Shown here one piece after another: positions 1 through 64,000 of a stretch of 64,000 bases of DNA. The translations under genes and the position numbers were made by a program. The number at the start of each line of letters is the position of its first letter. Position 1 is the stretch's first letter. The notes beneath the pieces are model-generated. The model did no database searches and was not told the origin of the DNA. It saw nothing but the letters and a program-made list of their open reading frames with translations. The stretch is from Blastocatellia bacterium (GTDB taxonomy: Bacteria > Acidobacteriota > Blastocatellia > UBA7656), in assembly GCA_035258805.1 (NCBI GenBank), contig DATFWY010000251.1, positions 843 through 64,842 of the forward strand, read 5' to 3'.

Positions 1-1924
1 AGATCTTCACCCGATGGAGCAGCCTCTGAAGGGCCAGGATTGCCCGGCCACGATCGGCTTCGAACCGAGCGTAAAGATTGTGGGCCAGCGGCAAGTCCGG
101 ATTCAGCCGAAAGGCCCGTTGAAACGCCTGGTCGGCTAGTTCCAGGTCCTGGTCAGCGTGTGAGCTCCACTTGGCTTGCCACCAGTAGCAGCGGCCCAGA
201 CGCGCCCAGGTTGGTGCGTACTGAGGGTCGAGTTCCACAGACCGCTCGTAGAGAACGCGCGCGTCCGAGATCTGCCGCACGTCCTGCGCAGCTTCGTTCG
301 CGCGCAGATAGAGTTCGTAAGCGATGGCGTTGGCGGGAACATCACGCTCGACCATCTCACGTTCTCTCGACGTAAGCGGCACGGAGAGTGAATCGACAAT
401 GCGGTTCACAAGATCGTCGTGTACCTGGAATATGTCCCCCAGGTCTACCTGAGCAGTATGGGACCAGATCAACGTCCCGGATGGTGCTTCGACTAACTGC
501 GCACTCAAGCGAACTTGATCGCCCGCTCTCAGCAACGTGCCCGTCAGCACCGTATTGACAGCCGCTTCGGTAGCGATCACCCGCAGATCCGGATCGGCGT
601 TCGCAAACCGTGATGCAGACAGGCTTGACCGGATCACTAACGAATTCAGTCCCGCAAGGGAACTACTAATGGCATCGGGCAAGCTGAACGCGAGAAATTC
701 CGTCTCTTCGTCTGGTCGGAGCATTCGGAAAGGCAGCACTATCAATCGCCGTTCACCGCCCAGGGTCGCGACACCGGCTCCGATACTTAGGGCGCGCTGA
801 TCCCGGACCATGCTCGCGGACGGGATTCGCTGCAGTTCCGCTTGCACCTCAAGGTCGCGTTTGAGCTGTTTGAGATCGATCAGTAGGTCCGATACGGTTT
901 GGTAACGTGCGCTGGCGTCTTTGCGCATAGTCTTACTGACGATGCGCTCCAACTCCCGCGGAACGTCCGGCATTTGATGCTCGAGCATGTCCGGCTCACG
1001 ATTCAGAATTGCGCTTAACACGTCCAGCATCGTGGGCCCTGCAAACGGCTGCCGCCCAGCCAACATTTCATAGAGCACGCACCCCAGGCTCCAAATGTCC
1101 GTGCGCGCATCGACTTCGAGTCCGCGCGCCTGCTCCGGCGACATATAATTGGCCGTACCCATCACTACCCCGGGCTGCGTCTCAAGCTTTTGCCGTGTCG
1201 GTGCTAAGCTGTCGCTGCCTGCGGTTGACTCGGTGAGTTTCGCCAGGCCAAAGTCCAGGACTTTCAAGAAGCCATCAGTGCGCAGCATCAGATTCTCCGG
1301 CTTGATGTCACGATGGATAATTCCGGCCTGATGCGCTACCGCCAGTGCGCTCGCCACCTGAACTGCTACATCCAACACCTCGCCCACGGTCATGTGCGCG
1401 CCCGTCATGTGATCGCGCAGCGTCTCTCCTTCAACGTATTCAGTGGCGATGAAGTGCAGTGAGTCTTCCTGCCCAATCTCATGAATGGTTAGGATGTTGG
1501 GATGATTGAGCGCCGAAGCTGAGCGCGCCTCCTGCCGGAACCGCCGCAGGCGGTCCTCATCTTTGGTTACGTCGCCGCGCAACAGTTTGAGCGCGACCTT
1601 TCGACCGAGGCTCGTATCGTGGGCCAGGAATACCTCACCCATTCCGCCGCGCCCGATGCGGCTCAGTACTTGGTAATGGCCGATTTGTTTGCCTACGATT
1701 CGACCTGCCTGGTCATCGGCGAGCATCTCGGTGACTGCTTCAGCGGCGACTGCTTTAATGGAATCCCCGGCTTGATCGTGAGAAGAGATGAGCGATTCTA
1801 CTTCGCTGCGGAGAAGCGCATCGTGACCGCAGGCTTGGGCTACAAATGCGGACCGCTCCGCCCGATTGCGCTCAAGTGCGGTTTGAAAAATCTGTTTTAC
1901 TTGCTGCCACCGCTCTGGTGTCAT
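1..1924 (-). CDS. Ser/Thr protein kinase with TolB-like and TPR C-terminal region (runs off the left edge)
   Basis: Not in the ORF track, probably because no stop lies in the window. Manual translation from ATG 1924: MTPERWQQV, GRGGMGEV, VALK, HRDIKPEN, DFGLAK, GTANYMSPEQ, then LIVLPF and TPR-like helices. The start and the last codons near base 1 are in the same frame. Confidence 0.9.
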   Translation of the reverse strand, partial: MTPERWQQVKQIFQTALERNRAERSAFVAQACGHDALLRSEVESLISSHDQAGDSIKAVAAEAVTEMLADDQAGRIVGKQIGHYQVLSRIGRGGMGEVFLAHDTSLGRKVALKLLRGDVTKDEDRLRRFRQEARSASALNHPNILTIHEIGQEDSLHFIATEYVEGETLRDHMTGAHMTVGEVLDVAVQVASALAVAHQAGIIHRDIKPENLMLRTDGFLKVLDFGLAKLTESTAGSDSLAPTRQKLETQPGVVMGTANYMSPEQARGLEVDARTDIWSLGCVLYEMLAGRQPFAGPTMLDVLSAILNREPDMLEHQMPDVPRELERIVSKTMRKDASARYQTVSDLLIDLKQLKRDLEVQAELQRIPSASMVRDQRALSIGAGVATLGGERRLIVLPFRMLRPDEETEFLAFSLPDAISSSLAGLNSLVIRSSLSASRFANADPDLRVIATEAAVNTVLTGTLLRAGDQVRLSAQLVEAPSGTLIWSHTAQVDLGDIFQVHDDLVNRIVDSLSVPLTSREREMVERDVPANAIAYELYLRANEAAQDVRQISDARVLYERSVELDPQYAPTWARLGRCYWWQAKWSSHADQDLELADQAFQRAFRLNPDLPLAHNLYARFEADRGRAILALQRLLHRVKI

Positions 1925-2095
1925 AATTTAAAGCGGCAAGTAACGAGTAATTGATCACCCTCCTCTCTAATCAATAAGGAGGTCAGTGACAGGCTTGCGC
2001 GAAGGCGTTGCCATAGAGAATGAGGAACCCGGGGAGATTCATTCCTTTGGTTCTGCCTAATTTACTCCTCTGTTCATAATAGAATCAATCAAAAG
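1270..2095. repeat. ~825-bp diverged direct repeat, copy 1 (kinase 5' part, sigma stub and upstream DNA); copy 2 at 12496-13320
   Basis: Colinear similarity from agccatcag to atcaatcaaaag in both copies, including non-coding sequence. Confidence 0.9.
1925..2014 (-). pseudogene. N-terminal stub of an ECF sigma factor (TIGR02999/Sigma70_ECF type)
   Basis: ATG 2014 reads MATPSRKPVTDLLID*RG(G)DQ, resembling the V-T-x-L-L-x-D-W-x-x-G-D start of kinase-linked ECF sigmas. It has a premature stop and a frameshift, and the rest of the gene is missing. Confidence 0.55.
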
Positions 2096-2208
2096 TGGGG
2101 CATTCAGTTGTTGACCCGTAGGGGAAGCTCGATCTCGATTGCTCCGTCAGGTCCTGGATGCTCTTGCTTTGTTACTTGTCTGAATTCCGGGTCGAATCCT
2201 TCAAGCTT

Positions 2209-2690
2209 CGCGTTGTTCTACGTCGCGCTTTGGGTCAGGCATACAACTGGGGACTAGTCGCCGAAACGTCGCCACGCTAGTCGATCCGCCTCGCACCGTA
2301 AAGCCAGAGATACGTCATGACCATCGAGGAAACGAAAGAGTTTCAAATAGCGTGCACAGGTAACCGGCTTGAAGCATTATTCACTGTCGTACTCGCGATG
2401 GGATTACCGTCAGGGTGAAGCTCTCGGCTTGCGGTGGGAAGATGTTGATTGGGAGTCCGTCGTGTTGCGTGCGTCATTCTCTTCAGCGCATCAATCGTAA
2501 GCTAATGCTAAAGGAAGTGAAGACCAAGAGCAGTCGTCGAGACTTGCCTTTAGTGGATGTCGTGGCCAACAGTCTACGAGCCCATCGGAGCCGTCAGCTC
2601 GCAAAAGACTTGTAGCGGGAAAGGATTGGCAAGAGACCGGGTTGGTGTTCACGACTATGATTGGGACTCCCCTCGACGCTCGTATAGTTG
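2209..2690 (+). pseudogene. Tyrosine recombinase/integrase relic 1
   Basis: Across frameshifts: RVVLRRALGQAYNWGLV, DPPR, NRLEALFTV, RQGEALGLRWEDVDW, KTKSSRRDLPL, LVFTT. Paralogous to 14633-15274. The catalytic C-terminus is missing. Confidence 0.8.
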
Positions 2691-2912
2691 TTGCTAGAGC
2701 GCTACAAGTTGGATGGGTTTAACATCGCGGTTAACGACGGCGTCGCAGCAGGACAAACCATCGAACACGCGCACATTCACGTGATTCCTCGGCGGAACGG
2801 CGATGTCGCTGATCCGAGAGGAGGAGCGAGGAATATCATTCCGGAGAGGGCGAGATACGGGAAGCCTAAGCAATGGTGCCAACAGACGATGAACAGGTTC
2901 AGTTTCTTCTAA
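2688..2912 (+). pseudogene. HIT-family protein, C-terminal fragment
   Basis: DGFNIAVNDGVAAGQTIEHAHIHVIPRR contains the HxHxH triad. The N-terminal half is absent and the fragment abuts the integrase relic. Confidence 0.75.
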
Positions 2913-3033
2913 AGACACAGCGCCTGCTGGGCGAGGTCCTGTTCACTGCGACATACAAGGTCGCACCCTTCTGACCGTCTCACCAGGCTACTGGGTACTG
3001 AGATTTGGGGTTACTACAGCGAGCAGAGTGAAG

Positions 3034-3966
3034 CTACTGCTTCTTGAGCCTGGCACTCTCTTTTACGCCCATGAGCTCGTGCATCACTTCGTTATAGTAG
3101 GGCTTGTCCTTAAGAGCCGCGTGCGATGCCGGGAAATAAACAAGTGTAATCCTCGCGACCGCTTGTTCGAAGCTGCGCAACACGATTGCACAGCGATAGC
3201 CGTCTGGCAGGCGAATATTGTCGATCATAGGTAAATCGCAAAATCCTACACAGAATACCGAATCAACAGCCGTCGCGTCCCGCTGCTCTGGGCTCCTCAC
3301 CTCCAACAGCACTCGTATTTCTTTCCTCTCGCTATTCACACTAAGCGCGGTCAGCTTAAAGTCTCTCTGCGGAGCAATCAATTCCAATTCTTGCCCACTT
3401 TTTGTGGACTGCTCCAGTTTTGGTAGCGAGGTGTCAATTACAACTAGCCCGTCTGGCTTGACCTCACCCTCAAGGGTTACCGGGGTGCTGTTTTCAAAAT
3501 AGACGTCGGCATCAAGCTTCCCCTCAGCCTCTAGTGAGGTAAGTTGCCTGGCGATCACATCCTTTGCAAGTTGTTCCAATCGACCCTCATACTTTTTCCT
3601 TTTCTGCCCCGAACTATCACCTTCTACGACTCGTCTGTAAACGTCCTTGAAGAGAGGGCCGAGATCGATCGACTCGTGAAAATTATAGGCTAGCAGTTCC
3701 AGATCCAACACTTCCCTGTCTAATGTCTGGGGATTTGACTCTGCGAAGGTTTTGATCGCTGAGTTAAACATGTCTTTGCGAAGGGAGGTATCCGCTTCCT
3801 CTCTTTTGCCCATCAAATCAGCGTAGAATTTGGCTTTGGTGTCTTCAGCCTGACGAGCATTGAGCTGGAATCCAATCAGAGCCACCGCCACCGCGGTAAG
3901 CAAACCGCCCACAGGCGACAGAATAATTTGCGCTTTGTCCCATCCGTCCTTAGTTCCGCTTGTCAC
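3034..3966 (-). CDS. Hypothetical protein, N-terminal membrane anchor
   Basis: 310-aa ORF, GTG start with GAGGAGG RBS, one hydrophobic segment near the N-terminus. Confidence 0.75.
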   Translation of the reverse strand: MTSGTKDGWDKAQIILSPVGGLLTAVAVALIGFQLNARQAEDTKAKFYADLMGKREEADTSLRKDMFNSAIKTFAESNPQTLDREVLDLELLAYNFHESIDLGPLFKDVYRRVVEGDSSGQKRKKYEGRLEQLAKDVIARQLTSLEAEGKLDADVYFENSTPVTLEGEVKPDGLVVIDTSLPKLEQSTKSGQELELIAPQRDFKLTALSVNSERKEIRVLLEVRSPEQRDATAVDSVFCVGFCDLPMIDNIRLPDGYRCAIVLRSFEQAVARITLVYFPASHAALKDKPYYNEVMHELMGVKESARLKKQ

Positions 3967-3968
3967 TA

Positions 3969-4340
3969 CTACCTCCTCTTCAAGACATATCGCCCATTCT
4001 CATTTACCAGTTCGAAATCGTATCGTGCGGGATCATTGGACGAGACAACAAAGGCAGGGTCCGTCCACTGATTGGAATACTTCACTTTCAATTCGCACCT
4101 CATTCCTGGCGGAACGTCAGTGCTGTAAGCCCCATAGTCATCAGTTTTGATGGTTATCGAAGGACGACCACTACATGTAATCTGTACCTCCACTCCGCTT
4201 CCGACCGAGCGTCCGCCCTCTTTCAAATTTCCGAAGACTTTACCAGCGAAAGCGGGAGATGCAAGAAGGAGGATGAACGTCGCTAAGAGAGCAATGCGGT
4301 TCATTATGTTAGCCTCCGCGAAGGAAATGTATCCAGCCAA
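3969..4340 (-). CDS. Hypothetical small secreted beta-sandwich-like protein
   Basis: Signal peptide MNRIALLATFILLLASPAFA; TDDYGAYS resembles carboxypeptidase-regulatory-like domains; 2-bp gap to the next gene. Confidence 0.7.
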   Translation of the reverse strand: MAGYISFAEANIMNRIALLATFILLLASPAFAGKVFGNLKEGGRSVGSGVEVQITCSGRPSITIKTDDYGAYSTDVPPGMRCELKVKYSNQWTDPAFVVSSNDPARYDFELVNENGRYVLKRR

Positions 4341-4898
4341 CCCGACGCAGGGTTCGGTTCTTCATTGTTATCAGGGATGCATTACACCGAGATTCCGAAA
4401 CGAATGTAGTTTTCACCCAACATTACGAGCAACGCTATCCACGAGCTTGTTTAAAGTCCCAGAGACGCGCTCCACATTGAACGATGACGATGATGTGTAG
4501 TGTAGCTACCCGCAATCGTTTCCGGACCTCCAGCATGACAGGTGACGTAACCTGGTCAAGCATCACGACCTGCTACACGAATTTTGATGGTCCATCGTAG
4601 TTTAGCCTAGAGAGCCGATCTTACAACTGGCAATTATTACAGGTCCTTAGGTGCGGACGAGGATCCTTGAGCGAAGTTGTCGCGTCAACAGATCCGAATA
4701 GGATTTTAATTGCAGAGTTGCTCGGTTTGAATGAGTTTCGTCATTGTCGCAAAGAGTTCAGAGAGGGTCCGGCCCTCGTATGAAGAACCGTGCCATTTCG
4801 CCCCGCTTCTTGACCATCTAAGTAACCGCATTTGATCCACGGAACCTCTGTTATCTCATATATCGTAATAATTAGTAATCTCAGATGGTAGGCCTAGT

Positions 4899-5534
4899 AT
4901 GAGCCTGCGTTATTGCCAGAATTGCGGCATTGAAATCAAGAGGATTCCAGTGAGCGTTACTGGAAATGTACTAGAAGTTGAGCCCCATTTCTGCCGCAGT
5001 TGCGGGCAAGCGCTCGTTTCGCCTGTATTTGTGGATTCTGAATGGGATTCCGACGATCTTGAAGTTGATTCGGAATTTGACATCTATGATTTCAAAAACG
5101 TACAAGAAATTGCGAACATAGCTATACCTGAGAATGCTAAGGAGCTTACGCTTGAACAACTCCGGAAGCATGCGGTTCAAGCAATATGGAAGCGACTAAC
5201 AGGAATTGACCCCTTCCCAGACCCTGAAACCGAAGCTGCGGTCGCCCGCGAACATGAGCGGCAAATGCAAGTCTTCATAGAACGTGGGACTCCGCCCAGC
5301 ATGGCGCTCCCTGCTTCTCATCATCAGGCAGGTCAACGCCTCGCGGACTCACTCCAAAAACATCACCTTGCCTGGGTAAATGGGCTAGTTTCACACGTAA
5401 GCTGGACAGCGGAAGAGGTGGAGACATATAGGCCAATAGTAGCAAAGTTTTACTACACAATTGAGCCTTGTGACTGCGATGCTGTTGAATACGTGCCGAG
5501 TGAGACTGCTACAGGATTCCTGCGCAAAGCGTGA
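4899..5534 (+). CDS. Hypothetical protein with N-terminal zinc ribbon
   Basis: CQNC...CRSC pairs; 211-aa ATG ORF. Confidence 0.6.
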   Translation: MSLRYCQNCGIEIKRIPVSVTGNVLEVEPHFCRSCGQALVSPVFVDSEWDSDDLEVDSEFDIYDFKNVQEIANIAIPENAKELTLEQLRKHAVQAIWKRLTGIDPFPDPETEAAVAREHERQMQVFIERGTPPSMALPASHHQAGQRLADSLQKHHLAWVNGLVSHVSWTAEEVETYRPIVAKFYYTIEPCDCDAVEYVPSETATGFLRKA

Positions 5535-5753
5535 GTCGCTCTGAAATCGCGCCTCAACCACTCTTTAAAAGTTTGCCTTCAGCGCAAGGTTAGATCGTCG
5601 GCCATCGTACTCGAAGAACCGTGCCTTTTATTTGTGGTTTCCCGCCTCGATGAGTATCTCTTTTAAAAGAAAATCTTAGAATTCGAGTCTGCGTAGGCAA
5701 TCGGCGACTACCGCCGAATGACAAATTACTCTTGTGTATTTGTAAAGGATTTA

Positions 5754-5880
5754 CTATTGTTTGCTATATGGCTGCCAAAGCAAACCGATGGTTAGTGTGT
5801 TGGCCTCCGGCATATCGCAAGCGATGAACTTTACATCGCTGTCTCGCAACTTAAAGATGAATGCCACTGAAGCACATAGG
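5754..5880 (-). pseudogene. Serine recombinase (resolvase) fragment
   Basis: VAFIFKLRDSDVKFIACDMPEANTLTIGL resembles the segment that follows the DRLxR motif in resolvases. Confidence 0.5.
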
Positions 5881-5979
5881 ACACCTTCGGTCCAGGTCGA
5901 GCGCGCACGGTCTATTCTTATATCATGAGAGCACAATTGATTGTAGCCCGACCGGTACCTACAATCAGTCTTAGCGGTC

Positions 5980-6182
5980 CTACAACTTCCTGAGGTACGC
6001 CAGCAACGCGGCGCGCTCATCCTCAGCGATGAACCCCCGATCCACGACAAGGCCGTTGGACGAAACAATCGGCGGTAAGTTGGCGGCGGATTCAGCCGAG
6101 CCGCCCGCCGGAACATGGCGTCGTAATGATCGAGCACCTCTTCAAGCGTTGCCGCGGAATTGTTGTGGAAATAGGGTTTTGA
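5980..6182 (-). pseudogene. C-terminal fragment of a cytochrome c peroxidase/MauG-like protein
   Basis: PYFHNNSAATLEEVLDHY, then after a frameshift ERAALLAYLRKL*. Confidence 0.55.
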
Positions 6183-6358
6183 ACCCTCGCCCTCCTGATC
6201 CACAGTTTGATGAAGGTCGTCCATAACGTACTGTTGCGTGCTATCTCGTTAAGAAAATTGCACTGTCTTTCCACTACGTCCTGAGGAGGCGCGTGCCCGT
6301 GATACAGAGCACGCAATGACAGGGCCAAAGTACCGCGCTCAGACGCGTTGCAGCAATA

Positions 6359-7399
6359 TTATTTACCAGATTTGCCCAATAAGAATGCGCGCATCTCTCG
6401 TACCACTTCGTCCTGTTTTTGGATGAAGCAAGAGTGGTCAGTGTTCGGCATTTCGATGACCCGCCCCCGCACCATCTCTCTTTTGAACCGGGCAATATTC
6501 TCTCTTTGATGCGGGATCAGGACCTGCTCGATAAAATCCTTCATTTTCTTTCGCGACGCTTCATCAGGAAAAACCTCACACATCGCGGCAACATCATATA
6601 AAGCATAGAAGCTCAATGCCGCTGCTTTCACTTTTGTATAATCAGGATGAGATTCGTCAGACCCTTTGCGCATAGCTGCATAAACCGCATCAGGTGTTGC
6701 TCTCTGGTAGACTCCTTCTTGCGGATCGAAGATGATAATATCACGCAGGTCTGCTTCCCAGGCGTCCGTCCACGGTTTAGACCAGTTTTTCATCACCCAC
6801 TCGTGAACATTTTCAAAAGAGGCTCGATCTGCTTTTGAGGCTGCTGGCGGTGAGGGAGCCTGCTTAAATTTTTCAGGCAATCCTGCATAATCGTATGCCG
6901 CGTCCAGATAAACCAATCTTTCGACACGATCAGGGTATACCTCTGCAAATCTTGTTAGTTCATTTCCGGCAAGTGAATGCCCAACTAAAGTGACACGCCT
7001 AATCTTCATCAAATCAAGGAACTGCCTGATGTCTTCAACGAGCGTTCCCGTATCGTACCCACTTTCGGGTTTATCAGATTTGCCCTGCCCCCGTCTTGTC
7101 AACCCCAGGACGCGAAAGCTATCTGTAAATTTTGGCGCTAAATCATCGAAGATGTGCGCTGAGTCGCCCATCCCAGTAAGGAAGAGTAAGGGCTCATTCT
7201 TGCCGCCCCAATCCAAGTAGTGAAGCCTGATTCCGTTTACTACGACGAAGCCGACTTTGTGGGGAGATTTATCCACCCAGGTGTCAGTAGCGTGAATAGC
7301 TTGAACTGTGCTGCGGGAAGATTCCTTCTTGTCCACTGTTTGACCGAGAATCAGAGGCGGCAGGGAAATCATCAAGACTACGAGTCGACGTTTCATCAC
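6359..7399 (-). CDS. Secreted alpha/beta hydrolase with canonical triad
   Basis: GHSLAG nucleophile elbow, YLDAA, C-terminal DHSCF His; signal-like N-terminus. Confidence 0.9.
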   Translation of the reverse strand: MMKRRLVVLMISLPPLILGQTVDKKESSRSTVQAIHATDTWVDKSPHKVGFVVVNGIRLHYLDWGGKNEPLLFLTGMGDSAHIFDDLAPKFTDSFRVLGLTRRGQGKSDKPESGYDTGTLVEDIRQFLDLMKIRRVTLVGHSLAGNELTRFAEVYPDRVERLVYLDAAYDYAGLPEKFKQAPSPPAASKADRASFENVHEWVMKNWSKPWTDAWEADLRDIIIFDPQEGVYQRATPDAVYAAMRKGSDESHPDYTKVKAAALSFYALYDVAAMCEVFPDEASRKKMKDFIEQVLIPHQRENIARFKREMVRGRVIEMPNTDHSCFIQKQDEVVREMRAFLLGKSGK

Positions 7400-7503
7400 G
7401 TATATAGGGAAGATTCTGGATCGAGTTCAGTTAAGCTACAAAACTTATAATCGAGGGAAACGAGCTTGTATTCCTGGTCGCTGGATCTTCCCAGGAAAGC
7501 GCA

Positions 7504-8175
7504 TTATTTACTCGCGCTGTTCTTCTCCAGCTTTTCTGCGCTCTTGCTGATCCTGCGGCTAAGCTCGATGATGCTGTCAAGATCACGAGCAGCCTGCTTT
7601 TGAAATGTGGGATCAATCGACCCGTCACTGTAGAAGACTGGATTTGTGACAAACTTGGTAATCAGTTTCTTGAGGTCAGACAGAGGATTAGCGATTTGAT
7701 CGTGGTCTAATTCGCTCGATGCCGTTTTCTTCTTTTCAGCCACGATTACAGGAAGCAAGAGGTTAGATTTGAGTCTTGTCGCCCGCCTTTCAACTTCGGC
7801 TGTTTTTTCAAAAACATCCTTGTAATCAAGCGCCATCCCAGGCGAGATAAGTGGTTGCTCATTGATTTCCAATAGACGCTTGAAGTCCTCGGTAGCTTGT
7901 TTCAATGCAATCTCTTTGTCTCGTTGGTTGGGTTTGGCTTTCTCCTTCGAGATCACCTTTATCATCTCTAAATCGCTGAAGTGCTTATCACGCTCCATCC
8001 TGTCGACGTCCGCTCCGCTGGGTTGGGGATAGAACGTCGGTTTCGAACTCGAACTGGACGGCGATTTAGTTGGGGATTGCTGGGCAAGGAGTAGAGTCGA
8101 GATTGCCAAAACAAGAACAGCCGCCGCTAAGGTCGTCGACGCCGTTGCAATGCGAGCAGAGAAAGCGTTTTTCAT
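7504..8175 (-). CDS. Hypothetical secreted helical protein
   Basis: Likely ATG 8175 with RBS (track start 8226); signal peptide, Ser/Pro linker, helical body. Confidence 0.7.
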   Translation of the reverse strand: MKNAFSARIATASTTLAAAVLVLAISTLLLAQQSPTKSPSSSSSKPTFYPQPSGADVDRMERDKHFSDLEMIKVISKEKAKPNQRDKEIALKQATEDFKRLLEINEQPLISPGMALDYKDVFEKTAEVERRATRLKSNLLLPVIVAEKKKTASSELDHDQIANPLSDLKKLITKFVTNPVFYSDGSIDPTFQKQAARDLDSIIELSRRISKSAEKLEKNSASK

Positions 8176-8254
8176 TTCAATTCCCCCTTTCTCCGCGGAG
8201 CATTTCATGCAAGCACCGCGAGTCAACTATCTCGTCCGGTTACTGCAATGAGAC

Positions 8255-8278
8255 GTGGGGAGCCGATGGGCTCCCCAC
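8255..8278 (-). terminator. 10-bp perfect hairpin after the receptor gene (terminator or mRNA-stabilising stem)
   Basis: gtggggagcc-gatg-ggctccccac, 24 bp past the stop at 8302; U-tract is weak. Confidence 0.5.
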
Positions 8279-8301
8279 CTGTTAGCTGCAGCCGGTTCAG
8301 C

Positions 8302-11300
8302 TTACCAGTCTACACGGAATCCAAGCTGGATGAAACGCGGCTGGTTGTACTGACTATTCAAAACGCCGAAGCTGGCCGGATCCGTGAAGTCGAGGAACAG
8401 ATCCGAAAATTCGACGCGGTTGAAGACGTTGGTGAAATCAGCAGAGAAGCGGAGGTGCACCCTCTCCGTGATCGTCGTCTGTTTTCCGATTGACAGGTCC
8501 ATGTTCCAACGACCCAAGCCGCGGATTGCTCCGCGGTGCTGATTGGTGTCTTCGCTGATACGAATCTGCCGGAAGCTGTTGTAGACCTCCTCAGGATTCT
8601 TGAAGTAGTTGAGCCCCGTGCCTCCCCCGCCGGCATTGGTGCCAACGCCGCCAGAGCCGACAACACCCTTGTGCACAGATGTGTTGAAATTGCCCTTCGT
8701 CGGAACCATCGAGTCGCAATTACCAAAGATGCCCTGCCCAAATTCCTGACAGACGCCTTGGTTGAAATCAAGCGGCAACCCGCTGGCATACGTATAGATG
8801 CCAGAGGTGTACCACCCGCTGATCAACTTGTCCCACCAGCGCCCGCCCCGCCCGAACGGTAACTGATGATACCAGTACGCGTTCAAGGTGTGACGACGAT
8901 CGAAAATGGCCGGGCCGAAATCAAACTCCAGATTGTACGCATTAGTAGCAGAGTTGAGCGTGTTCTGATTGATCCCGATCATGTCCCTCGTCCTCGATAG
9001 GGTGTAGTTAGTCCCCAACGTGAGGCCATGGCTCATCCGCTTGGTCAAGGTCACAAACCCAGCGTGATAATCCGACCGCCCGAGGTCGCTGATCATATAC
9101 AGCATCTCGATTGAGTCGATGATTGCCGGACCGGTAATCAGGCTGTCGTTTATGCTCCTCCACACGTCATAGACCGCACCGCTTTGGATTGAACCGCCAA
9201 GCTCGTTCACTACACCAGCAGTGCAACCAGGCGCGCAGAAATCGCTGCCTTTCAGCATGTTCTCAAACCACGCCTGCGAGGCGGGGCTTTTCCCAGCTCT
9301 TAGCTGAGAGGCGACCGCATCGAACGCCTGCGCAAAAGTCTGGCCTGACTTCGGGTCCTTCATAAAGAAAGGAGCCTGGTTCAGATCGAGTCCTTGATAC
9401 AGACCGTGCGACACGCGCCCCACATAGCCAACTTCGAGCAGCATGTTCCAGGGCAGCTCACGCTGAAAGGTGACGTCCCATCCATGTGAAGACCCGACCT
9501 GTCGCTTCGGATCGATCTGGAAGGAGAGAAACTCAGGATTGCTGTTCACACCAGGAGTGATTGGCAACTTCGCGCTAGGAATAGTAGGCAAGGGTACCGT
9601 GCTGCCATCCACGCCGATACGAAAGGCGGTTGATGGATTCGTCCCGCCGCCACCAAGACATTGACCGCCGATACTGGGACCCTGGCAGGTAAGCGTCAGG
9701 CCGTATCCAACGCCAAGAATGGGTATCATTACGATGCCCACTCCGTTGATCCGGTCGTAGCTCAGCGCGTAGCCGCCTCGCAATACGCTCTTGTGGTCGC
9801 CAAACAGCTTGCCCATGAATCCGCTTGTGAACGAGGGGTTCCACGCAGCAGCGATCCGCGGACCGAGGTTGTTCCAATCAGGATCATACGGATACTTGCG
9901 TCCCGTCTCCCCGACCGGCAGATACCCGATCACCGGGTTGTACACCTGGCCCGCATTAGCAGCCGCTTCGCGCGCTTTGAGGAAATCACGAACGTTGAGG
10001 ACCTTGTTGCCATTACCAGTGTCAACCATCAAGGTTTGTTTACCCTCCTTCTCCAATGGAGGTAACTGAACGTTGTAGGTTAAGCCGTAACTCAACGTTA
10101 GAGAGGGCTTGATTCTCCAGATGTCATTCGCGAACAGCTCGAATGCATTTACCTTGACCTCCTCGCGGAGCGGGGTCCCAGGAGCGTTGAGCTCCAACTG
10201 CCCGTTTCGTGTAGCCAGCACTGTGGCCCTATCAACGATACCCAACATCGCCGAATAAAGCGTGTTCCAACGCGTGACATCCCCAGACTGAAGACAGTTG
10301 CTACTAACACCTGCGCCACATGTCGGCGGCCGGTTCGCATCCGGGATGAGCACGTTCGTGCCTTTAGTGACTTGATAAATCAGCGAGGTAAGGCCACCAA
10401 CTACCTTATCATCGCGCTGGTGGATTATGTTCTGGTGCGTATACCGGCCCCCAAACTGATAAGTGTGCTCACCTTTGGCCCAGGTTGTGTTGTCCTGGAA
10501 CGTGTAATCTCTTCCGTTCCAGATGCGGCCGCGAGCGTTTTGGGTGTCTATGTTCACCGGTTCATCAATGAAGCTGTTTACGCCTTCGCCGGCAATCGCG
10601 AGCGCTGCAGACGTGCCGGATACCAGAGGGCTCGGTTTCTGGGTGGCCCACTCCCACCAGTGGCGAAGCCAGTTGAAGCGGAAGTCAGTCGTCAGACGAG
10701 GAGTGATTGATCCCGTGAGACCGCCGACAACATATCGAGGCTGAAGCGGCCTGTTGGCGGTAGGCACCGGGCTCCCGCCAGTTATGTTGATCTGGGCCAG
10801 CGAGGGTTGAGCTGTACGGCCGTAGCGATAGCTGCCCATAAATTGCCACTTGTCGGAGAAGTGATGGTCTAACCTCATGACCCCAAAATCTTCTGTGAGG
10901 GAGAAGGGCGCGGCAGCTCGGAAGCCAATCGTGTTAAGGCCATCCCCAGAGGAGGAATCGTTACCCGCAGGCAGGAGGTCGAGCTGAGCCTTTACCACCG
11001 GGCTGATGCCCTTATTTCTCGGGTCACACGGAGAATTGTTCGCCGGTCCGCAAAGCGTCGACGTGCCAAGGTTGTAGCTCACTATAACGCCGCTGGCATT
11101 CTTGAAGCGCAGGATGCCTGCCTTGAAGGTATCGGTCGGCACCAGACGCAGGGTGTCTCCGGACTGTGGGAAGCGCCTCCCCTCGTAATGCCCGAAGATG
11201 AATGTCTTGTCCTTCCAGATTGGACCGCCCAGAGACAGCCCGAACCGGTTGTCCTTCAACTCGGGATCCTTCTGGCCGAGCCGGTTCCGAGTGAAGGTGT

Positions 11301-12114
11301 TGGCATTCAGGTTGTCGTTCTGGTGATACCAGTAAGCGGAGCCATGGAATTCATTCGTTCCGCGCTTGGTCACCAGGTTCACCTGGGCGCCGGCCGATCG
11401 CCCAAAGGTCGCGTTCGGGTTGTTGGTATTGACGCGGAACTCTTCGAGGCTTTCGGCTGGCGTGGGGACAACGGCTCTCGGTGTACCTGCAAAGCCGTTA
11501 TTGTATCCACCGTTGCCTTCAGTGTTGCTGGTGGCGTCTCCGCCGTCCACCATGAAGGTGTTCTGGTCGCTTCTCGCGCCGGCAACTTGACCGCCAGTTC
11601 CTTCCCCTTCACTCCGACCAGGCGTAACCATGGGCTGGAGGTTGAGCAAGGCGGTGGCATCGCGCGACAAGCTCGGCAGCCTTGAAAGCGCATCGGCGCC
11701 TATCACGTTCCCTACCGTGGCATCGAGCTTCTGAAGCTCTGCTCCGGTGCCAGCAGACACTTCAACCCTCTCAGTAATAGCTCCCGCCTCCAATGTAACG
11801 TTGACCAGGTATTGCCTGCCAACATCGATTTTTTGAGAGTTTATCACGGCCTGGCGGAAGTTTTGCATAGTGACCGTGATCCTGTAGACGCCGGGCTGGA
11901 CTGACGTGAACAGATATTGCCCGGCGTCATTGGTAGTCTGTTTGCGCTCTTGGTTCGTTGCGGTGTCGAGCAGCGTGATGGTGGCCCCCGGAACTATTGC
12001 GCCTTGAGAATCGGCTACTGTCCCGGAGATAGTCGACCCAGTTTGTGAGTGAGCAACCGCAAGAACACTGAAGAACAGAAACAAGGTGAGCGTACTTCTC
12101 TTCAGCTGTCGCAT
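8302..12114 (-). CDS. TonB-dependent-receptor-like outer membrane protein (carboxypeptidase-like N-domain, Oar-like)
   Basis: Signal peptide, GTVADSQGAIVPGA, EFRVNTNN...FGRSAGAQVNLVTKRGTNEFHG, C-terminal PRFIQLGFRVDW; 1270 aa. Confidence 0.9.
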   Translation of the reverse strand: MRQLKRSTLTLFLFFSVLAVAHSQTGSTISGTVADSQGAIVPGATITLLDTATNQERKQTTNDAGQYLFTSVQPGVYRITVTMQNFRQAVINSQKIDVGRQYLVNVTLEAGAITERVEVSAGTGAELQKLDATVGNVIGADALSRLPSLSRDATALLNLQPMVTPGRSEGEGTGGQVAGARSDQNTFMVDGGDATSNTEGNGGYNNGFAGTPRAVVPTPAESLEEFRVNTNNPNATFGRSAGAQVNLVTKRGTNEFHGSAYWYHQNDNLNANTFTRNRLGQKDPELKDNRFGLSLGGPIWKDKTFIFGHYEGRRFPQSGDTLRLVPTDTFKAGILRFKNASGVIVSYNLGTSTLCGPANNSPCDPRNKGISPVVKAQLDLLPAGNDSSSGDGLNTIGFRAAAPFSLTEDFGVMRLDHHFSDKWQFMGSYRYGRTAQPSLAQINITGGSPVPTANRPLQPRYVVGGLTGSITPRLTTDFRFNWLRHWWEWATQKPSPLVSGTSAALAIAGEGVNSFIDEPVNIDTQNARGRIWNGRDYTFQDNTTWAKGEHTYQFGGRYTHQNIIHQRDDKVVGGLTSLIYQVTKGTNVLIPDANRPPTCGAGVSSNCLQSGDVTRWNTLYSAMLGIVDRATVLATRNGQLELNAPGTPLREEVKVNAFELFANDIWRIKPSLTLSYGLTYNVQLPPLEKEGKQTLMVDTGNGNKVLNVRDFLKAREAAANAGQVYNPVIGYLPVGETGRKYPYDPDWNNLGPRIAAAWNPSFTSGFMGKLFGDHKSVLRGGYALSYDRINGVGIVMIPILGVGYGLTLTCQGPSIGGQCLGGGGTNPSTAFRIGVDGSTVPLPTIPSAKLPITPGVNSNPEFLSFQIDPKRQVGSSHGWDVTFQRELPWNMLLEVGYVGRVSHGLYQGLDLNQAPFFMKDPKSGQTFAQAFDAVASQLRAGKSPASQAWFENMLKGSDFCAPGCTAGVVNELGGSIQSGAVYDVWRSINDSLITGPAIIDSIEMLYMISDLGRSDYHAGFVTLTKRMSHGLTLGTNYTLSRTRDMIGINQNTLNSATNAYNLEFDFGPAIFDRRHTLNAYWYHQLPFGRGGRWWDKLISGWYTSGIYTYASGLPLDFNQGVCQEFGQGIFGNCDSMVPTKGNFNTSVHKGVVGSGGVGTNAGGGGTGLNYFKNPEEVYNSFRQIRISEDTNQHRGAIRGLGRWNMDLSIGKQTTITERVHLRFSADFTNVFNRVEFSDLFLDFTDPASFGVLNSQYNQPRFIQLGFRVDW

Positions 12115-12421
12115 TTGTGATCCTCCTGAAGTTTGCGCGATAACGCAAACTCGATTTGAGAAGCCAATAGCCCGCCCGGTATCGACCGGCGAACCTCATC
12201 TTAGCCCAGCGATTGCCGCCGTGGTATGCTGCGGCTTACGTGCATGCTGAGCGGTTAACCGTTAGTCAAACCTCGGTGAAGCGTGTCGACTAATAAGGCC
12301 GTTGAAATGAAGGATTCGTACAAGTGCGCCGCAGCCCTGAGGTGAGCAGTCAGGAGTTAAGAATCCGCCGCGACTGGCCGGATTATATCACCAACGCCCG
12401 CCATCGCAACCTTTTTATTGT

Positions 12422-13149
12422 TCACCAGAAACGGCTGCGTGGAGTTAGAGAATTGCGAGTCTTCCTACGTTTAGAGAACTGTCTGTCTTTCTCACAGCCA
12501 TCAGCGCGGACCATTATGTTTTCAGGCTTGATGTCTCGATGAACTATTCCCGCTTGATGCGCCGCTGCCAGCCCGCTCGCCACCTGAACTGCCACACGCA
12601 GCGTCTCGCCCAGAGTCATACCTGCACTCGAAATGTGCTGACGTAGAGTCTCTCCATCTACGTACTCGGTAGCCATAAAGTGCAGAGGGCCTTCTTGACC
12701 GATTTCATGGATGGTGAGGATATTCGGATGATTGAGCGCAGATGCAGCACGCGCCTCCTGCCGGAACCGGCCCAGCCGCTCTCGTTCGTGGTGAACTCGC
12801 TGCGCAGCAGTTTTAGCGCAACTCTTCGACCCAACTTCGTGTCCTCAGCAAGGAATACTTCACCCATTCCGCCGCGTCCGATGCGGCTTAGGACCTGGTA
12901 ATGGCCGATTTCTTTGCCTACGATTCGATTTGCCCGGTCATCGGCGAGCATCTCGGTGGCAGCTTCACCGGCCACTGCTTCGATGGAATCCCCGGCTTGA
13001 TCATGAGAAGAGATGAGCGATTCCACTTCGCTGCGAAGAACCGCATCGTGACCGCAGGCCTGGGCTACAAATGCGGACCGCTCCGCAGGGTTACGCTCAA
13101 GTGCGGATTGAAAAATTTGTTTTACTTGTGGCCACCGCTCTGGCGTCAT
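12422..13149 (-). pseudogene. Ser/Thr kinase pseudogene (paralog of 1-1924)
   Basis: MTPERWPQV start; 1-bp deletion near 12782; similarity stops just after HRDIKPENIMVRADG at ~12496. Confidence 0.85.
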
Positions 13150-13320
13150 AATTTACAGCGGCAAGCGGCGAGTAATTGATCACCCGCTCCAATCAATAAG
13201 GAGGTCAATGACATCCTTGCGCGAAGTCGTTGCCATAGAGAATGAGGAACCTTACCGGGAGATTTATTCCTTTGGTTCTGCCTAATTTACTCCTCAGTTC
13301 ATTATCGAATCAATCAAAAG
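12496..13320. repeat. ~825-bp diverged direct repeat, copy 2
   Basis: Aligns with 1270-2095. Confidence 0.9.
13150..13236 (-). pseudogene. ECF sigma factor N-terminal stub, copy 2
   Basis: MATTSRKDVIDLLIDWSG(G)DQ, then the same deletion up to the kinase ATG. Confidence 0.55.
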
Positions 13321-13364
13321 CGGTAGCACCAACTTATTAATTATTAAGTAAGAGGAATGACCAG

Positions 13365-13595
13365 ATGCGACGCTTGCGAATGAGATCACTGACGACTGCG
13401 GAGGTAACTGCGAGACTAGTTGTTCACCAGACCCACGTTCAAGTCTTGATCCGCGAGGGCCGCTTGCCCGCGCAGAAATTCGGGAACATGTTTCTAGTTG
13501 ATGAGAAGCATTTGAAGCTCGTTGCTGATCGCAAGCCCGGTCGGCCTCGCTCGAAGGCGAAGGCTAATCGCGGCAGGGGCGGTGGCCGTAAGTAA
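13365..13595 (+). CDS. Excisionase-like helix-turn-helix protein (HTH_17 type) with AT-hook-like tail
   Basis: LTTAEVTARL...VQVLIREGRLPAQKFGNMFLV and KPGRPR. Confidence 0.75.
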   Translation: MRRLRMRSLTTAEVTARLVVHQTHVQVLIREGRLPAQKFGNMFLVDEKHLKLVADRKPGRPRSKAKANRGRGGGRK

Positions 13596-13711
13596 AGCAA
13601 GGTGCTAAGGATTCGATTTTTGATCTGTCCAATATAATCCTTTGACCAATTCGTGGAACTTAACGCTATGTTTGTCTTGGCTTAGGCGTCGATTAACAGC
13701 CGAGTACAAGG

Positions 13712-14284
13712 ATGGATGAATTTCTGAAAATGAGTTACGTACTCTCGCCGCTGCTGGTCGGGCTCGCCTTCCACGGTTTGTGTATAAAGTTCGGCTGGCT
13801 GCGTTTGCTCGCGCGGCCTATCGATGCCGGAGCCACGCTGCGCGGCAGACAGCGCTTCGGGGCCAACAAGACGTGGCGAGGCGTGGTAGCGGTCGCCCTC
13901 GGTACAGCGGCAGGCTTCGGGCTTCAGGCATTGCTGCATTGCGTTGGCGGCGGGCATAGTCTGGAAGTCCTCGACTACGGCAACCCCGCGGTAGTAGTGC
14001 TTGGGCTGGCGGTGGGGGCGGCTGCAATGCTGAGTGAGCTCCCGAACAGTCTGCTGAAACGTCAGTTGGGGATAGCGCCGGGAGCAGCCAGTCGCGGCGT
14101 TTTGGGCGTAGTGTTCTACGCGTTGGACCAGATCGACATGTTGGTTGGAGTATGGGTCGTGTTGGGCTTCGTCGTGGGAATAACAGCGGCGCGGGTGCTA
14201 TGGTCGGTGGTGTTTCTGTTCGTCGCTCATCAGCTTCTCACGGTGGTAGGCTATGGGCTTGGGATGCGGGCGACGGCACGCTGA
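13712..14284 (+). CDS. CDP-archaeol synthase (CarS/DUF46)-like membrane cytidylyltransferase
   Basis: FGANKTWRG, SELPNSLLKRQLGI and LDQID motifs; multiple transmembrane segments. Confidence 0.8.
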   Translation: MDEFLKMSYVLSPLLVGLAFHGLCIKFGWLRLLARPIDAGATLRGRQRFGANKTWRGVVAVALGTAAGFGLQALLHCVGGGHSLEVLDYGNPAVVVLGLAVGAAAMLSELPNSLLKRQLGIAPGAASRGVLGVVFYALDQIDMLVGVWVVLGFVVGITAARVLWSVVFLFVAHQLLTVVGYGLGMRATAR

Positions 14285-14632
14285 CGGCTCCGCCTAATCA
14301 GTGACGCGTCGGCTTGTCGGCTCATTAGTTAGTATTACTGTGAAAAAGATAGTCCTGATTTTCGTGTGTTGGCAAAAGAACGCTTCACAAGGCGAAGGCT
14401 AAAGACTTGTACCTCAGCCCACTATTTCTGGGCAGCCTGCGATATGCGAGAAATCTAAGGCCCGACGGCATTTTCTTACTGTCGACAAAGTACGGGCTTT
14501 GGAGCTAGATGTTGTGGCTGTAAACGAAGGTCCTCGACGAACACAACAGAAGTGCCCTTATGTTTTGTTCAATAAGTCCGGCTCTCTCTCAATTTGGCTA
14601 TGTCTCTTCCATCTCTTCGTGGTCGCATTCGG

Positions 14633-15274
14633 GATCCATCTCGTCGGACACGAGGGCTATGATACGTCCGATGACTATCGAGGAGACGAAAGCTTTTCTA
14701 ACGTGTGCAAAGGAAACCGGCTCGAAGCACTATTCACTGTCGCGCTCGCGATGGGATTGCGTCAGGGTGAAGCTCTTGGCTTGCGATGGGAAGATGTTGA
14801 TTGGGAATCCGGCTTGTTGCGCGTGCGTCATTAACTTCAGCGCATCAACCGTAAGCTTGTACTCAACGAACTGAAGACTAAGAGTAGTCGTCGAGAGTTG
14901 CCGCTAATCGATGTCGTGGCTAATAGTCTACGAGCCCATCGGAGCCGCCAACGTTCTGAAAGACTTGCAGCCGGACAGGATTGGCAAGAGATCGGTTTGT
15001 GTTCACGACTACGATTGGGGCTCCGCTCGACGCCCGGAACGTCGTTCGAAGCTACCATAAAGTTCTAGCTGATGCCGGATTGGCTCTGAGGCGCTTTCAC
15101 GACCTTCGCCACGGATGCGCCACGCTCCTCTCAGCTCAAGGGGTTCCAATCAAAACGGTCTCGGATATTCTGGGCCACAGCCAAATCAGCATAACCGCCG
15201 ATATATACGGGCATGTAGTGCCGGAGGCGCACCGCGCCGCCCTGCAGGCAATTGACAAAGTTTTGGCAATATAA
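14633..15274 (+). pseudogene. Tyrosine integrase relic 2 (catalytic domain)
   Basis: GLRQGEALGLRW, RFHDLRHGCA, LGHSQISITADIYGH. Internal TAA at 14832-14834 plus frameshifts; N-terminus absent. Confidence 0.85.
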
Positions 15275-15290
15275 TCAATGCGGAAGTCGG

Positions 15291-15312
15291 TTGCTGTCAA
15301 GATTGCTGTCAA
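15291..15312 (+). repeat. Putative integrase arm-type sites, left pair (TTGCTGTCAA x2)
   Basis: ttgctgtcaa-ga-ttgctgtcaa just after the integrase stop. Confidence 0.6.
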
Positions 15313-15324
15313 TTCCGTAAAATG

Positions 15325-15356
15325 AGTTAGGGCCACGCATAAACGTGGCCCTAACT
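15325..15356. terminator. 13-bp perfect hairpin, likely intrinsic terminator
   Basis: agttagggccacg-cataaa-cgtggccctaact followed by gttttgatttattt. Confidence 0.75.
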
Positions 15357-15369
15357 GTTTTGATTTATT

Positions 15370-15414
15370 TGATGAGCCGTGCAGGGCTCGAACCTCCGAC
15401 CCGCTGATTAAGAG
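15370..15414 (-). other. 3' fragment of tRNA-Lys(CTT), probable att core
   Basis: Minus strand: CTCTTAATCAGCGGGTCGGAGGTTCGAGCCCTGCACGGCTCATCA, i.e. anticodon loop, T-loop and acceptor strand. The 5' half is absent and the T-stem has one mismatch. Confidence 0.75.
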
Positions 15415-15509
15415 GCCGGGGCAAACGTATTGTGGTGTGTTGCTCTGTCCAGAAAACAACAACTTACGTGTTGCTGCGTCCATTGCGTGTTGCCTCGTTC
15501 CGTCCCGTC

Positions 15510-15529
15510 TGCTGTCAAGGTTGCTGTCA
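15510..15529 (+). repeat. Putative integrase arm-type sites, right pair
   Basis: tgctgtcaa-gg-ttgctgtca, same motif and orientation as 15291-15312. Confidence 0.6.
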
Positions 15530-15894
15530 TTTTTTTCTGCAGCCAAGAGCCAACCCGCGAGCCGAACTGAAGCCGAATAGTAAAGCCCCTACGAGTCTTT
15601 AGTGATTGTTTTAATTGCACGACATAGCTACAAGCGCACTGTTGGCTAGGATGGAAATGCAAGCACCGTTAGCACAACCAGAAGTGATTTCATTCGCTAT
15701 CCTCCAGAAATCGCGTCGGCATTGGACGGGTATGAACCAGATCTACATTCTCCAATTGTAGTCTTCATTCTGCGCCTTTGCGTAGAATTTCGGTCGAGCT
15801 CGTAGCGCGGAAGCAACGGAAGGCTGCTCAACGCTGAAACACCGCACGTTTCCGTAAGAGGATTGATCATATATAGGACAGGAAAGAACCACGT

Positions 15895-16581
15895 TTATCG
15901 CACGGCCGATCCAAATCGCTTTCGGGTTTCACCAGCTGTCGCCTCAATACCCTGCAGCACAAAGCGCGCTAGCGCCTCAGTATACTCGGCCCTAGTGACA
16001 CCTTTAAGGTTCCATCGCTTGAGCGCCCAAGCCGAACACATCAGCGGTAAGACGTTCTCAAGGATTTGACTATTCGGAATGTTGAAGACGCCCCTTTTCA
16101 CGCCGCGCTCGAGAACCTCAGAGAAAATTCGCAAGTAACTCCTTTCTTTTCCAAATACGTCAGAAAGGTGCCCTGAAGTCTTCATCACCCGCGACTCCTG
16201 ATATAACAAGATTATCGCTTCCTGATACTCGTCGGTGTGCTCCATGGCCGCTCTTATCAGTGCCTTGATTTGTTCGACTGGATCGTCACTCTCTTTAGCC
16301 GCGTCCTGGAGCCTATGAGACAACTCGCTAAGAACGTTGTCATAAATCAAGAAAAGAATATCATCCTTGGTCTTTACGTAATCGTAAATTGACCCGTATG
16401 CCAGGCCGGCAAGCTTCGTTACCTGCTTTAAGTTTGTTTCGTGAAAGCCGTTCTCCGTGAAAGCTTTTAGCGCCGCCTCGCAGATCTGTTGCCGGCGCTT
16501 CTGCACAAGCGCCTCGTCCTTCACACTAGTGTGGATTCTATGGCCTCCCAAACTTTTCGTGATCTTGCTGTTGTTATTCAT
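15895..16581 (-). CDS. TetR/AcrR family transcriptional regulator
   Basis: RRQQICEAALKAFTENGFHETNLKQVTKLAGLAYGSIYDYVKTKDDIL HTH; ATG 16581 follows GGGGAGG (track start 16596). Confidence 0.92.
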   Translation of the reverse strand: MNNNSKITKSLGGHRIHTSVKDEALVQKRRQQICEAALKAFTENGFHETNLKQVTKLAGLAYGSIYDYVKTKDDILFLIYDNVLSELSHRLQDAAKESDDPVEQIKALIRAAMEHTDEYQEAIILLYQESRVMKTSGHLSDVFGKERSYLRIFSEVLERGVKRGVFNIPNSQILENVLPLMCSAWALKRWNLKGVTRAEYTEALARFVLQGIEATAGETRKRFGSAVR

Positions 16582-16603
16582 GACATACCTCCCCAACGAA
16601 TCT

Positions 16604-17065
16604 TCAATCCAAACCCTCTCTCAATCTGAACTTGGGTAATGTAATCTCATCGTTGATGTCTTCGAAGAGTACTTCTACATGATTTCCTATATTTACGTCG
16701 CCCGGGTCACAATCAACGACATTGCTCATCATCCGTACACCTTCTTCCAAATCGATCAACGCAAGCACGTAGGGGACTTTGTCCCGAAAGAACGGGGACG
16801 GCGGCCGATGTATTACCGTAAAAGAGTACACAACGCCGCGGCCGCTGCTCTTGCGCCATTCGAAGCGTTCGGAAAGACAATGCGGACATATGAGCCGTGG
16901 ATAAAATCGGAACTTATCGCAATCGAGGCACTGCTGAAGCACAAGCTGGTGACCTCGAGCAGCGTCCCAGTATTCCTGAGAGTCCCGATCGGGCTTCGGC
17001 AAAGGACCTTCATATATCGGCACTGTTAGTTCCCCAATATCAGCGTTGCGTGGCTCGAAAGCCAT
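16604..17065 (-). CDS. DUF35 family Zn-ribbon/OB-fold protein
   Basis: CLDC...CPHC and G-x-VYSFTVIH...PYVLALIDLEEGVRMMSN; true start may be GTG 17023. Confidence 0.92.
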   Translation of the reverse strand: MAFEPRNADIGELTVPIYEGPLPKPDRDSQEYWDAARGHQLVLQQCLDCDKFRFYPRLICPHCLSERFEWRKSSGRGVVYSFTVIHRPPSPFFRDKVPYVLALIDLEEGVRMMSNVVDCDPGDVNIGNHVEVLFEDINDEITLPKFRLREGLD

Positions 17066-18189
17066 CCACCTATGCCGTGGACTAGAGCGGTATTAGCATT
17101 ATGAACTTGCCGGTCTCCGCACTCGCCCCGCAGTTGGCGCACAGCTTCGATGATCAAGAAAATACCCAGGGCGCCAGGGTGCGTATAGCTCAAGCCGCCC
17201 CCAGAAGTATTTGTAGGTAGTGCGCCACTCGGGCCTATCCGACCCCCGCTCACAAAGCTGCCTCCCTCCCCTTTGTTACAAAAACCAAGGTCTTCAAGGG
17301 CCAATATCACGGAGATAGTAAAAGAATCATATATCTCGATCAGATCGATATCCGACGCCGTCATCCCGGCCATACCGTATGCTTGGCGGCCTGAATTGAC
17401 TGCTTCAGTAATGGTAGCATTCGACATTTGAGTGATCGTGTTATGGCTCGTTGCGAACCCTGAACCGAGCACAAACACGGGCGCTTTGCGCAGATCCCGA
17501 GCTCTCTCCGCCGACGTAATGACTACCGCCCCGCCTCCGTCGGTCATCAAACAACAATCGAGCCTTCGAAGGGGCTTGGAGATCATTGGGGAGTCAAGCA
17601 CGTCCTTCACCGTTATCGGCTGTCGCATCACCGCCTTTGGATTTAGCATCGCCCATCGGCGGCTCGATACAGCCACTTCGGCCATTTGTTCTGAAGTGGT
17701 CCCGTATTCGTGCATGTGTCTTGCTGCAGCGAGCGCATATGCGGAGATGGGGGAGAGGTCACCATAAGGCGTTTCGAACTGGGCGGCCGGCATTTGCGGG
17801 TCAACACCGCCTCCCTCTATAACGCGCCTGCGATCCGACCACAGCGAACTTCCGTATGTAATAAGCACTACCTCGCATAATCCCGCTGAGATCGCAAGCG
17901 CCGCGTGCTCAACAAGCGATTCAAAAGCCGAGCCGCCGGTCACGGTTGTGTCGGTAAATCGAAGCCGTAGTCCCAGATATTCCGCGATCTGTAGACTTGG
18001 CAATCCTAAGAAACCCACTGCCATCAGTGAATCGACATCCGACAGCTTCAACCCTGCGTCATTCAGCGCTCTTTTTGCAGCGAGCGCCTGATGCTGCAAA
18101 GCAGTTAACGGTATTCCCTGACCGCAGTCCGACTCGGCCACTCCTGCAATTGCGACGACTCTATTGAAAGCACCTGATTTCAGCCGCAC
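17026..18189 (-). CDS. Thiolase-superfamily protein (SCP-x/Ltp2-like, no nucleophilic Cys)
   Basis: AIAGVAES, DCCLMTDGGGA, EIYDSF, NTSGGGLSYTHPG; TGGSAF sits where thiolases have CAS. Confidence 0.9.
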   Translation of the reverse strand: MRLKSGAFNRVVAIAGVAESDCGQGIPLTALQHQALAAKRALNDAGLKLSDVDSLMAVGFLGLPSLQIAEYLGLRLRFTDTTVTGGSAFESLVEHAALAISAGLCEVVLITYGSSLWSDRRRVIEGGGVDPQMPAAQFETPYGDLSPISAYALAAARHMHEYGTTSEQMAEVAVSSRRWAMLNPKAVMRQPITVKDVLDSPMISKPLRRLDCCLMTDGGGAVVITSAERARDLRKAPVFVLGSGFATSHNTITQMSNATITEAVNSGRQAYGMAGMTASDIDLIEIYDSFTISVILALEDLGFCNKGEGGSFVSGGRIGPSGALPTNTSGGGLSYTHPGALGIFLIIEAVRQLRGECGDRQVHNANTALVHGIGGWLSSHATLILGN

Positions 18190-18199
18190 CTCCGCGAAA

Positions 18200-19645
18200 T
18201 TACATTAATATGATCGCAATTATTGTTGTCGCCGCCAGACCGAGTGTCACCGGAATAAAATTCTTGGCCGCCAATTCTTGTGGAGAAACCCTGCAGATGG
18301 CTGCTACCGGCACAACCCCCCACGGGATGATACAGCCGCCGCCCACCCACACCGTGGCAATTTGTCCGAGCGCCGCGATAGTACTAGCCTTCAGGGTGGC
18401 GACGGATGCGAACGCACCCGCAAGCGAACCCGTGAGCGGCAGCCCGCTGAACCCCGAGCCTACCAAGCCGACGACGCCACCAATGGTCGTCTCCATCAAA
18501 CCGACCGAGATGCGACTGAGCGGCAACACATTTGAGAGCGCACCCGCAAGATCGAACAGCAGACCTCGCGCACCTTCGCCGAAAACCTGTTTGGCGATAT
18601 CAGCCGAGCCCAGATAAAAGAATGAAGCGATGATTATCACCGGCGTGAAAATCTTCATGCCAAAACTGAACCCTTTGATTAGATAGTCGGTGATCATATC
18701 GAAGGCTTCAGCTCGTTTATCCAGGAGCGTGAAGATCGCCAGCAACAGGAGTGTAACTCCGCCGATTATCGACGTTGCTTCACCGCCGCGTATGCGGAAC
18801 GCAATCAGGGCGACGACCACCAGAAGATATGTGAGCGGCACGACACCCGCAGCAACGCGCGCAAGAAGTGCCGGTCTCGGTGGGTCTATTGTTACAGTTG
18901 TAATCTCCGCGGACGCATTGGCAGTACCAACCCCGAATGCGCCAACCGCGGCTTCGGTCGTCAGGTCCCCTGATTTTGACGCTTCTGCGTCCTCGAGTTC
19001 TCGTGCATGTGCTGCAATGTCGCGGCGCGCAATCAGAAAGGACGCCGTCACCGTTACAATGCTCATTGTTAGAATGAGTGGAATTCCACTCAACATAACC
19101 GACTCTACCGGCAAATTCGCTGCCTTCGCACTTATGTTTGGCGCACCCTGGATCACATAGTCCGTTGAGAGCGCAATGCCGTGACCAAAGATGTTCATCG
19201 CCACAGCGGCCGAGATTGCGGGGAGTCTGACCGAGGAAGCCGCTGGTACCAGGACCGCTCCAACCAGCGCGGTAGCAGGTGACGGCCAAAGAAAATAAGA
19301 GGCGACCAGCATCACGAGACCGATTACCCAAAAGGCGATCTCCGGAGACTTCATGAGCTTGCGGGCAGGCGCCACCATCAATTGTTCGGCCCGCATGGCC
19401 TCGAGCCCCGCAGCCAGCCCTACAATCATCGAGATGACTAATATGATATCCAACAACTCTCTCGTGGCTATTACCGAGGATTTGAATACAGTCTCGATCG
19501 CACCTAGCGGAGAACCGGTAATCGTCCAACCAAGGATGAAAGAGCCAGCTATACATGGTATGAGCGCATCGCGCCTTGCGGCCATCGTTATGATGACCGC
19601 TATCACAAACACTGCGTAGATCCAATGGGCTGCAGTCAAGTGCAT
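18200..19645 (-). CDS. Multi-pass membrane protein, putative transporter
   Basis: About 12 hydrophobic segments; likely ATG 19645 (track start 19729). Confidence 0.8.
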   Translation of the reverse strand: MHLTAAHWIYAVFVIAVIITMAARRDALIPCIAGSFILGWTITGSPLGAIETVFKSSVIATRELLDIILVISMIVGLAAGLEAMRAEQLMVAPARKLMKSPEIAFWVIGLVMLVASYFLWPSPATALVGAVLVPAASSVRLPAISAAVAMNIFGHGIALSTDYVIQGAPNISAKAANLPVESVMLSGIPLILTMSIVTVTASFLIARRDIAAHARELEDAEASKSGDLTTEAAVGAFGVGTANASAEITTVTIDPPRPALLARVAAGVVPLTYLLVVVALIAFRIRGGEATSIIGGVTLLLLAIFTLLDKRAEAFDMITDYLIKGFSFGMKIFTPVIIIASFFYLGSADIAKQVFGEGARGLLFDLAGALSNVLPLSRISVGLMETTIGGVVGLVGSGFSGLPLTGSLAGAFASVATLKASTIAALGQIATVWVGGGCIIPWGVVPVAAICRVSPQELAAKNFIPVTLGLAATTIIAIILM

Positions 19646-19689
19646 GAAATGTCTTTGATCCGTGGTTAAATCCGTGCCGTGGCGATTGT

Positions 19690-21297
19690 TCAGCGTCTCA
19701 GCTGATAACCCGCCGCCTCGCGGTCCCATGTTTCAGCGTTGTTACCTTCGGCCTGAAGCTTGTACTTCTCAACTCGCTGAGTGGGTGTCTTAGGCAACTG
19801 TTCGCGGAATTCAACAAAGCGGGGAACCATGAAATACGCCATGCGACTTTCGCAAAACGCGATCAAGTCTTCAGGCTGCAATTTTTCTCCTTCCTTCAGA
19901 ACCACAATTATTTTGAGATCATCCTCGCCAAGATCAGAAGGGACAGGTATCGCAGCAGACTCAAGCACACTCTCGTGTTGATTCACAATGCACTCTACCT
20001 CGAAAGCAGAGATATTCTCTCCCCGTCGCCGAATTGATTCTTTTTTTCTGCCAACGAAGTAAAGGAATCCGTCTTGATCCATATAACCGAGGTCCCCGGT
20101 GTGGAACCACAGGTTTGAGAAGGCGCTTAGAGTCTCTTCCGGCATGTTGTAGTAACCGGACATCATTGTATAAGGCTCCCGCGTACGCATTACGATTTCG
20201 CCTATTTGGCGTGGACCGAGCGATAGATCGTTCTCATCAACTATTCTCACTTCACTGTTGCCGGTCGGTCTTCCGCAACAACCGGGTCGCCGAGGTTCAG
20301 CAATAGCAGGAGGCGCAACAATCCCTTCTGTCAGTCCAAACGTCTCATAGACGACTCGTAACCCGAATCGTCTTTCGAATCCTTCCAGGTCGTCGGGAGG
20401 TGGAACAACCATCGCGAGACGAACTTTGTGATCTTGATCATCGGGGCGCTGCGACGCCTTATAGAGGATATTGCCCATGGCCCCCAAAGCAAGAAACACG
20501 GTCGCCCGTGAGCGCCTTATCTCACTCCAGAAGGTGCTGGCGCTGAAGTGCTCATACATCGAGACCCGCGCGTCAAACAGCAGCGCAGCCATCAGTGTGC
20601 AGACTTGAGCGTTGACGTGAAAGAGCGGTAAACAGGTGTAGAGTGTGTCCTCTGGCCCGTTCCTCATTCCGCTTCCGATCGTCATGGCTGCGTGATAATA
20701 ATAATGATGGCTCATCACCACCCCTTTGGAAGGTCCGGTGGTGCCGCTGGTGAACAGAATTGTCATTGGATCGGAATGTTTGACCTGGGCATACGCGAGC
20801 TCGGCCGACTCAGAGAGCAAAGCAGAGAGTGGGCGTAAGCAAATATCCCCGATTGGTTTAGCCACGCGGTTTGAATCGCTCCAGTCTCTTATGTAGACCG
20901 TCTTGACCTTTCCTATGCCGTTTCCGATCTCAAGGATGCGATCGACAAGAAGAGAATCTGTTATCACTGCTTCAACATCCGATTTGTCTAGCAGGTATCC
21001 CAGCAGATCCCCTTTCTGGGCTGTATTGATCGGAACCATCACCGCTCCGATCTTCGCTAGTCCAAACCAGGAGTAAAGATATTCAGGACAATTAGGCAGC
21101 ATGATGGCGACCTTGGTACCATAACCAATCTTGTTTTGCAGAAAGCCATTCGCTATTCGGTTCGCAATATTGTCCAAATCTTTGTAGGAAACATTAAGTT
21201 CCCCTTTGAAATCCAGGAAGACACGGTCGCCGTGTACGCGGGCCTGTTGACCGAGTACGTTTCCAAGCACTCTCTCTTTGACTGGTAGGTCTAACAC
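19690..21297 (-). CDS. ATP-dependent acyl-CoA ligase (CaiC-like)
   Basis: FTSGTTGPSKG, YETFGLTE, WFHTGDLG, RRRGENIS, PKTPTQRVEK. Confidence 0.92.
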   Translation of the reverse strand: MLDLPVKERVLGNVLGQQARVHGDRVFLDFKGELNVSYKDLDNIANRIANGFLQNKIGYGTKVAIMLPNCPEYLYSWFGLAKIGAVMVPINTAQKGDLLGYLLDKSDVEAVITDSLLVDRILEIGNGIGKVKTVYIRDWSDSNRVAKPIGDICLRPLSALLSESAELAYAQVKHSDPMTILFTSGTTGPSKGVVMSHHYYYHAAMTIGSGMRNGPEDTLYTCLPLFHVNAQVCTLMAALLFDARVSMYEHFSASTFWSEIRRSRATVFLALGAMGNILYKASQRPDDQDHKVRLAMVVPPPDDLEGFERRFGLRVVYETFGLTEGIVAPPAIAEPRRPGCCGRPTGNSEVRIVDENDLSLGPRQIGEIVMRTREPYTMMSGYYNMPEETLSAFSNLWFHTGDLGYMDQDGFLYFVGRKKESIRRRGENISAFEVECIVNQHESVLESAAIPVPSDLGEDDLKIIVVLKEGEKLQPEDLIAFCESRMAYFMVPRFVEFREQLPKTPTQRVEKYKLQAEGNNAETWDREAAGYQLRR

Positions 21298-21383
21298 GTT
21301 AGTGATGCAGCTTAGATCAGCAAAACGCCATTGAAGCGATCACCTGAATATTCGACGTCGCTTCTCTTCGTTCAGGAGGCGCT

Positions 21384-22202
21384 TCATGGATTGCGTAACC
21401 GTCGGCTCTGGACTCGACTGGAAATAGAGCGGAAGGGTCGTTCTCCAATTTGATCCAGAACCCATCTTGTGATGCCTTCTTCGATAGGTTCCCGTTTCGG
21501 ATGCTCCGAGCGCCATACACTGAACATTGTTGTAGCAATGCCAATATCAGCGAAAACCCAGATGCGACTACTCGGATTGCGAGTTAGATTGTAAGCGGCT
21601 GCCATATCCTGAAATCCTGTTCGGTCCTCCTTGCTCACAATCAGGAGCAGAGCCGCGGATCGTTGAGCCCCTATTGCCTTCTTTGCTGATTCGCTAAGAC
21701 GACCGGATATCAAAACGATTGCTTTGATCCTTGGATCCCCTACCGAGCCGAGGATAGCCGCATCCGCGCTCTCCTCTTCTGCCACAATTGCGATCCTCGC
21801 AGGATCAACTGACTCCTGGCCGGCTAGAAACTTGATTGCTCCTCTGACATCGAGGTAGATCTTAGACAACTCGTCGGAGCTGAACGAATGCAACTCCTTT
21901 TTACCCATGCTACTCCCACGACCACGAAGATCTATGCGAAGCGTGGACACACCTTTCCCGCCGATGATCTGTGCAAGGCCGGGATACAGATACTGGCCAT
22001 AGGCTTCACGGTCGTGCGCAAAAGCGTGCAGAAACAACACCGCCGGAGTCTTGTGCGTATCGTTCTTTGGAGCATTAAACATCCCTGATATGGTCCACCC
22101 GTCCTCGGTTTTAAAGGATACTTCTCGCTCGGTCGCAGCCTGATCTGCTGCTGGCTGCGCTGACGGGGTAAGTAATATCGCGAGCAACAGGATTGAGTTC
22201 AT
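21384..22202 (-). CDS. Secreted alpha/beta-hydrolase-fold protein, single A-type domain, triad absent
   Basis: Signal peptide; EVSFKTEDGW, IDLRGRGSS, RIAIVAEEES, LISGRLS. Confidence 0.85.
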   Translation of the reverse strand: MNSILLLAILLTPSAQPAADQAATEREVSFKTEDGWTISGMFNAPKNDTHKTPAVLFLHAFAHDREAYGQYLYPGLAQIIGGKGVSTLRIDLRGRGSSMGKKELHSFSSDELSKIYLDVRGAIKFLAGQESVDPARIAIVAEEESADAAILGSVGDPRIKAIVLISGRLSESAKKAIGAQRSAALLLIVSKEDRTGFQDMAAAYNLTRNPSSRIWVFADIGIATTMFSVWRSEHPKREPIEEGITRWVLDQIGERPFRSISSRVQSRRLRNP

Positions 22203-22240
22203 CTACAAGTTCCATTTAAGAAGCTATTGATCAGATCCAA

Positions 22241-23641
22241 CTACAGGTGCTCCTTCATCCACAGTGACAGGCGTGCAATCAGGTTGTGATCAAGTTCGAA
22301 TAGCTGATATCCGATCGCTCCGCCGTCATAAACTATGATTTCACTCCCTTTCGCCTTCGTGAGACCGTACATTTCGGTCAGCGCTTTTGTTACTGCTTCA
22401 TGTCCGCGGCTCGTCACATAAAGCACGGGGCGGCTTTGAGTGGCGAAGTAAGCCTTTTCCTTTTCTGTAGGAATATAACCGGTCAGCACTACAGCGGTCT
22501 TAATCCTCGGTTCCTCTGCCGCCGCCGCCATTGCGTATTTTGCGCCAATCACAGTTCCTATAATTCCGATTCGTGTTGAATCGACTTCGGGACGAGTTGC
22601 CAGGTAATTTACGGCCGCTTTTGCATCGAGATTGCCCTTATCGCGCTCTGCTTTTGACAATTCAAAGTAATGTCCCTTGCCGGTGCTCTTGCCCTTACCG
22701 CGCCAATCAATGTTCAGGACCGCGAATCCGGATCTTGCTAGAGCGAATTCGAGCTCATGATAAGCGTAGCGATCACTAAGCCCGGAATGAAGGAGAATAA
22801 CCGCCGGCACTTTTACTTCTTTTTTTTGCGGCAGTCGGAGGTTCGCATACAGCGCCCACTCATCTTCTGTTTGAAAGGACACCTCGCTAACCGTGCCGTC
22901 AGCTAAGAGCCGGTTCGCAATCCACTGACCTATTGAAGTACTAAGCGGTATTTCATCCGGGTACTTTTTACTGAAAGACTGCAACATCGCTGTTCCAATG
23001 CCAAGATCGTTGAACACACGAATCTCGGCATTACTTTCTTTGGACCGAAAATACGTGTCGGTCATATCCGCGAATCCCTTTTTGTCTTCCGCACTGACAA
23101 CAAGGAGGAGAGAAAGATCCTTCGATTTGGCAATTTGTTCCTTTGCCCCGTCGTCGAGTCTGCCAGAGAGCAAAGCAATCGCTCCGACTCGCGTATCTCC
23201 TCTGCACCCGTCGACTGCTGCCTGGGCATCGGCGCTGGCTGCTACGATACCCAAGCGCGAGGCATCGATGCCTTTTTGTGCACCCAAAAACTCGAGAGCG
23301 GCCCTGACATCAAGCCGTGTTTGGGAGAGCGCGATTCTGGACGCACCCTTCTGCTCAAGGGTTAAAGTCGCCGCACCTGCGGCGGTGATAATTGGAACGA
23401 GTTGGTTGAGGTCGGAGATAGATTTCTCTTTACCAGCTACGCGATCGATGTTGGGAGCTGGAAGGATTACGACAGCCGGTATACTATCTTGCGCGTTCTG
23501 AGGCATTGCCAGCGTTGCGTTGACGGTCTGCCCTCGCTGATTCTTAAAGGAGACAGGAAGGTCAGCGGCGAGGACTCTTCTGGTAAACAATGGGTAGAAC
23601 AGTGCGATTAAGAACAAGAAAAGCACGGCCCGTTGTTTCAT
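22241..23641 (-). CDS. Secreted tandem (A+B) alpha/beta-hydrolase-fold protein, triad absent
   Basis: Signal peptide; two domains; IDWRGKGKS, GTVIG elbow, YDGGAIGYQLF. Confidence 0.88.
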   Translation of the reverse strand: MKQRAVLFLFLIALFYPLFTRRVLAADLPVSFKNQRGQTVNATLAMPQNAQDSIPAVVILPAPNIDRVAGKEKSISDLNQLVPIITAAGAATLTLEQKGASRIALSQTRLDVRAALEFLGAQKGIDASRLGIVAASADAQAAVDGCRGDTRVGAIALLSGRLDDGAKEQIAKSKDLSLLLVVSAEDKKGFADMTDTYFRSKESNAEIRVFNDLGIGTAMLQSFSKKYPDEIPLSTSIGQWIANRLLADGTVSEVSFQTEDEWALYANLRLPQKKEVKVPAVILLHSGLSDRYAYHELEFALARSGFAVLNIDWRGKGKSTGKGHYFELSKAERDKGNLDAKAAVNYLATRPEVDSTRIGIIGTVIGAKYAMAAAAEEPRIKTAVVLTGYIPTEKEKAYFATQSRPVLYVTSRGHEAVTKALTEMYGLTKAKGSEIIVYDGGAIGYQLFELDHNLIARLSLWMKEHL

Positions 23642-23764
23642 GGATTCAGTTCCTATTGAGCCAACAAGAGCAGGCCAAGATGGCGAAACAGCGTGACTTG
23701 CTATGGCGTCGTACCGGCTCTGCTAAAAAGGGGTTCCCAGGACAAAATCCGCAATGTAGCTGCC

Positions 23765-23815
23765 GACTGATTGATCGGTCGGAGGATTATATGAACGCCC
23801 AAATATCATTGTCAA
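23765..23815 (-). promoter_or_regulatory. sigma70 promoter plus palindromic operator O1
   Basis: TTGACA (23815-23810), 18-bp spacer, TATAAT (23791-23786); GACTGATTGATCGGTC at 23765-23780. Confidence 0.85.
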
Positions 23816-23932
23816 GATCGCGCGCTTAATCGTCGACCTTTGATAGATTGGGATCGCGACTCAACACGCACTTGTTGATCTTGATTCCATTGCGTTCTAG
23901 GAGAAAACTGGCGCGACGAACAGTCGGCACGA

Positions 23933-26068
23933 CTACCGGCGCGTCGCAAGATTATTTAACAGTATAGAAACAGTGTCAGAGTCGCGATTTGCCACAGCTA
24001 AGTCGAGCTTCCCATCATTGTTAAAATCTGCGGCAGTAATCCCGCGCGTCGCCGCTGCGGCACCAAAACTTAACCCCGCCCGAAATCCTCCCTTGCCGTC
24101 GCCGAGCACCACCGAGACGGTTGCCGATCCAAAATTCACAACCGCCAGGTCCAAATTCCCGTCACCGTTGAAATCCCCTGCCGTTAGTACCGCCGAGGTT
24201 TCGCCGGCCGCAACATTCTGCGGTTGACCGAAGCGTCCTGCACCATCGCCGTACAACACCGATATGCTCGCTTCCGCTGTATTCGCTGTTGCGCCATCCA
24301 GCTTGCCGTCTTTATTGAAGTCACCAACAACAATCGAAAAGGGACCGCGGCCGGTTGCAAAATCGACGGCTTCTTTGAACCCGCCCTTTCCATCACCCAG
24401 CAATACCGAGACGCTCGACGAGCCGAGGTTCGCAGTTACTAAATCAATGTTTCCGTCGTTATTCAGATCTCCGGCCGCAACCCCGCTGGGCCCGCGCCCA
24501 GTTTTATAGTTAACAGCAGCGGAGAAGCTGCCGCTTCCATTCCCAAGCAATACCGAGATGGTATTTGAGTCCCGGTTCACAACGGCCACATCCAAATGAC
24601 CGTCCTTATTGAAATCCTGCACAACTAGAAAGCTCGGGCCGCCTCCGGTCTTAAAACTTGTTGGAGCTGAAAAACCTCCCTTGCCATCGCCCAACAGGAT
24701 TGCGACATCACCAGAGTTGTCGTTGCCTACAACCAGGTCCAGATTCCCATCGCTATTGAAATCTCCCGCGCCGACTGCTCGAGGTCCGTCGCCGGCTCCG
24801 AACTGAGTTGGCGCTCCGAATCCTCCCCTTCCGTCTCCGAGAACGATCGCGACTTTTGTGGGGAAAGCAGTCACCGCAAGGTCAATGTTTCCGTCCTTAT
24901 TAAAATCGGCGGCGACCAGTGCTCGTGGGAAATGTCCTACCGGGTAATTTGGACAGTCGATTAGTCCGCCCCTTCCGTCGCCAGGAAGGATCGAAACACT
25001 TTCCGAATCGCGGTTGGACACGGCAACATCCGGGTTTCCATCCTTGTTGAAGTCGGCTATACCGACGGCAATAGGAAAGTCTCCGACCTTAAAGTTCTTT
25101 GCAGTCGAGAAACTTCCCCGACCGTCGCCACTCAACACCGAAACTGTCCCGGAGAGACGATTCGCTGTCACCAAATCGGCGTGTCCATCTCGATTCAAGT
25201 CAGCACTGCAAATGTATTGCGGTTCAGCACCAACATTGAAATGTTTCGGTGGAGAAAAATGAGCGGTGCCATCGCCGATCCAGACGGTCACAAAACCGGA
25301 CTTCGGATGTGCGGTGACAAGGTCTTGCTTGCCATCCTCGTTAACATCGGCGGAGATTACAGAAATTGGATTATCACCAACGCCCAAATCATCTCCCGGC
25401 TTAAAAGCTCCTTTTCCGTCTCCGAGCAGGATGGTAACGTTCGCAGAGCGCCTGTTGGCGACTGCGAGATCGAGGTTGCCGTCACGGTTAAAGTCCGCGC
25501 AGGCGATTGAACGCGGCTCGCTTCCCGCCCTCACGGTGAGTGGTTCTCGAAAACCACCCTTGCTGTCTCCTAACAAAACGGAAACACTGTTCGAGAAGCC
25601 ATTGGATACAGCAATGTCTGCCGCCGCGTCGTGGTTGAAATCTCCGGACACGACCGAGGTAGGACCATCACCAACTGGGTAGTTTTTAACTTGGTTCATA
25701 CCCCGGTGACCGTCTGAGATCAATACTGACACATTGGCTGAGAGCCAGTTCGCCACGACGATATCCGAATGGCCGTCGCCGTTGAGGTCTGAGAGGATGA
25801 CGGCGATCGGCGCGCTGCCGACGGCGATCCTGGTTTCCGAGTCTAAGCCGCCGGAGGCATTACCGAAGAAGACCGAGACAGCGCCGGATCCAAAATCTGC
25901 TGAGACCAAGTCGAGGTTTCCGTCGCTGTCGATGTCAGCGATGGCGATGGAGGCGGGGTAGTGTTTGACTGTGATTTCGCGTCGAGCTTGAAAGGAAATC
26001 TCCTGGCCTGGCGCAACTATGAGGCCGGTTAGCAGTGACATGAGGAGCGTTGACAACAAGATTCTCAT
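23933..26068 (-). CDS. Secreted FG-GAP/VCBS repeat protein (14 repeats)
   Basis: Signal peptide and 14 D-x-N/D-x-D-G/A-x-x-D motifs counted. Confidence 0.93.
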   Translation of the reverse strand: MRILLSTLLMSLLTGLIVAPGQEISFQARREITVKHYPASIAIADIDSDGNLDLVSADFGSGAVSVFFGNASGGLDSETRIAVGSAPIAVILSDLNGDGHSDIVVANWLSANVSVLISDGHRGMNQVKNYPVGDGPTSVVSGDFNHDAAADIAVSNGFSNSVSVLLGDSKGGFREPLTVRAGSEPRSIACADFNRDGNLDLAVANRRSANVTILLGDGKGAFKPGDDLGVGDNPISVISADVNEDGKQDLVTAHPKSGFVTVWIGDGTAHFSPPKHFNVGAEPQYICSADLNRDGHADLVTANRLSGTVSVLSGDGRGSFSTAKNFKVGDFPIAVGIADFNKDGNPDVAVSNRDSESVSILPGDGRGGLIDCPNYPVGHFPRALVAADFNKDGNIDLAVTAFPTKVAIVLGDGRGGFGAPTQFGAGDGPRAVGAGDFNSDGNLDLVVGNDNSGDVAILLGDGKGGFSAPTSFKTGGGPSFLVVQDFNKDGHLDVAVVNRDSNTISVLLGNGSGSFSAAVNYKTGRGPSGVAAGDLNNDGNIDLVTANLGSSSVSVLLGDGKGGFKEAVDFATGRGPFSIVVGDFNKDGKLDGATANTAEASISVLYGDGAGRFGQPQNVAAGETSAVLTAGDFNGDGNLDLAVVNFGSATVSVVLGDGKGGFRAGLSFGAAAATRGITAADFNNDGKLDLAVANRDSDTVSILLNNLATRR

Positions 26069-26083
26069 AATCGCTCAAGGCCT

Positions 26084-26130
26084 GACCGATCAGTCAGTCA
26101 GATACTACTTACAGTCGTTTCATCAGTCAA
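26084..26130 (-). promoter_or_regulatory. sigma70-like promoter plus operator O2
   Basis: TTGACT (26130-26125), 17-bp spacer, TAGTAT (26107-26102); minus-strand GACTGACTGATCGGTC at 26099-26084. Confidence 0.75.
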
Positions 26131-26229
26131 TTGGAGATTTGTATCAACTCCGATGATTGGAGTTTTATGCGCAGAATCTGGGTTAGATCCTGGCGGTTCC
26201 GTCGCGTCCGATGCTTGCTGGCACATTTC

Positions 26230-26277
26230 TTGACAAGCTTCCCTCTTTATGCTACGGTCGCGACTGATCGGTCAGTC
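26230..26277 (+). promoter_or_regulatory. sigma70-like promoter plus operator O3
   Basis: TTGACA (26230-26235), 17-bp spacer, TACGGT (26253-26258); GACTGATCGGTCAGTC at 26262-26277. Confidence 0.75.
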
Positions 26278-26399
26278 ATCCTGAATATCGAACAATAAGA
26301 AGCGCTCAAGGGGACGCTCCCGTGAGGGGGAGCTAGGCAAGGTTTCCTGAATCCACGCGTGGCCCAGAATTCCGTGCAAATCATCTAGGACACCGTGTA

Positions 26400-27002
26400 A
26401 TGTCGATGACAGATATTCATTTCACCACGACCTCCGCCAAAGTCTTCGCGCCGCTGCTCCGGCTCCTATATCAGAGCGGCTTCTTCTTCGCACCTGTCTT
26501 TCTTTCAGTGATGACCATCCCAGCCATCGCCCTGTTCATATGGGTCGTCAAGAAAATACGGCGCAACCGCACCCTCAGCGCTACTTCACGCACGATCCGG
26601 ATCTTCTGGTTCTCCTTCTATTTCTATATCTCCTGGATGGCACTGAATTCTCTCGCAGTCGGATTTAAGACAATGATTGTAGAAGAGCTTGTATACCAGG
26701 AGCGGAAATGGTTCGAACCTTATCTGCCTGGAATTCACTTCTATATTACTAGTGCGTGCCTCGCTTATCTCGCCCTTATCGTCAATTCGCGGTACCGGTT
26801 CATAGATCTGCTGCTTGCCATTTACTTGCAAGTCGCGCTTATTGCGGGCTATGCGACCGCAGGTTACAGAACTTTCAACGAGGATCGAGACGGCGCTATC
26901 GGAGGAGTTCTCCTCCTTCTCTTTTTCGCAGTGTGCAACTACGACCTAGTCAAGCGTGTATACAAGAGTCGCGCTTGGCAGCTTCTGCCGCAGCCTGCGT
27001 AG
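26400..27002 (+). CDS. Hypothetical membrane protein (~5 TM)
   Basis: 200-aa hydrophobic ORF downstream of promoter O3. Confidence 0.75.
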   Translation: MSMTDIHFTTTSAKVFAPLLRLLYQSGFFFAPVFLSVMTIPAIALFIWVVKKIRRNRTLSATSRTIRIFWFSFYFYISWMALNSLAVGFKTMIVEELVYQERKWFEPYLPGIHFYITSACLAYLALIVNSRYRFIDLLLAIYLQVALIAGYATAGYRTFNEDRDGAIGGVLLLLFFAVCNYDLVKRVYKSRAWQLLPQPA

Positions 27003-27158
27003 AAGCTTGAGGATCAACCTGTCTGAGGCGGGCTAGGGTTGTCTCTTTTTCATAATGTGTTCGGTCAGCCTGGAATTGCTGGAAAGAGCCATTCGCGGCT
27101 GCACCGGGCAATGTGAATGATACAGATTAGCGTTTCGGCGGGTTCCGAGGGCAAACTG

Positions 27159-28040
27159 ATGCTCAGAACCATCATCGTTTCGCTTATTGTCGCCTCCACC
27201 CTCGCGTGTGACCATCTTCGGCATGACAATCATGCCTCCGCTGCGGCTGTTGTTCCGGAGGCTGAAAAAATAAAACACCCTGAGCTGGAGCCCGAGCTTG
27301 TGTTTATACCCCCAAGCCGTTGTCTCATTGGCAGCGAGAACCGTGGAGCAGGTGAACGACCCACTCACCAGGTTAGTCTTGACGGATATTATATTGGGCA
27401 ATTCGAAGTAACAAACGGACAGTTCAAGACCTTCTGTGATGAAACAGGGCGCAAGTATCCGGAAGCTCGATGGACTCATCATTCTCACGACGCGTCGGCC
27501 TCATATCTTATTGAAAAGCCCAGTTACCCAGTGGTGGACGTGAACTGGGACGATGCTGTGGCTTATTGCAAGTGGTTAAGCGAGAAGACACATAAGAAGT
27601 ACAGACTCCCCACTGAGGCTGAGTGGGAAAATGCGGCGCGCGGCGGATTAGAAGGCAAGCTATATCCGTGGGGAGATGAGCCTTACGATTCAAACGGAAG
27701 TTATCGCGCGAACTGTGGCTCCGAAGCGGATAACGATGGCGTTCGATCGAGGGATGGTTTTCTTTACGCTGCGCCAGTCGGAAGTTTCCCGCCAAATGGT
27801 TACGGTATCTACGATATGGCCGGCAACGTCTGGGAGTGGTGTTCGGACGTTTATGATGAACAGTATTACTCCCGTTCACCCGATGCTAATCCAGAGAATT
27901 CGGAGGTCGGCGATAAGCGTGTGGTACGCGGCGGCTCCTGGTTCGGCGGTCCCGACAAATTGAGGTGTGCCGCAAGGCTCTGGAACTACGCATCAATTCG
28001 CTATGCCAGCACCGGATTTCGTGTCGCAATGACGCCGTAG
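27159..28040 (+). CDS. FGE/SUMF1-domain lipoprotein (not a catalytic FGE)
   Basis: FEVTNGQF, PVVDVNWDDA, RLPTEAEWE, DMAGNVWEW, GFR; lipobox-like LAC; likely ATG 27159. Confidence 0.9.
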   Translation: MLRTIIVSLIVASTLACDHLRHDNHASAAAVVPEAEKIKHPELEPELVFIPPSRCLIGSENRGAGERPTHQVSLDGYYIGQFEVTNGQFKTFCDETGRKYPEARWTHHSHDASASYLIEKPSYPVVDVNWDDAVAYCKWLSEKTHKKYRLPTEAEWENAARGGLEGKLYPWGDEPYDSNGSYRANCGSEADNDGVRSRDGFLYAAPVGSFPPNGYGIYDMAGNVWEWCSDVYDEQYYSRSPDANPENSEVGDKRVVRGGSWFGGPDKLRCAARLWNYASIRYASTGFRVAMTP

Positions 28041-28090
28041 GCGTACAACTCCTGATAAAGATGAGACCCGAAAAGGACTCGGAGGTAACA

Positions 28091-31000
28091 ATGAAAATCA
28101 CTCGAAACGCTCCTACACTCTCCGCTCGTGCTTTCGTTGCGTTTGTTCTGCTCTCCATTCTCTCTTTGCACGCTCCATTATCGACTGCCCAAAACCTGAC
28201 AGCCACGGTCTTCGGCGTGGTCTCAGATGCTAACGGCGCTTTAGTTTCCGACGCGAAGATAATCGTTAGGAATGTTCAAACTAATGCGACGCGATCGGGC
28301 ATGAGTGACGGAGAGGGCCGATTTCACATCGGCGATCTCGCGCCAGGAGAATACGATGTAATCGCAGAACATCAGGGCTTCAGAAAGGAGCTGCGTACGG
28401 GCATCGTGCTCACCGTCGGACGCGACGCGGCAGTGAATTTCACGCTGGAAGTAGGAGCCGTTACTGATCAGATGATCATAACCGGGGATGCCCCTCTGGT
28501 TAATACCACATCTTCAGAGATCTCGGCACTGGTAAACGAACGGACGATCAAGGAGCTGCCGCTCAACGGTCGAGACCTCTTCCAGTTGGCAACCTTGCAG
28601 ATAGGAGTTGTAAACGCGGGAACTCTGACTGACGAGCCGCTCGACGCAGGCACTGGAGCGGTAAAGATGTCGATCAATGGTGGCCGGATCACATACAATA
28701 ACTTCCTGCTGGATGGAGCCACCGTCAACGAAGTTCAGAACACCACGCCGGGATCCGTCGCTGGAGGCTTCACTGGCGTAGATGCTGTGCAAGAGTTCCA
28801 ACTGTTGACCAACAACTACAGCGCGGAGTTTGGCGGGGCTAGCGGCGGTATAATCAATATTGTCAGCAAATCTGGCGGCAATCAGCTTCACGGAACCGCG
28901 TTCGAGTTCGCGCGCAATTCTGTATTTGACGCGCGCAACTTCTTCGACCTCGAGGACGTGCCGGATTTCAGCCGTAATCAGTTCGGCGGCAGCATCGGAG
29001 GACCGATTAAAAAGGACAAGACATTCTTTTTCGGGGCCTACGAAGGTTTCCGGGAAACCCTTACCAAGTCACAAAGATTCTTCGTGCCAACAGAGGCCGC
29101 GCGTAAGGGCATTCTCCCGTCAGGTCCAGTCGTGGTGGCTGATTCGGTTAAACCCTATCTTGCCCTCTATCCGCTACCGAATGCAGGCGACATAGGCGGC
29201 GGCCTTGGGGCTTTCATAAGGGGCGAGAGCGGAGAAACAAACGAAGATTTTTTCGCGATACGCATAGATCACACGCTATCTTCAAAAGATACCCTGTTCG
29301 GCAGGTACACGTTTGATAATTCCAACAGCACCAAGCCCGATCATGTGATCTCCGACTCAGTTCTGGAGGGACGCAATCAATACGTTGGTCTTGGTGAGAC
29401 CCACATCTTCAATGCTAAATTGCTGAACAACCTGCGGGCTTCCTACGCCCGCACCAAAGTCTTTGGAGATCTGGTCGATGTGGTCCAGGTTCCACAATCT
29501 CTCGTCTGGGTGCCGGGTCAGACAGTGCTCGGGCTTTTCCGGGATATCGGAGGGCTTACACCGCTCTCCGATCGAATCCTTGTGCCTCGGTTTCTGATCC
29601 AGAACAACATTCAGTTTAACGATCAGCTCACTTATACTCGAGGCACTCATAGCATGAAGATGGGCTTTAGCGAGCTTAGGACACAACTAAACGCGGTATC
29701 GACCGACGTACCAGCCGGGGCTTACATCTTTGGATCTTATGCGAATTTCCTGAGGGGCAGGACGCAAATCTTCGCTGCGCCGCTAGCAAACGCAAACGAT
29801 CCTTATCGAGGAATCCGCACCTGGGCCACTGCGGCCTACTTTCAAGATGACTGGAAGGTACGAAGAAATGTGACACTGAACCTCGGACTCCGTTACGAGA
29901 CGATCACCAGTCCGGACGAAGTCAACGGCAAGATAACCAACATTCGCGATATTCTGCACGACACCAAGCCGACTGTTGGGCACCCCTTCTTCAAAAACAA
30001 CACCCTCAAAGACTTTGGTCCGCGGCTCGGCTTCGCCTGGGATATCACCGGGGACGGCAAGACCAGTCTCAGAGGAGGGTATGGGATTTTCTATCCATTG
30101 CTTCTTCCATATTCTTACCGATTCGAAATGTCTGGCGTAGATCCATTCTTTGTAATTGGGCTGGCGTTCGGATCGGTGTTCGGCGCTCCGGAGACTTTTC
30201 CCAACTCGTTCTCCCATGTTGCGAATGTTCCCGGAGCCATTGCAGAAACGGTATACGACTTCGATCCGGCGACCTCTTATGTGCATCAATGGAACTTGAG
30301 CGTTCAAAGAGACCTTGTGCGCGGCCTCACAGCAACTGTCGCATACGTCGGATCAAGAGGAATCCATTTGCCGACTAATGGCAACCGCAACACCGCGGGG
30401 AACTTTATTATTCTTCCAAACGGTGAGAAGCAGTTTCCAGTGACCGGAAATAACCCTCGTCGGAATCCTGCCTTTGGGCCTATTCGTCAGCAAACACACA
30501 ACGGAGATTCCTATTATCACGGATTGCAGGCAAACCTGGAGCGTCGCTTCGCCAATGGCTTACAGTTTCAGGCAGCGTACACATTCTCGAAATCTATCGA
30601 CACTGCCTCCGATAGCCTCGGCTATTACACTTTAGACGCAGTACAGTTGTCTCAAGATCCTTCTAATCAAAGAGGAGAGAGGGGCCTGTCGGCGTTCGAT
30701 GTTCGCCACAATTTTTCGCTAAACGCTATCTATCAACTGCCGTATCACGGCGAGCCGGGAGCGCAGGGTGGGCGAAGAGTGTCTGACTGGTTCCTGGCTG
30801 ATTGGGAGGTAAACACCATCATTACCGCGCATTCCGGCACTCCGTTTAATCCAACCATCAGCTTCAACAACTCCCGAGACGGCAACCAGGATAATGTCGA
30901 AAGGCCCGACTGGGCGCCCGGCTTCACCGCAGGCAGCGCGACCACAGGAGATCCTCAACATTTCATCAATGAGAAGGCGTTCGTAGTTGCGCCGGTGGGC

Positions 31001-31270
31001 CAGTTTGGAAATGTCGCCAGAGACGCATTGATTGGACCGGATCTTTTCACTGTTGACCTCTCGCTGCTGAAGTCAATTCCGATCAAAGAGCGCGCTAAAC
31101 TACAGTTTAGGGCCGAAGCCTTTAACCTCTTTAACCGGGCTAATTTTGCACTGCCGGGGGTCGTGACGGTGTTTTCGCAAGGAGGGGTGACTCCGCCGAA
31201 TTTTGGACAGATCACTTCAACTGCAACGACTTCGCGGCAGCTGCAATTTGGCATCAAGTTCATTTTCTAG
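28091..31270 (+). CDS. TonB-dependent-receptor-like outer membrane protein 2
   Basis: ATG 28091 after GGAGG; EFQLLTNNYSAEFG, NQFGGSIGGP, terminal RQLQFGIKFIF. Confidence 0.92.
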   Translation: MKITRNAPTLSARAFVAFVLLSILSLHAPLSTAQNLTATVFGVVSDANGALVSDAKIIVRNVQTNATRSGMSDGEGRFHIGDLAPGEYDVIAEHQGFRKELRTGIVLTVGRDAAVNFTLEVGAVTDQMIITGDAPLVNTTSSEISALVNERTIKELPLNGRDLFQLATLQIGVVNAGTLTDEPLDAGTGAVKMSINGGRITYNNFLLDGATVNEVQNTTPGSVAGGFTGVDAVQEFQLLTNNYSAEFGGASGGIINIVSKSGGNQLHGTAFEFARNSVFDARNFFDLEDVPDFSRNQFGGSIGGPIKKDKTFFFGAYEGFRETLTKSQRFFVPTEAARKGILPSGPVVVADSVKPYLALYPLPNAGDIGGGLGAFIRGESGETNEDFFAIRIDHTLSSKDTLFGRYTFDNSNSTKPDHVISDSVLEGRNQYVGLGETHIFNAKLLNNLRASYARTKVFGDLVDVVQVPQSLVWVPGQTVLGLFRDIGGLTPLSDRILVPRFLIQNNIQFNDQLTYTRGTHSMKMGFSELRTQLNAVSTDVPAGAYIFGSYANFLRGRTQIFAAPLANANDPYRGIRTWATAAYFQDDWKVRRNVTLNLGLRYETITSPDEVNGKITNIRDILHDTKPTVGHPFFKNNTLKDFGPRLGFAWDITGDGKTSLRGGYGIFYPLLLPYSYRFEMSGVDPFFVIGLAFGSVFGAPETFPNSFSHVANVPGAIAETVYDFDPATSYVHQWNLSVQRDLVRGLTATVAYVGSRGIHLPTNGNRNTAGNFIILPNGEKQFPVTGNNPRRNPAFGPIRQQTHNGDSYYHGLQANLERRFANGLQFQAAYTFSKSIDTASDSLGYYTLDAVQLSQDPSNQRGERGLSAFDVRHNFSLNAIYQLPYHGEPGAQGGRRVSDWFLADWEVNTIITAHSGTPFNPTISFNNSRDGNQDNVERPDWAPGFTAGSATTGDPQHFINEKAFVVAPVGQFGNVARDALIGPDLFTVDLSLLKSIPIKERAKLQFRAEAFNLFNRANFALPGVVTVFSQGGVTPPNFGQITSTATTSRQLQFGIKFIF

Positions 31271-31381
31271 TTTTGTCGAAGCGAGCAAGGTCCTATCTAA
31301 AATCAGACCAGTGCATATTGAGCAGGCGCAAGTGTGCCCCCAAGTAGACTGCGGGTTTTGCTTCCCGCTTGGGCCATTACG

Positions 31382-32956
31382 ATGAGTTTTAAAAAAACGA
31401 CTCTCCTTTCGGCGATTGCGATTTCGGCATTTGTAAGCCTACTGACCAGGATTAGCAGTAATCCTCAAGCGTCCGCCGAGACAAAGGGCTACGCGATGTC
31501 AGGCAGGGTTTCGGATGTTCAAGGAAAAACCCTTCCAGGGATTTTTGTGAGCGCTCGTAATTCCGCAACCGGCCAAACTACGTATGCGCTCACTCAGGCC
31601 CAGGGGACCTTTCGCATTCCACATCTTCGAATGGGTGAGTATGACGTAAGAGTTGTCGATCGAGGCTGGCAGGGGGATGCACAACAAGTCAAACTGAGCG
31701 AAAACACTGCGTCGGTGAACCTCAAAGTGAAGCCTGATCGCATCGACATTTCAGAACTAACCAGCGCCGAGTTGTTGCCGCTATTGCCAGAGGGTGAGGG
31801 CAAACGGATTCTGCTTTCGAATTGTATCAGCTGCCACACACTCCAGAAGTTCGTTACAGGCACCTGGGATGCGAATGGCTGGAGCGGCATCGTCAACTCA
31901 ATGAAGAAGTCCTTTGGCGCTACGGTCCCAGAAGGGAAAGCCGGAATTCTCATTGATTTTTTGAGCGGTGCTTTTGCCCCGGAGTCGCACCTGCAAAAAG
32001 CTGCCAAAGCATTACGATTCACACCCGTAAAGCCGATCGAAGTAATCTATAACGCGTGGGACATTCCTCTTCAAAAGGCACTGCCGCATACTGTGACGCT
32101 CGATGCGCACGGCAATGGCTGGTTCACCGATCCCATGGGTTCGCGTTTGGGTTACCTCGATGTCGCAACTGGAAAGTTTAAGATCTGGCCCACCCCCACT
32201 CGCAACTCGCTCCCGCACGGAATCGTTGTGGACAAGCGAGGACAGGTCTGGTTCACAGAGCGGCTTCAGTTCGAACCTGCTAATAAGATCGCCAGCTTTG
32301 ACCCGTCGTCGGAGAAGTTTACCGAATATTCGTTGCCCCAAAACATTTCAGGACCTCATACCCCAATCCTCGATCGGCAGGGTATTTTGTGGATTACTGA
32401 ATACGAGGGCAATCGCATAGCGCGGTTTGATCCCGAAACACGGAAATTCACCGAATACAGTGTGCCCACAAAAGACGCCAAGCCATACGGCCTCGATATA
32501 GATAGGGATGGTGTAATCTGGATTGCAGAGATTGGAAGCGGGGGCCTTGGCAAGCTCGATCCCAAAGTTGGAAAGGTCGTTGACTATCCTACACCGACGA
32601 AGAATTCGGGCGTACGCCGCGTTCGGGCTGATTCAAAAGGGCGAATCTGGTTCACGGAATTCCTTGGCGATCGTCTGGGTATGTTTGATCCAAGGACTGA
32701 GAAGATGGTTGAGTTTTTAATGCCGGGCATCCGCCCTCAGCCATACGCACTGGAAGTAACGCACGATGACAAGATATGGCTATCTACCTGGCATCAGGAT
32801 TCGATGATCAGGTTTGATCCCGATACCGAGACCTTTTGCACGTACCCGGTACCCTTCCTTGATTTAGAAATCCGAGACTTCAGAGTCGATAGTGACGACA
32901 CAGTATGGTTCGTAGCGATGATACCGAACAAGATCGTAAGCATGAGCGTGCGTTGA
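31382..32956 (+). CDS. Secreted fusion: carboxypeptidase-like domain, cytochrome c and Vgb (virginiamycin B lyase)-like beta-propeller
   Basis: CISCH heme motif; repeats such as G-x-IWFTE/IWITE and FDP-x-T-x-KFTEY. Confidence 0.88.
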   Translation: MSFKKTTLLSAIAISAFVSLLTRISSNPQASAETKGYAMSGRVSDVQGKTLPGIFVSARNSATGQTTYALTQAQGTFRIPHLRMGEYDVRVVDRGWQGDAQQVKLSENTASVNLKVKPDRIDISELTSAELLPLLPEGEGKRILLSNCISCHTLQKFVTGTWDANGWSGIVNSMKKSFGATVPEGKAGILIDFLSGAFAPESHLQKAAKALRFTPVKPIEVIYNAWDIPLQKALPHTVTLDAHGNGWFTDPMGSRLGYLDVATGKFKIWPTPTRNSLPHGIVVDKRGQVWFTERLQFEPANKIASFDPSSEKFTEYSLPQNISGPHTPILDRQGILWITEYEGNRIARFDPETRKFTEYSVPTKDAKPYGLDIDRDGVIWIAEIGSGGLGKLDPKVGKVVDYPTPTKNSGVRRVRADSKGRIWFTEFLGDRLGMFDPRTEKMVEFLMPGIRPQPYALEVTHDDKIWLSTWHQDSMIRFDPDTETFCTYPVPFLDLEIRDFRVDSDDTVWFVAMIPNKIVSMSVR

Positions 32957-32975
32957 TCAATTCCGAAACTGGCTG

Positions 32976-34496
32976 GTGCCTGACCTCTCTGCCTCGCCGA
33001 TTCTCAAGTTCGTATCAGGCCTCACCGAAGAGTCGCGAAAGAACGCGGAGGCGTTGCAGGCAATCGTAATATCGATTACGGCGGCTTCTTCAAACATTTT
33101 ACCTGTCCTGCCAGTGACCATAAGACTGACTTCCAGAAGGACGTTTCTTCAGTCATCGATGATTGCAACCGCGGGCGTTCTGTCGTCTTCATCACTTAGA
33201 GTCCAAGGGCATCATTCGGCTGACTGGCCATCGCACGGCTGGGATATTGCCCAGAGCCGTTTCAACGCAAACGAGTCGATACTCGGACCTAAGAACGTAT
33301 CCAACCTGAAAATCCGATGGGAGTTCGAAGCTGGATCCGGCATTACCGGAACTCCCGCAGTTATAGGCGATCGGGTAATCGCAGCGTCTTGGGATGGCCG
33401 AATATACGTGCTGAACAGGCTAACGGGAAAACTTCTCTGGTCGTTTGAAGCGGGCTTGCGAAAGTACCCTCCGGATCGCACGCTCGGCATATTTGCATCC
33501 CCGGCAGTAGCGGACAATACAGTCTACATTGCTTCTGATCGTTTGTTGGCGCTGGATCTCGAAACCGGCCAAAGGCGATGGGAGAGAATAGTTGGAGAGC
33601 CGGCGAAGACTTTTGAATATTTTTGGGCTCCGCCGCTGGTATATGGGGGCAGAGTATTTGCAGGGGCTTCAGACGGCAGCGAGACTGAAACGAGAGGCCG
33701 GATCGTTTGCGTAGACGCTAAAACGGGAGCGCTGCGATGGAACTTCTATACGGTCGCCGCAAATGTTGCCGGAGGCGCGTTGTTTGCCGCACAGTCTCTG
33801 GATCCGCTCTCGCGAACGCTCTACGCTGCGACCGGAAGCCCGTTTCACGTTGGACCGGGACCTCTTCCGCATAGTTGCAGTCTGATTGCGCTCAACGCTG
33901 ATACAGGTGCGCTACGCTGGGCTGATCAGGTCCACCCACATGATTCCCGGAATCTCGACCTTAACTGTCCGCCTATGCTGCTATCGGTGATGCGGGACGG
34001 GAACCTGCGTAATCTGATCATTGTCGGTGGGAAAGACGGAATCCGAGCCTGGGACCGCCAGACAAAAAAGCGTATCTGGCACGTCCAGTTGACTCCCGCC
34101 CTTCCTCCCGGTGGAAAGGAGTCATTGCCCACCAGCGGACCGGAAACCGGACCAACATCAAATGCCAATGGCCTCGTATTCTTCGCTTCAAACAATCATC
34201 CGGATAAGAGTTGTTCGATTGCCGCTATCGATGGAGCAACTGGTGATCTTCGGTGGATCCACACGCTCTCAGCCTTCCAATTCGGACCAATGTCAGTCGC
34301 GAATGGGCTCGTCTGTATGGGGCTCGCAGACGGAAAGATCAGGTGCTGGCTTGCGCAGGACGGGTCTCAACTGTGGGAATCATCGACCGTGGACCCTATC
34401 GCCGCAGGTCCGGCGATTGCCCATGGCATGGTATTGGTTGGCACTGGTGCGGGTTCATATATGCCAGGAAAGAGGCTGGTCGCTTTTGGAATATGA
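32976..34496 (+). CDS. PQQ-type beta-propeller protein with TAT signal (PVA-dehydrogenase-like)
   Basis: SRRTFL, then W-x-x-HGWDIAQSRFN and repeated LD/IDxxTGxxxW motifs; real start is probably later (e.g. GTG 33114). Confidence 0.82.
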   Translation: MPDLSASPILKFVSGLTEESRKNAEALQAIVISITAASSNILPVLPVTIRLTSRRTFLQSSMIATAGVLSSSSLRVQGHHSADWPSHGWDIAQSRFNANESILGPKNVSNLKIRWEFEAGSGITGTPAVIGDRVIAASWDGRIYVLNRLTGKLLWSFEAGLRKYPPDRTLGIFASPAVADNTVYIASDRLLALDLETGQRRWERIVGEPAKTFEYFWAPPLVYGGRVFAGASDGSETETRGRIVCVDAKTGALRWNFYTVAANVAGGALFAAQSLDPLSRTLYAATGSPFHVGPGPLPHSCSLIALNADTGALRWADQVHPHDSRNLDLNCPPMLLSVMRDGNLRNLIIVGGKDGIRAWDRQTKKRIWHVQLTPALPPGGKESLPTSGPETGPTSNANGLVFFASNNHPDKSCSIAAIDGATGDLRWIHTLSAFQFGPMSVANGLVCMGLADGKIRCWLAQDGSQLWESSTVDPIAAGPAIAHGMVLVGTGAGSYMPGKRLVAFGI

Positions 34497-34552
34497 ACCC
34501 ACCGATTCTGGCAATTCAACGAAGAGATAAATTGAGATCTGCGATTACGCTA

Positions 34553-36052
34553 TTAAGGCGTCGCGGCTATCTTTGCTTTAGTATTCTCAGCCGCAACCTC
34601 TTCCTGTTCGTATTCGCCTAGCGGCTTGTTTCCTCGGACAAGCGACATCACCACTGCTAGTGAGCAAATGCAGGCAGACAGCAGATACATAGCGCGTACC
34701 GCCGCGACGAACGATTGTTGATCAGCCAGAGCAGCTTCTGCTGCTTGCGTCTGCATTTGTTTTAGAGCGGCCGCTTGTGCAACCGTGAAGCAGAGACTCG
34801 TCACCGCTACCCCGCTCATAGATCCGAGATTCTTGATTGCGCTTATCATCCCTGAGGCTATTCCAATTCGACTTGTGGGCACCGCACCCATGATCGCGCT
34901 GTTGTTGGGTGGCTGAAACAAACCCATTCCGATACCGAACGGAAGCATACGCAAGATCACACCCAGTGGTGTCGTTGCCGTGGTGAGCGTACTTAGACAG
35001 ATCAGACCGAAACAGTTAATTACCGCTCCTGTTGTAGAGATCAGCCGCGCGCCGAGCCTATCAGAAAGGTAACCCCCAAGAGGGGCAAAGATCAGCAGGA
35101 CGATAGGGATGGGAGCCATAATGTAGCCGGATCTTGTACGGTTCAAGCCAAGACCCCGGTCCAGGTAGAACGGCAACAAGAATGATACGGATGCCATCGC
35201 CCAGAAGCTCAAATAACTGCTTGCAGTTGCGGCGCTAAAAGCTTGTCGCCGAAATAAGCTAAGATCCAGAAGCGGCTGCTTGACCCGAGTTTCAATCGTG
35301 AAGAAAACTGCGGTGAGAATCAGCATTCCGAGCAACAGTCCAAGGACGACGGAAATTTGCCAGTCGCTTCTCGATAGCGTGTTTATTAAGAAAAGGAAAC
35401 AGCTGAGGCTGCCCAGAAGTGTAATCGCACCACCGATGTCGAATCTTTCTCCAGTGCCGCGCGTTGTCGTTGTCGGCAGCTCCTTCACTGCCAGAACGAC
35501 GCCGGCGATGCCAATTGGTATGTTTACGTAAAAAATCGAGCGCCATCCAATGTTGTCTGCAAGAAAACCGCCGAGTAGCGGACCTATGATAGCTGAAGCT
35601 GCGAGAACCGATGCCATCATTCCGAGAGCTCGGCCTCTCTCTTCCTGCGGAAATACCTCCGTAACGATGGCCGTTCCGTTTGCTAGCAGTGAAGCAGCGC
35701 CCACACCTTGAAGACATCTAAACGCGACCAGAGACCAAACGTTGGGCGCCTCGCCGCAAAGCGCTGAGCTGATCGTGAAAACGACAAAGCCAAAAATGTA
35801 AAGCTTCTTTCTTCCGTGTATGTCTGCAGCTCTACCGAAGATCACTACCAGGCCGGTGATCATCAACAAGTATGATGTTACTATCCACTCGATGACGGAA
35901 AGATCAGCCTGAAAATATCGAGAGAGGCTCGGGAGGGCTATATTGACGATGCTCGAATCCAGGTACGCGATAAACGTTCCTATTGCCACGCAAAAAAAGC
36001 ATATCCACTTTCGTGGCACAGGATGGTCTGTAATGTGATTAACCGCTTCCAA
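34553..36052 (-). CDS. MFS transporter, DHA2 (EmrB/QacA) family
   Basis: LDSSIVNIALP, GRAADIHGRKK, WRSIFYVNIPIG; ~14 TM. Confidence 0.93.
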   Translation of the reverse strand: MEAVNHITDHPVPRKWICFFCVAIGTFIAYLDSSIVNIALPSLSRYFQADLSVIEWIVTSYLLMITGLVVIFGRAADIHGRKKLYIFGFVVFTISSALCGEAPNVWSLVAFRCLQGVGAASLLANGTAIVTEVFPQEERGRALGMMASVLAASAIIGPLLGGFLADNIGWRSIFYVNIPIGIAGVVLAVKELPTTTTRGTGERFDIGGAITLLGSLSCFLFLINTLSRSDWQISVVLGLLLGMLILTAVFFTIETRVKQPLLDLSLFRRQAFSAATASSYLSFWAMASVSFLLPFYLDRGLGLNRTRSGYIMAPIPIVLLIFAPLGGYLSDRLGARLISTTGAVINCFGLICLSTLTTATTPLGVILRMLPFGIGMGLFQPPNNSAIMGAVPTSRIGIASGMISAIKNLGSMSGVAVTSLCFTVAQAAALKQMQTQAAEAALADQQSFVAAVRAMYLLSACICSLAVVMSLVRGNKPLGEYEQEEVAAENTKAKIAATP

Positions 36053-36092
36053 GATGTTAGTGGGCGAGTCGCGAGCGCCTATGGTCCTGGTC

Positions 36093-37547
36093 TCACTCGC
36101 GACGTTTGAAGGCTCTTAATATTTCCTGGTACTGCTCGCGACTGTAATAGCCCTTGATCGAAGGATCTGCGTCGTAATCAGGAACGTACTCTTCCCGCAG
36201 AAGCTCATCTGCATCGCCGTACTTCGCCGCTATTCGTCGGATTTCAGGATCGTCAAGCAGCATAAGATGGCCCGATTCCACAATCTTTTTTCCATTCACA
36301 TAGACTGTCGGATAAGGAAGGAAGATATCGCTGTGCCAGGTTGGTAAGTCCTCCTTCATGCCATCCAAACCGGACCAACCCTTTCCGAAGCCTATATGAA
36401 CAAAACCCGATCGCTTGATTTCACACCACCAGTAGTTGTACGAGCCTTGTTGTTCGAAATATTTGGAGTTGAAAAAGTCTGGTCTTATAACCTTAGGGTT
36501 CGTGCCGAAGTAAACACCCTCGACCCAGGCCACGCCCTTGCCGTGCGGGAAGCCGTAATCCACGTCTTTGTACTTCTCAATGCCGTCACGCCACTCCACT
36601 GCGGTTTTGCCCTCGCCCTCTACCCTCACGATTTGACCATTCTCGATAAACAATTTCAGCGGCGACGTCGGGCCGGTGGGCAATGAAGTAGTTACAATCA
36701 CGCCTCGAGCATCGGGCTTCTTGGACAGCCCTGGCGAGATTTTGTTGTGAATAAACATGTACTCCATCCGGTGGGTGAGTGGGACCTCAATTCGGTTTAG
36801 ATCATATGCGAAATGTTGGCGTATCCAGTTGCGGTCGACATCTTCGGTGAACGTCACATCGGTGCCCAGCTGGTTTGTTATGCGTATCACTTTCGCGCCG
36901 CCGTCTACGTCGGTTTGCTCGTATAGTTTCCTTTGAAGCGCCACGTCCAGCTCCGCAGGGTATGTCGTCCACTTGGTGAACGCCAACTGCTCGCGAGTGT
37001 AGATATTACCTGGCAATCCAATGCGCCCACGGTTCCATTTTTCTTCAACTGTCTGTCGTCTTATTCCGTGATTGATGTTAATCGGCGCCAGCACAAGCGT
37101 CGCATCGGCCTTCATGATCGCGTTATCGAGCCACGTGGGCCACCAGCTCGTAGGTTCCGATCCCATCGGACCGGCTTCGGGGTTGACTCGATGTGAGGTA
37201 AGGTCCAGCGTCACTACGTCGACGATGGCGCCACGTTCTCTCGCGGCTCGCGCCCAGGCTTCCGTAATTAGGGGATCACCGGTCCTGGAATCGTCTACGA
37301 TGAGCACCTGCTCTCCTTTTTTGACCTTGGTCCCGTGTTCCAGATAATATCGCGTCCCGGGTAGCAGCTGTTCGACTGAGGTAACTTTATATCGGTCGGG
37401 GATTGTCGGTTTGCCGGTGCCCGCCGGGAAGTATGAGATGATCTTATTCTCTTTGTTTGCCTGCTTGTCCAGACCCGCTTGTCCCAGAGCCGTTTGGATA
37501 AATATTAATGTTGTTATCAGCAGAATGCCCCAATGTGCACGCTTCAT
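36093..37547 (-). CDS. Secreted M29-aminopeptidase/NicX-fold metalloprotein 1
   Basis: Signal peptide; EGVYFGTNP, HIGFG, HSD near the C-terminus; paralog of 61555-63105. Confidence 0.7.
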   Translation of the reverse strand: MKRAHWGILLITTLIFIQTALGQAGLDKQANKENKIISYFPAGTGKPTIPDRYKVTSVEQLLPGTRYYLEHGTKVKKGEQVLIVDDSRTGDPLITEAWARAARERGAIVDVVTLDLTSHRVNPEAGPMGSEPTSWWPTWLDNAIMKADATLVLAPININHGIRRQTVEEKWNRGRIGLPGNIYTREQLAFTKWTTYPAELDVALQRKLYEQTDVDGGAKVIRITNQLGTDVTFTEDVDRNWIRQHFAYDLNRIEVPLTHRMEYMFIHNKISPGLSKKPDARGVIVTTSLPTGPTSPLKLFIENGQIVRVEGEGKTAVEWRDGIEKYKDVDYGFPHGKGVAWVEGVYFGTNPKVIRPDFFNSKYFEQQGSYNYWWCEIKRSGFVHIGFGKGWSGLDGMKEDLPTWHSDIFLPYPTVYVNGKKIVESGHLMLLDDPEIRRIAAKYGDADELLREEYVPDYDADPSIKGYYSREQYQEILRAFKRRE

Positions 37548-37643
37548 ATTTGTCGCCTTTCAGAGCTCTTGCAGGATTGGCGGATCAGAAACTGACTGCG
37601 AAATAATAGGATCCAATCAATTCCGCGTGATCAATCAAAAGGA

Positions 37644-39026
37644 CTAATATCGTTGCCGTTTTGCCACACCGAGCGTGTCCTTCATGACCTTGCCACCCTT
37701 CATCACAAACTTCACATCTTCCAGAGTTGACATGTCGGCCAGAGGGTCACCACTGACCGCGATCACATCAGCACATTTGCCTGGTTCAATAGATCCGACA
37801 TCCTTTGAGAGCATCAGCAGTTGCGCGGCAATCGAAGTAGCCGACAATATGGCTTGCTGCGCCGGCATTCCCCACTTGACCATGAGCGAAAGTTGACGGG
37901 CGTTTGCACCGTGAGGAATGATGCCGGTATCAGTGCCAAAGGCTATTTGAACACCACCCTTCAGCGCCTTAACAAAACTCTCGTGCTTTACATCGTGAAG
38001 CTTACGCGCCTTTTCCATCGCATAAGCCGGTGTCTTGTTCTTTTCGCCCTGAGCGAGAGTGTACTCAGAAGTATAGATTGTTGGAACCAGGTACGCATTC
38101 TGCTGTTTGAATAACGCGATCGCTTCATCATCGAGCACGCTCCCATGCTCGATTGACCTGACTCCGGCTCTCAGAGCTGATTTTGTGCCATCGACTCCGT
38201 GAGAATGCGCCGCGACGTATCGCCCGAACCTGCGCGCTTCATCGACCGCTGCCTTCATTTCGTCAAACGAAAACTGCTCCCGTCCGGGGTCGTCACCGGC
38301 AGTGTAGATACCGCCGGTGGCGGCTATCTTTATCCAATCCGCGCCCCACTTGACCTCTTTTCGTACTGCCTTACGTACTTCATCTACGCTGTCCACGATT
38401 TCGCCAAAGCCGGCGATGTTTAACTCAGGAGCCGTGTTATTGAAATCCGCGTGACCGCCGGTGATCGATAGCAGATGTCCGGCAGCTACTATCCTCGGAC
38501 CCTGCACTTTTTTTGCATTGATCTCATCCCTGACCACGAGGTGGGCGTAGTACGGGTCCATATCGCCAGGATCTCGAATAGTCGTGAAACCAGCGTCGAG
38601 GTCCTTCTGCGCATTGATTAGACCTTCGATGGCATTAAGAGCTGACGAACGTCTAAGATAGGAGTCCTGTGTGTAACCTGCATCAGGAATAATGTGTGAA
38701 TGCACATCGATGAGGCCGGGCAACACCGTTGCGTTGCTGAGGTCGATGACGATCGCACCTTGAGGTATTGTGAGGCCCTCACTTTTTCTTACACTCTCAA
38801 TCCTCTCTCCCCGAATCACGACAGTCATTCGGTCCTGAGATTGGCCGTTGCGGCCGTCAATCAGCTTGCCGCAGCGGATGACAGTTAATTGTTCGGCACT
38901 GGATTGCTGCCCGTACATGGTCCGACCGAGTCCAAATATCGTAAGGACGATTGTTACCGCGGCAATTGCGTCTAAAGATACTTTCGATTTCATCGAAGCG
39001 AGCTCTCCGTTACTCTTAATACTCAT
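37644..39026 (-). CDS. Secreted amidohydrolase (Xaa-Pro dipeptidase-like subgroup)
   Basis: PGLIDVHSH, KIAATGG, AAHSHG, IEHG, FGTD. Confidence 0.92.
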   Translation of the reverse strand: MSIKSNGELASMKSKVSLDAIAAVTIVLTIFGLGRTMYGQQSSAEQLTVIRCGKLIDGRNGQSQDRMTVVIRGERIESVRKSEGLTIPQGAIVIDLSNATVLPGLIDVHSHIIPDAGYTQDSYLRRSSALNAIEGLINAQKDLDAGFTTIRDPGDMDPYYAHLVVRDEINAKKVQGPRIVAAGHLLSITGGHADFNNTAPELNIAGFGEIVDSVDEVRKAVRKEVKWGADWIKIAATGGIYTAGDDPGREQFSFDEMKAAVDEARRFGRYVAAHSHGVDGTKSALRAGVRSIEHGSVLDDEAIALFKQQNAYLVPTIYTSEYTLAQGEKNKTPAYAMEKARKLHDVKHESFVKALKGGVQIAFGTDTGIIPHGANARQLSLMVKWGMPAQQAILSATSIAAQLLMLSKDVGSIEPGKCADVIAVSGDPLADMSTLEDVKFVMKGGKVMKDTLGVAKRQRY

Positions 39027-39049
39027 CCCGAACAGAAGAATTGTCTTGT

Positions 39050-39568
39050 TTACTTACCAGCTCCGGGCATTGATGACTCGTGCAGGTGAACGATTACCCA
39101 GGCTCCATCCCGCTTCTCAAAAACGTAGCTGCCTCGCCCGCTGCCAACCTGCAGCTTGTTGCCTACGAGTCCTGAGAAGCTCCAGTGGCAGCTCACGATG
39201 GCAATCGAGCCGTAAACCTGAACAATAGGTTGACGGATGTTGATATTCATAGTGGAAATTGATGAGACGTATCCCTCCAGGCCCTTCCGCATCTCATTCC
39301 AACCCTCAATTCGGAGCGGTTTGCTTGGGTCGGGCCAGAATGCCTGGAGCTTATCGTCATTCGCGAACGATTTGGTAAGAGTCGCGAGGTCCTTCTTCTC
39401 GTAAGCATGAATGTAACGAAAGAACGCGTCGCTCACCTGCTCCGTATCGTTGGCTGGAGACGCGATCAGACTTCCAACAGCAGCGCCCGCGCGTTCGGAT
39501 TTCGAGCTTAGGGCGCCGAGTAAGAACACGAGAAGCAGTGCATTGATAAAGTAAGAGGTCCTCGCCAT
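39050..39568 (-). CDS. Secreted NTF2/SnoaL-like protein
   Basis: Signal-like N-terminus; VYGSIAIV and terminal WVIVHLHES. Confidence 0.85.
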   Translation of the reverse strand: MARTSYFINALLLVFLLGALSSKSERAGAAVGSLIASPANDTEQVSDAFFRYIHAYEKKDLATLTKSFANDDKLQAFWPDPSKPLRIEGWNEMRKGLEGYVSSISTMNINIRQPIVQVYGSIAIVSCHWSFSGLVGNKLQVGSGRGSYVFEKRDGAWVIVHLHESSMPGAGK

Positions 39569-39635
39569 ATTTTTTCCCCCCTCGCACCAGGAGACAAGAC
39601 CTTCGCGAAGCGCATCATTTCCGGTACTGCAGCCC

Positions 39636-41108
39636 TCAATCTTTGAGGCGCCGGGTCAGCCGACTCTTAACCCATTTAACCATTCGCTCCTCCAGTCCCT
39701 CATCTGTCTCAAATAGCTGATATCCAACCGCGCCACCGTCATAGATCCATACTTCGCTTCCCTTATCCTTGGTTAGATCGTAGAGGTCTGAAATCGCGTT
39801 TGTCACCGGAGCAAAGCCGCGGCTGCCAATAAACAGGATCGGGAAATGCGCCCCGGCGATCTCATCCCTCTCTTTTGCACTTGGTATGTAACCCGAGAGC
39901 ATAACGAGAGCGCCAATCCTCGTATCGCCCAGCGCGGCCATCACGGCAAATTTAGCACCTAGATATGTTCCCAATATCGCAAGTTTTGTTGGATCTACCT
40001 GTGACTGCTCGGCAAGGACATTCACCGCTCCCTTAGCATCTAGATAAGCGCGATCGCGTTCTTCTCTTGCGAGAGAGAAGTAATTGCCTTTTTCGCGACT
40101 TTTGCCGCGCCCACGCCAATCAATGTTGACTACAGCTATTCCATGTTTCGCGAACAGGATTTCGAGGTCATGAAAGATGTAACGATCGCTCCAACCCGAG
40201 TGCAATAAAACAACTCCGGGAACGCGTGTCTCTGCATCAATGTTCTCGGGTATTCGGAGATTGCCGTATATCATCCAGCCATCTTCGCTTTTGAAGGACA
40301 CCTCTTTTACTCTCCCGAGAGATTTCAATCGCAAGGCGATCCAATTGCAGATAACCTCTTCGATTGGTTTTTCGTCACCGGGATCTCGAGGCACCAAGCC
40401 GATTTTTTCGGTGTCGACTCCCTGACTCTTGGCTAAGAAATCAACGCCTTTCTTGTCGGGATACTTGTAGCGCCAGACTGTAAACATGGTCGTACCCATA
40501 CCCATGTTTTCGTAGACGCGGAATTCGCTTTCAGGGCTTTCCGATCTGGAGTAAATCGAAGACATCGCTTCAAATCCAGCTTTGTCTTCCTTGCTAACCA
40601 CGCACTGGATTGGGAGTCGATTGTTTGCCGCAAGCAGATCGCGGGCGCTCTCACTCAGCCTTCCGGAAAGCATTGACAGGGCCTTGACCCGAGGATCTCC
40701 GGCCGTCCCGGTGACAGCCCATTCTGAGCTTACCTCCTCGGCGAAGACCGCGATGCGATCTGAATCTATTTGAGGCTGTTCCGCCATGAAGTTCAATGCG
40801 GCTTGAACATCGTGACGAATATTTGCTTTCTGTGATTCGGTGAACGAGTGATATTCCTGTGAGCCAATGCTTTCGCCTCGACCTCTCCAATCGATGCGCA
40901 AGACGGCGACTCCCTGAGAGTTGAGCAACTGAGCCATACCCGGGTACACGAATGACGTAAATGCATCTCGATCGTGTCCGGCACCGTGAAGGAGCAGCGC
41001 GCCGGGCGCGCGCTCCTCAGCACTCGCTCCGCCGGGAAGGTGCAGTGAGCCGTGAATCGTCCAACCGTCCTCGGTATCAAACTTTACCTGGCGTTCCGAA
41101 GATTCCAT
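39636..41108 (-). CDS. Tandem (A+B) alpha/beta-hydrolase-fold protein, no signal peptide, triad absent
   Basis: Two F-x-T/S-EDGW starts; AEEVS and GTYLG elbows; YDGGAVGYQLF. Confidence 0.88.
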   Translation of the reverse strand: MESSERQVKFDTEDGWTIHGSLHLPGGASAEERAPGALLLHGAGHDRDAFTSFVYPGMAQLLNSQGVAVLRIDWRGRGESIGSQEYHSFTESQKANIRHDVQAALNFMAEQPQIDSDRIAVFAEEVSSEWAVTGTAGDPRVKALSMLSGRLSESARDLLAANNRLPIQCVVSKEDKAGFEAMSSIYSRSESPESEFRVYENMGMGTTMFTVWRYKYPDKKGVDFLAKSQGVDTEKIGLVPRDPGDEKPIEEVICNWIALRLKSLGRVKEVSFKSEDGWMIYGNLRIPENIDAETRVPGVVLLHSGWSDRYIFHDLEILFAKHGIAVVNIDWRGRGKSREKGNYFSLAREERDRAYLDAKGAVNVLAEQSQVDPTKLAILGTYLGAKFAVMAALGDTRIGALVMLSGYIPSAKERDEIAGAHFPILFIGSRGFAPVTNAISDLYDLTKDKGSEVWIYDGGAVGYQLFETDEGLEERMVKWVKSRLTRRLKD

Positions 41109-41133
41109 AATCTCCTCCCGAGAGAGGCAGTGG

Positions 41134-42633
41134 TCACTTTCTGAAATGATTTGCGGTGATTCGCTGAGCGGCGAGAACGCAGACTGTAGCTATAGGCCCT
41201 ACAGCATCTCCTGAAGATGAGCGCGGAACGACGCTTCCGTCGCAGATGAAAAGACCGCTTACATCATGCGATTCGAAATTTGGATTGACCACAGATACCT
41301 TTGGGTCTGACCCGGCTTTGCAGGTGCTAATGCCGTGAGCTATGTGGTAGATGGGCGGCATATCGTACCCGACAATCTTTTTTGCGCCCATCTTCTGCAA
41401 TACTTCTCGAGACATTTCACCGCCTTCACGCAAGCGCTTTACGATGATTTCATTGCCTTCGTACTCCATCTGCGAAGTCCGGAGATTTATGTATCCCCGA
41501 TAACCCTCTGGCTTCTTAAGCACAACAAGCGTTCCGCCCCGGTGCATTCGTGCCTGCTTCATAAATTGCTTGTGCTCGCGGCCGAAGGCGGGGGCAAATG
41601 GACTGAAGGCCAAACCCCAGGGCTCATCTACGCCAATCATTCCGCTATCTTTTATTCTGAGCCTCCCGTAGGCGTTAGGGCCTGCATCATCCAGGAAGAA
41701 ATATCCGGCGGGCGCTGCGCCGCGTGAGCCATCCTTTATGACTTCATCGAAGTATGCATGCACAATGATAGCGGCGTGTATATCCAGGTGTTTGCCGATA
41801 TTGTTATTCTCAACAATAAGTTTTGCACCGAGTTCTTCCTTTGAACCATAACCGGACATGAAGAGCAGGCGTGGCGTGCCGATCACTCCAGCGCTCACGA
41901 TTATGTTTGGTGCTTTCAGCTCAACCATTGCTCCGCCCTGCTGAAAGGCGACGCCGGTTGCAGTTGGACGTGCTCCCCTTTTCTCGATAATTACTCGGTC
42001 CACTGTAGCATTTGGGATGATGTCGACACCGTGCTTCTCGGCAAGCGGTATGTACGTCGTCATCGCATTCATTTTGCTGTCATAACGGCAGAAGTATCCG
42101 CCTTCGCAGAATCCGCAGTAAATACAATTGCGTCGGGCAACCTGTGCAGAGTGAACCTCGCGGCCAAGTGCGCGTGCGGCGTCTCGAAACATGAGACAGC
42201 CCTTCGAGAGCACTTCGTCGGGTTCCGTGTGGATGTTGTAGATCTTTTCGACTTCTGCTGCAGCTCCGCGGCAAGCATCCTCGGTCCAATCAGTGCCTTC
42301 GTCCACCCAGTGCTTATAATCGACGCTGTATGGCAGGTAAACGCTGGCGCCGTAATGCATTGTAGTACCGCCTACCATCTTGACCATGCCCCATGGCCAC
42401 ATGCGCTCAGGAGCATCGTCGCTAAATACATTGGTGATCAACTGTCGCCTCGATGGGATTCCGTAACCAGGTCGAGGCTCGCCTTTCCAATATGGACCGG
42501 CCTCGAGCATCGCGATGCGCAGTTGCTCACCGTTCTTCGGGTTGACTCCCTTCGCGGCGAGATGTGCCGCCAGGATGCTGCCGCCAACCCCGGAACCGAT
42601 TATTATCACGTCGTAGTTCTTTTGAGTTTGCAT
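41134..42633 (-). CDS. GMC family FAD oxidoreductase
   Basis: DVIIIGSGVGG, VGGTT, CIYCGFCEGGYFC, HGISTCKAG, GLFICDGSV. Confidence 0.93.
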   Translation of the reverse strand: MQTQKNYDVIIIGSGVGGSILAAHLAAKGVNPKNGEQLRIAMLEAGPYWKGEPRPGYGIPSRRQLITNVFSDDAPERMWPWGMVKMVGGTTMHYGASVYLPYSVDYKHWVDEGTDWTEDACRGAAAEVEKIYNIHTEPDEVLSKGCLMFRDAARALGREVHSAQVARRNCIYCGFCEGGYFCRYDSKMNAMTTYIPLAEKHGVDIIPNATVDRVIIEKRGARPTATGVAFQQGGAMVELKAPNIIVSAGVIGTPRLLFMSGYGSKEELGAKLIVENNNIGKHLDIHAAIIVHAYFDEVIKDGSRGAAPAGYFFLDDAGPNAYGRLRIKDSGMIGVDEPWGLAFSPFAPAFGREHKQFMKQARMHRGGTLVVLKKPEGYRGYINLRTSQMEYEGNEIIVKRLREGGEMSREVLQKMGAKKIVGYDMPPIYHIAHGISTCKAGSDPKVSVVNPNFESHDVSGLFICDGSVVPRSSSGDAVGPIATVCVLAAQRITANHFRK

Positions 42634-42640
42634 TGATTAG

Positions 42641-43291
42641 TCAGCGCCGCCAGAGTTTCTGAAATTTCGTCCTGCACTCTTCTTCTTCTTGCCAGGTCAT
42701 CTGTGCTTTAAAACCGGAGATGTCCCAGCCGGTGACCAGATCATTGGTGTTCGGGTTTGTGATTTGGTGTTTGTCTCTCTGTTTTAGTATTGGGACTCCA
42801 GCCTGGTCTCGCGGGATGACGTTCTCCGGATAATTCTGATAGAAGACCGTAAACACTCGTGTTCTGGTTTGACGATATACCTTTTGCAGAACCTTGAGAC
42901 GATTCTTATCGCTAATTTTGCTCCCATCTATGATTAACAGGAGGTAGTCAGCTCGGTGAGAGGGTGCAAGCTGAAGAAATGTTCTGCCCTCGAAGAATTC
43001 GGTGCTGCCTTGATTGAAGGCTTCAAGGTCGTCGTCGCTTATTCCGTCGAGCTTCTTCATGACCTCTTCAGTAATCTTGTGTTGCTCCAGGCTTTTGTAA
43101 CCCGGATCGCCTGGGTCCGTCGGGATCAGCGTGTCGCCAATCGATGCAATCATCGCGTGGCGGTCAAGCCTAGAAGCTTGATGACTTTCACTTCTTCCAT
43201 AAGCCAAGCCCGACCCGATGCTTGTGATTGCGATCGAGCCGGCGCCCGATCTCTTCAGGAATTCTCTACGGGAAACTTTGCTTTTGCTCAT
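42641..43291 (-). CDS. TAT-signal protein, gluconate-2-dehydrogenase subunit 3-like
   Basis: SRREFLK; IGDTLIP...PG; F-x-QL-x-x-x-x-R pattern; directly upstream of the GMC gene. Confidence 0.7.
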   Translation of the reverse strand: MSKSKVSRREFLKRSGAGSIAITSIGSGLAYGRSESHQASRLDRHAMIASIGDTLIPTDPGDPGYKSLEQHKITEEVMKKLDGISDDDLEAFNQGSTEFFEGRTFLQLAPSHRADYLLLIIDGSKISDKNRLKVLQKVYRQTRTRVFTVFYQNYPENVIPRDQAGVPILKQRDKHQITNPNTNDLVTGWDISGFKAQMTWQEEEECRTKFQKLWRR

Positions 43292-43358
43292 ACCTCAATC
43301 AACCTCTCACGATGCGCTCAACGATGGTGGTATTTCCAGAACCCACAAGTCCCTCAGT

Positions 43359-43658
43359 TCATAGATTACGAGTTAACTCCAACAGCTTTTGGTAGCTAAT
43401 GGCGCTCCAGGTTTCAACAGAGCTTGCCATGCCTGAAGCGAGTATGACGGAGGCCATTTTGAAGGCGGTCTCTTCATTTGGAGCCTCGAGAATATCCATA
43501 AAATCGTACGGTCCCAGCAGAGCGAGGTGTTCTCTAACATTCACCTCGGGGCAAGCTTCTCTGTACCGCGCTCCAACCTTTTTCCCGATCTCTTCCATCG
43601 ACTTGATATTCTTCGCAAGCTCCGGCGCCATCTTTATCAACATCACAAACGTTGCCAT
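43359..43658 (-). CDS. GYD-domain protein
   Basis: LLGPYDFMDILEAPNEETA; ATG 43658 after AGGAG. Confidence 0.85.
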   Translation of the reverse strand: MATFVMLIKMAPELAKNIKSMEEIGKKVGARYREACPEVNVREHLALLGPYDFMDILEAPNEETAFKMASVILASGMASSVETWSAISYQKLLELTRNL

Positions 43659-43749
43659 TTGATATCTCCTTTCAAGTGTTCGACCACGCAATGAGAGTGC
43701 GCACAAGCCGCCCTAAACAACAGGGCATGCTTTGCGAGGACGCGATCTT

Positions 43750-44136
43750 TTACTGGCTCAAAATATCAATCACGACTTCGTCCTCGACGAACTGCTTGTA
43801 CTGCTCATGCAACCGCTTGCTCTGCGGACTCTTGATGTAAGCCTCCTTGGCTTCCTTGTTCACGAAGTCGATCGACATGCCATATTTGTACTTTGTGAGA
43901 TTGCTCGTCTGCGGGCCAACCACGATATTGGTTGCGCCACTGATCGTGGGTAACGTCGCTCTTGTTTCAGCGAGAATTCGATCGATAGCAGACTGCGGCA
44001 CATCAGCCTTGAAGTTAAACGCGACCGCGTGCCGCAGAATTCCCTTCGGCGCGTTTACCGGAGGAGTCTGTTTAGCACCCACCAGCACGACCAATATCAG
44101 CAGTAGAGTCAGACAAACTGGAATCAAGCGCTTCAT
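43750..44136 (-). CDS. Secreted Dabb (stress-responsive A/B barrel) protein
   Basis: Signal peptide; LRHAVAFNFK and YGMSIDF...AY. Confidence 0.8.
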   Translation of the reverse strand: MKRLIPVCLTLLLILVVLVGAKQTPPVNAPKGILRHAVAFNFKADVPQSAIDRILAETRATLPTISGATNIVVGPQTSNLTKYKYGMSIDFVNKEAKEAYIKSPQSKRLHEQYKQFVEDEVVIDILSQ

Positions 44137-44203
44137 TGCAACCTCCTGAGTATCCTATGCGGCGGTATTAAACCGACACTCCTCATTCTGCAATTCTCTG
44201 GGG

Positions 44204-44947
44204 CTATTCCTGCCAACGAATCTTCTTGAAATAATTCCGCCGACGCTCCTCTTCACTCCAGGTGAGTGGACCGGGATAACCCGCCCTGTCCCATCCAGTG
44301 AATATCTCTTGCGTGTTCGGATTAGTGATCTGATGATCATCACCGTTGGCTAGTAGCGGCACGCGGTGCGCATCGTTCGGCCAACGATCCTCCGGGTAGT
44401 TCTGATAGTAGACCGTGAAGACGATTTCTCGAACGTGCGCGTAAATCTCCTTCAGCTTTGTCTGAAGGGTCTCATCTTTGAACCCGCCGGTTTGAAGGAT
44501 CCTGTTGAAATACTCGGCGCGTTGATTTTCTTGCAAGTGCACGAACGCGCCTCCGAGCTGCTCCGAACTTGATCGGTCGAAGAGTTCCAGATCGGCATCC
44601 GGAAATTCTTCAAGCCGGCGGTTGATCTCGTCAGTGATTCCTTTCCATTCGAGATCCCTATAGCCAGGATCTCCCGGCGCAGAAGGAATCAGCGTGTCGC
44701 CGATTGCGAAGAGTATGGCTTGCCGGTTGACCCTGGGAAAGGCTTGTTCTCTAGAAGTCGTCTGCTCTTCCGCGTCTGAACCTGAATGTAGCGTCGTAGG
44801 CGACCCCGAGGAGGGCGGCCCATCCTCAGCGGCCTTTATTCCGGCCATCCCGGCAATAGTAACTGTTCCGGCGGTCGCGGTCGTTCTTATGAAGTCGCGT
44901 CGCGAAACGCCTTTGTCCTTCTTACTCTTTCTTTTTTGCTTTGCCAT
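44204..44947 (-). CDS. TAT-signal protein, paralog of 42641-43291
   Basis: SRRDFIR; shared IGDTLIP, TVYYQNYPE, HQITNPNT and TGWD; likely ATG 44947. Confidence 0.75.
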   Translation of the reverse strand: MAKQKRKSKKDKGVSRRDFIRTTATAGTVTIAGMAGIKAAEDGPPSSGSPTTLHSGSDAEEQTTSREQAFPRVNRQAILFAIGDTLIPSAPGDPGYRDLEWKGITDEINRRLEEFPDADLELFDRSSSEQLGGAFVHLQENQRAEYFNRILQTGGFKDETLQTKLKEIYAHVREIVFTVYYQNYPEDRWPNDAHRVPLLANGDDHQITNPNTQEIFTGWDRAGYPGPLTWSEEERRRNYFKKIRWQE

Positions 44948-44995
44948 ACTCTCACTCAGGATTGGACACACTCCGTCTCTTGATCCGTTGTCGGT

Positions 44996-46462
44996 TTATA
45001 AGCTGAGTTGCGGCTTCAACCACTTCACGATAAATGGCTGAAGGTTTTCATCGAGATCGAACAGTTGATATCCGATTGAACCGCCCTCGTATTCAAGCAG
45101 TGTGCTTCCGTGATCCTTTGCCATTTTGTAGAAATCACGAAAGGCTTGGGCGATTGGAGGCAAGCCCAAAGTAGAGACGAAAAGAATCGGGAATTTCGAT
45201 TTCTCTACATCTGCTCGGTCCGGCATTCCTCCGAGCATCACAAATGACTTCACCCGAGAATCCGAGCAGGCAGCCTTCAAACCGTACTTCACTCCGATGG
45301 ATGTTGTCACCAAAGCTAGTCGATCGGAATTGACTGCAGTCTGTGCAGCAAGAAACTCCAGAGCGGCCTTGACGTCGAGATATGCTTTGTCCCGTTCCGC
45401 TATTGGGAGATCAAAGTAATTTCCCTTTTCCTGGCTTTTGCCCCGTCCACGAAAATCAAAATTAAGTACGACGAATCCCGCGGCGGATAGCAGTTGCTCG
45501 AGGTTGTCGAAAACATGGCGGTCGGTTAAATAAGAATGCACCAGTACTACTCCGGGCGCCTTGGGCTGATTCGCGCTTTGCGGCATTCGCAGAGTACCAT
45601 ACAGATTCCACCCGTCGTCTGTTCGAAAGGAAACATCCCGGGCCGAAGCGCGAAGCCTGGGCACAACCCAATCCGCGACGACAGTTTCAAGTGGTTTCTC
45701 GTTTGGGAATTTGTTGGCGTACATGATGAACATCGAATTGCCAATGCCGATGTCGCGATAAATCATCAAATCACTGGTCGGATTCGTTGATAATTTGTAG
45801 ACCTCTGCCATGTCAGCGAGTCCGATCTTGTCTTCTTTGGATGCGAGGCACAGCACCGGCAAGTCACTGCGACTCGCAATGACATCTTTTGCACCTTGAC
45901 CCAACCTCCCGGAGAGCAATACCAGCGTACGAACTCTCCGATCTTTATAAGAAGCGATCACCGCGGGTTCTGCTGTCACGCTTTCCGCGACTACTCCGAT
46001 CCGGTCCGGATCCACTATGGGCTGACGGCTAAGGAAGTCAATAGCTCCGCTCACATCGAGAGAGATTTTCGAGCGCTGCTCTGAATTGAAGGCGTTATAC
46101 TCCGTTGGCTCAGCGCTCTTACCTCTCCCTCTAATGTCGATGCGCAGCGTTGCGGTATCGCCCAACTCAGATCTTAAGCTTAGTTTTGCGAAAGTGTTTG
46201 GTCCGATCTGGTGACCTCCCAGATAGATGTCACGGTCGTGAGCGGGTGAATGAACCATGACAACCCCCGGAATCTTCCTTCCAGGGGTCAGGCCGGCGGG
46301 AATGCTTAGCGTGCCGTGAATGACCCAGCCGTCTTCGGTCTTAAAAGAAACCTCCTTCTCATCAAAATTGGACTTAGCCGCGTTTTGCTCCTGCGGGACA
46401 CCTGCGGCGAGATTCCAAAGAAGCAGTACTAATGCTGGCGCGCTGGAGAGCGCTCGTTTCAT
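44996..46462 (-). CDS. Secreted tandem (A+B) alpha/beta-hydrolase-fold protein, catalytic His absent
   Basis: Signal peptide; AESVT and TTSIG elbows; YEGGSIGYQLF. Confidence 0.88.
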   Translation of the reverse strand: MKRALSSAPALVLLLWNLAAGVPQEQNAAKSNFDEKEVSFKTEDGWVIHGTLSIPAGLTPGRKIPGVVMVHSPAHDRDIYLGGHQIGPNTFAKLSLRSELGDTATLRIDIRGRGKSAEPTEYNAFNSEQRSKISLDVSGAIDFLSRQPIVDPDRIGVVAESVTAEPAVIASYKDRRVRTLVLLSGRLGQGAKDVIASRSDLPVLCLASKEDKIGLADMAEVYKLSTNPTSDLMIYRDIGIGNSMFIMYANKFPNEKPLETVVADWVVPRLRASARDVSFRTDDGWNLYGTLRMPQSANQPKAPGVVLVHSYLTDRHVFDNLEQLLSAAGFVVLNFDFRGRGKSQEKGNYFDLPIAERDKAYLDVKAALEFLAAQTAVNSDRLALVTTSIGVKYGLKAACSDSRVKSFVMLGGMPDRADVEKSKFPILFVSTLGLPPIAQAFRDFYKMAKDHGSTLLEYEGGSIGYQLFDLDENLQPFIVKWLKPQLSL

Positions 46463-46521
46463 AAATCAGTTCTCCTTTTGAAACAGCAACGGTTTCACCT
46501 CGATCATGGCCGAGATCCTGA

Positions 46522-47412
46522 TTATTTCCCGAAGGACTCAGCAAGGTAACGGGCCACCAGTTCCGACTCTGACCATGTCAACTGCGCGCCGCGTGACACC
46601 ATGTCGTGAACTGTTCGTTTCCAGCCTTCTGGTTCCTTTCTCTGACCAGTGATCGTTTGCAAGCTGTGACATTGAACACATGTTGCAAGGATGAGGCCCT
46701 TTCCTTCTTTGTCTGGAAGCAGCGCCGATAGATCGGCTGGCCTGGATGCATTCCCAGTTGAACCAGCTGAAGATCGGCCGCTTTGGGAGACACCGTCGGG
46801 CCCAAAATTCGTCGCAAGGTATTCAACAACTGTGGCTATTTCTTCGGGGCGCAGATTGGCGCCGAGACGTACCATGTCTTTCACGCTTGCAAGCCAACCG
46901 GAAGAATCCTTTCGTTTCGTCGTTATACGGTTCAAAGCATGGCAATCAACACAGGATCTCCGGATGATTCCCTTCGCAGCACCCTCGGGCAGGCTTTCTG
47001 TCGACGCCTGTTCGCGCTGACCCGCGGCGGCCTTGCCTGCGATCTCGGATTTTTCATTTGTTGATCCGGAACCTGCCGACCCAGGGCCAAAGCTTTGTGA
47101 CAGGTAAGTTGAAATCAATTCGATTTCGTCGGGGGCAATCTGCGCGCCTCGCGCGATCATGTCCCTGACAGTCCTCACCCACTGAACCTCGCTCTTGCGT
47201 TGCAACACAATCGGACCGAGCGAGTGACATTGTGTACAGGTCGCGATCACAAGATTTCTTCCAGCACCATCGGGCAATGAACTGGTTCTATCCCGGCTGC
47301 CAACTTCGATGGGAACCTGAGCGCGAAGGACAACGGATCCAACGCACAGAGCATAGGCGACCACAAAAGCGGCTCGTAGTTTTGGCATTTTGGAGATCAT
47401 ATGAGTGTTCAC
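46522..47412 (-). CDS. Secreted triheme cytochrome c (three tandem monoheme modules)
   Basis: CTQCH, CVDCH and CVQCH, each followed by W-x3-V-x2-M; Ser/Gly linkers. Confidence 0.9.
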   Translation of the reverse strand: MNTHMISKMPKLRAAFVVAYALCVGSVVLRAQVPIEVGSRDRTSSLPDGAGRNLVIATCTQCHSLGPIVLQRKSEVQWVRTVRDMIARGAQIAPDEIELISTYLSQSFGPGSAGSGSTNEKSEIAGKAAAGQREQASTESLPEGAAKGIIRRSCVDCHALNRITTKRKDSSGWLASVKDMVRLGANLRPEEIATVVEYLATNFGPDGVSQSGRSSAGSTGNASRPADLSALLPDKEGKGLILATCVQCHSLQTITGQRKEPEGWKRTVHDMVSRGAQLTWSESELVARYLAESFGK

Positions 47413-47433
47413 CGCTTGCTAGTGAAGCTGTCC

Positions 47434-49332
47434 CTAAACCTTCTTCGTTCGTCGTTCGGCGACCGAGTAGCGCGGATACCATGTTGATTCAGATCCTATT
47501 CCGCTGCGTTCGATCACGACATCAACAATGTAAGGCCTTCCATCGCGCGTTGCTTTTACCCCGCGCTGAAGGGCTGCACGCAGGCCGTCTGGATTTGTCA
47601 CCGCTTCGCCCGCGATTCCAAAACCGGCGCCGATCCTGGCGAAATCAACGTCTGGGCTTCCCAGGTAACACGCCATATCTTTTCCGGTTTGCCCTTGTTT
47701 TCCCATTTTGCCGAGAATTCGCTGTCGAGGTTCGTTGTAACCTCGATTATTGAAGACCACCGTAATTACCGGGACCTCATAGCGCGCCATGCTCCACAAT
47801 GCAGGTAAGCCGCCAAACATGAAGGCTCCGTCGCCTATAACCGAGACCACCTGTCTATTCGGCTGAGCGAGCTTGGCCCCGATCGACAGCCCCACTCCCC
47901 ATCCAAGCGCCTGTTGCTGAGAACGTCCGATACGCAGTCGTCCGTTATCGCCTGTACGAAGATAACTGAAGAGTTTCGACTTTTCTGTGCTCAATTCATC
48001 GACTATCAGCGCATCCTTGTCAATTGCGTTATCGATCTCCATTGCGAGACGCTGCCAGGAGATCGGATTATTGTCCCAATTTCCCTTGGCTACTGCGCTA
48101 AGAGAATCCTGCATCGATTTGTTGAATGCGGCTATCGCTTCGATTCGAGGCTTAGCTATTCCGGCCAGTCGCTCCTTGGTCGCCGTGCTCTTTATCGCTG
48201 TGATTATGTCGCGTACTCCGAGCCGAACGTCGGCCAGCATTGGCAGCTCCACCGAGTAGGCTTTATTGATCTCGTCGGATTCAGTGGTGATTTGAATCAC
48301 CTTTGTGTTTCCGGGACTAGGAAGGAATCCTCCGAGTACCAGCAACACATCGGCGGCTCTCGGGAATCGAGTATTCGGAGTGTGCTCGGCGTTGATGAAC
48401 AACGGGTGTGCTGTCGGAAAACAGTCGACCCAGGAATCAATCAGCACTCGCATTGCGGGAATCCCGAGCAACTCCGCAAGCTCTATACATTCGGGCCGCG
48501 CCCCGCTAGTCCACGCTTCAGGGCCCGCATACAAGCACGGGTTCTTAGCCTCCAGCAGCATGCGGGCCGCCGTTTCCACTGCGGCAGCCGGCGGCCTGAT
48601 CGCAGCGGGGATGTTGAACTTTTCCTGGGGAACGATCGTAGCGGCGACATCCTTGCGAACAAGTACGTCTTCGGGATAGGTCGTGAGCACCGGTCCACCC
48701 GGCGGAGTGGTCGCTACCTTTATTGCTCGGCGCGTGACGTCGGTTATCACGTCTGATTGTGATACGAGCCAATGCCATTTTGATGTTGCCCCGGCTGTAT
48801 TCAGCAGGACTCTCCCTTCGTAGATGCCAGTTTGATCCTCAAACTCCGTTGGGACCATATCAGTGGCGACGATGATCGGTAGCCGAGCCGACCGCGCGTT
48901 AAACATATTCGATGATGCATGAGGTGCTCCTGCGACTGACATCATAGCTACGCCAATCTTGCCTGATGCCATAGCGATGCCCGAGGCAATCGCAACGCCC
49001 TGACCTTCTTCAACCGCTAGAACCAGGTGCATTCGCGGATGGTCGACGAGAGCGTCATAAACACCACGCGAATGCGATGAGTTGCCGACCACAACGAATT
49101 CAGCCCCGGCCGCGCACCACTGCTCAACCAGTACTTCTCCTCCGGTGCCTTGCATCGTCTTTACACCGTTAGCTCCCTCACCTACGAGCTCTGTCCCCGC
49201 GGCAGTCAGCGGACTCAAGGATTCCAATACAGCGTTTGCTGCAACTGTGCTGAAACCAGCGGCCGCCATTTTCTTCAGAAACCCGCGGCGGGATAGACCA
49301 TTGTTCAGGTAACGCATCACCAGGTCTCGCAT
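47434..49332 (-). CDS. Thiamine diphosphate-dependent enzyme (benzoylformate decarboxylase-like) with TAT signal
   Basis: SRRGFLKK; LAVEEGQGVAIASG; GDGAFMFG...VVFNNRGY. Confidence 0.9.
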   Translation of the reverse strand: MRDLVMRYLNNGLSRRGFLKKMAAAGFSTVAANAVLESLSPLTAAGTELVGEGANGVKTMQGTGGEVLVEQWCAAGAEFVVVGNSSHSRGVYDALVDHPRMHLVLAVEEGQGVAIASGIAMASGKIGVAMMSVAGAPHASSNMFNARSARLPIIVATDMVPTEFEDQTGIYEGRVLLNTAGATSKWHWLVSQSDVITDVTRRAIKVATTPPGGPVLTTYPEDVLVRKDVAATIVPQEKFNIPAAIRPPAAAVETAARMLLEAKNPCLYAGPEAWTSGARPECIELAELLGIPAMRVLIDSWVDCFPTAHPLFINAEHTPNTRFPRAADVLLVLGGFLPSPGNTKVIQITTESDEINKAYSVELPMLADVRLGVRDIITAIKSTATKERLAGIAKPRIEAIAAFNKSMQDSLSAVAKGNWDNNPISWQRLAMEIDNAIDKDALIVDELSTEKSKLFSYLRTGDNGRLRIGRSQQQALGWGVGLSIGAKLAQPNRQVVSVIGDGAFMFGGLPALWSMARYEVPVITVVFNNRGYNEPRQRILGKMGKQGQTGKDMACYLGSPDVDFARIGAGFGIAGEAVTNPDGLRAALQRGVKATRDGRPYIVDVVIERSGIGSESTWYPRYSVAERRTKKV

Positions 49333-49417
49333 TGGAGTTCTCCTTCGTCTGTTTCCACGTCAGACTCTTTGCACCGGGTTCCGATCCAGCTTTACCGATC
49401 CATCACTTCGAGAAACC

Positions 49418-50908
49418 TCAACGATTTGCCGATTTACTCTTCTCGAGTCTATCCAATTCTCGTTCAAGCCAAACCGGACGAGTAATTGTTGGCGTAGGTA
49501 TTGGAATCGAATAGTTCGGGTGATAGCTTATGTCTATTACCTGCCCATCCTTTAACACTGCAGTCACACGTTGAGCATTACGAATATCGTCGAGCGGGTT
49601 GGCGCTAACCACGATCATATCCGCTCGTTTGCCTGGCTTGATGGTCCCGAGTTCCCTACCCTTTCCGAGGAATTCGGCATTGTCGCGAGTTGCGATTGTA
49701 ATCGCCTGCATCGGCGTGAATCCTGCGTCAACCAGAAACATCATCTCTCTTTGCAGGCTCAATCCAGGAACGGACAGGAAGGTGTCAGAGCCCGCCACTA
49801 TTTTTCCGCCGGCCTTGTAGAACGCCTTCAAAAGATCCTGTATTTTCTTGTAGCCCACGCGCATCTCAGCCAGGTCGTCTGCGCTCTTGAGTTTGTAAAC
49901 GATTGAGGTAGCCCACATCTTCTTGACGTCGTCCGGAACATAGGCCAGTTGCGGATTCCTGGAATACTCAGCGTCTTCACGAGCGAAATCGTCCCGCCTT
50001 TCCGTAGCCATTCTCCACCAACTGGACATAGTCGGTATCAACGCGACCTTCTTGCCAGCGAGGTATTTCGCAAGTTGTTCCGCTTTGACTGGATCAATCT
50101 TCGAAAATGACTTGATGTCATTGATGAACATCTGCAATTCATTCGGTGTTGACGTGAGTCGCCGGGGATAGTCAGTGAGAGCCTGGACGATTCCGCTCGC
50201 GTGTTCAAGGCCGTCGATGCCTGCGTCCGCAGCTTCACGAGCATCTACGCTCCTCAGATGTCCCGTGACAGGTATCCCAAGCTTGTGCGCTTCTTCGATG
50301 ATTGCTTTCAAAAGCTCCGGAGTGATCTTCTCACGCACCTTGATGGCCGATGCTCCCTTGCCGTGAAGCAGATCCACCGCGCGCTTCGCCTGCGTCTCGT
50401 TTTCAACGGCGACGTGCGTTTCCCTGGCCGGCGGCGGCGTGTCCAGTCCGTCACCAACGTAGAAGATCCGAGGTCCGCGTATCCTTCCTTGCTCAACAGC
50501 GGCGCTGACATCGGCGATCCATTGAAGGTCATTACCAAGATCTTTAACAGTGGTTACCCCATTCGCTAAGAAGAGCTCGCCCATCCAATCGTGGTAATGT
50601 ACGTGCATATCGATCAGACCGGGAAGAACGAACTTGCCCGTGGCATCTACGATCTTTGTTGCCTTGGGAAACTTCGCCGTAGCCTTTGTTCCGATTTGCG
50701 CGATCTTATTGCCTTTGATTAGAACGACTGAATCCGGGATCGGCGGCCCGCCGTTTCCATCGATGAGTGTCCCGCCAATTACGGCAACCATCTGCTCGGG
50801 TTGTGCAATGGATTGAGTGCTTGCTCCCGATTGTATCAGGCCGAGAATAGACAGAGATAAGCAAACAACTCGCAGCATTCTGCGAAGGCCGAGGTGCGTT
50901 CCCTTCAT
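49418..50908 (-). CDS. Secreted amidohydrolase
   Basis: Signal peptide; PGLIDMHVH, TGH, LEH, GSD, GKRAD. Confidence 0.92.
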   Translation of the reverse strand: MKGTHLGLRRMLRVVCLSLSILGLIQSGASTQSIAQPEQMVAVIGGTLIDGNGGPPIPDSVVLIKGNKIAQIGTKATAKFPKATKIVDATGKFVLPGLIDMHVHYHDWMGELFLANGVTTVKDLGNDLQWIADVSAAVEQGRIRGPRIFYVGDGLDTPPPARETHVAVENETQAKRAVDLLHGKGASAIKVREKITPELLKAIIEEAHKLGIPVTGHLRSVDAREAADAGIDGLEHASGIVQALTDYPRRLTSTPNELQMFINDIKSFSKIDPVKAEQLAKYLAGKKVALIPTMSSWWRMATERRDDFAREDAEYSRNPQLAYVPDDVKKMWATSIVYKLKSADDLAEMRVGYKKIQDLLKAFYKAGGKIVAGSDTFLSVPGLSLQREMMFLVDAGFTPMQAITIATRDNAEFLGKGRELGTIKPGKRADMIVVSANPLDDIRNAQRVTAVLKDGQVIDISYHPNYSIPIPTPTITRPVWLERELDRLEKSKSANR

Positions 50909-50927
50909 GTTCTGTTCTCCTGAAAAC

Positions 50928-51389
50928 CTATTTCGGCAGGTTCGTAGCTTGATGCGCTACCAGTCTCCACTGACCCTGCTGTTTCACGTAAACACGCAGA
51001 AAGCGGTTTTGCACAGTGTAATCCTGTCCCTGGTATTTCGCGTTGATGGTGTTTCGGCCCGCCAGGATTGCAGTATTGCCGTATACCTTGGCGACTACAT
51101 CGTCTCTTTCAATAGACAGGTATGTGCGGTCGCCCGCTTTGAACCCGGCTATGACCTCTGCTTTTGTTTCGACCTTCCCTGTCGGGTGTACATACGTACA
51201 GTCATCGGCAAGTATGCGGCTCAGGGCCGCGGTGTCGCCGTGCATGTAGGCCTCGGCTCGCTCAGTATCTACTTTCAACACTTCTTCCTCGGCTTTAACA
51301 TCGGCTGGCGTGCGCTTACTGTTCTCCTGGGCTTTGATTGAAAACACGGAAAGAAAAATTAAAGCACCAACAAAAGCGATCCGCTTCAT
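50928..51389 (-). CDS. Secreted NTF2-like (DUF4440) protein
   Basis: Signal peptide; ILADDCTYVHPTG, VYGNTAIL, WRLVAHQAT. Confidence 0.9.
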   Translation of the reverse strand: MKRIAFVGALIFLSVFSIKAQENSKRTPADVKAEEEVLKVDTERAEAYMHGDTAALSRILADDCTYVHPTGKVETKAEVIAGFKAGDRTYLSIERDDVVAKVYGNTAILAGRNTINAKYQGQDYTVQNRFLRVYVKQQGQWRLVAHQATNLPK

Positions 51390-51542
51390 ATCTTTTACAT
51401 CCTCCTTTGCAAAGTGCGCCTTGGCAAGAAGGCAACTTGCTCACTTATTCCACTCTCTCAAAGACTGTGTGAGAAATCATGAATACCACCGATGGGGCAG
51501 TGGGTGGTATTCAGGGCTTCACCCAGCCTCCCATGAATCGTC

Positions 51543-53021
51543 TCACTTTGTTTCTACCGATGTCTCGACTCCGGAGAGCATTTCGTCCAGAGTTGACCTG
51601 GGAATCAATTTGCCGCCGAGCACGACTGCGGCGATCCTCCTGGTGTTCCTGATTTCCTCAAGCGGATTGCCATCCAATAACACCAGGTCCGCTATCTTGC
51701 CCTTTTCAACTGTGCCGAGCGAGTCAAGCAATCCAAAGTACTCAGCAGGATTGCGCGTTGCGCAGCGGAGCGCGTCTACTGGAGTAAGTCCAGCCTTGAC
51801 CAGCAGAGCGAGCTCGTCGTGCAGGCTGAAGCCTGGATATTCGTAAAGACCGGCGGTATCGGTACCGGCCAGTAGCTTTACGCCGGATTTGTGCATCGCT
51901 CTTATGAGCCGTAATTGAGCCTCGAAAAGTCTTTGACGTTCAGGAAAGTACTCAGGATCAAACCCTTTCAAAAGAGCCGCCTTCTGGACCTTCCAGGAAT
52001 CTTTCCTTTCGCGGGGGATGTACTTGAGCCGAGAATCGTTGAGGAAATAGCGGTCATCAGTCATTGCGAGGTTTTGCCAGCCAACGAGTGTGGGCGTCTG
52101 CCAGGTACCGTTCTTAACAAAATGTGCAAAAAGGGCAGCCGCATTCTTGTCGTCGTAGGTATCGAGGGTCTTCAATTCGGTCCTTATTTCAGCGCCAACG
52201 AAAACAGACAGGCCCGATTTGGCGACTGTCGCGTTCGCTTCATCATGCAAGGCGTCGGCATTCTTGGAGCACGCAGAAACAACTCCAAAGAGGTGTTCGA
52301 GAGATTTCTGTCCAGCATCCGACGCTTCGGAAGCAGTGACGCTTGCGGGTACGTGGCCGGCAAACGAGAGGCCCTGTTTCTTTGCCTGCTCCGCAACAGC
52401 GAAGTACGATTCCCGCGGCAGCATTGAATAGACTTTTATGAAATCTGCGCCCTGCTGCTTTAGGTTATCCACCGCTTGCCGGGCTTCGATCGCGTTCTCA
52501 ACATTCAGAGAAGTTCGCCGTCCTATTTTGCGTGGTCCATCTACAATTACACCGGCGGCGAAGATGCGAGGGCCAATCAAAGTGCCATTGGCTATCTGTT
52601 TGCGCCACTCTTTGAGCTGTACAAACTCTTCCGGATTCCCGCCCATCTCGCGTATACCGGTCACACCGTTGGCGATGAAAAGCGCCAAAAACTCCATATA
52701 TGAGATGTGTGCGTGCATGTCCCACAGACCCGGAATCAAGAACTTGCCGCTTCCATCAAAGCGCTTGACATCCTTCGGCGCTTTGACATTATCGGTCGTA
52801 CCGATTTCCTTGATTCGATCGCCGACGATCACCACGGTCGTGTCACGGATGAGCCGGGCTCCAGTAGTGTCGACTACGGTGACGTGTGTTATAACGAGAG
52901 GAATTTTGGCCTCGCCTTTTAGTTGGGCAACCAAGAACGTACTGAGCGCAAAAATAATTAGAAGCGCAATGACAATCATCATTGCCGCCGTTAAGCGTCG
53001 AGATATTCCTTGTTCGCACAT
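51543..53021 (-). CDS. Secreted amidohydrolase
   Basis: PGLWDMHAH, FIKVY, FAGH, LEH, AGTD, GKIADLV. Confidence 0.92.
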   Translation of the reverse strand: MCEQGISRRLTAAMMIVIALLIIFALSTFLVAQLKGEAKIPLVITHVTVVDTTGARLIRDTTVVIVGDRIKEIGTTDNVKAPKDVKRFDGSGKFLIPGLWDMHAHISYMEFLALFIANGVTGIREMGGNPEEFVQLKEWRKQIANGTLIGPRIFAAGVIVDGPRKIGRRTSLNVENAIEARQAVDNLKQQGADFIKVYSMLPRESYFAVAEQAKKQGLSFAGHVPASVTASEASDAGQKSLEHLFGVVSACSKNADALHDEANATVAKSGLSVFVGAEIRTELKTLDTYDDKNAAALFAHFVKNGTWQTPTLVGWQNLAMTDDRYFLNDSRLKYIPRERKDSWKVQKAALLKGFDPEYFPERQRLFEAQLRLIRAMHKSGVKLLAGTDTAGLYEYPGFSLHDELALLVKAGLTPVDALRCATRNPAEYFGLLDSLGTVEKGKIADLVLLDGNPLEEIRNTRRIAAVVLGGKLIPRSTLDEMLSGVETSVETK

Positions 53022-53054
53022 AATCGCTGGGATGCCCGCTTTAATTCTGAGCGT

Positions 53055-53930
53055 TCAATCTACCGATCTCGGAGCGTTCTTCTCTTTACGCGTCCGGTTG
53101 CCAAGTGTTGCCGATAACCAGGAACCAACCATCTCTTCTATGGGCGGTTCGTTTGGAAACTCGAATCGCCAGGTGCTGAACATCGTGGTCCCCATCGCAA
53201 GCCCATCAAAAACCTGTATCCGGCTGTTCCCGTTTTTTGAAGCGAGATAAGCGTCGACCATATCCTTGAGCCCAGGCTTGTCTTCCTTACTGACGAGACA
53301 AAAGATCGGTTTGCGGGTCCTGGAAAATGCATCTACGGCAAAGCGATTGAGACGACCAGAGATCAGAACGCAAGCGACGACGTGTTTGCTTGTTGCAGCC
53401 GCAGTCAAAACGGCGCCGGCAGTATCCTGTTCCCCTACGATGCCAATGTGATTTCGCTTAACTCCTGTTTGCGCTAGGAACTGAAGCGCGGCTTTAACGT
53501 CCAATAGAACGGCCTCCCGCTGCTCCGGAGCCATCGAATGAAATCTCTGCGGCTCGCGACTGGCTCCTCGCCCGCGAATGTCAATTCTAAGCGTCGCAAG
53601 CCCATGGCTGGATAACGTATCTGCCAGGCTGGGGGTCGAAATCTGGCCAAAGGCGTCGGATTCGTGTCTTGAGCCGTGCACCAGGACGACGCCGGGCACC
53701 CTGCCGCTACTTCGCGGGATGTGAAGCGTTCCGATAATTCGCCAACCGTCCTTCGTTTTGAATTCGACTGTTTCCTCGCACCCCAGATCTGCGGCTGACG
53801 CTGCGCTAGCCGCGATGGATGATGCGTTTGAACCCATCTCGCTGCTTCGACGTTGCTCGACCGCACCTGACGCGAATCCTGCTGTGTTCGTCGATTTGGA
53901 TTTCACTGGGCTACACCAGCTTTGAGCCAT
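53055..53930 (-). CDS. Alpha/beta-hydrolase-fold protein, single A-type domain, triad absent
   Basis: VEFKTKDGW, IDIRGRGAS, GEQDT elbow, GLAMGTTMF. Confidence 0.85.
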   Translation of the reverse strand: MAQSWCSPVKSKSTNTAGFASGAVEQRRSSEMGSNASSIAASAASAADLGCEETVEFKTKDGWRIIGTLHIPRSSGRVPGVVLVHGSRHESDAFGQISTPSLADTLSSHGLATLRIDIRGRGASREPQRFHSMAPEQREAVLLDVKAALQFLAQTGVKRNHIGIVGEQDTAGAVLTAAATSKHVVACVLISGRLNRFAVDAFSRTRKPIFCLVSKEDKPGLKDMVDAYLASKNGNSRIQVFDGLAMGTTMFSTWRFEFPNEPPIEEMVGSWLSATLGNRTRKEKNAPRSVD

Positions 53931-55240
53931 TCAACGACTAATGGCTCAAGCTTCGGGTCTAATTCGAAAAGCTGATAACCGATAGCGCCGCCGTCGTACA
54001 TAAGAAGACGCGTCAACTTGTCGGGCGTCGCTTCGTACAATGCTCGCATGATCTGAGTCACCTGCTTATGTCCGGTGCAGGTCACGTACAGAGTATGAAC
54101 CGCACCGCTGGTCAGGTAATCGCGTTCTTTGTCATCGACCGGTATGTATCCGGTCAACAATGCCAGAGCTTTGACGCGCGAATCTCCTATCGATCCGCGC
54201 ACTGCATGCTCGGCGCCGTGAACAACGCCGACAACCCCAACTCTATCTCGATCGACTCCGTCCTGTGACGTCAGAAAATCAATTGCCGCCTTTGCATCGA
54301 GCCTGCCATTAGCACGCTCCTCTTTCGAAAGATCGAAATACTTACCTTTGCTGGTGCTCTTGCCCCGGCCTCGCCAATCGATATTGAGCACGGCGAATCC
54401 TTCTCGCACAAGTAATCGTTCGAGACTTGCGAACACATATCGATCGCTGCGTCCGGAGTGCAGCAACACCGCGCCGGGTGACGGCCAGACATCGGTATCG
54501 GGGAACAGCAAATTGCCGAAGATCTCCCAACCATCTTCGGTTGTGAAGGAAACCTCACGCTCGCGGCCTACTGAAGAAAGCTGACGGCGAATCCATCCAG
54601 CTATCAGTTGCTCAATCGGTTCGCGATCCGGAAAACGGAATGCCCACTTCTCAATCATCCGCTCCCCGCGTCCCATCCCTTCGAAGACATGCAAGTCTGT
54701 ATCTGGATGGTTCGAGGAAAGATAAATGTCGGTCATGTCTCTCAAAGAAGCCTTGTCCTCGCTGCTCGCTATACACAAAACAGGGTCATCCTGCCACTCG
54801 GTAAGAAATTGCTTCGCGGTACTGCTCAATCGACCCGACAAGAACACGAAAGACCTGACTTGCGAAAAGGCGCGTGAGCCAAGGACTGCCGCGTCTGCAG
54901 CGCCTTTTTCGGCAATGATCGCGATGCGATCGCCGACACCCTGCCTGGCAGACAACAGCTCCACGGCCGATCTCACCGATTTCACCTGCCGGTCCGATTT
55001 ATGCAGTGAGTCCTTCTCTGTTCTTCTGTTGTTCTCAACTGTCTTATCTCGAAGCTCAACCCAATGAAACGACAAACCGGCAGATTCAATAGCCACAGAA
55101 AGCCGGTTGCTGGGAGCGATCGAGCTTCCGCGGCCATTTTTCCGGGAGGCTCGCGAAGACCTGAGCATTAGAACGCTACCAAGCGAGCTGGTTAAGCCCG
55201 TAGGATTCAAAGCGTCCACTTGTTCGTCCTTTATTCCCAA
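53903..55240 (-). CDS. Tandem (diverged A + B) alpha/beta-hydrolase-fold protein, triad absent
   Basis: AEKGA and GVVHG elbows; EVSFTTEDGW; YDGGAIGYQLF. Confidence 0.85.
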   Translation of the reverse strand: MGIKDEQVDALNPTGLTSSLGSVLMLRSSRASRKNGRGSSIAPSNRLSVAIESAGLSFHWVELRDKTVENNRRTEKDSLHKSDRQVKSVRSAVELLSARQGVGDRIAIIAEKGAADAAVLGSRAFSQVRSFVFLSGRLSSTAKQFLTEWQDDPVLCIASSEDKASLRDMTDIYLSSNHPDTDLHVFEGMGRGERMIEKWAFRFPDREPIEQLIAGWIRRQLSSVGREREVSFTTEDGWEIFGNLLFPDTDVWPSPGAVLLHSGRSDRYVFASLERLLVREGFAVLNIDWRGRGKSTSKGKYFDLSKEERANGRLDAKAAIDFLTSQDGVDRDRVGVVGVVHGAEHAVRGSIGDSRVKALALLTGYIPVDDKERDYLTSGAVHTLYVTCTGHKQVTQIMRALYEATPDKLTRLLMYDGGAIGYQLFELDPKLEPLVVEWLKAGVAQ

Positions 55241-55307
55241 TGCTAACTTTTCGATAACATTCCTAGGTGCAATCGTGACCGTCCCAGGAAAGATTGATAA
55301 TTACGTG

Positions 55308-56795
55308 CTAAGGGCACGTCGCGCCGCTGACGCCAACTTCCTTGAGTTCTGAGCGATGAACTTCGAGCTGCTTTTTGAACCACGAGACTATAGTTGGCTC
55401 GAGTTCTCTGTCCTCACGAAAACGTAAGTACGCTACGATGCTGCCTGGATACGTAAGCACCTTGTTTGAGTAATTCTCCGCGACGGTAGAAGCGAAATTC
55501 CTTGTCAGCTCCCCCATTCCGTCACCGGTAACGACAAGAACAGGTTGCTTGATTGAACTCAGAGTGTCCCGGTCGCCCGCATCGCTCCACGCCCACACCA
55601 CGGGATCGAGCATCCCAATTGCTCTCAAGTTCGGATTCTCTTTTGCGCCGTTTAGAGCATAGTTAGCCGCGAGCAATGCACCCAGAACACCTATTCGATC
55701 AGCATCGACACCATTGCACGAAGTGAGCACCTGATAGCCTCTATGAAGGTCGCGTCGTCCCGCCATGATTTCTGCGAGACTTTGGTCAATGTATGACCCT
55801 TTGTTGATGCTTTTGCCGATGCCCCGATATTCAAGGTTAAGAAAGGCTATGTTATTGGCCAGCAGCAATCGCTCGAGATTCCGATAGATGTTTCGATCAG
55901 TTAGCGCGGTGGGTAGGAGGATTACTCCGGGAACTGTCTGTCCACGATCTATTGCTTCCGGTAAACCGAGATTTGCGTAGAGTATCCATCCGTCCTCGGT
56001 TTCAATTGTTATCTCGCGAACGTTGCCCAAAAGTCGAAGCTGCTCTTCCAGCCAGGCCCCCGCGGCGAAGTCCAACGCGTTCTCTATAGGCCGGTCGGCA
56101 TATCGATTGCGCCACATATTACACATCGTGACGCCTACGCCGAGACCGTCCTGCACCCAAATATCGCTTTGCGGGTTTTTATTCAAACTGTAAGCCTTGG
56201 TCATATCAGCGAAGCCTCGCTTGTCTTCTTTGCTGACGATGAACAGCATCGGCTTGTTTCTGTTTCCAGCTAACACCTCCATTGCGCTCTGAGACAGAAT
56301 TCCGGAGAGAAGCACCAGAACACCGACCCGCGAATCTTGCATGGCGCCTATCACTGCAGGTCCGGCGCTGAACTCTTCGGCCACGACTCCAATGCGTCTG
56401 TGATCCACCTCATCCTGCGTGCCGATAAAGTCGAGCGCGGCCCGGACGTCCAGCACAACCTTGTCGCGCTCGGCCTGAGGCATTTCTATGAATGGAGTTC
56501 CTCCTTCGCTTTTCCCGCGTCCTCGTATGTCGATCCGCAACGTGACCACAGATTCCTGAAGCTTCGCCCAACCGGGAAAGCTGACCCAAACTGACCGCGA
56601 GTGCATTGAAGAGTGAAGCAGAAGGACAGCGGGACGCCTCTCCGATTTGGGCTGCTTCGACGGGATGGTGAGGGAACCACTAATGGTCCAGCCATCTTCA
56701 GTAACAAAGGTCACTTCTTTCTGAATTGAATCTGGCTTCAAATAGAAACCAGCCGGCTTGTCGTCCTTCTCATTCATTATCTGGTTGAACTTCAT
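55308..56795 (-). CDS. Tandem (A+B) alpha/beta-hydrolase-fold protein, triad absent
   Basis: EVTFVTEDGW, AEEFS and GALLA elbows, YPGSIV. Confidence 0.85.
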   Translation of the reverse strand: MKFNQIMNEKDDKPAGFYLKPDSIQKEVTFVTEDGWTISGSLTIPSKQPKSERRPAVLLLHSSMHSRSVWVSFPGWAKLQESVVTLRIDIRGRGKSEGGTPFIEMPQAERDKVVLDVRAALDFIGTQDEVDHRRIGVVAEEFSAGPAVIGAMQDSRVGVLVLLSGILSQSAMEVLAGNRNKPMLFIVSKEDKRGFADMTKAYSLNKNPQSDIWVQDGLGVGVTMCNMWRNRYADRPIENALDFAAGAWLEEQLRLLGNVREITIETEDGWILYANLGLPEAIDRGQTVPGVILLPTALTDRNIYRNLERLLLANNIAFLNLEYRGIGKSINKGSYIDQSLAEIMAGRRDLHRGYQVLTSCNGVDADRIGVLGALLAANYALNGAKENPNLRAIGMLDPVVWAWSDAGDRDTLSSIKQPVLVVTGDGMGELTRNFASTVAENYSNKVLTYPGSIVAYLRFREDRELEPTIVSWFKKQLEVHRSELKEVGVSGATCP

Positions 56796-56838
56796 CGCCG
56801 AGATCTGTAACTGAGCTCCAGCCTGGGCTTTCTGGTGA

Positions 56839-57841
56839 CTACTTGAATCGAGGAATTACTTCTCGACCAAACAACTCAATGCACCGCAGAACATCCGAGT
56901 GATCAGGTCCGTGCGGATGCCGAAACATCAGGATCATCGTTTCACATCCGATTTCTGTTTGGTACTTCTCTATTTCGCGTATGACTACATCAGGTGTTCC
57001 GGCGATTAAGCGGCCGGATGCCGCCTGCTCGAAGCGCCAGCCTGATGGATCGACTCCTCCAGTGTCTTTGAATAGCCCGAGCTGAACATAAGGTTTATAG
57101 AAAGCCTTCACGCAAGGCCACCATTTGTCTACAACCTCGTGCTGGCTTGGGGCTACCCAGGCGCTTCGCGCCAGTGCCACCTCCGAAGGCCTGCCGTTAT
57201 CGACTGCGGATTGGCGATAAATCTTCGCCCACTCCCTAGTAGTCTCGATTCCCTGAAGATTGTCGGTGGGCCATCCGTCTCCAATTCTTCCTGCCCGCAA
57301 GAGCCCCGGTTTTGAAATCGCGCCAATCCAAATTCGTGGCCCATTCGGCTGCACTGGCCTTGGAGAAACGCGGACGTTTTCCAACTGAAAATGTTCGCCT
57401 GAGAATGAAACCGTCTCTTCAGACCACGCGCGCCTGATTACTTCGACACTTTCCTGGAAACGACGGACGATGCCGTTTTTAGGAATGCCAAAAGCTGATC
57501 GGTTTTTTTTGACCGAGTCCAACTCCGAGTATGAAGCGACCACGAGAGATGTTGTCGACAACTGCAGCAATCTCAGCAACGTGAACCGGATGCCACATTG
57601 GTAGCTGCATAACATCAGACGCAATGATCATCCGACTTGTCCGAGCCGCAAGCGCGGCGGAGAACGTGAGGGCCGATGGCAGGTAGCCATCTGGGCTGTG
57701 ATGGTGCTCGCCCACCACCGCAAAATCGAAGCCGAATTTCTCCGCCGCTTCAGCCTCGCGGAAGGCTTCGTTGTACACCAACGCGATGTTCTCGCCGCGA
57801 GGTGGATCTTGAGTGTTTAGAACTATCCCAAACCGCATCAC
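56839..57841 (-). pseudogene. LLM-class (luciferase-like) flavin-dependent oxidoreductase split by a frameshift
   Basis: N-part 57479-57841 (GEHHHSPDGYLPS, DNISRGRFILGVG); C-part 56839-~57510 (PRPVQPNGPRIWIG). The frames switch at an A8 run (T8 at 57503-57510). Confidence 0.85.
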
Positions 57842-57906
57842 ATTCTCGCGATCAAAAGAAAATACTTACTGGCGAAGAGAGTTCTTAGGATTGCGTGTTC
57901 GACCTC

Positions 57907-58016
57907 GAACCGCAGGGATTTACAATCTTGTTCCGGGAACTCTGCCACAATCGCGGTACTCTGCGTTCTCCGCGGTTAAAGTCATTTCAACCGCTTAGAG
58001 CGCTGAGGTAACAGAG
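57907..58016. repeat. Degenerate REP-like palindromic element (AACCGC...GCAGAG / CTCTGC...GCGGTT type)
   Basis: ctctgcgttctccgcggtt at 57959-57977, with aaccgc-containing arms on both sides. Confidence 0.4.
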
Positions 58017-58032
58017 GAATCTTAACAACACA

Positions 58033-59520
58033 TTAATTAATGCTCGCAGCGCGGCCAATTACTTTCTCAACGTCAGCCTCCACTAAGGTTCCTTTGAAGA
58101 AATCGGCATTCGTGCCGGCAAAGAGAGAGACCGGATTTCCGAAAACGAAATCGCGGAAATCGGTTTCAGTAATGAGTTCCTTGTCCACCAGCTCCCAGGC
58201 TTCCTCGACCACTCTTGCCATATCCGGGACATCCCAGTGCGAGATGTCCGAACCGAAGATTGCATTTAGTCGCGCTCCGAATGGATTTACTTTTGAGTTG
58301 AAGGACCACGCATTGATGGGATCATCGGCCTCACAGCCAAAATAGAAGCTATTCACAAAGAGATCGCGAATATCCTCGGCTTTTTGAATATTGCAGTAGG
58401 CCCATTCATCCGGTGTTGGTTCGGTCTGTTTTGCTTCGTCGCGAACGGCGGCTCCGGCCCCAAGAGCCAGCGGATCCCTGCCAAGCTGGTCCAAGCGTGC
58501 ACCCATCGATCCGCCATATTGCTTGTACAGGTCGAATAGCAGTTTGCGATCGAGGTTGGCAGGGTTGGTATTCTCAAGGGCGGAGACGTTGCGCTTCTCC
58601 CAGTGTCCTATCAAATCTGCGTACAAGCTGCACGCCCACCCGACTCCGCACTCAAGGAATGCAAACTTTAGGTTCGGGAACCGCCTTGTCACTCCTCCCA
58701 AAAAAAGAGATTTGCATACCGCTTCGCCGGCTGTAGCGAAGCTGCCAATATGGTTATACACATATGCGGAGATCGAGTTTCTACTTCCCCAACCTGTCGC
58801 GCCGGTATGAAAGCAGGGCGCTACTTTCAGCTCAACGCATTTTGCCCACACAGGATCATAGTCATACTCACTATCCAGCCCATACGTATCCAGCCAGAAT
58901 GCCCATCGCGATGCCTGGGGCATTTCGCGTATGGCGGCGGGAATGGGTCGACGCACATATGCCTGCATGAAAACGACCTTCATTCCCAGCACGTTAACGG
59001 CGTGTTCGAGCTCTTCAATCGCTTCTTGCGGTTTGTGCATCGGTATGACGGCAGCTGCAGTGATGCGATCAGAATATTCCCGGTACAGATCGGCGTAGTA
59101 GGTGTTGTATGCGCGGCAAACTGCGCGGCGCAATTCTTCGTCTTTCGGATAGGTGGCGGACATACCGACAGACGGAAAGAGCACAGTGAAGTCCATCCCG
59201 AATTCATCGAGCCGTTCGTATAGCAGGCGAGGCAGCGTAGCTGTTGCTCGATCCAATGTGTTCTTTGTGGGTGCGCCCCACCAGGGCGAACGGGCAACTC
59301 GTGTATCCAGCCGTTCTTCGGGCGACAGATGGTCCCAGCTGAATAACCTGCTGCCCGCTATTGACGACACGTAGCCGTCGACAACACCTGGTCCGCCGAC
59401 TTGTCTGAGGTAATCCAAGACATCAGGCTCGAACTCAATCATGTGCCCATCACAATCAATAATCGGATGACCTATATGGGCGCGAACGTTCGCAGATTTA
59501 CTCGCGCTGGGCTTGGTCAT
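58033..59520 (-). CDS. Amidohydrolase_2 family protein (decarboxylase/hydratase-like), cytoplasmic
   Basis: IDCDGH, CFHTG, FLECG, FGSDISHWD; likely ATG 59520. Confidence 0.9.
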   Translation of the reverse strand: MTKPSASKSANVRAHIGHPIIDCDGHMIEFEPDVLDYLRQVGGPGVVDGYVSSIAGSRLFSWDHLSPEERLDTRVARSPWWGAPTKNTLDRATATLPRLLYERLDEFGMDFTVLFPSVGMSATYPKDEELRRAVCRAYNTYYADLYREYSDRITAAAVIPMHKPQEAIEELEHAVNVLGMKVVFMQAYVRRPIPAAIREMPQASRWAFWLDTYGLDSEYDYDPVWAKCVELKVAPCFHTGATGWGSRNSISAYVYNHIGSFATAGEAVCKSLFLGGVTRRFPNLKFAFLECGVGWACSLYADLIGHWEKRNVSALENTNPANLDRKLLFDLYKQYGGSMGARLDQLGRDPLALGAGAAVRDEAKQTEPTPDEWAYCNIQKAEDIRDLFVNSFYFGCEADDPINAWSFNSKVNPFGARLNAIFGSDISHWDVPDMARVVEEAWELVDKELITETDFRDFVFGNPVSLFAGTNADFFKGTLVEADVEKVIGRAASIN

Positions 59521-60884
59521 GCTTCTCTCTCCGTTTCGACCAGGACAACCGGATCCGTCCATCCGGCATTTTCTTCCGGCTGCTCGTGCCCGCTCTTAAA
59601 TGTTCGTACTTTACTCGGACGAGCGCTCCAGACCAGCACAATCGATGAAGCTACAACGGCAGTGGCAATGATGAACATTGCGCGGTAGCCGCCGGTCTTA
59701 TCAAAAGCGTAACCACCCAACCATGCGCCGAAGGCTCCACCAAAGCCGCCCAGCATGTTCATCGCTCCAAAAATTGACCCGAATCGCTTCCCCTGAAAAA
59801 CATCTGCCGCTGACGCCATGATCGCCGGAAAACTCATACCGAAACCGACGCCAAAAAAGACCGCGTAACCGTAGAGTAGAATCGTGGTTGGATAAACCTG
59901 AATGAGACTGAGTGCAAGAATCCCGGCAATATAAATGATGGCGCTGAGAGTCAGCGTCTTTTCTCTTCCGACCCGATCCGACAGGATGCCTCCAACGAAA
60001 TTGCCCGCAGTCGACATCAGGCCCTGTAACCCTACAAACGAAGCGGCTGTGATGCTGCTGATTCCGGCTGATTGCAAATAGGCAACCAATTGAACGCCGA
60101 TGAGGAAAGTGGCTCCAGTGGCGACGATGAACAGGAGGGCCAACGCCCAGAAGCGATATGTCCTCGCTGCGTTCTTGAGAGTCCACTCCGTTCCGGCCCA
60201 CTGCCGATCCACAACAACCATCTGACGGCCACGGGCACCGTGCGAGCCAGTCCCGGCGCCGGACGAAACTTCCGGGTGATTCTCGAGGCCCTTATCTGCG
60301 GGCTTGTGCCTTTGAAACAGGATTATGATTGGCACCACTATGACTGTAATGATCGCCGCCAGCCAGATGTAGGCAACACGCCATCCGGAACGTGAAATTA
60401 CATACTGAATTGCCGGAAAGAAAACGAGCCTCCCCAGGCCGAGGCTTGCCATGATGATCCCCAGAGCAGTCGCACGATTACGCCCAAACCAGTTCGAAAT
60501 AATCGCAGCATGCGGCACGACTTGAACCGCACAGAGTCCGACCGCGCCTACCAATCCGAACCAAAGATAGAAATGCCACAACTGGTGAATCTGACTTGAT
60601 CCCACAAAACCAGCGGCGAGAAGCAGGGCCCCAATCGGCATAACAGTGCGTGGCCCGTAACGGTCTATCAGGAGTCCAATCAAAGGTGACAGCGCACCGC
60701 TGACGAACAGATTCAGCGAGTAAACACTTGCCGTCGCTGCGCGCGTCCAGCCAAACTCTGTCAATATTGGCGGGTAGAAGAGAGAGAAGGAAAACCACGC
60801 TGGCGAGACAATTGCCATCGTTACAAATGAGACGGCAACGACAATCCAACCATAGTAGACTTTTTGACTGGGCTTACTGTCCAT
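59517..60884 (-). CDS. MFS transporter (12 TM)
   Basis: YYGWIVV, GLLIDRYGPR, GILSDRVGR. Confidence 0.93.
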   Translation of the reverse strand: MDSKPSQKVYYGWIVVAVSFVTMAIVSPAWFSFSLFYPPILTEFGWTRAATASVYSLNLFVSGALSPLIGLLIDRYGPRTVMPIGALLLAAGFVGSSQIHQLWHFYLWFGLVGAVGLCAVQVVPHAAIISNWFGRNRATALGIIMASLGLGRLVFFPAIQYVISRSGWRVAYIWLAAIITVIVVPIIILFQRHKPADKGLENHPEVSSGAGTGSHGARGRQMVVVDRQWAGTEWTLKNAARTYRFWALALLFIVATGATFLIGVQLVAYLQSAGISSITAASFVGLQGLMSTAGNFVGGILSDRVGREKTLTLSAIIYIAGILALSLIQVYPTTILLYGYAVFFGVGFGMSFPAIMASAADVFQGKRFGSIFGAMNMLGGFGGAFGAWLGGYAFDKTGGYRAMFIIATAVVASSIVLVWSARPSKVRTFKSGHEQPEENAGWTDPVVLVETEREA

Positions 60885-60926
60885 TCTCTGATGACTGCCG
60901 CCCTATTCCGAGGGAAGCTGATATTC

Positions 60927-61595
60927 CTAATCCTTGGTTTTGAGGTATGCCTTGATACGATTCAACGTTGTCGCACCGATCCCCTTAACTCGCAGCAGAT
61001 CTCCGACTGACCCGAACGCACCGGAGGACTCGCGGCTCTCGACTATTGCTCCGGCAAGCTCAGGCGTCAGACCGGGTAACCGCGCGAGTGCTTCGGCCGA
61101 GCTTGTATTTAGATTCATTGGGAGCTGTTCAATGGGGTTCTTTTCGCCAAAATTTTTCGATAGGTAGTCGATCAGCGGTTGAACATCTTCTTTGTCAACA
61201 GGAGCCTGATACGCTGAGATCATCTTCTGAACAGTAGTGCGCCAGTTGCTGCTTGATTTTTTTTGAGTTATGACCTGACTAAGGTCATGGCAACTCGAGC
61301 ATGCCAGCGCGACCTCAGCCTTCCCCGACCCTTCCGGCAAGAAAACGCTCCAGTCAACTTTCTCCGCTTTAGTTCCAGCGGCATCTTGATTGGCGACCGT
61401 AGAACGCGCTGCGCTAACAAGCGAGGCAACTGCAACCGTCAAACAGATGACACATTTTGTCCATTTCAAACGCGGCAGCCTGGGCGCATCCGAACCGAGC
61501 CTTCCCTCCTGGCTGGCGCGATGCACCGGAGACTGTCCCGTCTCCGGTCGCTTACTATTTGTATTCCTTCTTGGCTCGATCAATCGCCTCGCCAT
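60927..61595 (-). CDS. Cytochrome c plus ComEA-type helix-hairpin-helix fusion
   Basis: CSSCH; MNLNTSSAEALARLPGL...GAF-x-SV-x-DLLRVKGIG. Confidence 0.88.
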   Translation of the reverse strand: MARRLIEPRRNTNSKRPETGQSPVHRASQEGRLGSDAPRLPRLKWTKCVICLTVAVASLVSAARSTVANQDAAGTKAEKVDWSVFLPEGSGKAEVALACSSCHDLSQVITQKKSSSNWRTTVQKMISAYQAPVDKEDVQPLIDYLSKNFGEKNPIEQLPMNLNTSSAEALARLPGLTPELAGAIVESRESSGAFGSVGDLLRVKGIGATTLNRIKAYLKTKD

Positions 61596-63105
61596 AAGCC
61601 TTCCGCGCTTCCTGCTTCATATAGGTTTCAGGGTCGTTGGCGTAGTCTTTCATGTAATCGCCAGGTACGTTTATACCGGGAATTGCTGGAATCCAGTCTT
61701 CGCTCAACAGATCGTCAACGGTGCCATATTCTGGATGACTGGCAACGATCTTTGCGGCCAGTTCTCGAACGCTCGGGTCATCCATTGCTGTCAGGTGCCC
61801 CTTGTCTATGAGCTTTACTTCACGACCATCCTTTAGCTTACAGGTGTAAGTTGCAAAGTAGAGGTGTGCGTGGAAGTGATAAAACGGCAGTGATGGTTTT
61901 TGCCTGAGAGCCCATATCAGGTCGAGCGCCTGGCCAATACCGAGGTGCATAACACCAGAACGATCCCGCTCGCCTATAAAAGTTGGTCGCACGGTCGATG
62001 ATTCAAAGACATTGAACGGACGAATGACTTTTGGAGACGTGCCGATCGCTGCCTCGATGAACCAGTCAATGCCGGGACCGGGATAGTGCGGGAATTTAAC
62101 GTCCTTGTATTTTTCGATGAAGTCGGTCCAGAGCTTACCGAATTCACCGCCCCCTTCGATCCGAGTAATTTTATTGTGCTCCAGGAAGATCTTGATATGC
62201 GGGTAAGGACCTATATGATCAGAAGTACCTGCGACAACCCCATGCAAGTCAGACTTTGGAAGCACGATCCCAAACGGATATCCGGTAAGGTGCCCCGAGA
62301 TGATTGGGTCTTTGAGTGAGCCGTGGTGATAGACGTGAGTGCCGAATCCCTCGGTTTGGTAGCCCGGGTAGTTGCCATCCATTATTTGCCAGTACTCAGG
62401 GAACCAGGTAAACGTGACATCCGTTCCTTCCGGATCGGTGATCCTTACGGTATCGGTCTGCCTGAGGACTTTCCAGGAGACGCGATCCATCGCCTCGATA
62501 AGTTCCTCCGGGTACATTACCGCGGGGCTCGCGAGTTGCTCGCGTGTGGGCCAATCCATTGAAAAGCTGTAATACTTCAGCGTGCAGTTATTGTTTGCCC
62601 AAAAGGTTTGTCCGATTACCTTGTCATAGCCGGATTTCTTTGCGACTTCTTCTGTCCACTCGGGCCCCCCGAGCATCCACGCAGCCGGTTGGCTATCTAC
62701 AAGGATCTTCATCAGTTCGGGTGTTTTGAAGAGCCTTCTCTTTCCTTGCTCCTGGAAGACGTCGACCTGACACTTCATTTCGTCCCTGAGTACGCGCATG
62801 AAGGCTTCGAGCACCAATGGGTCAACATCGCTGTCTATGACGAAGAGGACTTTCTCGCCTCCTTTAACCGCATAGCCGGGGCGTTGATCGCCGGTATAGG
62901 GCATTGGTCTCTGGACTATTCGGCGGACGTAAGGGAGGAGCTGATCGGCGGTAGTAATCTCGGGGATCTTAGGATAACGTGGCGCCGGATAATCAAACTT
63001 AGCAGCTAGTGGCTTTTCGCTTCTTGCGTGTGATGGAACAGTAGCAGGTAAAAAGACGAGAAGCGCGATTGAGACGATGAATAGGCGGAAAGCTTTTCTA
63101 AACAT
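61555..63105 (-). CDS. Secreted M29-aminopeptidase/NicX-fold metalloprotein 2
   Basis: Likely ATG 63105 with signal peptide; EAAIGTSP, HLGIG, HFHAH. Confidence 0.7.
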   Translation of the reverse strand: MFRKAFRLFIVSIALLVFLPATVPSHARSEKPLAAKFDYPAPRYPKIPEITTADQLLPYVRRIVQRPMPYTGDQRPGYAVKGGEKVLFVIDSDVDPLVLEAFMRVLRDEMKCQVDVFQEQGKRRLFKTPELMKILVDSQPAAWMLGGPEWTEEVAKKSGYDKVIGQTFWANNNCTLKYYSFSMDWPTREQLASPAVMYPEELIEAMDRVSWKVLRQTDTVRITDPEGTDVTFTWFPEYWQIMDGNYPGYQTEGFGTHVYHHGSLKDPIISGHLTGYPFGIVLPKSDLHGVVAGTSDHIGPYPHIKIFLEHNKITRIEGGGEFGKLWTDFIEKYKDVKFPHYPGPGIDWFIEAAIGTSPKVIRPFNVFESSTVRPTFIGERDRSGVMHLGIGQALDLIWALRQKPSLPFYHFHAHLYFATYTCKLKDGREVKLIDKGHLTAMDDPSVRELAAKIVASHPEYGTVDDLLSEDWIPAIPGINVPGDYMKDYANDPETYMKQEARKAYGEAIDRAKKEYK

Positions 63106-63230
63106 AGATTGCCTCGTTATCCGGGAGAGGTTGTAGTTTCTAAGGTTGCGCAAGAGGTTCGGGAAGGGACGCTGCTTATGTTGCGCTGGCACTCCTGCAT
63201 CTGCCTACGTTTCCATCTTTTGGGGATGCT

Positions 63231-63279
63231 GACTGATTGGTCGGTCACCTATTTATCAAACCGCTTGTTCAGATGTCAA
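63231..63279 (-). promoter_or_regulatory. sigma70-like promoter plus operator O4
   Basis: TTGACA (63279-63274), then TGaTAAATA -10-like sequence; GACTGATTGGTCGGTC at 63231-63246. Confidence 0.75.
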
Positions 63280-63333
63280 GCGAGATGCACGCCTCGATCT
63301 CGCGATCCACTCGACTACACAAAAAAACCCCCG

Positions 63334-64000
63334 TTATCGCGTCCAGCTATCCCCATTATTTGTCGAACGGAAAACCCCTCCACCCGTGCCCGCAAACAGT
63401 GTCCCCGACGAATTAAAAACCAAACTGTACACCAGCAAATTGCTCAGCCCCACATTGTGAGCCGCCCAACGTTCTCCATCATCCTCTGATCGGAAAACCC
63501 CTGTGTCACATCCCACAAAGACTTGACCCGCCGCATTGAATGCAAACGCATAAAGTTTGTTATTTACCAATCCCTCGTTTCTCGAAGTCCACGTAGCACC
63601 GTTGTCGGTCGAACGCGATACTCGCCCGCCCTTGGTGGCTGCGAAGAGTCTCCCTCCAGCACCAACTGCAATCCCTTGGGCATGATTGCTGGGCAACCCA
63701 CTGTTGATCGCAGTCCAGCTGTCGCCATTGTCCGTTGAACGGTATGCGCCACCGCCACCCGTTCCGGCAAAGATTTGTCCAGAACCGTTTATAGCAAAAG
63801 CAAGTATGAATTGATCATTTAATCCCTTGTTGATTGTTGTCCAGGTATCTCCATTGTCGCTTGATCGGTATGCGCCACCACCATTGGTGCCGGCGAATAT
63901 TTGTCCCGCCGAGCTTATCGCAAATGCATATATCGTCGGATTTGACAGTCCCCGGTTTACCTTCTTCCAACTCTTTCCCTGATCCGTTGAGCGGAGCACT
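63334..64000 (-). CDS. BNR/Asp-box repeat beta-propeller protein (5' part outside the window)
   Basis: Repeated RS-x-D-x-G-x-S/T-W motifs. Confidence 0.88.
   Translation of the reverse strand, partial: VLRSTDQGKSWKKVNRGLSNPTIYAFAISSAGQIFAGTNGGGAYRSSDNGDTWTTINKGLNDQFILAFAINGSGQIFAGTGGGGAYRSTDNGDSWTAINSGLPSNHAQGIAVGAGGRLFAATKGGRVSRSTDNGATWTSRNEGLVNNKLYAFAFNAAGQVFVGCDTGVFRSEDDGERWAAHNVGLSNLLVYSLVFNSSGTLFAGTGGGVFRSTNNGDSWTR

Follow-up and report, generated by a model that had tools for sequence, protein, structure and literature searches.

To our knowledge, only two activities are associated with the M29/NicX fold, both of them cytoplasmic: that of the co-catalytic aminopeptidases and that of one Fe(II) ring-cleaving dioxygenase. 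The window analysed here (the whole 64,000-nucleotide stretch of a Blastocatellia bacterium contig) encodes two proteins, A and B, which an earlier note made from the DNA letters had described as secreted paralogs of this fold with different metal-ligand motifs.

Genes A and B and their surroundings

Both open reading frames were found on the minus strand where the earlier note had placed them (Table 1), and their translation returned the quoted motifs (HIGFG and HSD in A; HLGIG and HFH in B). The two proteins are indeed paralogs, with 31% identity over about 470 aligned residues (E=9e-46), and represent the sole two copies of their family in the 8.26-Mb genome. For B, a GTG start at 63192 is possible; the ATG at 63105 yields a signal peptide and agrees with the starts of the orthologs.

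From the features of the N-termini we infer that A and B are exported by the Sec pathway, in agreement with the earlier note: in both, a positively charged n-region is followed by a hydrophobic core (maximum over 11 residues on the Kyte-Doolittle scale, 2.8 in A and 3.2 in B) and a small-x-small cleavage site. The N-terminus of A is MKRAHWGILLITTLIFIQTALG, with predicted cleavage before Q, and that of B is MFRKAFRLFIVSIALLVFLPATVPSHA, with predicted cleavage before R; neither a twin-arginine motif nor a lipobox is present in the N-termini of A or B. In the AF2 model of A, a helix (residues 4-24) is followed by a disordered linker. About 70% of the family representatives have Sec-type signals according to a heuristic call from sequence features, and TAT signals are present in some members. 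With Sec export, the metal would be loaded in the periplasm, where Zn, Mn or Cu would be more likely than Fe(II).

Table 1. Features of the A-to-B region (positions in the window)
Feature	Position	Strand	Description and basis
Accessory gene cluster	36093..63192	-	Conserved, ~27 kb; A and B at its ends
MFS transporter	34553..36052	-	Directly downstream of A; Pfam MFS_1, 1e-62; kept in G134
Protein A	36093..37547	-	484 aa; exported NicX/M29-fold protein (predicted), HxD clade (HSDIF sub-clade); ORF, model, Foldseek, tree
Family signature GHLxxLDDPEIRRIAAKYGDxDELL	36192..36272	-	Most conserved family stretch; invariant and near-invariant columns
A HSDIF	36321..36335	-	His405, Asp407 at M29 His381/Asp383 and NicX His318/Asp320; HSD at 36327-36335
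A HIGFG	36384..36398	-	His384 at M29 ligand His348 (NicX Leu300)
A Glu343-Gly344	36516..36521	-	Gly344 at M29 bridging Glu319 / NicX His265; Glu one residue before
A His267	36747..36749	-	Probably at M29 ligand Glu253 (NicX Phe194); hhalign with 132 sequences, HMMER profile vs NicX, M29/NicX alignment
Signal peptide of A (predicted, Sec)	37482..37547	-	Residues 1-22, cleavage after ALG; sequence and hydrophobicity
Amidohydrolase-superfamily dipeptidase/carboxypeptidase, exported	37644..39026	-	Directly upstream of A; Cc2672 L-Arg carboxypeptidase (3MTW), E=5e-98
Amidohydro_2 protein, cytoplasmic	58033..59562	-	B operon; Pfam; weak PDB matches to PtmU3 and decarboxylases
MFS transporter	59517..60884	-	B operon; Pfam MFS_1, 5e-71
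222-aa protein	60927..61595	-	Directly downstream of B; monohaem c-type cytochrome domain (CSSCH, SorB-like) and ComEA-type helix-hairpin-helix
Protein B	61555..63105	-	516 aa; exported NicX/M29-fold protein (predicted), HxHxH clade; ORF, model, Foldseek, tree
B HFHAH	61864..61878	-	His410, His412 at M29 His381/Asp383; His414 extra; contains HFH 61870-61878
B HLGIG	61933..61947	-	His387 at M29 His348
B Glu351	62053..62055	-	At M29 bridging Glu319 / NicX His265
B His272	62290..62292	-	Probably at M29 Glu253; hhalign and HMMER profile
Signal peptide of B (predicted, Sec)	63025..63105	-	Residues 1-27, cleavage after SHA; sequence and hydrophobicity

The cluster bounded by A and B is nearly collinear with the 9.6-38 kb region of G150:C144 from one distant relative, the encoded proteins being 45-77% identical, and it had no match in 13 of the 14 same-genus species genomes searched. 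GC content is 0.52-0.53 throughout the cluster, with no compositional signal of an island. A is immediately preceded by a gene for a Cc2672-like dipeptidase, and so is each of the three close orthologs that were examined (L015, G134/L019 and G150); the protein encoded here scores 461 bits with NF051886 (Xaa-Pro dipeptidase), slightly below the 500-bit cut-off. Two more Cc2672-like paralogs and several S9, S15 and alpha-beta hydrolases are encoded in the cluster, together with redox proteins (a GMC flavoprotein, cytochromes, a ThDP enzyme and a luciferase-like monooxygenase), and no nic pathway genes (nicC, nicD, nicF or nicE types) were recognised in it.

Among the family genes surveyed, an amidohydrolase gene lies within 3 kb of 15 of the 31 HxD-clade genes versus 7 of the 50 HxH-clade genes. 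In L015 and L018, members of the Amidohydro_2 family seen in the B operon likewise adjoin A- and B-type genes. TonB-dependent-type outer-membrane proteins were found at 14 family loci and MFS transporters at eight; Cupin_7, glyoxalase, SnoaL and UbiD genes occur at related loci. Orthologs of the 222-aa cytochrome protein adjoin B-type genes in G150, L030 and L090. The idea that a c-type cytochrome generally accompanies the family was rejected: a CxxCH protein is encoded immediately downstream of one of the 90 surveyed family genes, at this locus only.

Fold, family and metal site

The M29/NicX-like fold proposed in the earlier note is supported by concordant structural and profile comparisons. 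For the AF2 models (pLDDT 82.6 for A and 86.2 for B), Foldseek placed NicX best (3e-16 for A and 2e-12 for B; TM-score on target 0.60-0.67), followed by PepS for A (9e-12) and by PepS/AmpS for B (about 1e-10); taking both models, PepS, AmpS and AmpT follow NicX at 1e-9 to 1e-11. Two hhalign runs, the deeper one with 132 sequences, gave probabilities of 99.9% and 99.5% against M29 sequences drawn from other Acidobacteriota. A 126-sequence family profile searched against the PDB matched NicX over the full length (9e-8), the only solved protein with a significant E-value, and PepS at 0.007; a 39-sequence profile missed NicX, and the family member P0171 matched it at 0.01. Single-sequence searches of A and B against Pfam, NCBIfam and the PDB gave no match, in Pfam (Peptidase_M29, PF02073, included) and NCBIfam even at E<=1, and a whole-genome search with PF02073 found no canonical M29 gene in this genome; control genomes do match. 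A precomputed PF26233.1 entry, which carries no score, is listed for A and 10 homologs, most homologs, including those of the B type, having no entry; a JGI record gives one homolog the name "leucyl aminopeptidase (aminopeptidase T)". According to these models and profiles, A and B share the M29/NicX fold and are homologous to both families.

A and B represent two anciently separated clades of one family in this superfamily. The tree divides the family into old HxH and HxD clades, to which B and A belong, respectively; the difference between their metal motifs, which the earlier note had pointed out, is genuine and marks these clades. The family is unnamed, comprises 1,581 clusters at 50% identity and is patchily distributed, also among close relatives. 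Fused double-domain proteins exist within it, and some members come from MAGs labelled as anaerobic lineages, e.g. Syntrophobacteraceae. The C-terminal signature, which served as the family search pattern, begins opposite the C-terminal helix of NicX in the family profile, and the N-terminus carries a YPAPRYP motif. A conserved Arg (R379 in A; 166 of 186 representatives) precedes the His384 strand by 5 residues, compared with 7 for R293 of NicX, the residue that positions Asp320. A literature search for exported proteins of the NicX-like, M29-like, PF26233 or COG2309 type found nothing.

The M29 motif EEHYHD (E253, E319, H348, Y355, H381 and D383 in AmpS) consists of residues which are all essential by mutagenesis in LmAmpII (PMC7023490). 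The corresponding residues are H267, G344 (E343 adjoining), H384, W391, H405 and D407 in A, i.e. H-(E)G-H-W-H-D, and H272, E351, H387, L394, H410 and H412 in B, i.e. H-E-H-L-H-H; this mapping is moderately certain for the first position (Glu253) and firm for the remaining ones. A shallower hhalign run shifted His267 of A by three residues, opposite the Asn of M29 NLPxGE (NicX His189), and its placement is therefore probable rather than certain; the deeper run and the HMMER comparison with NicX favour Glu253/Phe194. As judged from the alignments, A and B retain the positions at which the co-catalytic site of M29 enzymes binds metal, with carboxylates replaced by histidines, and the essential tyrosine is absent from both.

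NicX binds Fe(II) through His265, Ser302, His318 and Asp320 (PMC7910607). Two of these four ligands are kept in A (Gly344, Gly386, His405 and Asp407) and one is identical in B (Glu351, Gly389, His410 and His412). The NicX-type "His...His-x-Asp" site, which the earlier note had suggested for A, was upheld for the HxD part, aligned with NicX His318/Asp320, but not for the rest: the HIGFG histidine corresponds to M29 His348, which is lost in NicX, and Gly344 replaces His265. The possible three-His site of B gave way to a fuller one, since all five M29 ligand positions carry residues of a metal-binding type (H272, E351, H387, H410 and H412), and H414, an additional histidine conserved in the HxH clade, is a sixth candidate. 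We consider H267/H272 and H414 as candidate metal-site residues. Family-wide, three or more conserved ligand sets can be distinguished at this site, its residues being 85-95% conserved among 131-190 representatives; the "other" class, in which His residues are lost, accounts for 14 of 131. On alignment, A and B are canonical in neither the M29 nor the NicX family, and the family metal site is intermediate between the two.

Possible functions

We tentatively favour, with somewhat less than even confidence, the suggestion that A and B are periplasmic metal-dependent peptide or amide hydrolases, in which case they would probably use zinc and B at least would have a dinuclear centre. Small molecules entering through TonB-dependent outer-membrane transporters would be their substrates, at the end of which peptide or other amide bonds would be cleaved, A and the Cc2672-like dipeptidase encoded next to it acting one after the other, and the adjacent MFS transporters would take up the products. 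This is supported by the homology to M29, by the occupied ligand positions of B (among them the bridging Glu and a counterpart of His348, which mononuclear NicX has lost), by the conservation of the site residues in the family and by the predicted export. The surroundings also speak for it, namely the dipeptidase gene upstream of A, the amidohydrolase genes near HxD-clade genes, the TonB-dependent-type and MFS proteins at family loci, and the further Cc2672-like paralogs and hydrolases of the cluster. It is opposed by the change of three of the six essential M29 residues, the tyrosine among them, by the fact that the nearest solved relative in both structure and sequence is a dioxygenase, and by the redox genes of the cluster with the SorB-like cytochrome c gene right after B. 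Very unlikely in our opinion is the suggestion that A and B are ordinary leucyl/arginyl-type aminopeptidases which merely gained signal peptides. The shared fold, the profile homology to M29, the name of the JGI homolog and the peptidase-rich surroundings would agree with it; however, PF02073 and NCBIfam remain unmatched, the family has a C-terminal signature of its own and the N-terminal YPAPRYP motif, and three essential motif residues differ in each protein. By the last of these, A and B are not the ordinary aminopeptidases that would have refuted the earlier note.

Perhaps A and B are instead exported O2-dependent oxygenases or oxidases built on the NicX scaffold, cleaving or oxidising a periplasmic substrate of the aromatic or heterocyclic type, which we regard as unlikely, though not far-fetched. 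The site would be formed by His/Asp (plus Glu/His) in A and by three to five His and a Glu binding Fe, Cu or Mn in B, and B might exchange electrons with the monohaem cytochrome c encoded next to it. The top rank of NicX for both proteins, the exact alignment of HxD, the missing M29 tyrosine, the many periplasmic redox enzymes of the cluster, the SorB-like gene, which follows B here and in G150 and has B-type genes close by in L030 and L090, and the Cupin_7, glyoxalase, SnoaL and UbiD genes at related loci are all consistent with this, and the TAT signals of some members would permit cofactor loading before export. However, the NicX ligand set is incomplete, the NicX substrate residues lack conserved counterparts in the alignment, a Sec-exported Fe(II) enzyme would need to obtain and retain Fe(II) in an oxic periplasm, the neighbours are mostly amidohydrolases and peptidases, the cytochrome is not a general neighbour, and the family occurs in MAGs labelled anaerobic. 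A narrower and rather improbable proposal is that the HxHxH clade including B has a dinuclear Cu or Fe centre of five His and one Glu on the M29 two-metal scaffold and acts as a periplasmic oxidase/oxygenase, wired in this lineage to the downstream SorB-like cytochrome c, A being a second, hydrolytic or mononuclear, specialisation within one catabolic island; if true, the aminopeptidase-S fold would thereby gain its first class of exported redox enzymes. We give the least credence to non-catalytic periplasmic binding or scaffold proteins holding a metal or ligand for neighbouring hydrolases or transporters. TBDR-like and MFS transporters do adjoin the family genes here, and histidines are lost in the "other" class; but the metal-site residues are strictly conserved in A, B and >85% of the family, which argues for a working metal centre, and the paralog arrays with clade-specific ligand sets resemble enzymatic diversification.

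The family represents a third, large and uncharacterised branch of the M29/NicX fold, with about 1,600 clusters at 50% identity and with predicted export for most members. It might also link the M29 peptidases and NicX in evolution. Characterisation of one member per clade would show the remodelling of a two-metal hydrolase site and would give a function to genes that recur in loci for nutrient scavenging, both in Acidobacteriota and in other uncultured bacteria of soil and groundwater. Both clades are present in one conserved cluster, which makes A and B a convenient pair for comparison.

Comparison with NicX and the M29 aminopeptidases

NicX/Hpo (2,5-dihydroxypyridine 5,6-dioxygenase; PDB 7CN3 and 7CUP), an enzyme without aminopeptidase activity (PMC3831237), is the top structural match of A and B and shares with them the lack of the catalytic Tyr and with A the H318-x-D320 pair; a conserved Arg of the family close to the R293 position is a possible counterpart of R293. 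However, NicX is a cytoplasmic protein of 350 aa, while A and B are predicted to be exported and are 100-160 aa longer. The position of its His265 is occupied by Gly344 of A and by Glu351 of B; Ser302 is replaced by Gly in both, and Asp320 by His412 in B. In contrast to mononuclear NicX, which has Leu300 and uses Ser302 instead, the family retains the M29 His348 equivalent, and it has a conserved His in place of Phe194; of the NicX substrate residues Leu104/His105, Glu177 and His189, the histidines and the Glu lack conserved counterparts in the family alignment.

With the M29 enzymes (AmpS 1ZJC, PepS 4ICQ, AmpT 2AYI and LmAmpII), the family has in common the two-domain clan MQ fold, the GTD motif and the same order of the ExxxG, HxxxG and HxD strands; B possesses metal-binding residues at all five ligand positions, and the fused double-domain members echo the M29 dimer. 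The M29 enzymes are cytosolic and match PF02073, whereas A and B carry predicted signal peptides and do not match it. Glu253 is replaced by His in both, Tyr355 by Trp in A and Leu in B, Glu319 by Gly in A and Asp383 by His in B. The B clade has an extra conserved His (HxHxH), and the C-terminal signature DDPEIRxxAAKYGDPDELL is specific to the family.

Fold and predicted export of the two paralogs

The earlier note had described A and B as paralogs with signal peptides and different metal-ligand motifs, and all of these features were recovered: both genes are present as ORFs, the quoted motifs occur in their products (the HFH of B being part of a longer HFHAH), and BLASTP aligns the two proteins over nearly their full length (31% identity, E = 9e-46). 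An alternative GTG start of B lies at 63192; the ATG at 63105 agrees with the starts of the orthologs. According to a six-frame search, A and B are the sole family copies in the 8.26-Mb genome. In both N-termini, a basic n-region is followed by a strongly hydrophobic core and by a cleavage site of the small-x-small type (predicted between ALG and Q in A and between SHA and R in B, with residues 23-484 of A and 28-516 of B as the mature proteins), and inspection of these N-termini revealed neither a twin-arginine motif nor a lipobox. Judged from these features, both proteins are predicted to be exported.

Coordinates of the features discussed, in the window (motifs checked by translation)
Feature	Position	Strand	Remark
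A	36093-37547	-	484 aa
A, HIGFG	36384-36398	-	
A, HSD	36327-36335	-	
B	61555-63105	-	516 aa
B, HLGIG	61933-61947	-	
B, HFHAH	61864-61878	-	contains HFH
Exported amidohydrolase	49418-50908	-	distant Cc2672-like paralog
Exported amidohydrolase	51543-53021	-	distant Cc2672-like paralog
SorB-like monohaem c-type cytochrome (CSSCH) fused to ComEA-type helix-hairpin-helix domain	60927-61595	-	222 aa
Luciferase-like monooxygenase gene	56839-57841	-	two overlapping frames
N-terminal part of the monooxygenase	57479-57841	-	120 aa
C-terminal part of the monooxygenase	56839-57624	-	261 aa
CarboxypepD_reg + Vgb-lyase/SGL-type beta-propeller protein	31334-32956	+	540 aa; CxxCH motif (CISCH)

Single-sequence searches of Pfam, NCBIfam and the PDB gave no match for A or B. 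AlphaFold2 models built on family alignments (pLDDT 82.6 for A and 86.2 for B) were compared with the PDB by Foldseek, as had been proposed earlier for NicX and AmpS/AmpT. The dioxygenase NicX (7CN3/7CUP) was the top match of both (3e-16 for A, 2e-12 for B), followed by the M29 aminopeptidases PepS, AmpS and AmpT for A (1e-9 to 1e-11) and PepS and AmpS for B (about 1e-10), AmpT being matched by A only; beyond NicX and the M29 aminopeptidases, neither model had a significant Foldseek match in the PDB. Comparison of the family profile with M29 proteins from other Acidobacteriota by hhalign gave a probability of 99.9% (E = 5e-35), and a deeper family alignment gave 99.5%. In PDB searches, a 126-sequence family profile matched NicX over its full length (E = 9e-8) and PepS at 0.007, and one short signal-less family member matched NicX directly (E = 0.01). 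The M29/NicX-like fold proposed from the sequence is thus correct, NicX being the closest relative with a solved structure.

Size, clades and distribution of the family

When 1.84 billion cluster representatives were searched with the family profile, 1,581 members were collected at E <= 1e-3, including 199 at <= 1e-30. In the few cases where the sources name them, they are called "hypothetical protein", bar one JGI "aminopeptidase T", and no publication on the family came up in a literature search. The 131 full-length representatives include 66 with HxHxH (the class of B), 19 with HxDxE and 14 with HxDxF (the clade of A); HxD and a Glu at position 343 vary together. HxD and HxH are old clades, because only three changes of state are needed on the tree.

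Sec-like signals occur in about 70% of the representatives, TAT-like signals in a few and none in the remainder. The twin-arginine signals that replace the Sec type (P0073, P0077, P0099, P0113, P0137) would imply cytoplasmic folding, and possibly metal loading, before export. In Binatia and Deltaproteobacteria MAGs (L052, L059, L063, L066, L075, L079), genes of an HxH sub-clade that lacks signals lie between a PuuE/polysaccharide-deacetylase-like gene on the upstream side and an aconitase-family (LeuC-like) gene on the downstream side, a context quite unlike that of the exported clades.

In some MAGs the family is present in five copies or more, is arranged in tandem, or includes double-domain fusions 750-860 aa long. 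Tandem sets of five matches to the family profile lie at L094 7935-16530, with all members full-length, and at L095 31-7524, with some short; fusions of 780-860 aa were seen in other Acidobacteriota MAGs (L023, L025, L026, L027). Such arrays and fusions suggest that the paralogs diversify rapidly and that the functional unit is a dimer.

The family is patchily distributed. Strong matches were found in 2 of 121 sampled Acidobacteriota species genomes (the window's own and G112), and two further ones gave weak partial matches only (E about 1e-10). Further relatives come from MAGs that carry labels such as Gammaproteobacteria, Binatia, Deltaproteobacteria and Chloroflexota. The contig CAZOOE010000014.1 (L019, G134:C14), publicly labelled "uncultured Clostridia bacterium", bears an A ortholog (87% identical) with the same neighbours, and its genome is placed in the window's genus; the "Clostridia" label is probably a taxonomic mis-assignment.

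The cluster between A and B

Positions 36093-63192 (27 kb, minus strand) are nearly collinear with G150:C144 9583-38089 (L103, L104), whose genome belongs to the same class but to another family; the proteins are 45-77% identical. The A-to-B span is therefore one conserved accessory cluster. It encodes three Cc2672-like amidohydrolases, several alpha/beta hydrolases, Amidohydro_2 and MFS proteins, a GMC flavoprotein with small subunits and a trihaem cytochrome, a ThDP enzyme and a luciferase-like monooxygenase; GC content is uniform throughout. Two of the amidohydrolases, distant paralogs of the Cc2672-like one beside A, match NF051886 partially (1e-45 for 49418-50908, 2e-38 for 51543-53021). 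A family match was present in one of 14 same-genus genomes, and because the other 13 lack any member, the cluster has the look of a periplasmic catabolic island that is accessory and may have been transferred. The monooxygenase gene is split in the window; in G150 the ortholog is one uninterrupted ORF of 334 aa, and the split marks a frameshift pseudogene or else a fault of the assembly.

A belongs to a co-directional series comprising a GMC flavoprotein complex, an S9-like hydrolase, SnoaL, an amidohydrolase, A and an MFS transporter. The amidohydrolase directly upstream of A (37644-39026) shows close homology to the L-Arg carboxypeptidase Cc2672 (E = 5e-98) and scores 461 bits on the NCBIfam Caulobacter-type Xaa-Pro dipeptidase model (cut-off 500); such a gene also precedes the A ortholog in each of the three further loci inspected, and in the next HxD sub-clade a 620-650-aa Amidohydro_3 protein precedes the family gene. 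Across 77 loci, an amidohydrolase lies within 3 kb of 15 of 31 HxD genes versus 7 of 50 HxH genes; 14 loci have TonB-dependent-type outer-membrane proteins and 8 have MFS transporters.

Downstream of B follow the cytochrome c/HhH gene, whose HhH domain is of the DNA-binding type, an MFS transporter and a cytoplasmic Amidohydro_2. Homologs of the small cytochrome adjoin B-type genes in three other loci (G150, L030, L090); a survey of family loci rejected it as a general neighbour of the family. The beta-propeller protein at 31334-32956 is weakly similar to this cytochrome. FtsX/MacB genes are not associated with the family in the window.

Putative metal site and possible activity

In the M29 enzyme AmpS, two metals are bridged by Glu319 and water, one being held by Glu253 and His348 and the other by His381 and Asp383, with the assistance of Tyr355. 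Each of the six residues EEHYHD is essential in LmAmpII (PMC7023490). The Fe(II) ligands of NicX are His265, Ser302, His318 and Asp320, the latter positioned by Arg293 (PMC7910607).

Metal-site map combining the M29/NicX alignment, hhalign and the HMMER alignment to NicX
AmpS	NicX	A	B	Remark
E253	F194	H267	H272	candidate ligands; placement uncertain
E319	H265	G344 (E343 adjacent)	E351	
H348	L300 (S302 used instead)	H384	H387	
Y355	none	W391	L394	
H381	H318	H405	H410	
D383	D320	D407	H412	
no equivalent	P322	F409	H414	H414 a candidate ligand

The first row is the sole uncertain one: a shallow hhalign shifts the His by three residues, and two deeper alignments concur on H267/H272. A NicX-type site was rejected, the NicX ligands being kept at two of four positions in A and one of four in B. 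Because three of the six essential M29 residues differ in each protein, A and B are not canonical M29 enzymes, nor the ordinary dinuclear aminopeptidases that the earlier note had set against its own reading. By alignment, every M29 ligand position in B, the bridging Glu included, would be filled by a metal-binding residue, which describes a predicted two-metal-site architecture with the terminal carboxylates swapped for His.

We tentatively favour A and B as exported hydrolases that depend on metal and cleave peptide or amide bonds, a reading that falls a little short of being probable. It is based on the retained two-metal ligand architecture, on the predicted Sec export, which would imply periplasmic metal loading, on the tight and repeated pairing of A with dipeptidase-type amidohydrolases, and on an outer-membrane and MFS transporter setting that resembles nutrient uptake. 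The principal alternative, in which A and B would be oxygenases or oxidases outside the cytoplasm, is rather unlikely; it draws on the nearest relative being a dioxygenase whose peptidase activity has been lost (PMC3831237), the absence of the M29 tyrosine, the redox-gene-rich cluster and the cytochrome gene adjoining B. A conserved but altered site fits poorly both with an ordinary M29 aminopeptidase, which is very improbable, and with a non-catalytic binder, which is less credible still. The earlier interpretation, exported oxygenases or hydrolases on an M29/NicX-like fold, is partly supported, with the fold standing. The family represents a variant within an already known fold superfamily.

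Follow-up and report, generated by a model that had tools for sequence, protein, structure and literature searches.

A predicted Tat-exported family of ThDP enzymes encoded beside c-type cytochromes and its possible part in oxidation outside the cytoplasm

What might an enzyme that depends on ThDP do outside the cytoplasm? The question is raised by a gene in a 64,000-nucleotide stretch of the genome of a Blastocatellia bacterium, a soil acidobacterium (contig DATFWY010000251.1; hereafter, the window), the product of which joins a twin-arginine (Tat) signal to a ThDP enzyme. To our knowledge, the characterised bacterial ThDP enzymes of the superfamily are all cytoplasmic, and our search of the open literature found no characterised Tat-exported ThDP enzyme. 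The answer that we favour, with a probability of about 0.45 for the statement as a whole, is that a flavin-free ThDP enzyme leaves the cytoplasm by the Tat route and, once in the periplasm, transfers electrons from a 2-oxo acid or an aldehyde to a cytochrome of its own.

The gene lies on the minus strand at positions 47434 to 49332 and, according to the list of open reading frames and its translation, has 632 codons beginning with an ATG at 49332. Its product contains three domains that all exceed their Pfam cut-offs: an N-terminal PYR domain (TPP_enzyme_N, PF02776; residues 63 to 170, positions 48823 to 49146), a middle domain (TPP_enzyme_M, PF00205; residues 252 to 374, positions 48211 to 48579), and a PP domain (TPP_enzyme_C, PF02775; residues 473 to 605, positions 47518 to 47916). 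The PYR domain holds Glu109 (codon 49006 to 49008), which is invariant across the family and in alignments is the counterpart of the activating Glu47 of benzoylformate decarboxylase (BFD). The PP domain carries the invariant columns G500-D501-G502 and N528-N529 (the GDG...NN stretch at 47746 to 47835), followed by a conserved Y532-N-E-x-R536 motif. The initial annotation had described a complete ThDP enzyme with the GDG...NN motif and an activating Glu, behind SRRGFLKK and a hydrophobic stretch, and all of these elements are borne out by the three Pfam domains, the positions just given, and a match to a curated Tat model described below. An AlphaFold2 model of the protein (mean pLDDT 88.8) is confident from residue 58 on, and all 50 of its top 50 Foldseek matches are ThDP enzymes; they include BbmA, 4-hydroxybenzoylformate decarboxylase, benzaldehyde lyase, BFD, carboxyethylarginine synthase, AHAS, and glyoxylate carboligase, all at 20 to 23% identity and with none prominent. 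No NCBIfam model reaches its cut-off, the top one being PRK08327 (202 versus 456 bits), and the ESM Atlas returned generic names only. Judged by its sequence, the product is thus a complete ThDP enzyme of the decarboxylase (POX/ALS/BFD) superfamily and belongs to its BFD-like branch.

BFD (MdlC, 1BFD) and BFD-like proteins (PRK07092, PRK08327, 4Q9D) share with the window enzyme the three-domain fold, the activating Glu, and the GDG...NN motif. In the middle domain, His309, which is part of an FPTAHPL stretch, aligns with His281 of BFD in the common FPTxHP context, and a GPE loop (residues 270 to 272) sits where the FAD-binding cyclohexanedione hydrolase (CDH) has GGG. The same loop reads GPE in the BFD-like protein of M. 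smegmatis (4Q9D) and GPD in BFD, so that a GP(D/E) loop replaces the flavin-binding GGG in both; Glu272 is present in 82% of the family. Because of the GPE loop, and because the nearest sisters are BFD-like, flavin binding appears unlikely, as far as one loop motif and the nearest relatives allow it to be judged. The hydrophobic Y-G-A-L-R loop of BFD is replaced by Y-N-E-x-R, and this replacement hints at a small polar substrate. The differences from BFD are nevertheless considerable: structural alignment gives 21 to 23% identity, PRK07092 scores 151 bits against a cut-off of 493, and the window enzyme adds a Tat signal, a linker, a C-terminal tail, and a cytochrome partner. An identity as benzoylformate decarboxylase itself (EC 4.1.1.7) was rejected, given a score below the equivalog cut-off and the replacement of His70 by Met131, though His281 is kept as His309; Ser26 of BFD falls outside the alignment. 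The best match by both sequence (E 8.5e-31) and fold (TM 0.73/0.86) is BbmA, a ThDP-dependent HKA synthase (8X3X), which differs in its 23% identity and in the lack of an N-terminal extension, its residue 8 aligning with residue 63 of the query. The names "acetolactate synthase" and "benzoylformate decarboxylase" under which family members are currently annotated are probably wrong.

The N-terminal extension comprises about 60 residues and lies outside the enzyme fold. Residues 1 to about 45 (49198 to 49332) make up a Tat signal peptide, in which the n-region MRDLVMRYLNNGL is followed by SRRGFLKK (residues 14 to 21; RR codons at 49285 to 49290), the uncharged h-region MAAAGFSTVAANAVL, and then ESLSPLTAAG. 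The TIGR01409 model (TAT_signal_seq) matches residues 13 to 33 with 17.8 bits against a cut-off of 16.7. A variable and disordered linker (residues ~40 to 57, positions 49162 to 49215) leads from the signal to the mature enzyme; its AlphaFold2 pLDDT is below 50 at residues 40 to 54, and its length and composition vary in the family alignment. The window enzyme shows no clear AxA site, and its position of cleavage is uncertain because just one candidate, near LTAA↓G, is present. Many relatives have AxA↓Q sites 35 to 45 residues in (e.g., AHA↓Q, ADA↓Q, and ALA↓Q).

The initial annotation had named conservation of the RR pair in homologues as a check on its reading, and the pair is kept throughout. 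An RR-x-hydrophobic pattern stands near the N terminus in all 116 full-length homologues recovered from a search of 5.8 billion proteins, at identities down to 38%, and the RR pair together with the 13 residues that precede it is kept in all 116 and, among 80 genomic loci, in almost every one. The strict [ST]RR pattern is found at 76 of these 80 species-level loci, which span several phyla, with NRR, DRR, and GRR at three others; this count includes over-long open reading frame calls, with one locus (L003) left aside and the match at one other at least (L076) lying 5' of the true start. In reading frames called from the true start, the RR pair nearly always lies 13 residues from Met1 (12 or 14 at single loci), and the n-region follows the consensus M-[RK]-x-L-[VI]-x-x-[YF]-L-x-x-x-[LI]-S-R-R-x-[FL]. 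Among 1.84 billion representative sequences, hits of at least 600 aa that match from the N terminus of the query all carry the signal, down to about 30% identity, and relatives of 540 to 570 aa (~555) align from query residue 63 and have none. With this degree of conservation, the RR signal is not a chance match, and since the genome also encodes TatC, export of the enzyme is very likely. So conserved an n-region is unusual for a signal peptide and would recall signals that are read by dedicated chaperones; a proofreading chaperone dedicated to this enzyme may bind to it.

Comparison with the cytoplasmic sister family, the best NCBIfam score of which is to the BFD model but below its cut-off, indicates what else sets the exported proteins apart. 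Glu109, His309, the GDG and NN motifs, and Tyr532 are common to both families, and this equality of catalytic positions with a cytoplasmic and presumably non-redox family counts against an oxidative reading. The marks of the exported family are the signal and linker, Arg536 (Lys in the sisters), and a C-terminal tail that the sisters lack (residues 608 to 632, positions 47437 to 47511, ending in GIGSESTWYPRYSVAERRTKKV in the window enzyme). The tail is conserved in all clades with the consensus G.G..S.W[YH]P..S.A..R.R.V, its Trp618 being present in 87% of Tat-family members versus 4% of sister members. It does not track the cytochrome when the two are compared across clades, and because it occurs in clades with and without a cytochrome, it is not assignable to cytochrome docking. 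The 8.26-Mb genome that contains the window has one copy of the Tat type and two other paralogues that match residues 60 to 610 only. Only 4 of the 58 genomes of the order have a member of the family, which makes the gene an accessory one; more widely, members occur in uncultured soil and marine bacteria of the Acidobacteriota, Alpha- and Gammaproteobacteria, Binatia, and Eremiobacterota.

A gene that the initial annotation had left unlinked begins 21 nucleotides past the stop codon of the ThDP gene. It lies on the minus strand at positions 46522 to 47412 and codes, as seen from its translation and Pfam matches (Dehyd-heme_bind and Cytochrome_CBB3), for an exported three-haem cytochrome c of 296 aa with a Sec-type signal at its N terminus. 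Its haem motifs CTQCH, CVDCH, and CVQCH are each followed by W...DM..RGA and define three tandem mono-haem units connected by Gly/Ser-rich linkers. Among solved structures, the haem unit is most closely related to the dihaem domain of quinohemoprotein amine dehydrogenase (1JJU; E 2e-5), a periplasmic enzyme in which this type of unit acts as the built-in electron acceptor. The initial annotation had proposed a periplasmic C-C cleavage or decarboxylation; its Tat route holds at the level of sequence, through the curated model, conservation, AxA sites in relatives, TatC, and exported neighbours, and its chemistry turns out to be incomplete, with this cytochrome left out.

We examined how widely the two genes occur together by calling open reading frames in 80 loci and clustering, by BLAST at E 1e-8 and then at 1e-3, every one that lay up to 5 kb from the ThDP gene. 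This placed a cytochrome homologue at 40 loci, and tblastn recovered further ones, which brought the total to 48 of 81 loci. The homologues directly adjoin the ThDP gene, invariably on its strand and in either gene order: mono-haem cytochromes lie upstream of it, and di- and tri-haem ones lie downstream. These homologues have Sec signals with AxA sites. A culturable organism, Bradyrhizobium sp. dw_411 (L036), is among the bacteria that have the pair. A cluster of ~162-aa products at 10 loci was set aside, as it is apparently the cytochrome gene read out of frame rather than a separate gene; it overlaps the cytochrome frame where coordinates were checked, and tblastn puts the missed cytochromes at the same spot. 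The cytochrome family is the only conserved neighbour of the Tat-ThDP family. At either threshold, no third conserved neighbour gene emerged within 5 kb across the 80 loci, and the same clustering brought out no GMC or other dehydrogenase gene as a conserved neighbour. In a maximum-likelihood tree, the pairing is seen in four of six clades and includes 27 of 28 alphaproteobacterial entries. The Tat signal is kept in the absence of an adjacent cytochrome in 12 entries from Bryobacterales/KSB1 and 16 from gammaproteobacteria, where the neighbours include TonB-dependent receptors, an arginase-family protein, an aminotransferase, a peptidase S9, and a DUF385/F420H2_quin_red protein. Since two large clades do without an adjacent cytochrome, the chemistry of the family may not need one. 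The persistence of adjacency through changed gene order nonetheless argues for a functional pair, and we regard a partnership of the ThDP enzyme with the cytochrome as probable; a conserved neighbour of this kind in turn argues for an oxidative, electron-yielding reaction.

The wider setting of the pair is a long array of minus-strand genes, most products of which have an N-terminal signal and few of which lack one. It codes for four amidohydrolases, several tandem-domain α/β hydrolases, two SnoaL-like proteins, one Dabb protein, a GMC flavoprotein without a signal, and two Tat-signal "Gluconate_2-dh3"-like small subunits. In the window, most genes around the ThDP gene code for exported hydrolases and dehydrogenases. 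A TonB-type outer-membrane barrel, a PQQ-type propeller, and MFS transporters are encoded nearby in the window, and TonB-dependent receptors recur beside members of the ThDP family. Intergenic gaps near the ThDP gene measure 21 to 85 nucleotides, and a scan for promoters and terminators around it gave counts at chance level. The GMC flavoprotein, encoded about 3 kb downstream and without a cytochrome of its own, could be the real user of the three-haem cytochrome or an additional one. Homology and synteny nonetheless assign this cytochrome in the first place to the ThDP enzyme, and it could serve both. In the closest genomic relative, another member of the Blastocatellia with 69% identity (L001), the order amidohydrolase, ThDP enzyme, three-haem cytochrome, and α/β hydrolase is kept.

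On the basis of these observations, we propose the following mechanism. ThDP cannot be obtained outside the cell, and the active site in this superfamily is formed between two subunits. The enzyme would accordingly bind ThDP and Mg2+ and dimerise in the cytoplasm, since the ThDP site lies between the two subunits, and for both of these reasons the Tat system would be the route by which the folded holo-dimer is exported, loses its signal peptide, and becomes active in the periplasm. Its substrate would be an aldehyde or a small 2-oxo acid, the latter giving up CO2, and the attack would produce a hydroxyalkyl-ThDP (enamine). Rather than being protonated and released, the enamine would lose two electrons, one at a time, to the c-type cytochrome encoded alongside. 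Hydrolysis of the acyl-ThDP so formed would yield a carboxylic acid, and the string of three haems would relay the electrons on to the respiratory chain. What the sequence shows is the enzyme fold with its cofactor motifs, a conserved Tat signal, and a conserved pairing with an exported cytochrome; export as such, electron transfer to the haems, the lack of a flavin, and the class of substrate are inferred from it, and the odds that the enamine is oxidised by the cytochrome as written seem to us about even. No characterised enzyme known to us passes electrons straight from ThDP to haem c, with neither a flavin nor an Fe-S cluster in between. A more far-reaching version, which we put forward tentatively and hold to be doubtful rather than probable, is a new class of respiratory dehydrogenase with ThDP as its sole organic cofactor, in which the enamine would reduce haem c directly in the periplasm, without flavin or iron-sulfur. 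Small 2-oxo acids or aldehydes, possibly glyoxylate, pyruvate, or even formaldehyde, would be turned into carboxylic acids, and the respiratory chain would receive the electrons.

The main rival to an oxidative reaction is a Tat-exported ThDP decarboxylase, lyase, or carboligase that works without oxidation in the periplasm, the cytochrome serving instead the other dehydrogenases of its pathway, for example the GMC flavoprotein. The nearest relatives and top structural matches, namely, BFD, 4-hydroxybenzoylformate decarboxylase, benzaldehyde lyase, and the HKA synthase BbmA, are non-redox enzymes, the catalytic positions do not differ from those of the cytoplasmic sister family, 28 loci of two clades have no adjacent cytochrome, and the nearby GMC dehydrogenase has none of its own. 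We still consider it unlikely, at perhaps one chance in four, for it has to contend with a cytochrome that abuts the ThDP gene at 48 of 81 loci, with the lack of any dehydrogenase gene as a conserved neighbour, and with a pairing that outlasts changes in both gene order and haem number. A different route to the same cytochrome would be that of a periplasmic PoxB-like flavoenzyme, with FAD in the middle domain and electrons passing from ThDP to FAD and on to the cytochrome. Within the superfamily, a flavin is the known intermediary by which electrons leave ThDP for an external acceptor, as exemplified by PoxB, and pyruvate oxidase/PoxB, AHAS, glyoxylate carboligase, and CDH are members of this superfamily that appear among the sequence and structural matches. 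This reading is nevertheless improbable in view of the replacement of the GGG loop of CDH by GPE with its conserved acidic residue, as in BFD-like proteins, and of the closest NCBIfam and sister proteins, which are BFD-like.

The remaining alternatives concern the location of the enzyme. It could be targeted to the Tat system and then retained by an uncleaved signal that anchors it on the outer face of the inner membrane, as the uncleaved Tat signal of Rieske proteins does. The lack of a clear AxA site, with LTAA↓G as the best candidate, would fit such an anchor, yet the uncharged stretch is only about 15 residues long and rich in Ala, Gly, and Ser, and canonical AxA↓Q sites occur in many relatives, so that we think it a poor prospect. 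Less credible still is that the enzyme stays in the cytoplasm, either because translation begins downstream of the RR pair, for which in-frame Met22 and Met60 are available, or because the N-terminal segment has a cytoplasmic role. Met60 is not conserved, conservation of the first 40 amino acids extends, at the protein level, to about 200 relatives, and the partner cytochrome must be periplasmic. The start at Met1 is further backed by a Shine-Dalgarno-like GAAGGAG 7 nucleotides 5' of the ATG (49340 to 49346, as read from the sequence) and by the ThDP frame, which stays open for just nine codons upstream of it; a downstream start, which the initial annotation had recognised as fatal to its reading, is thereby disfavoured.

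Returning to the oxidative reading with the cytochrome as acceptor, several known systems embody parts of it. PoxB of E. coli (pyruvate:ubiquinone oxidoreductase) and the pyruvate oxidases belong to the same superfamily, oxidise hydroxyethyl-ThDP, and feed respiration, which is the logic proposed here. PoxB is cytoplasmic and peripheral to the membrane, contains FAD, and reduces quinone, whereas the window enzyme is without a flavin-type loop, would be periplasmic, and would reduce cytochrome c; the NCBIfam PoxB model gives it 115 bits against a cut-off of 792. Quinohemoprotein amine dehydrogenase (QHNDH, 1JJU) resembles the window pair in combining an exported catalytic subunit with a haem c acceptor and has the same type of haem domain. 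The FAD-dependent sugar dehydrogenases have a Tat-signal small subunit and a cytochrome subunit, but in the window pair it is the catalytic subunit that bears the Tat signal. The cofactor would be ThDP instead of the quinone cofactor of the former or the FAD of the latter.

The known electron outlets of ThDP enzymes are flavin, in pyruvate oxidase and PoxB, and iron-sulfur clusters, in PFOR. If the cytochrome pairing is functional, it would add a third such outlet, and the enzyme would represent a new type of periplasmic dehydrogenase. For the Tat field, it would add a new cofactor class to the known cargo, ThDP-Mg2+ in an obligate dimer. More generally, a ThDP enzyme of a normally cytoplasmic type that carries a conserved export signal and is encoded beside a cytochrome points to a possible, hitherto undescribed oxidation of small acids or aldehydes outside the cytoplasm. 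In a strain of Gluconacetobacter diazotrophicus, in which a genome search gave no ipdC gene, an L-amino-acid oxidase with a Tat signal is described as yielding a 2-oxo acid (PMC5053998); exported enzymes that make 2-oxo acids therefore exist.

The family of Tat-signal ThDP enzymes is represented in only 4 of the 58 genomes of the order to which the window's own genome belongs, with the latter included in this count. Among the 14 other genomes of the same genus, one codes for a copy with 83% identity, and another has a copy with 43% identity that comes from a different clade. The module formed by the ThDP enzyme and its partner cytochrome is thus an accessory one, probably acquired by horizontal transfer. 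In one Terriglobia genome, the module is present as two identical copies (loci L004 and L017), both with a partner cytochrome (L004:7651-8163 and L017:11998-12510) in which CGQSCH (CX3CH) replaces the usual CXXCH haem motif.

In the gammaproteobacterial clade, eight loci (L056, L058, L059, L061, L062, L066, L067, and L071) have ThDP family members without an adjacent cytochrome. The genes beside them code for one or another of the following: TonB receptor, aminotransferase, arginase-family protein, peptidase S9, or DUF385/F420H2_quin_red protein. Taken together, these neighbors are reminiscent of the arginine transaminase pathway, where 5-guanidino-2-oxopentanoate is decarboxylated by a ThDP enzyme. 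The BFD-like protein P0248, from the sister group that is otherwise cytoplasmic, has a Tat-like N terminus (MKRRDMIKMGAASVAG...AAQQ) unlike that of the ThDP family, which suggests that BFD-like ThDP enzymes acquired export signals more than once.

Synteny at other loci argues that the three-haem cytochrome of the window (46522-47412, minus strand) belongs to the ThDP enzyme. It may also be used in common by a GMC flavoprotein lacking a signal peptide (41134-42633, minus strand), for which there is no dedicated cytochrome gene. Nearby on the same strand, within 41134-44971, are two paralogous Tat-signal "Gluconate_2-dh3"-like small subunits (42641-43291 and 44204-44971); a Dabb protein is also found there.

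More broadly, a one-strand array of about 20 kb (37644-57624, minus strand) codes mostly for signal-bearing proteins, including four amidohydrolases, at least five tandem-domain alpha/beta hydrolases, and SnoaL/DUF4440 proteins; it looks like a periplasmic pathway degrading an amide or ester compound. The plus-strand segment 27965-34496 codes for a TonB-type outer-membrane barrel (OMP_b-brl_4) and, after it, for a Vgb_lyase/SGL propeller protein and a PQQ-type propeller. Within the propeller protein, a stretch at about 31781-31996 shows 31% identity to a haem unit of the three-haem cytochrome.
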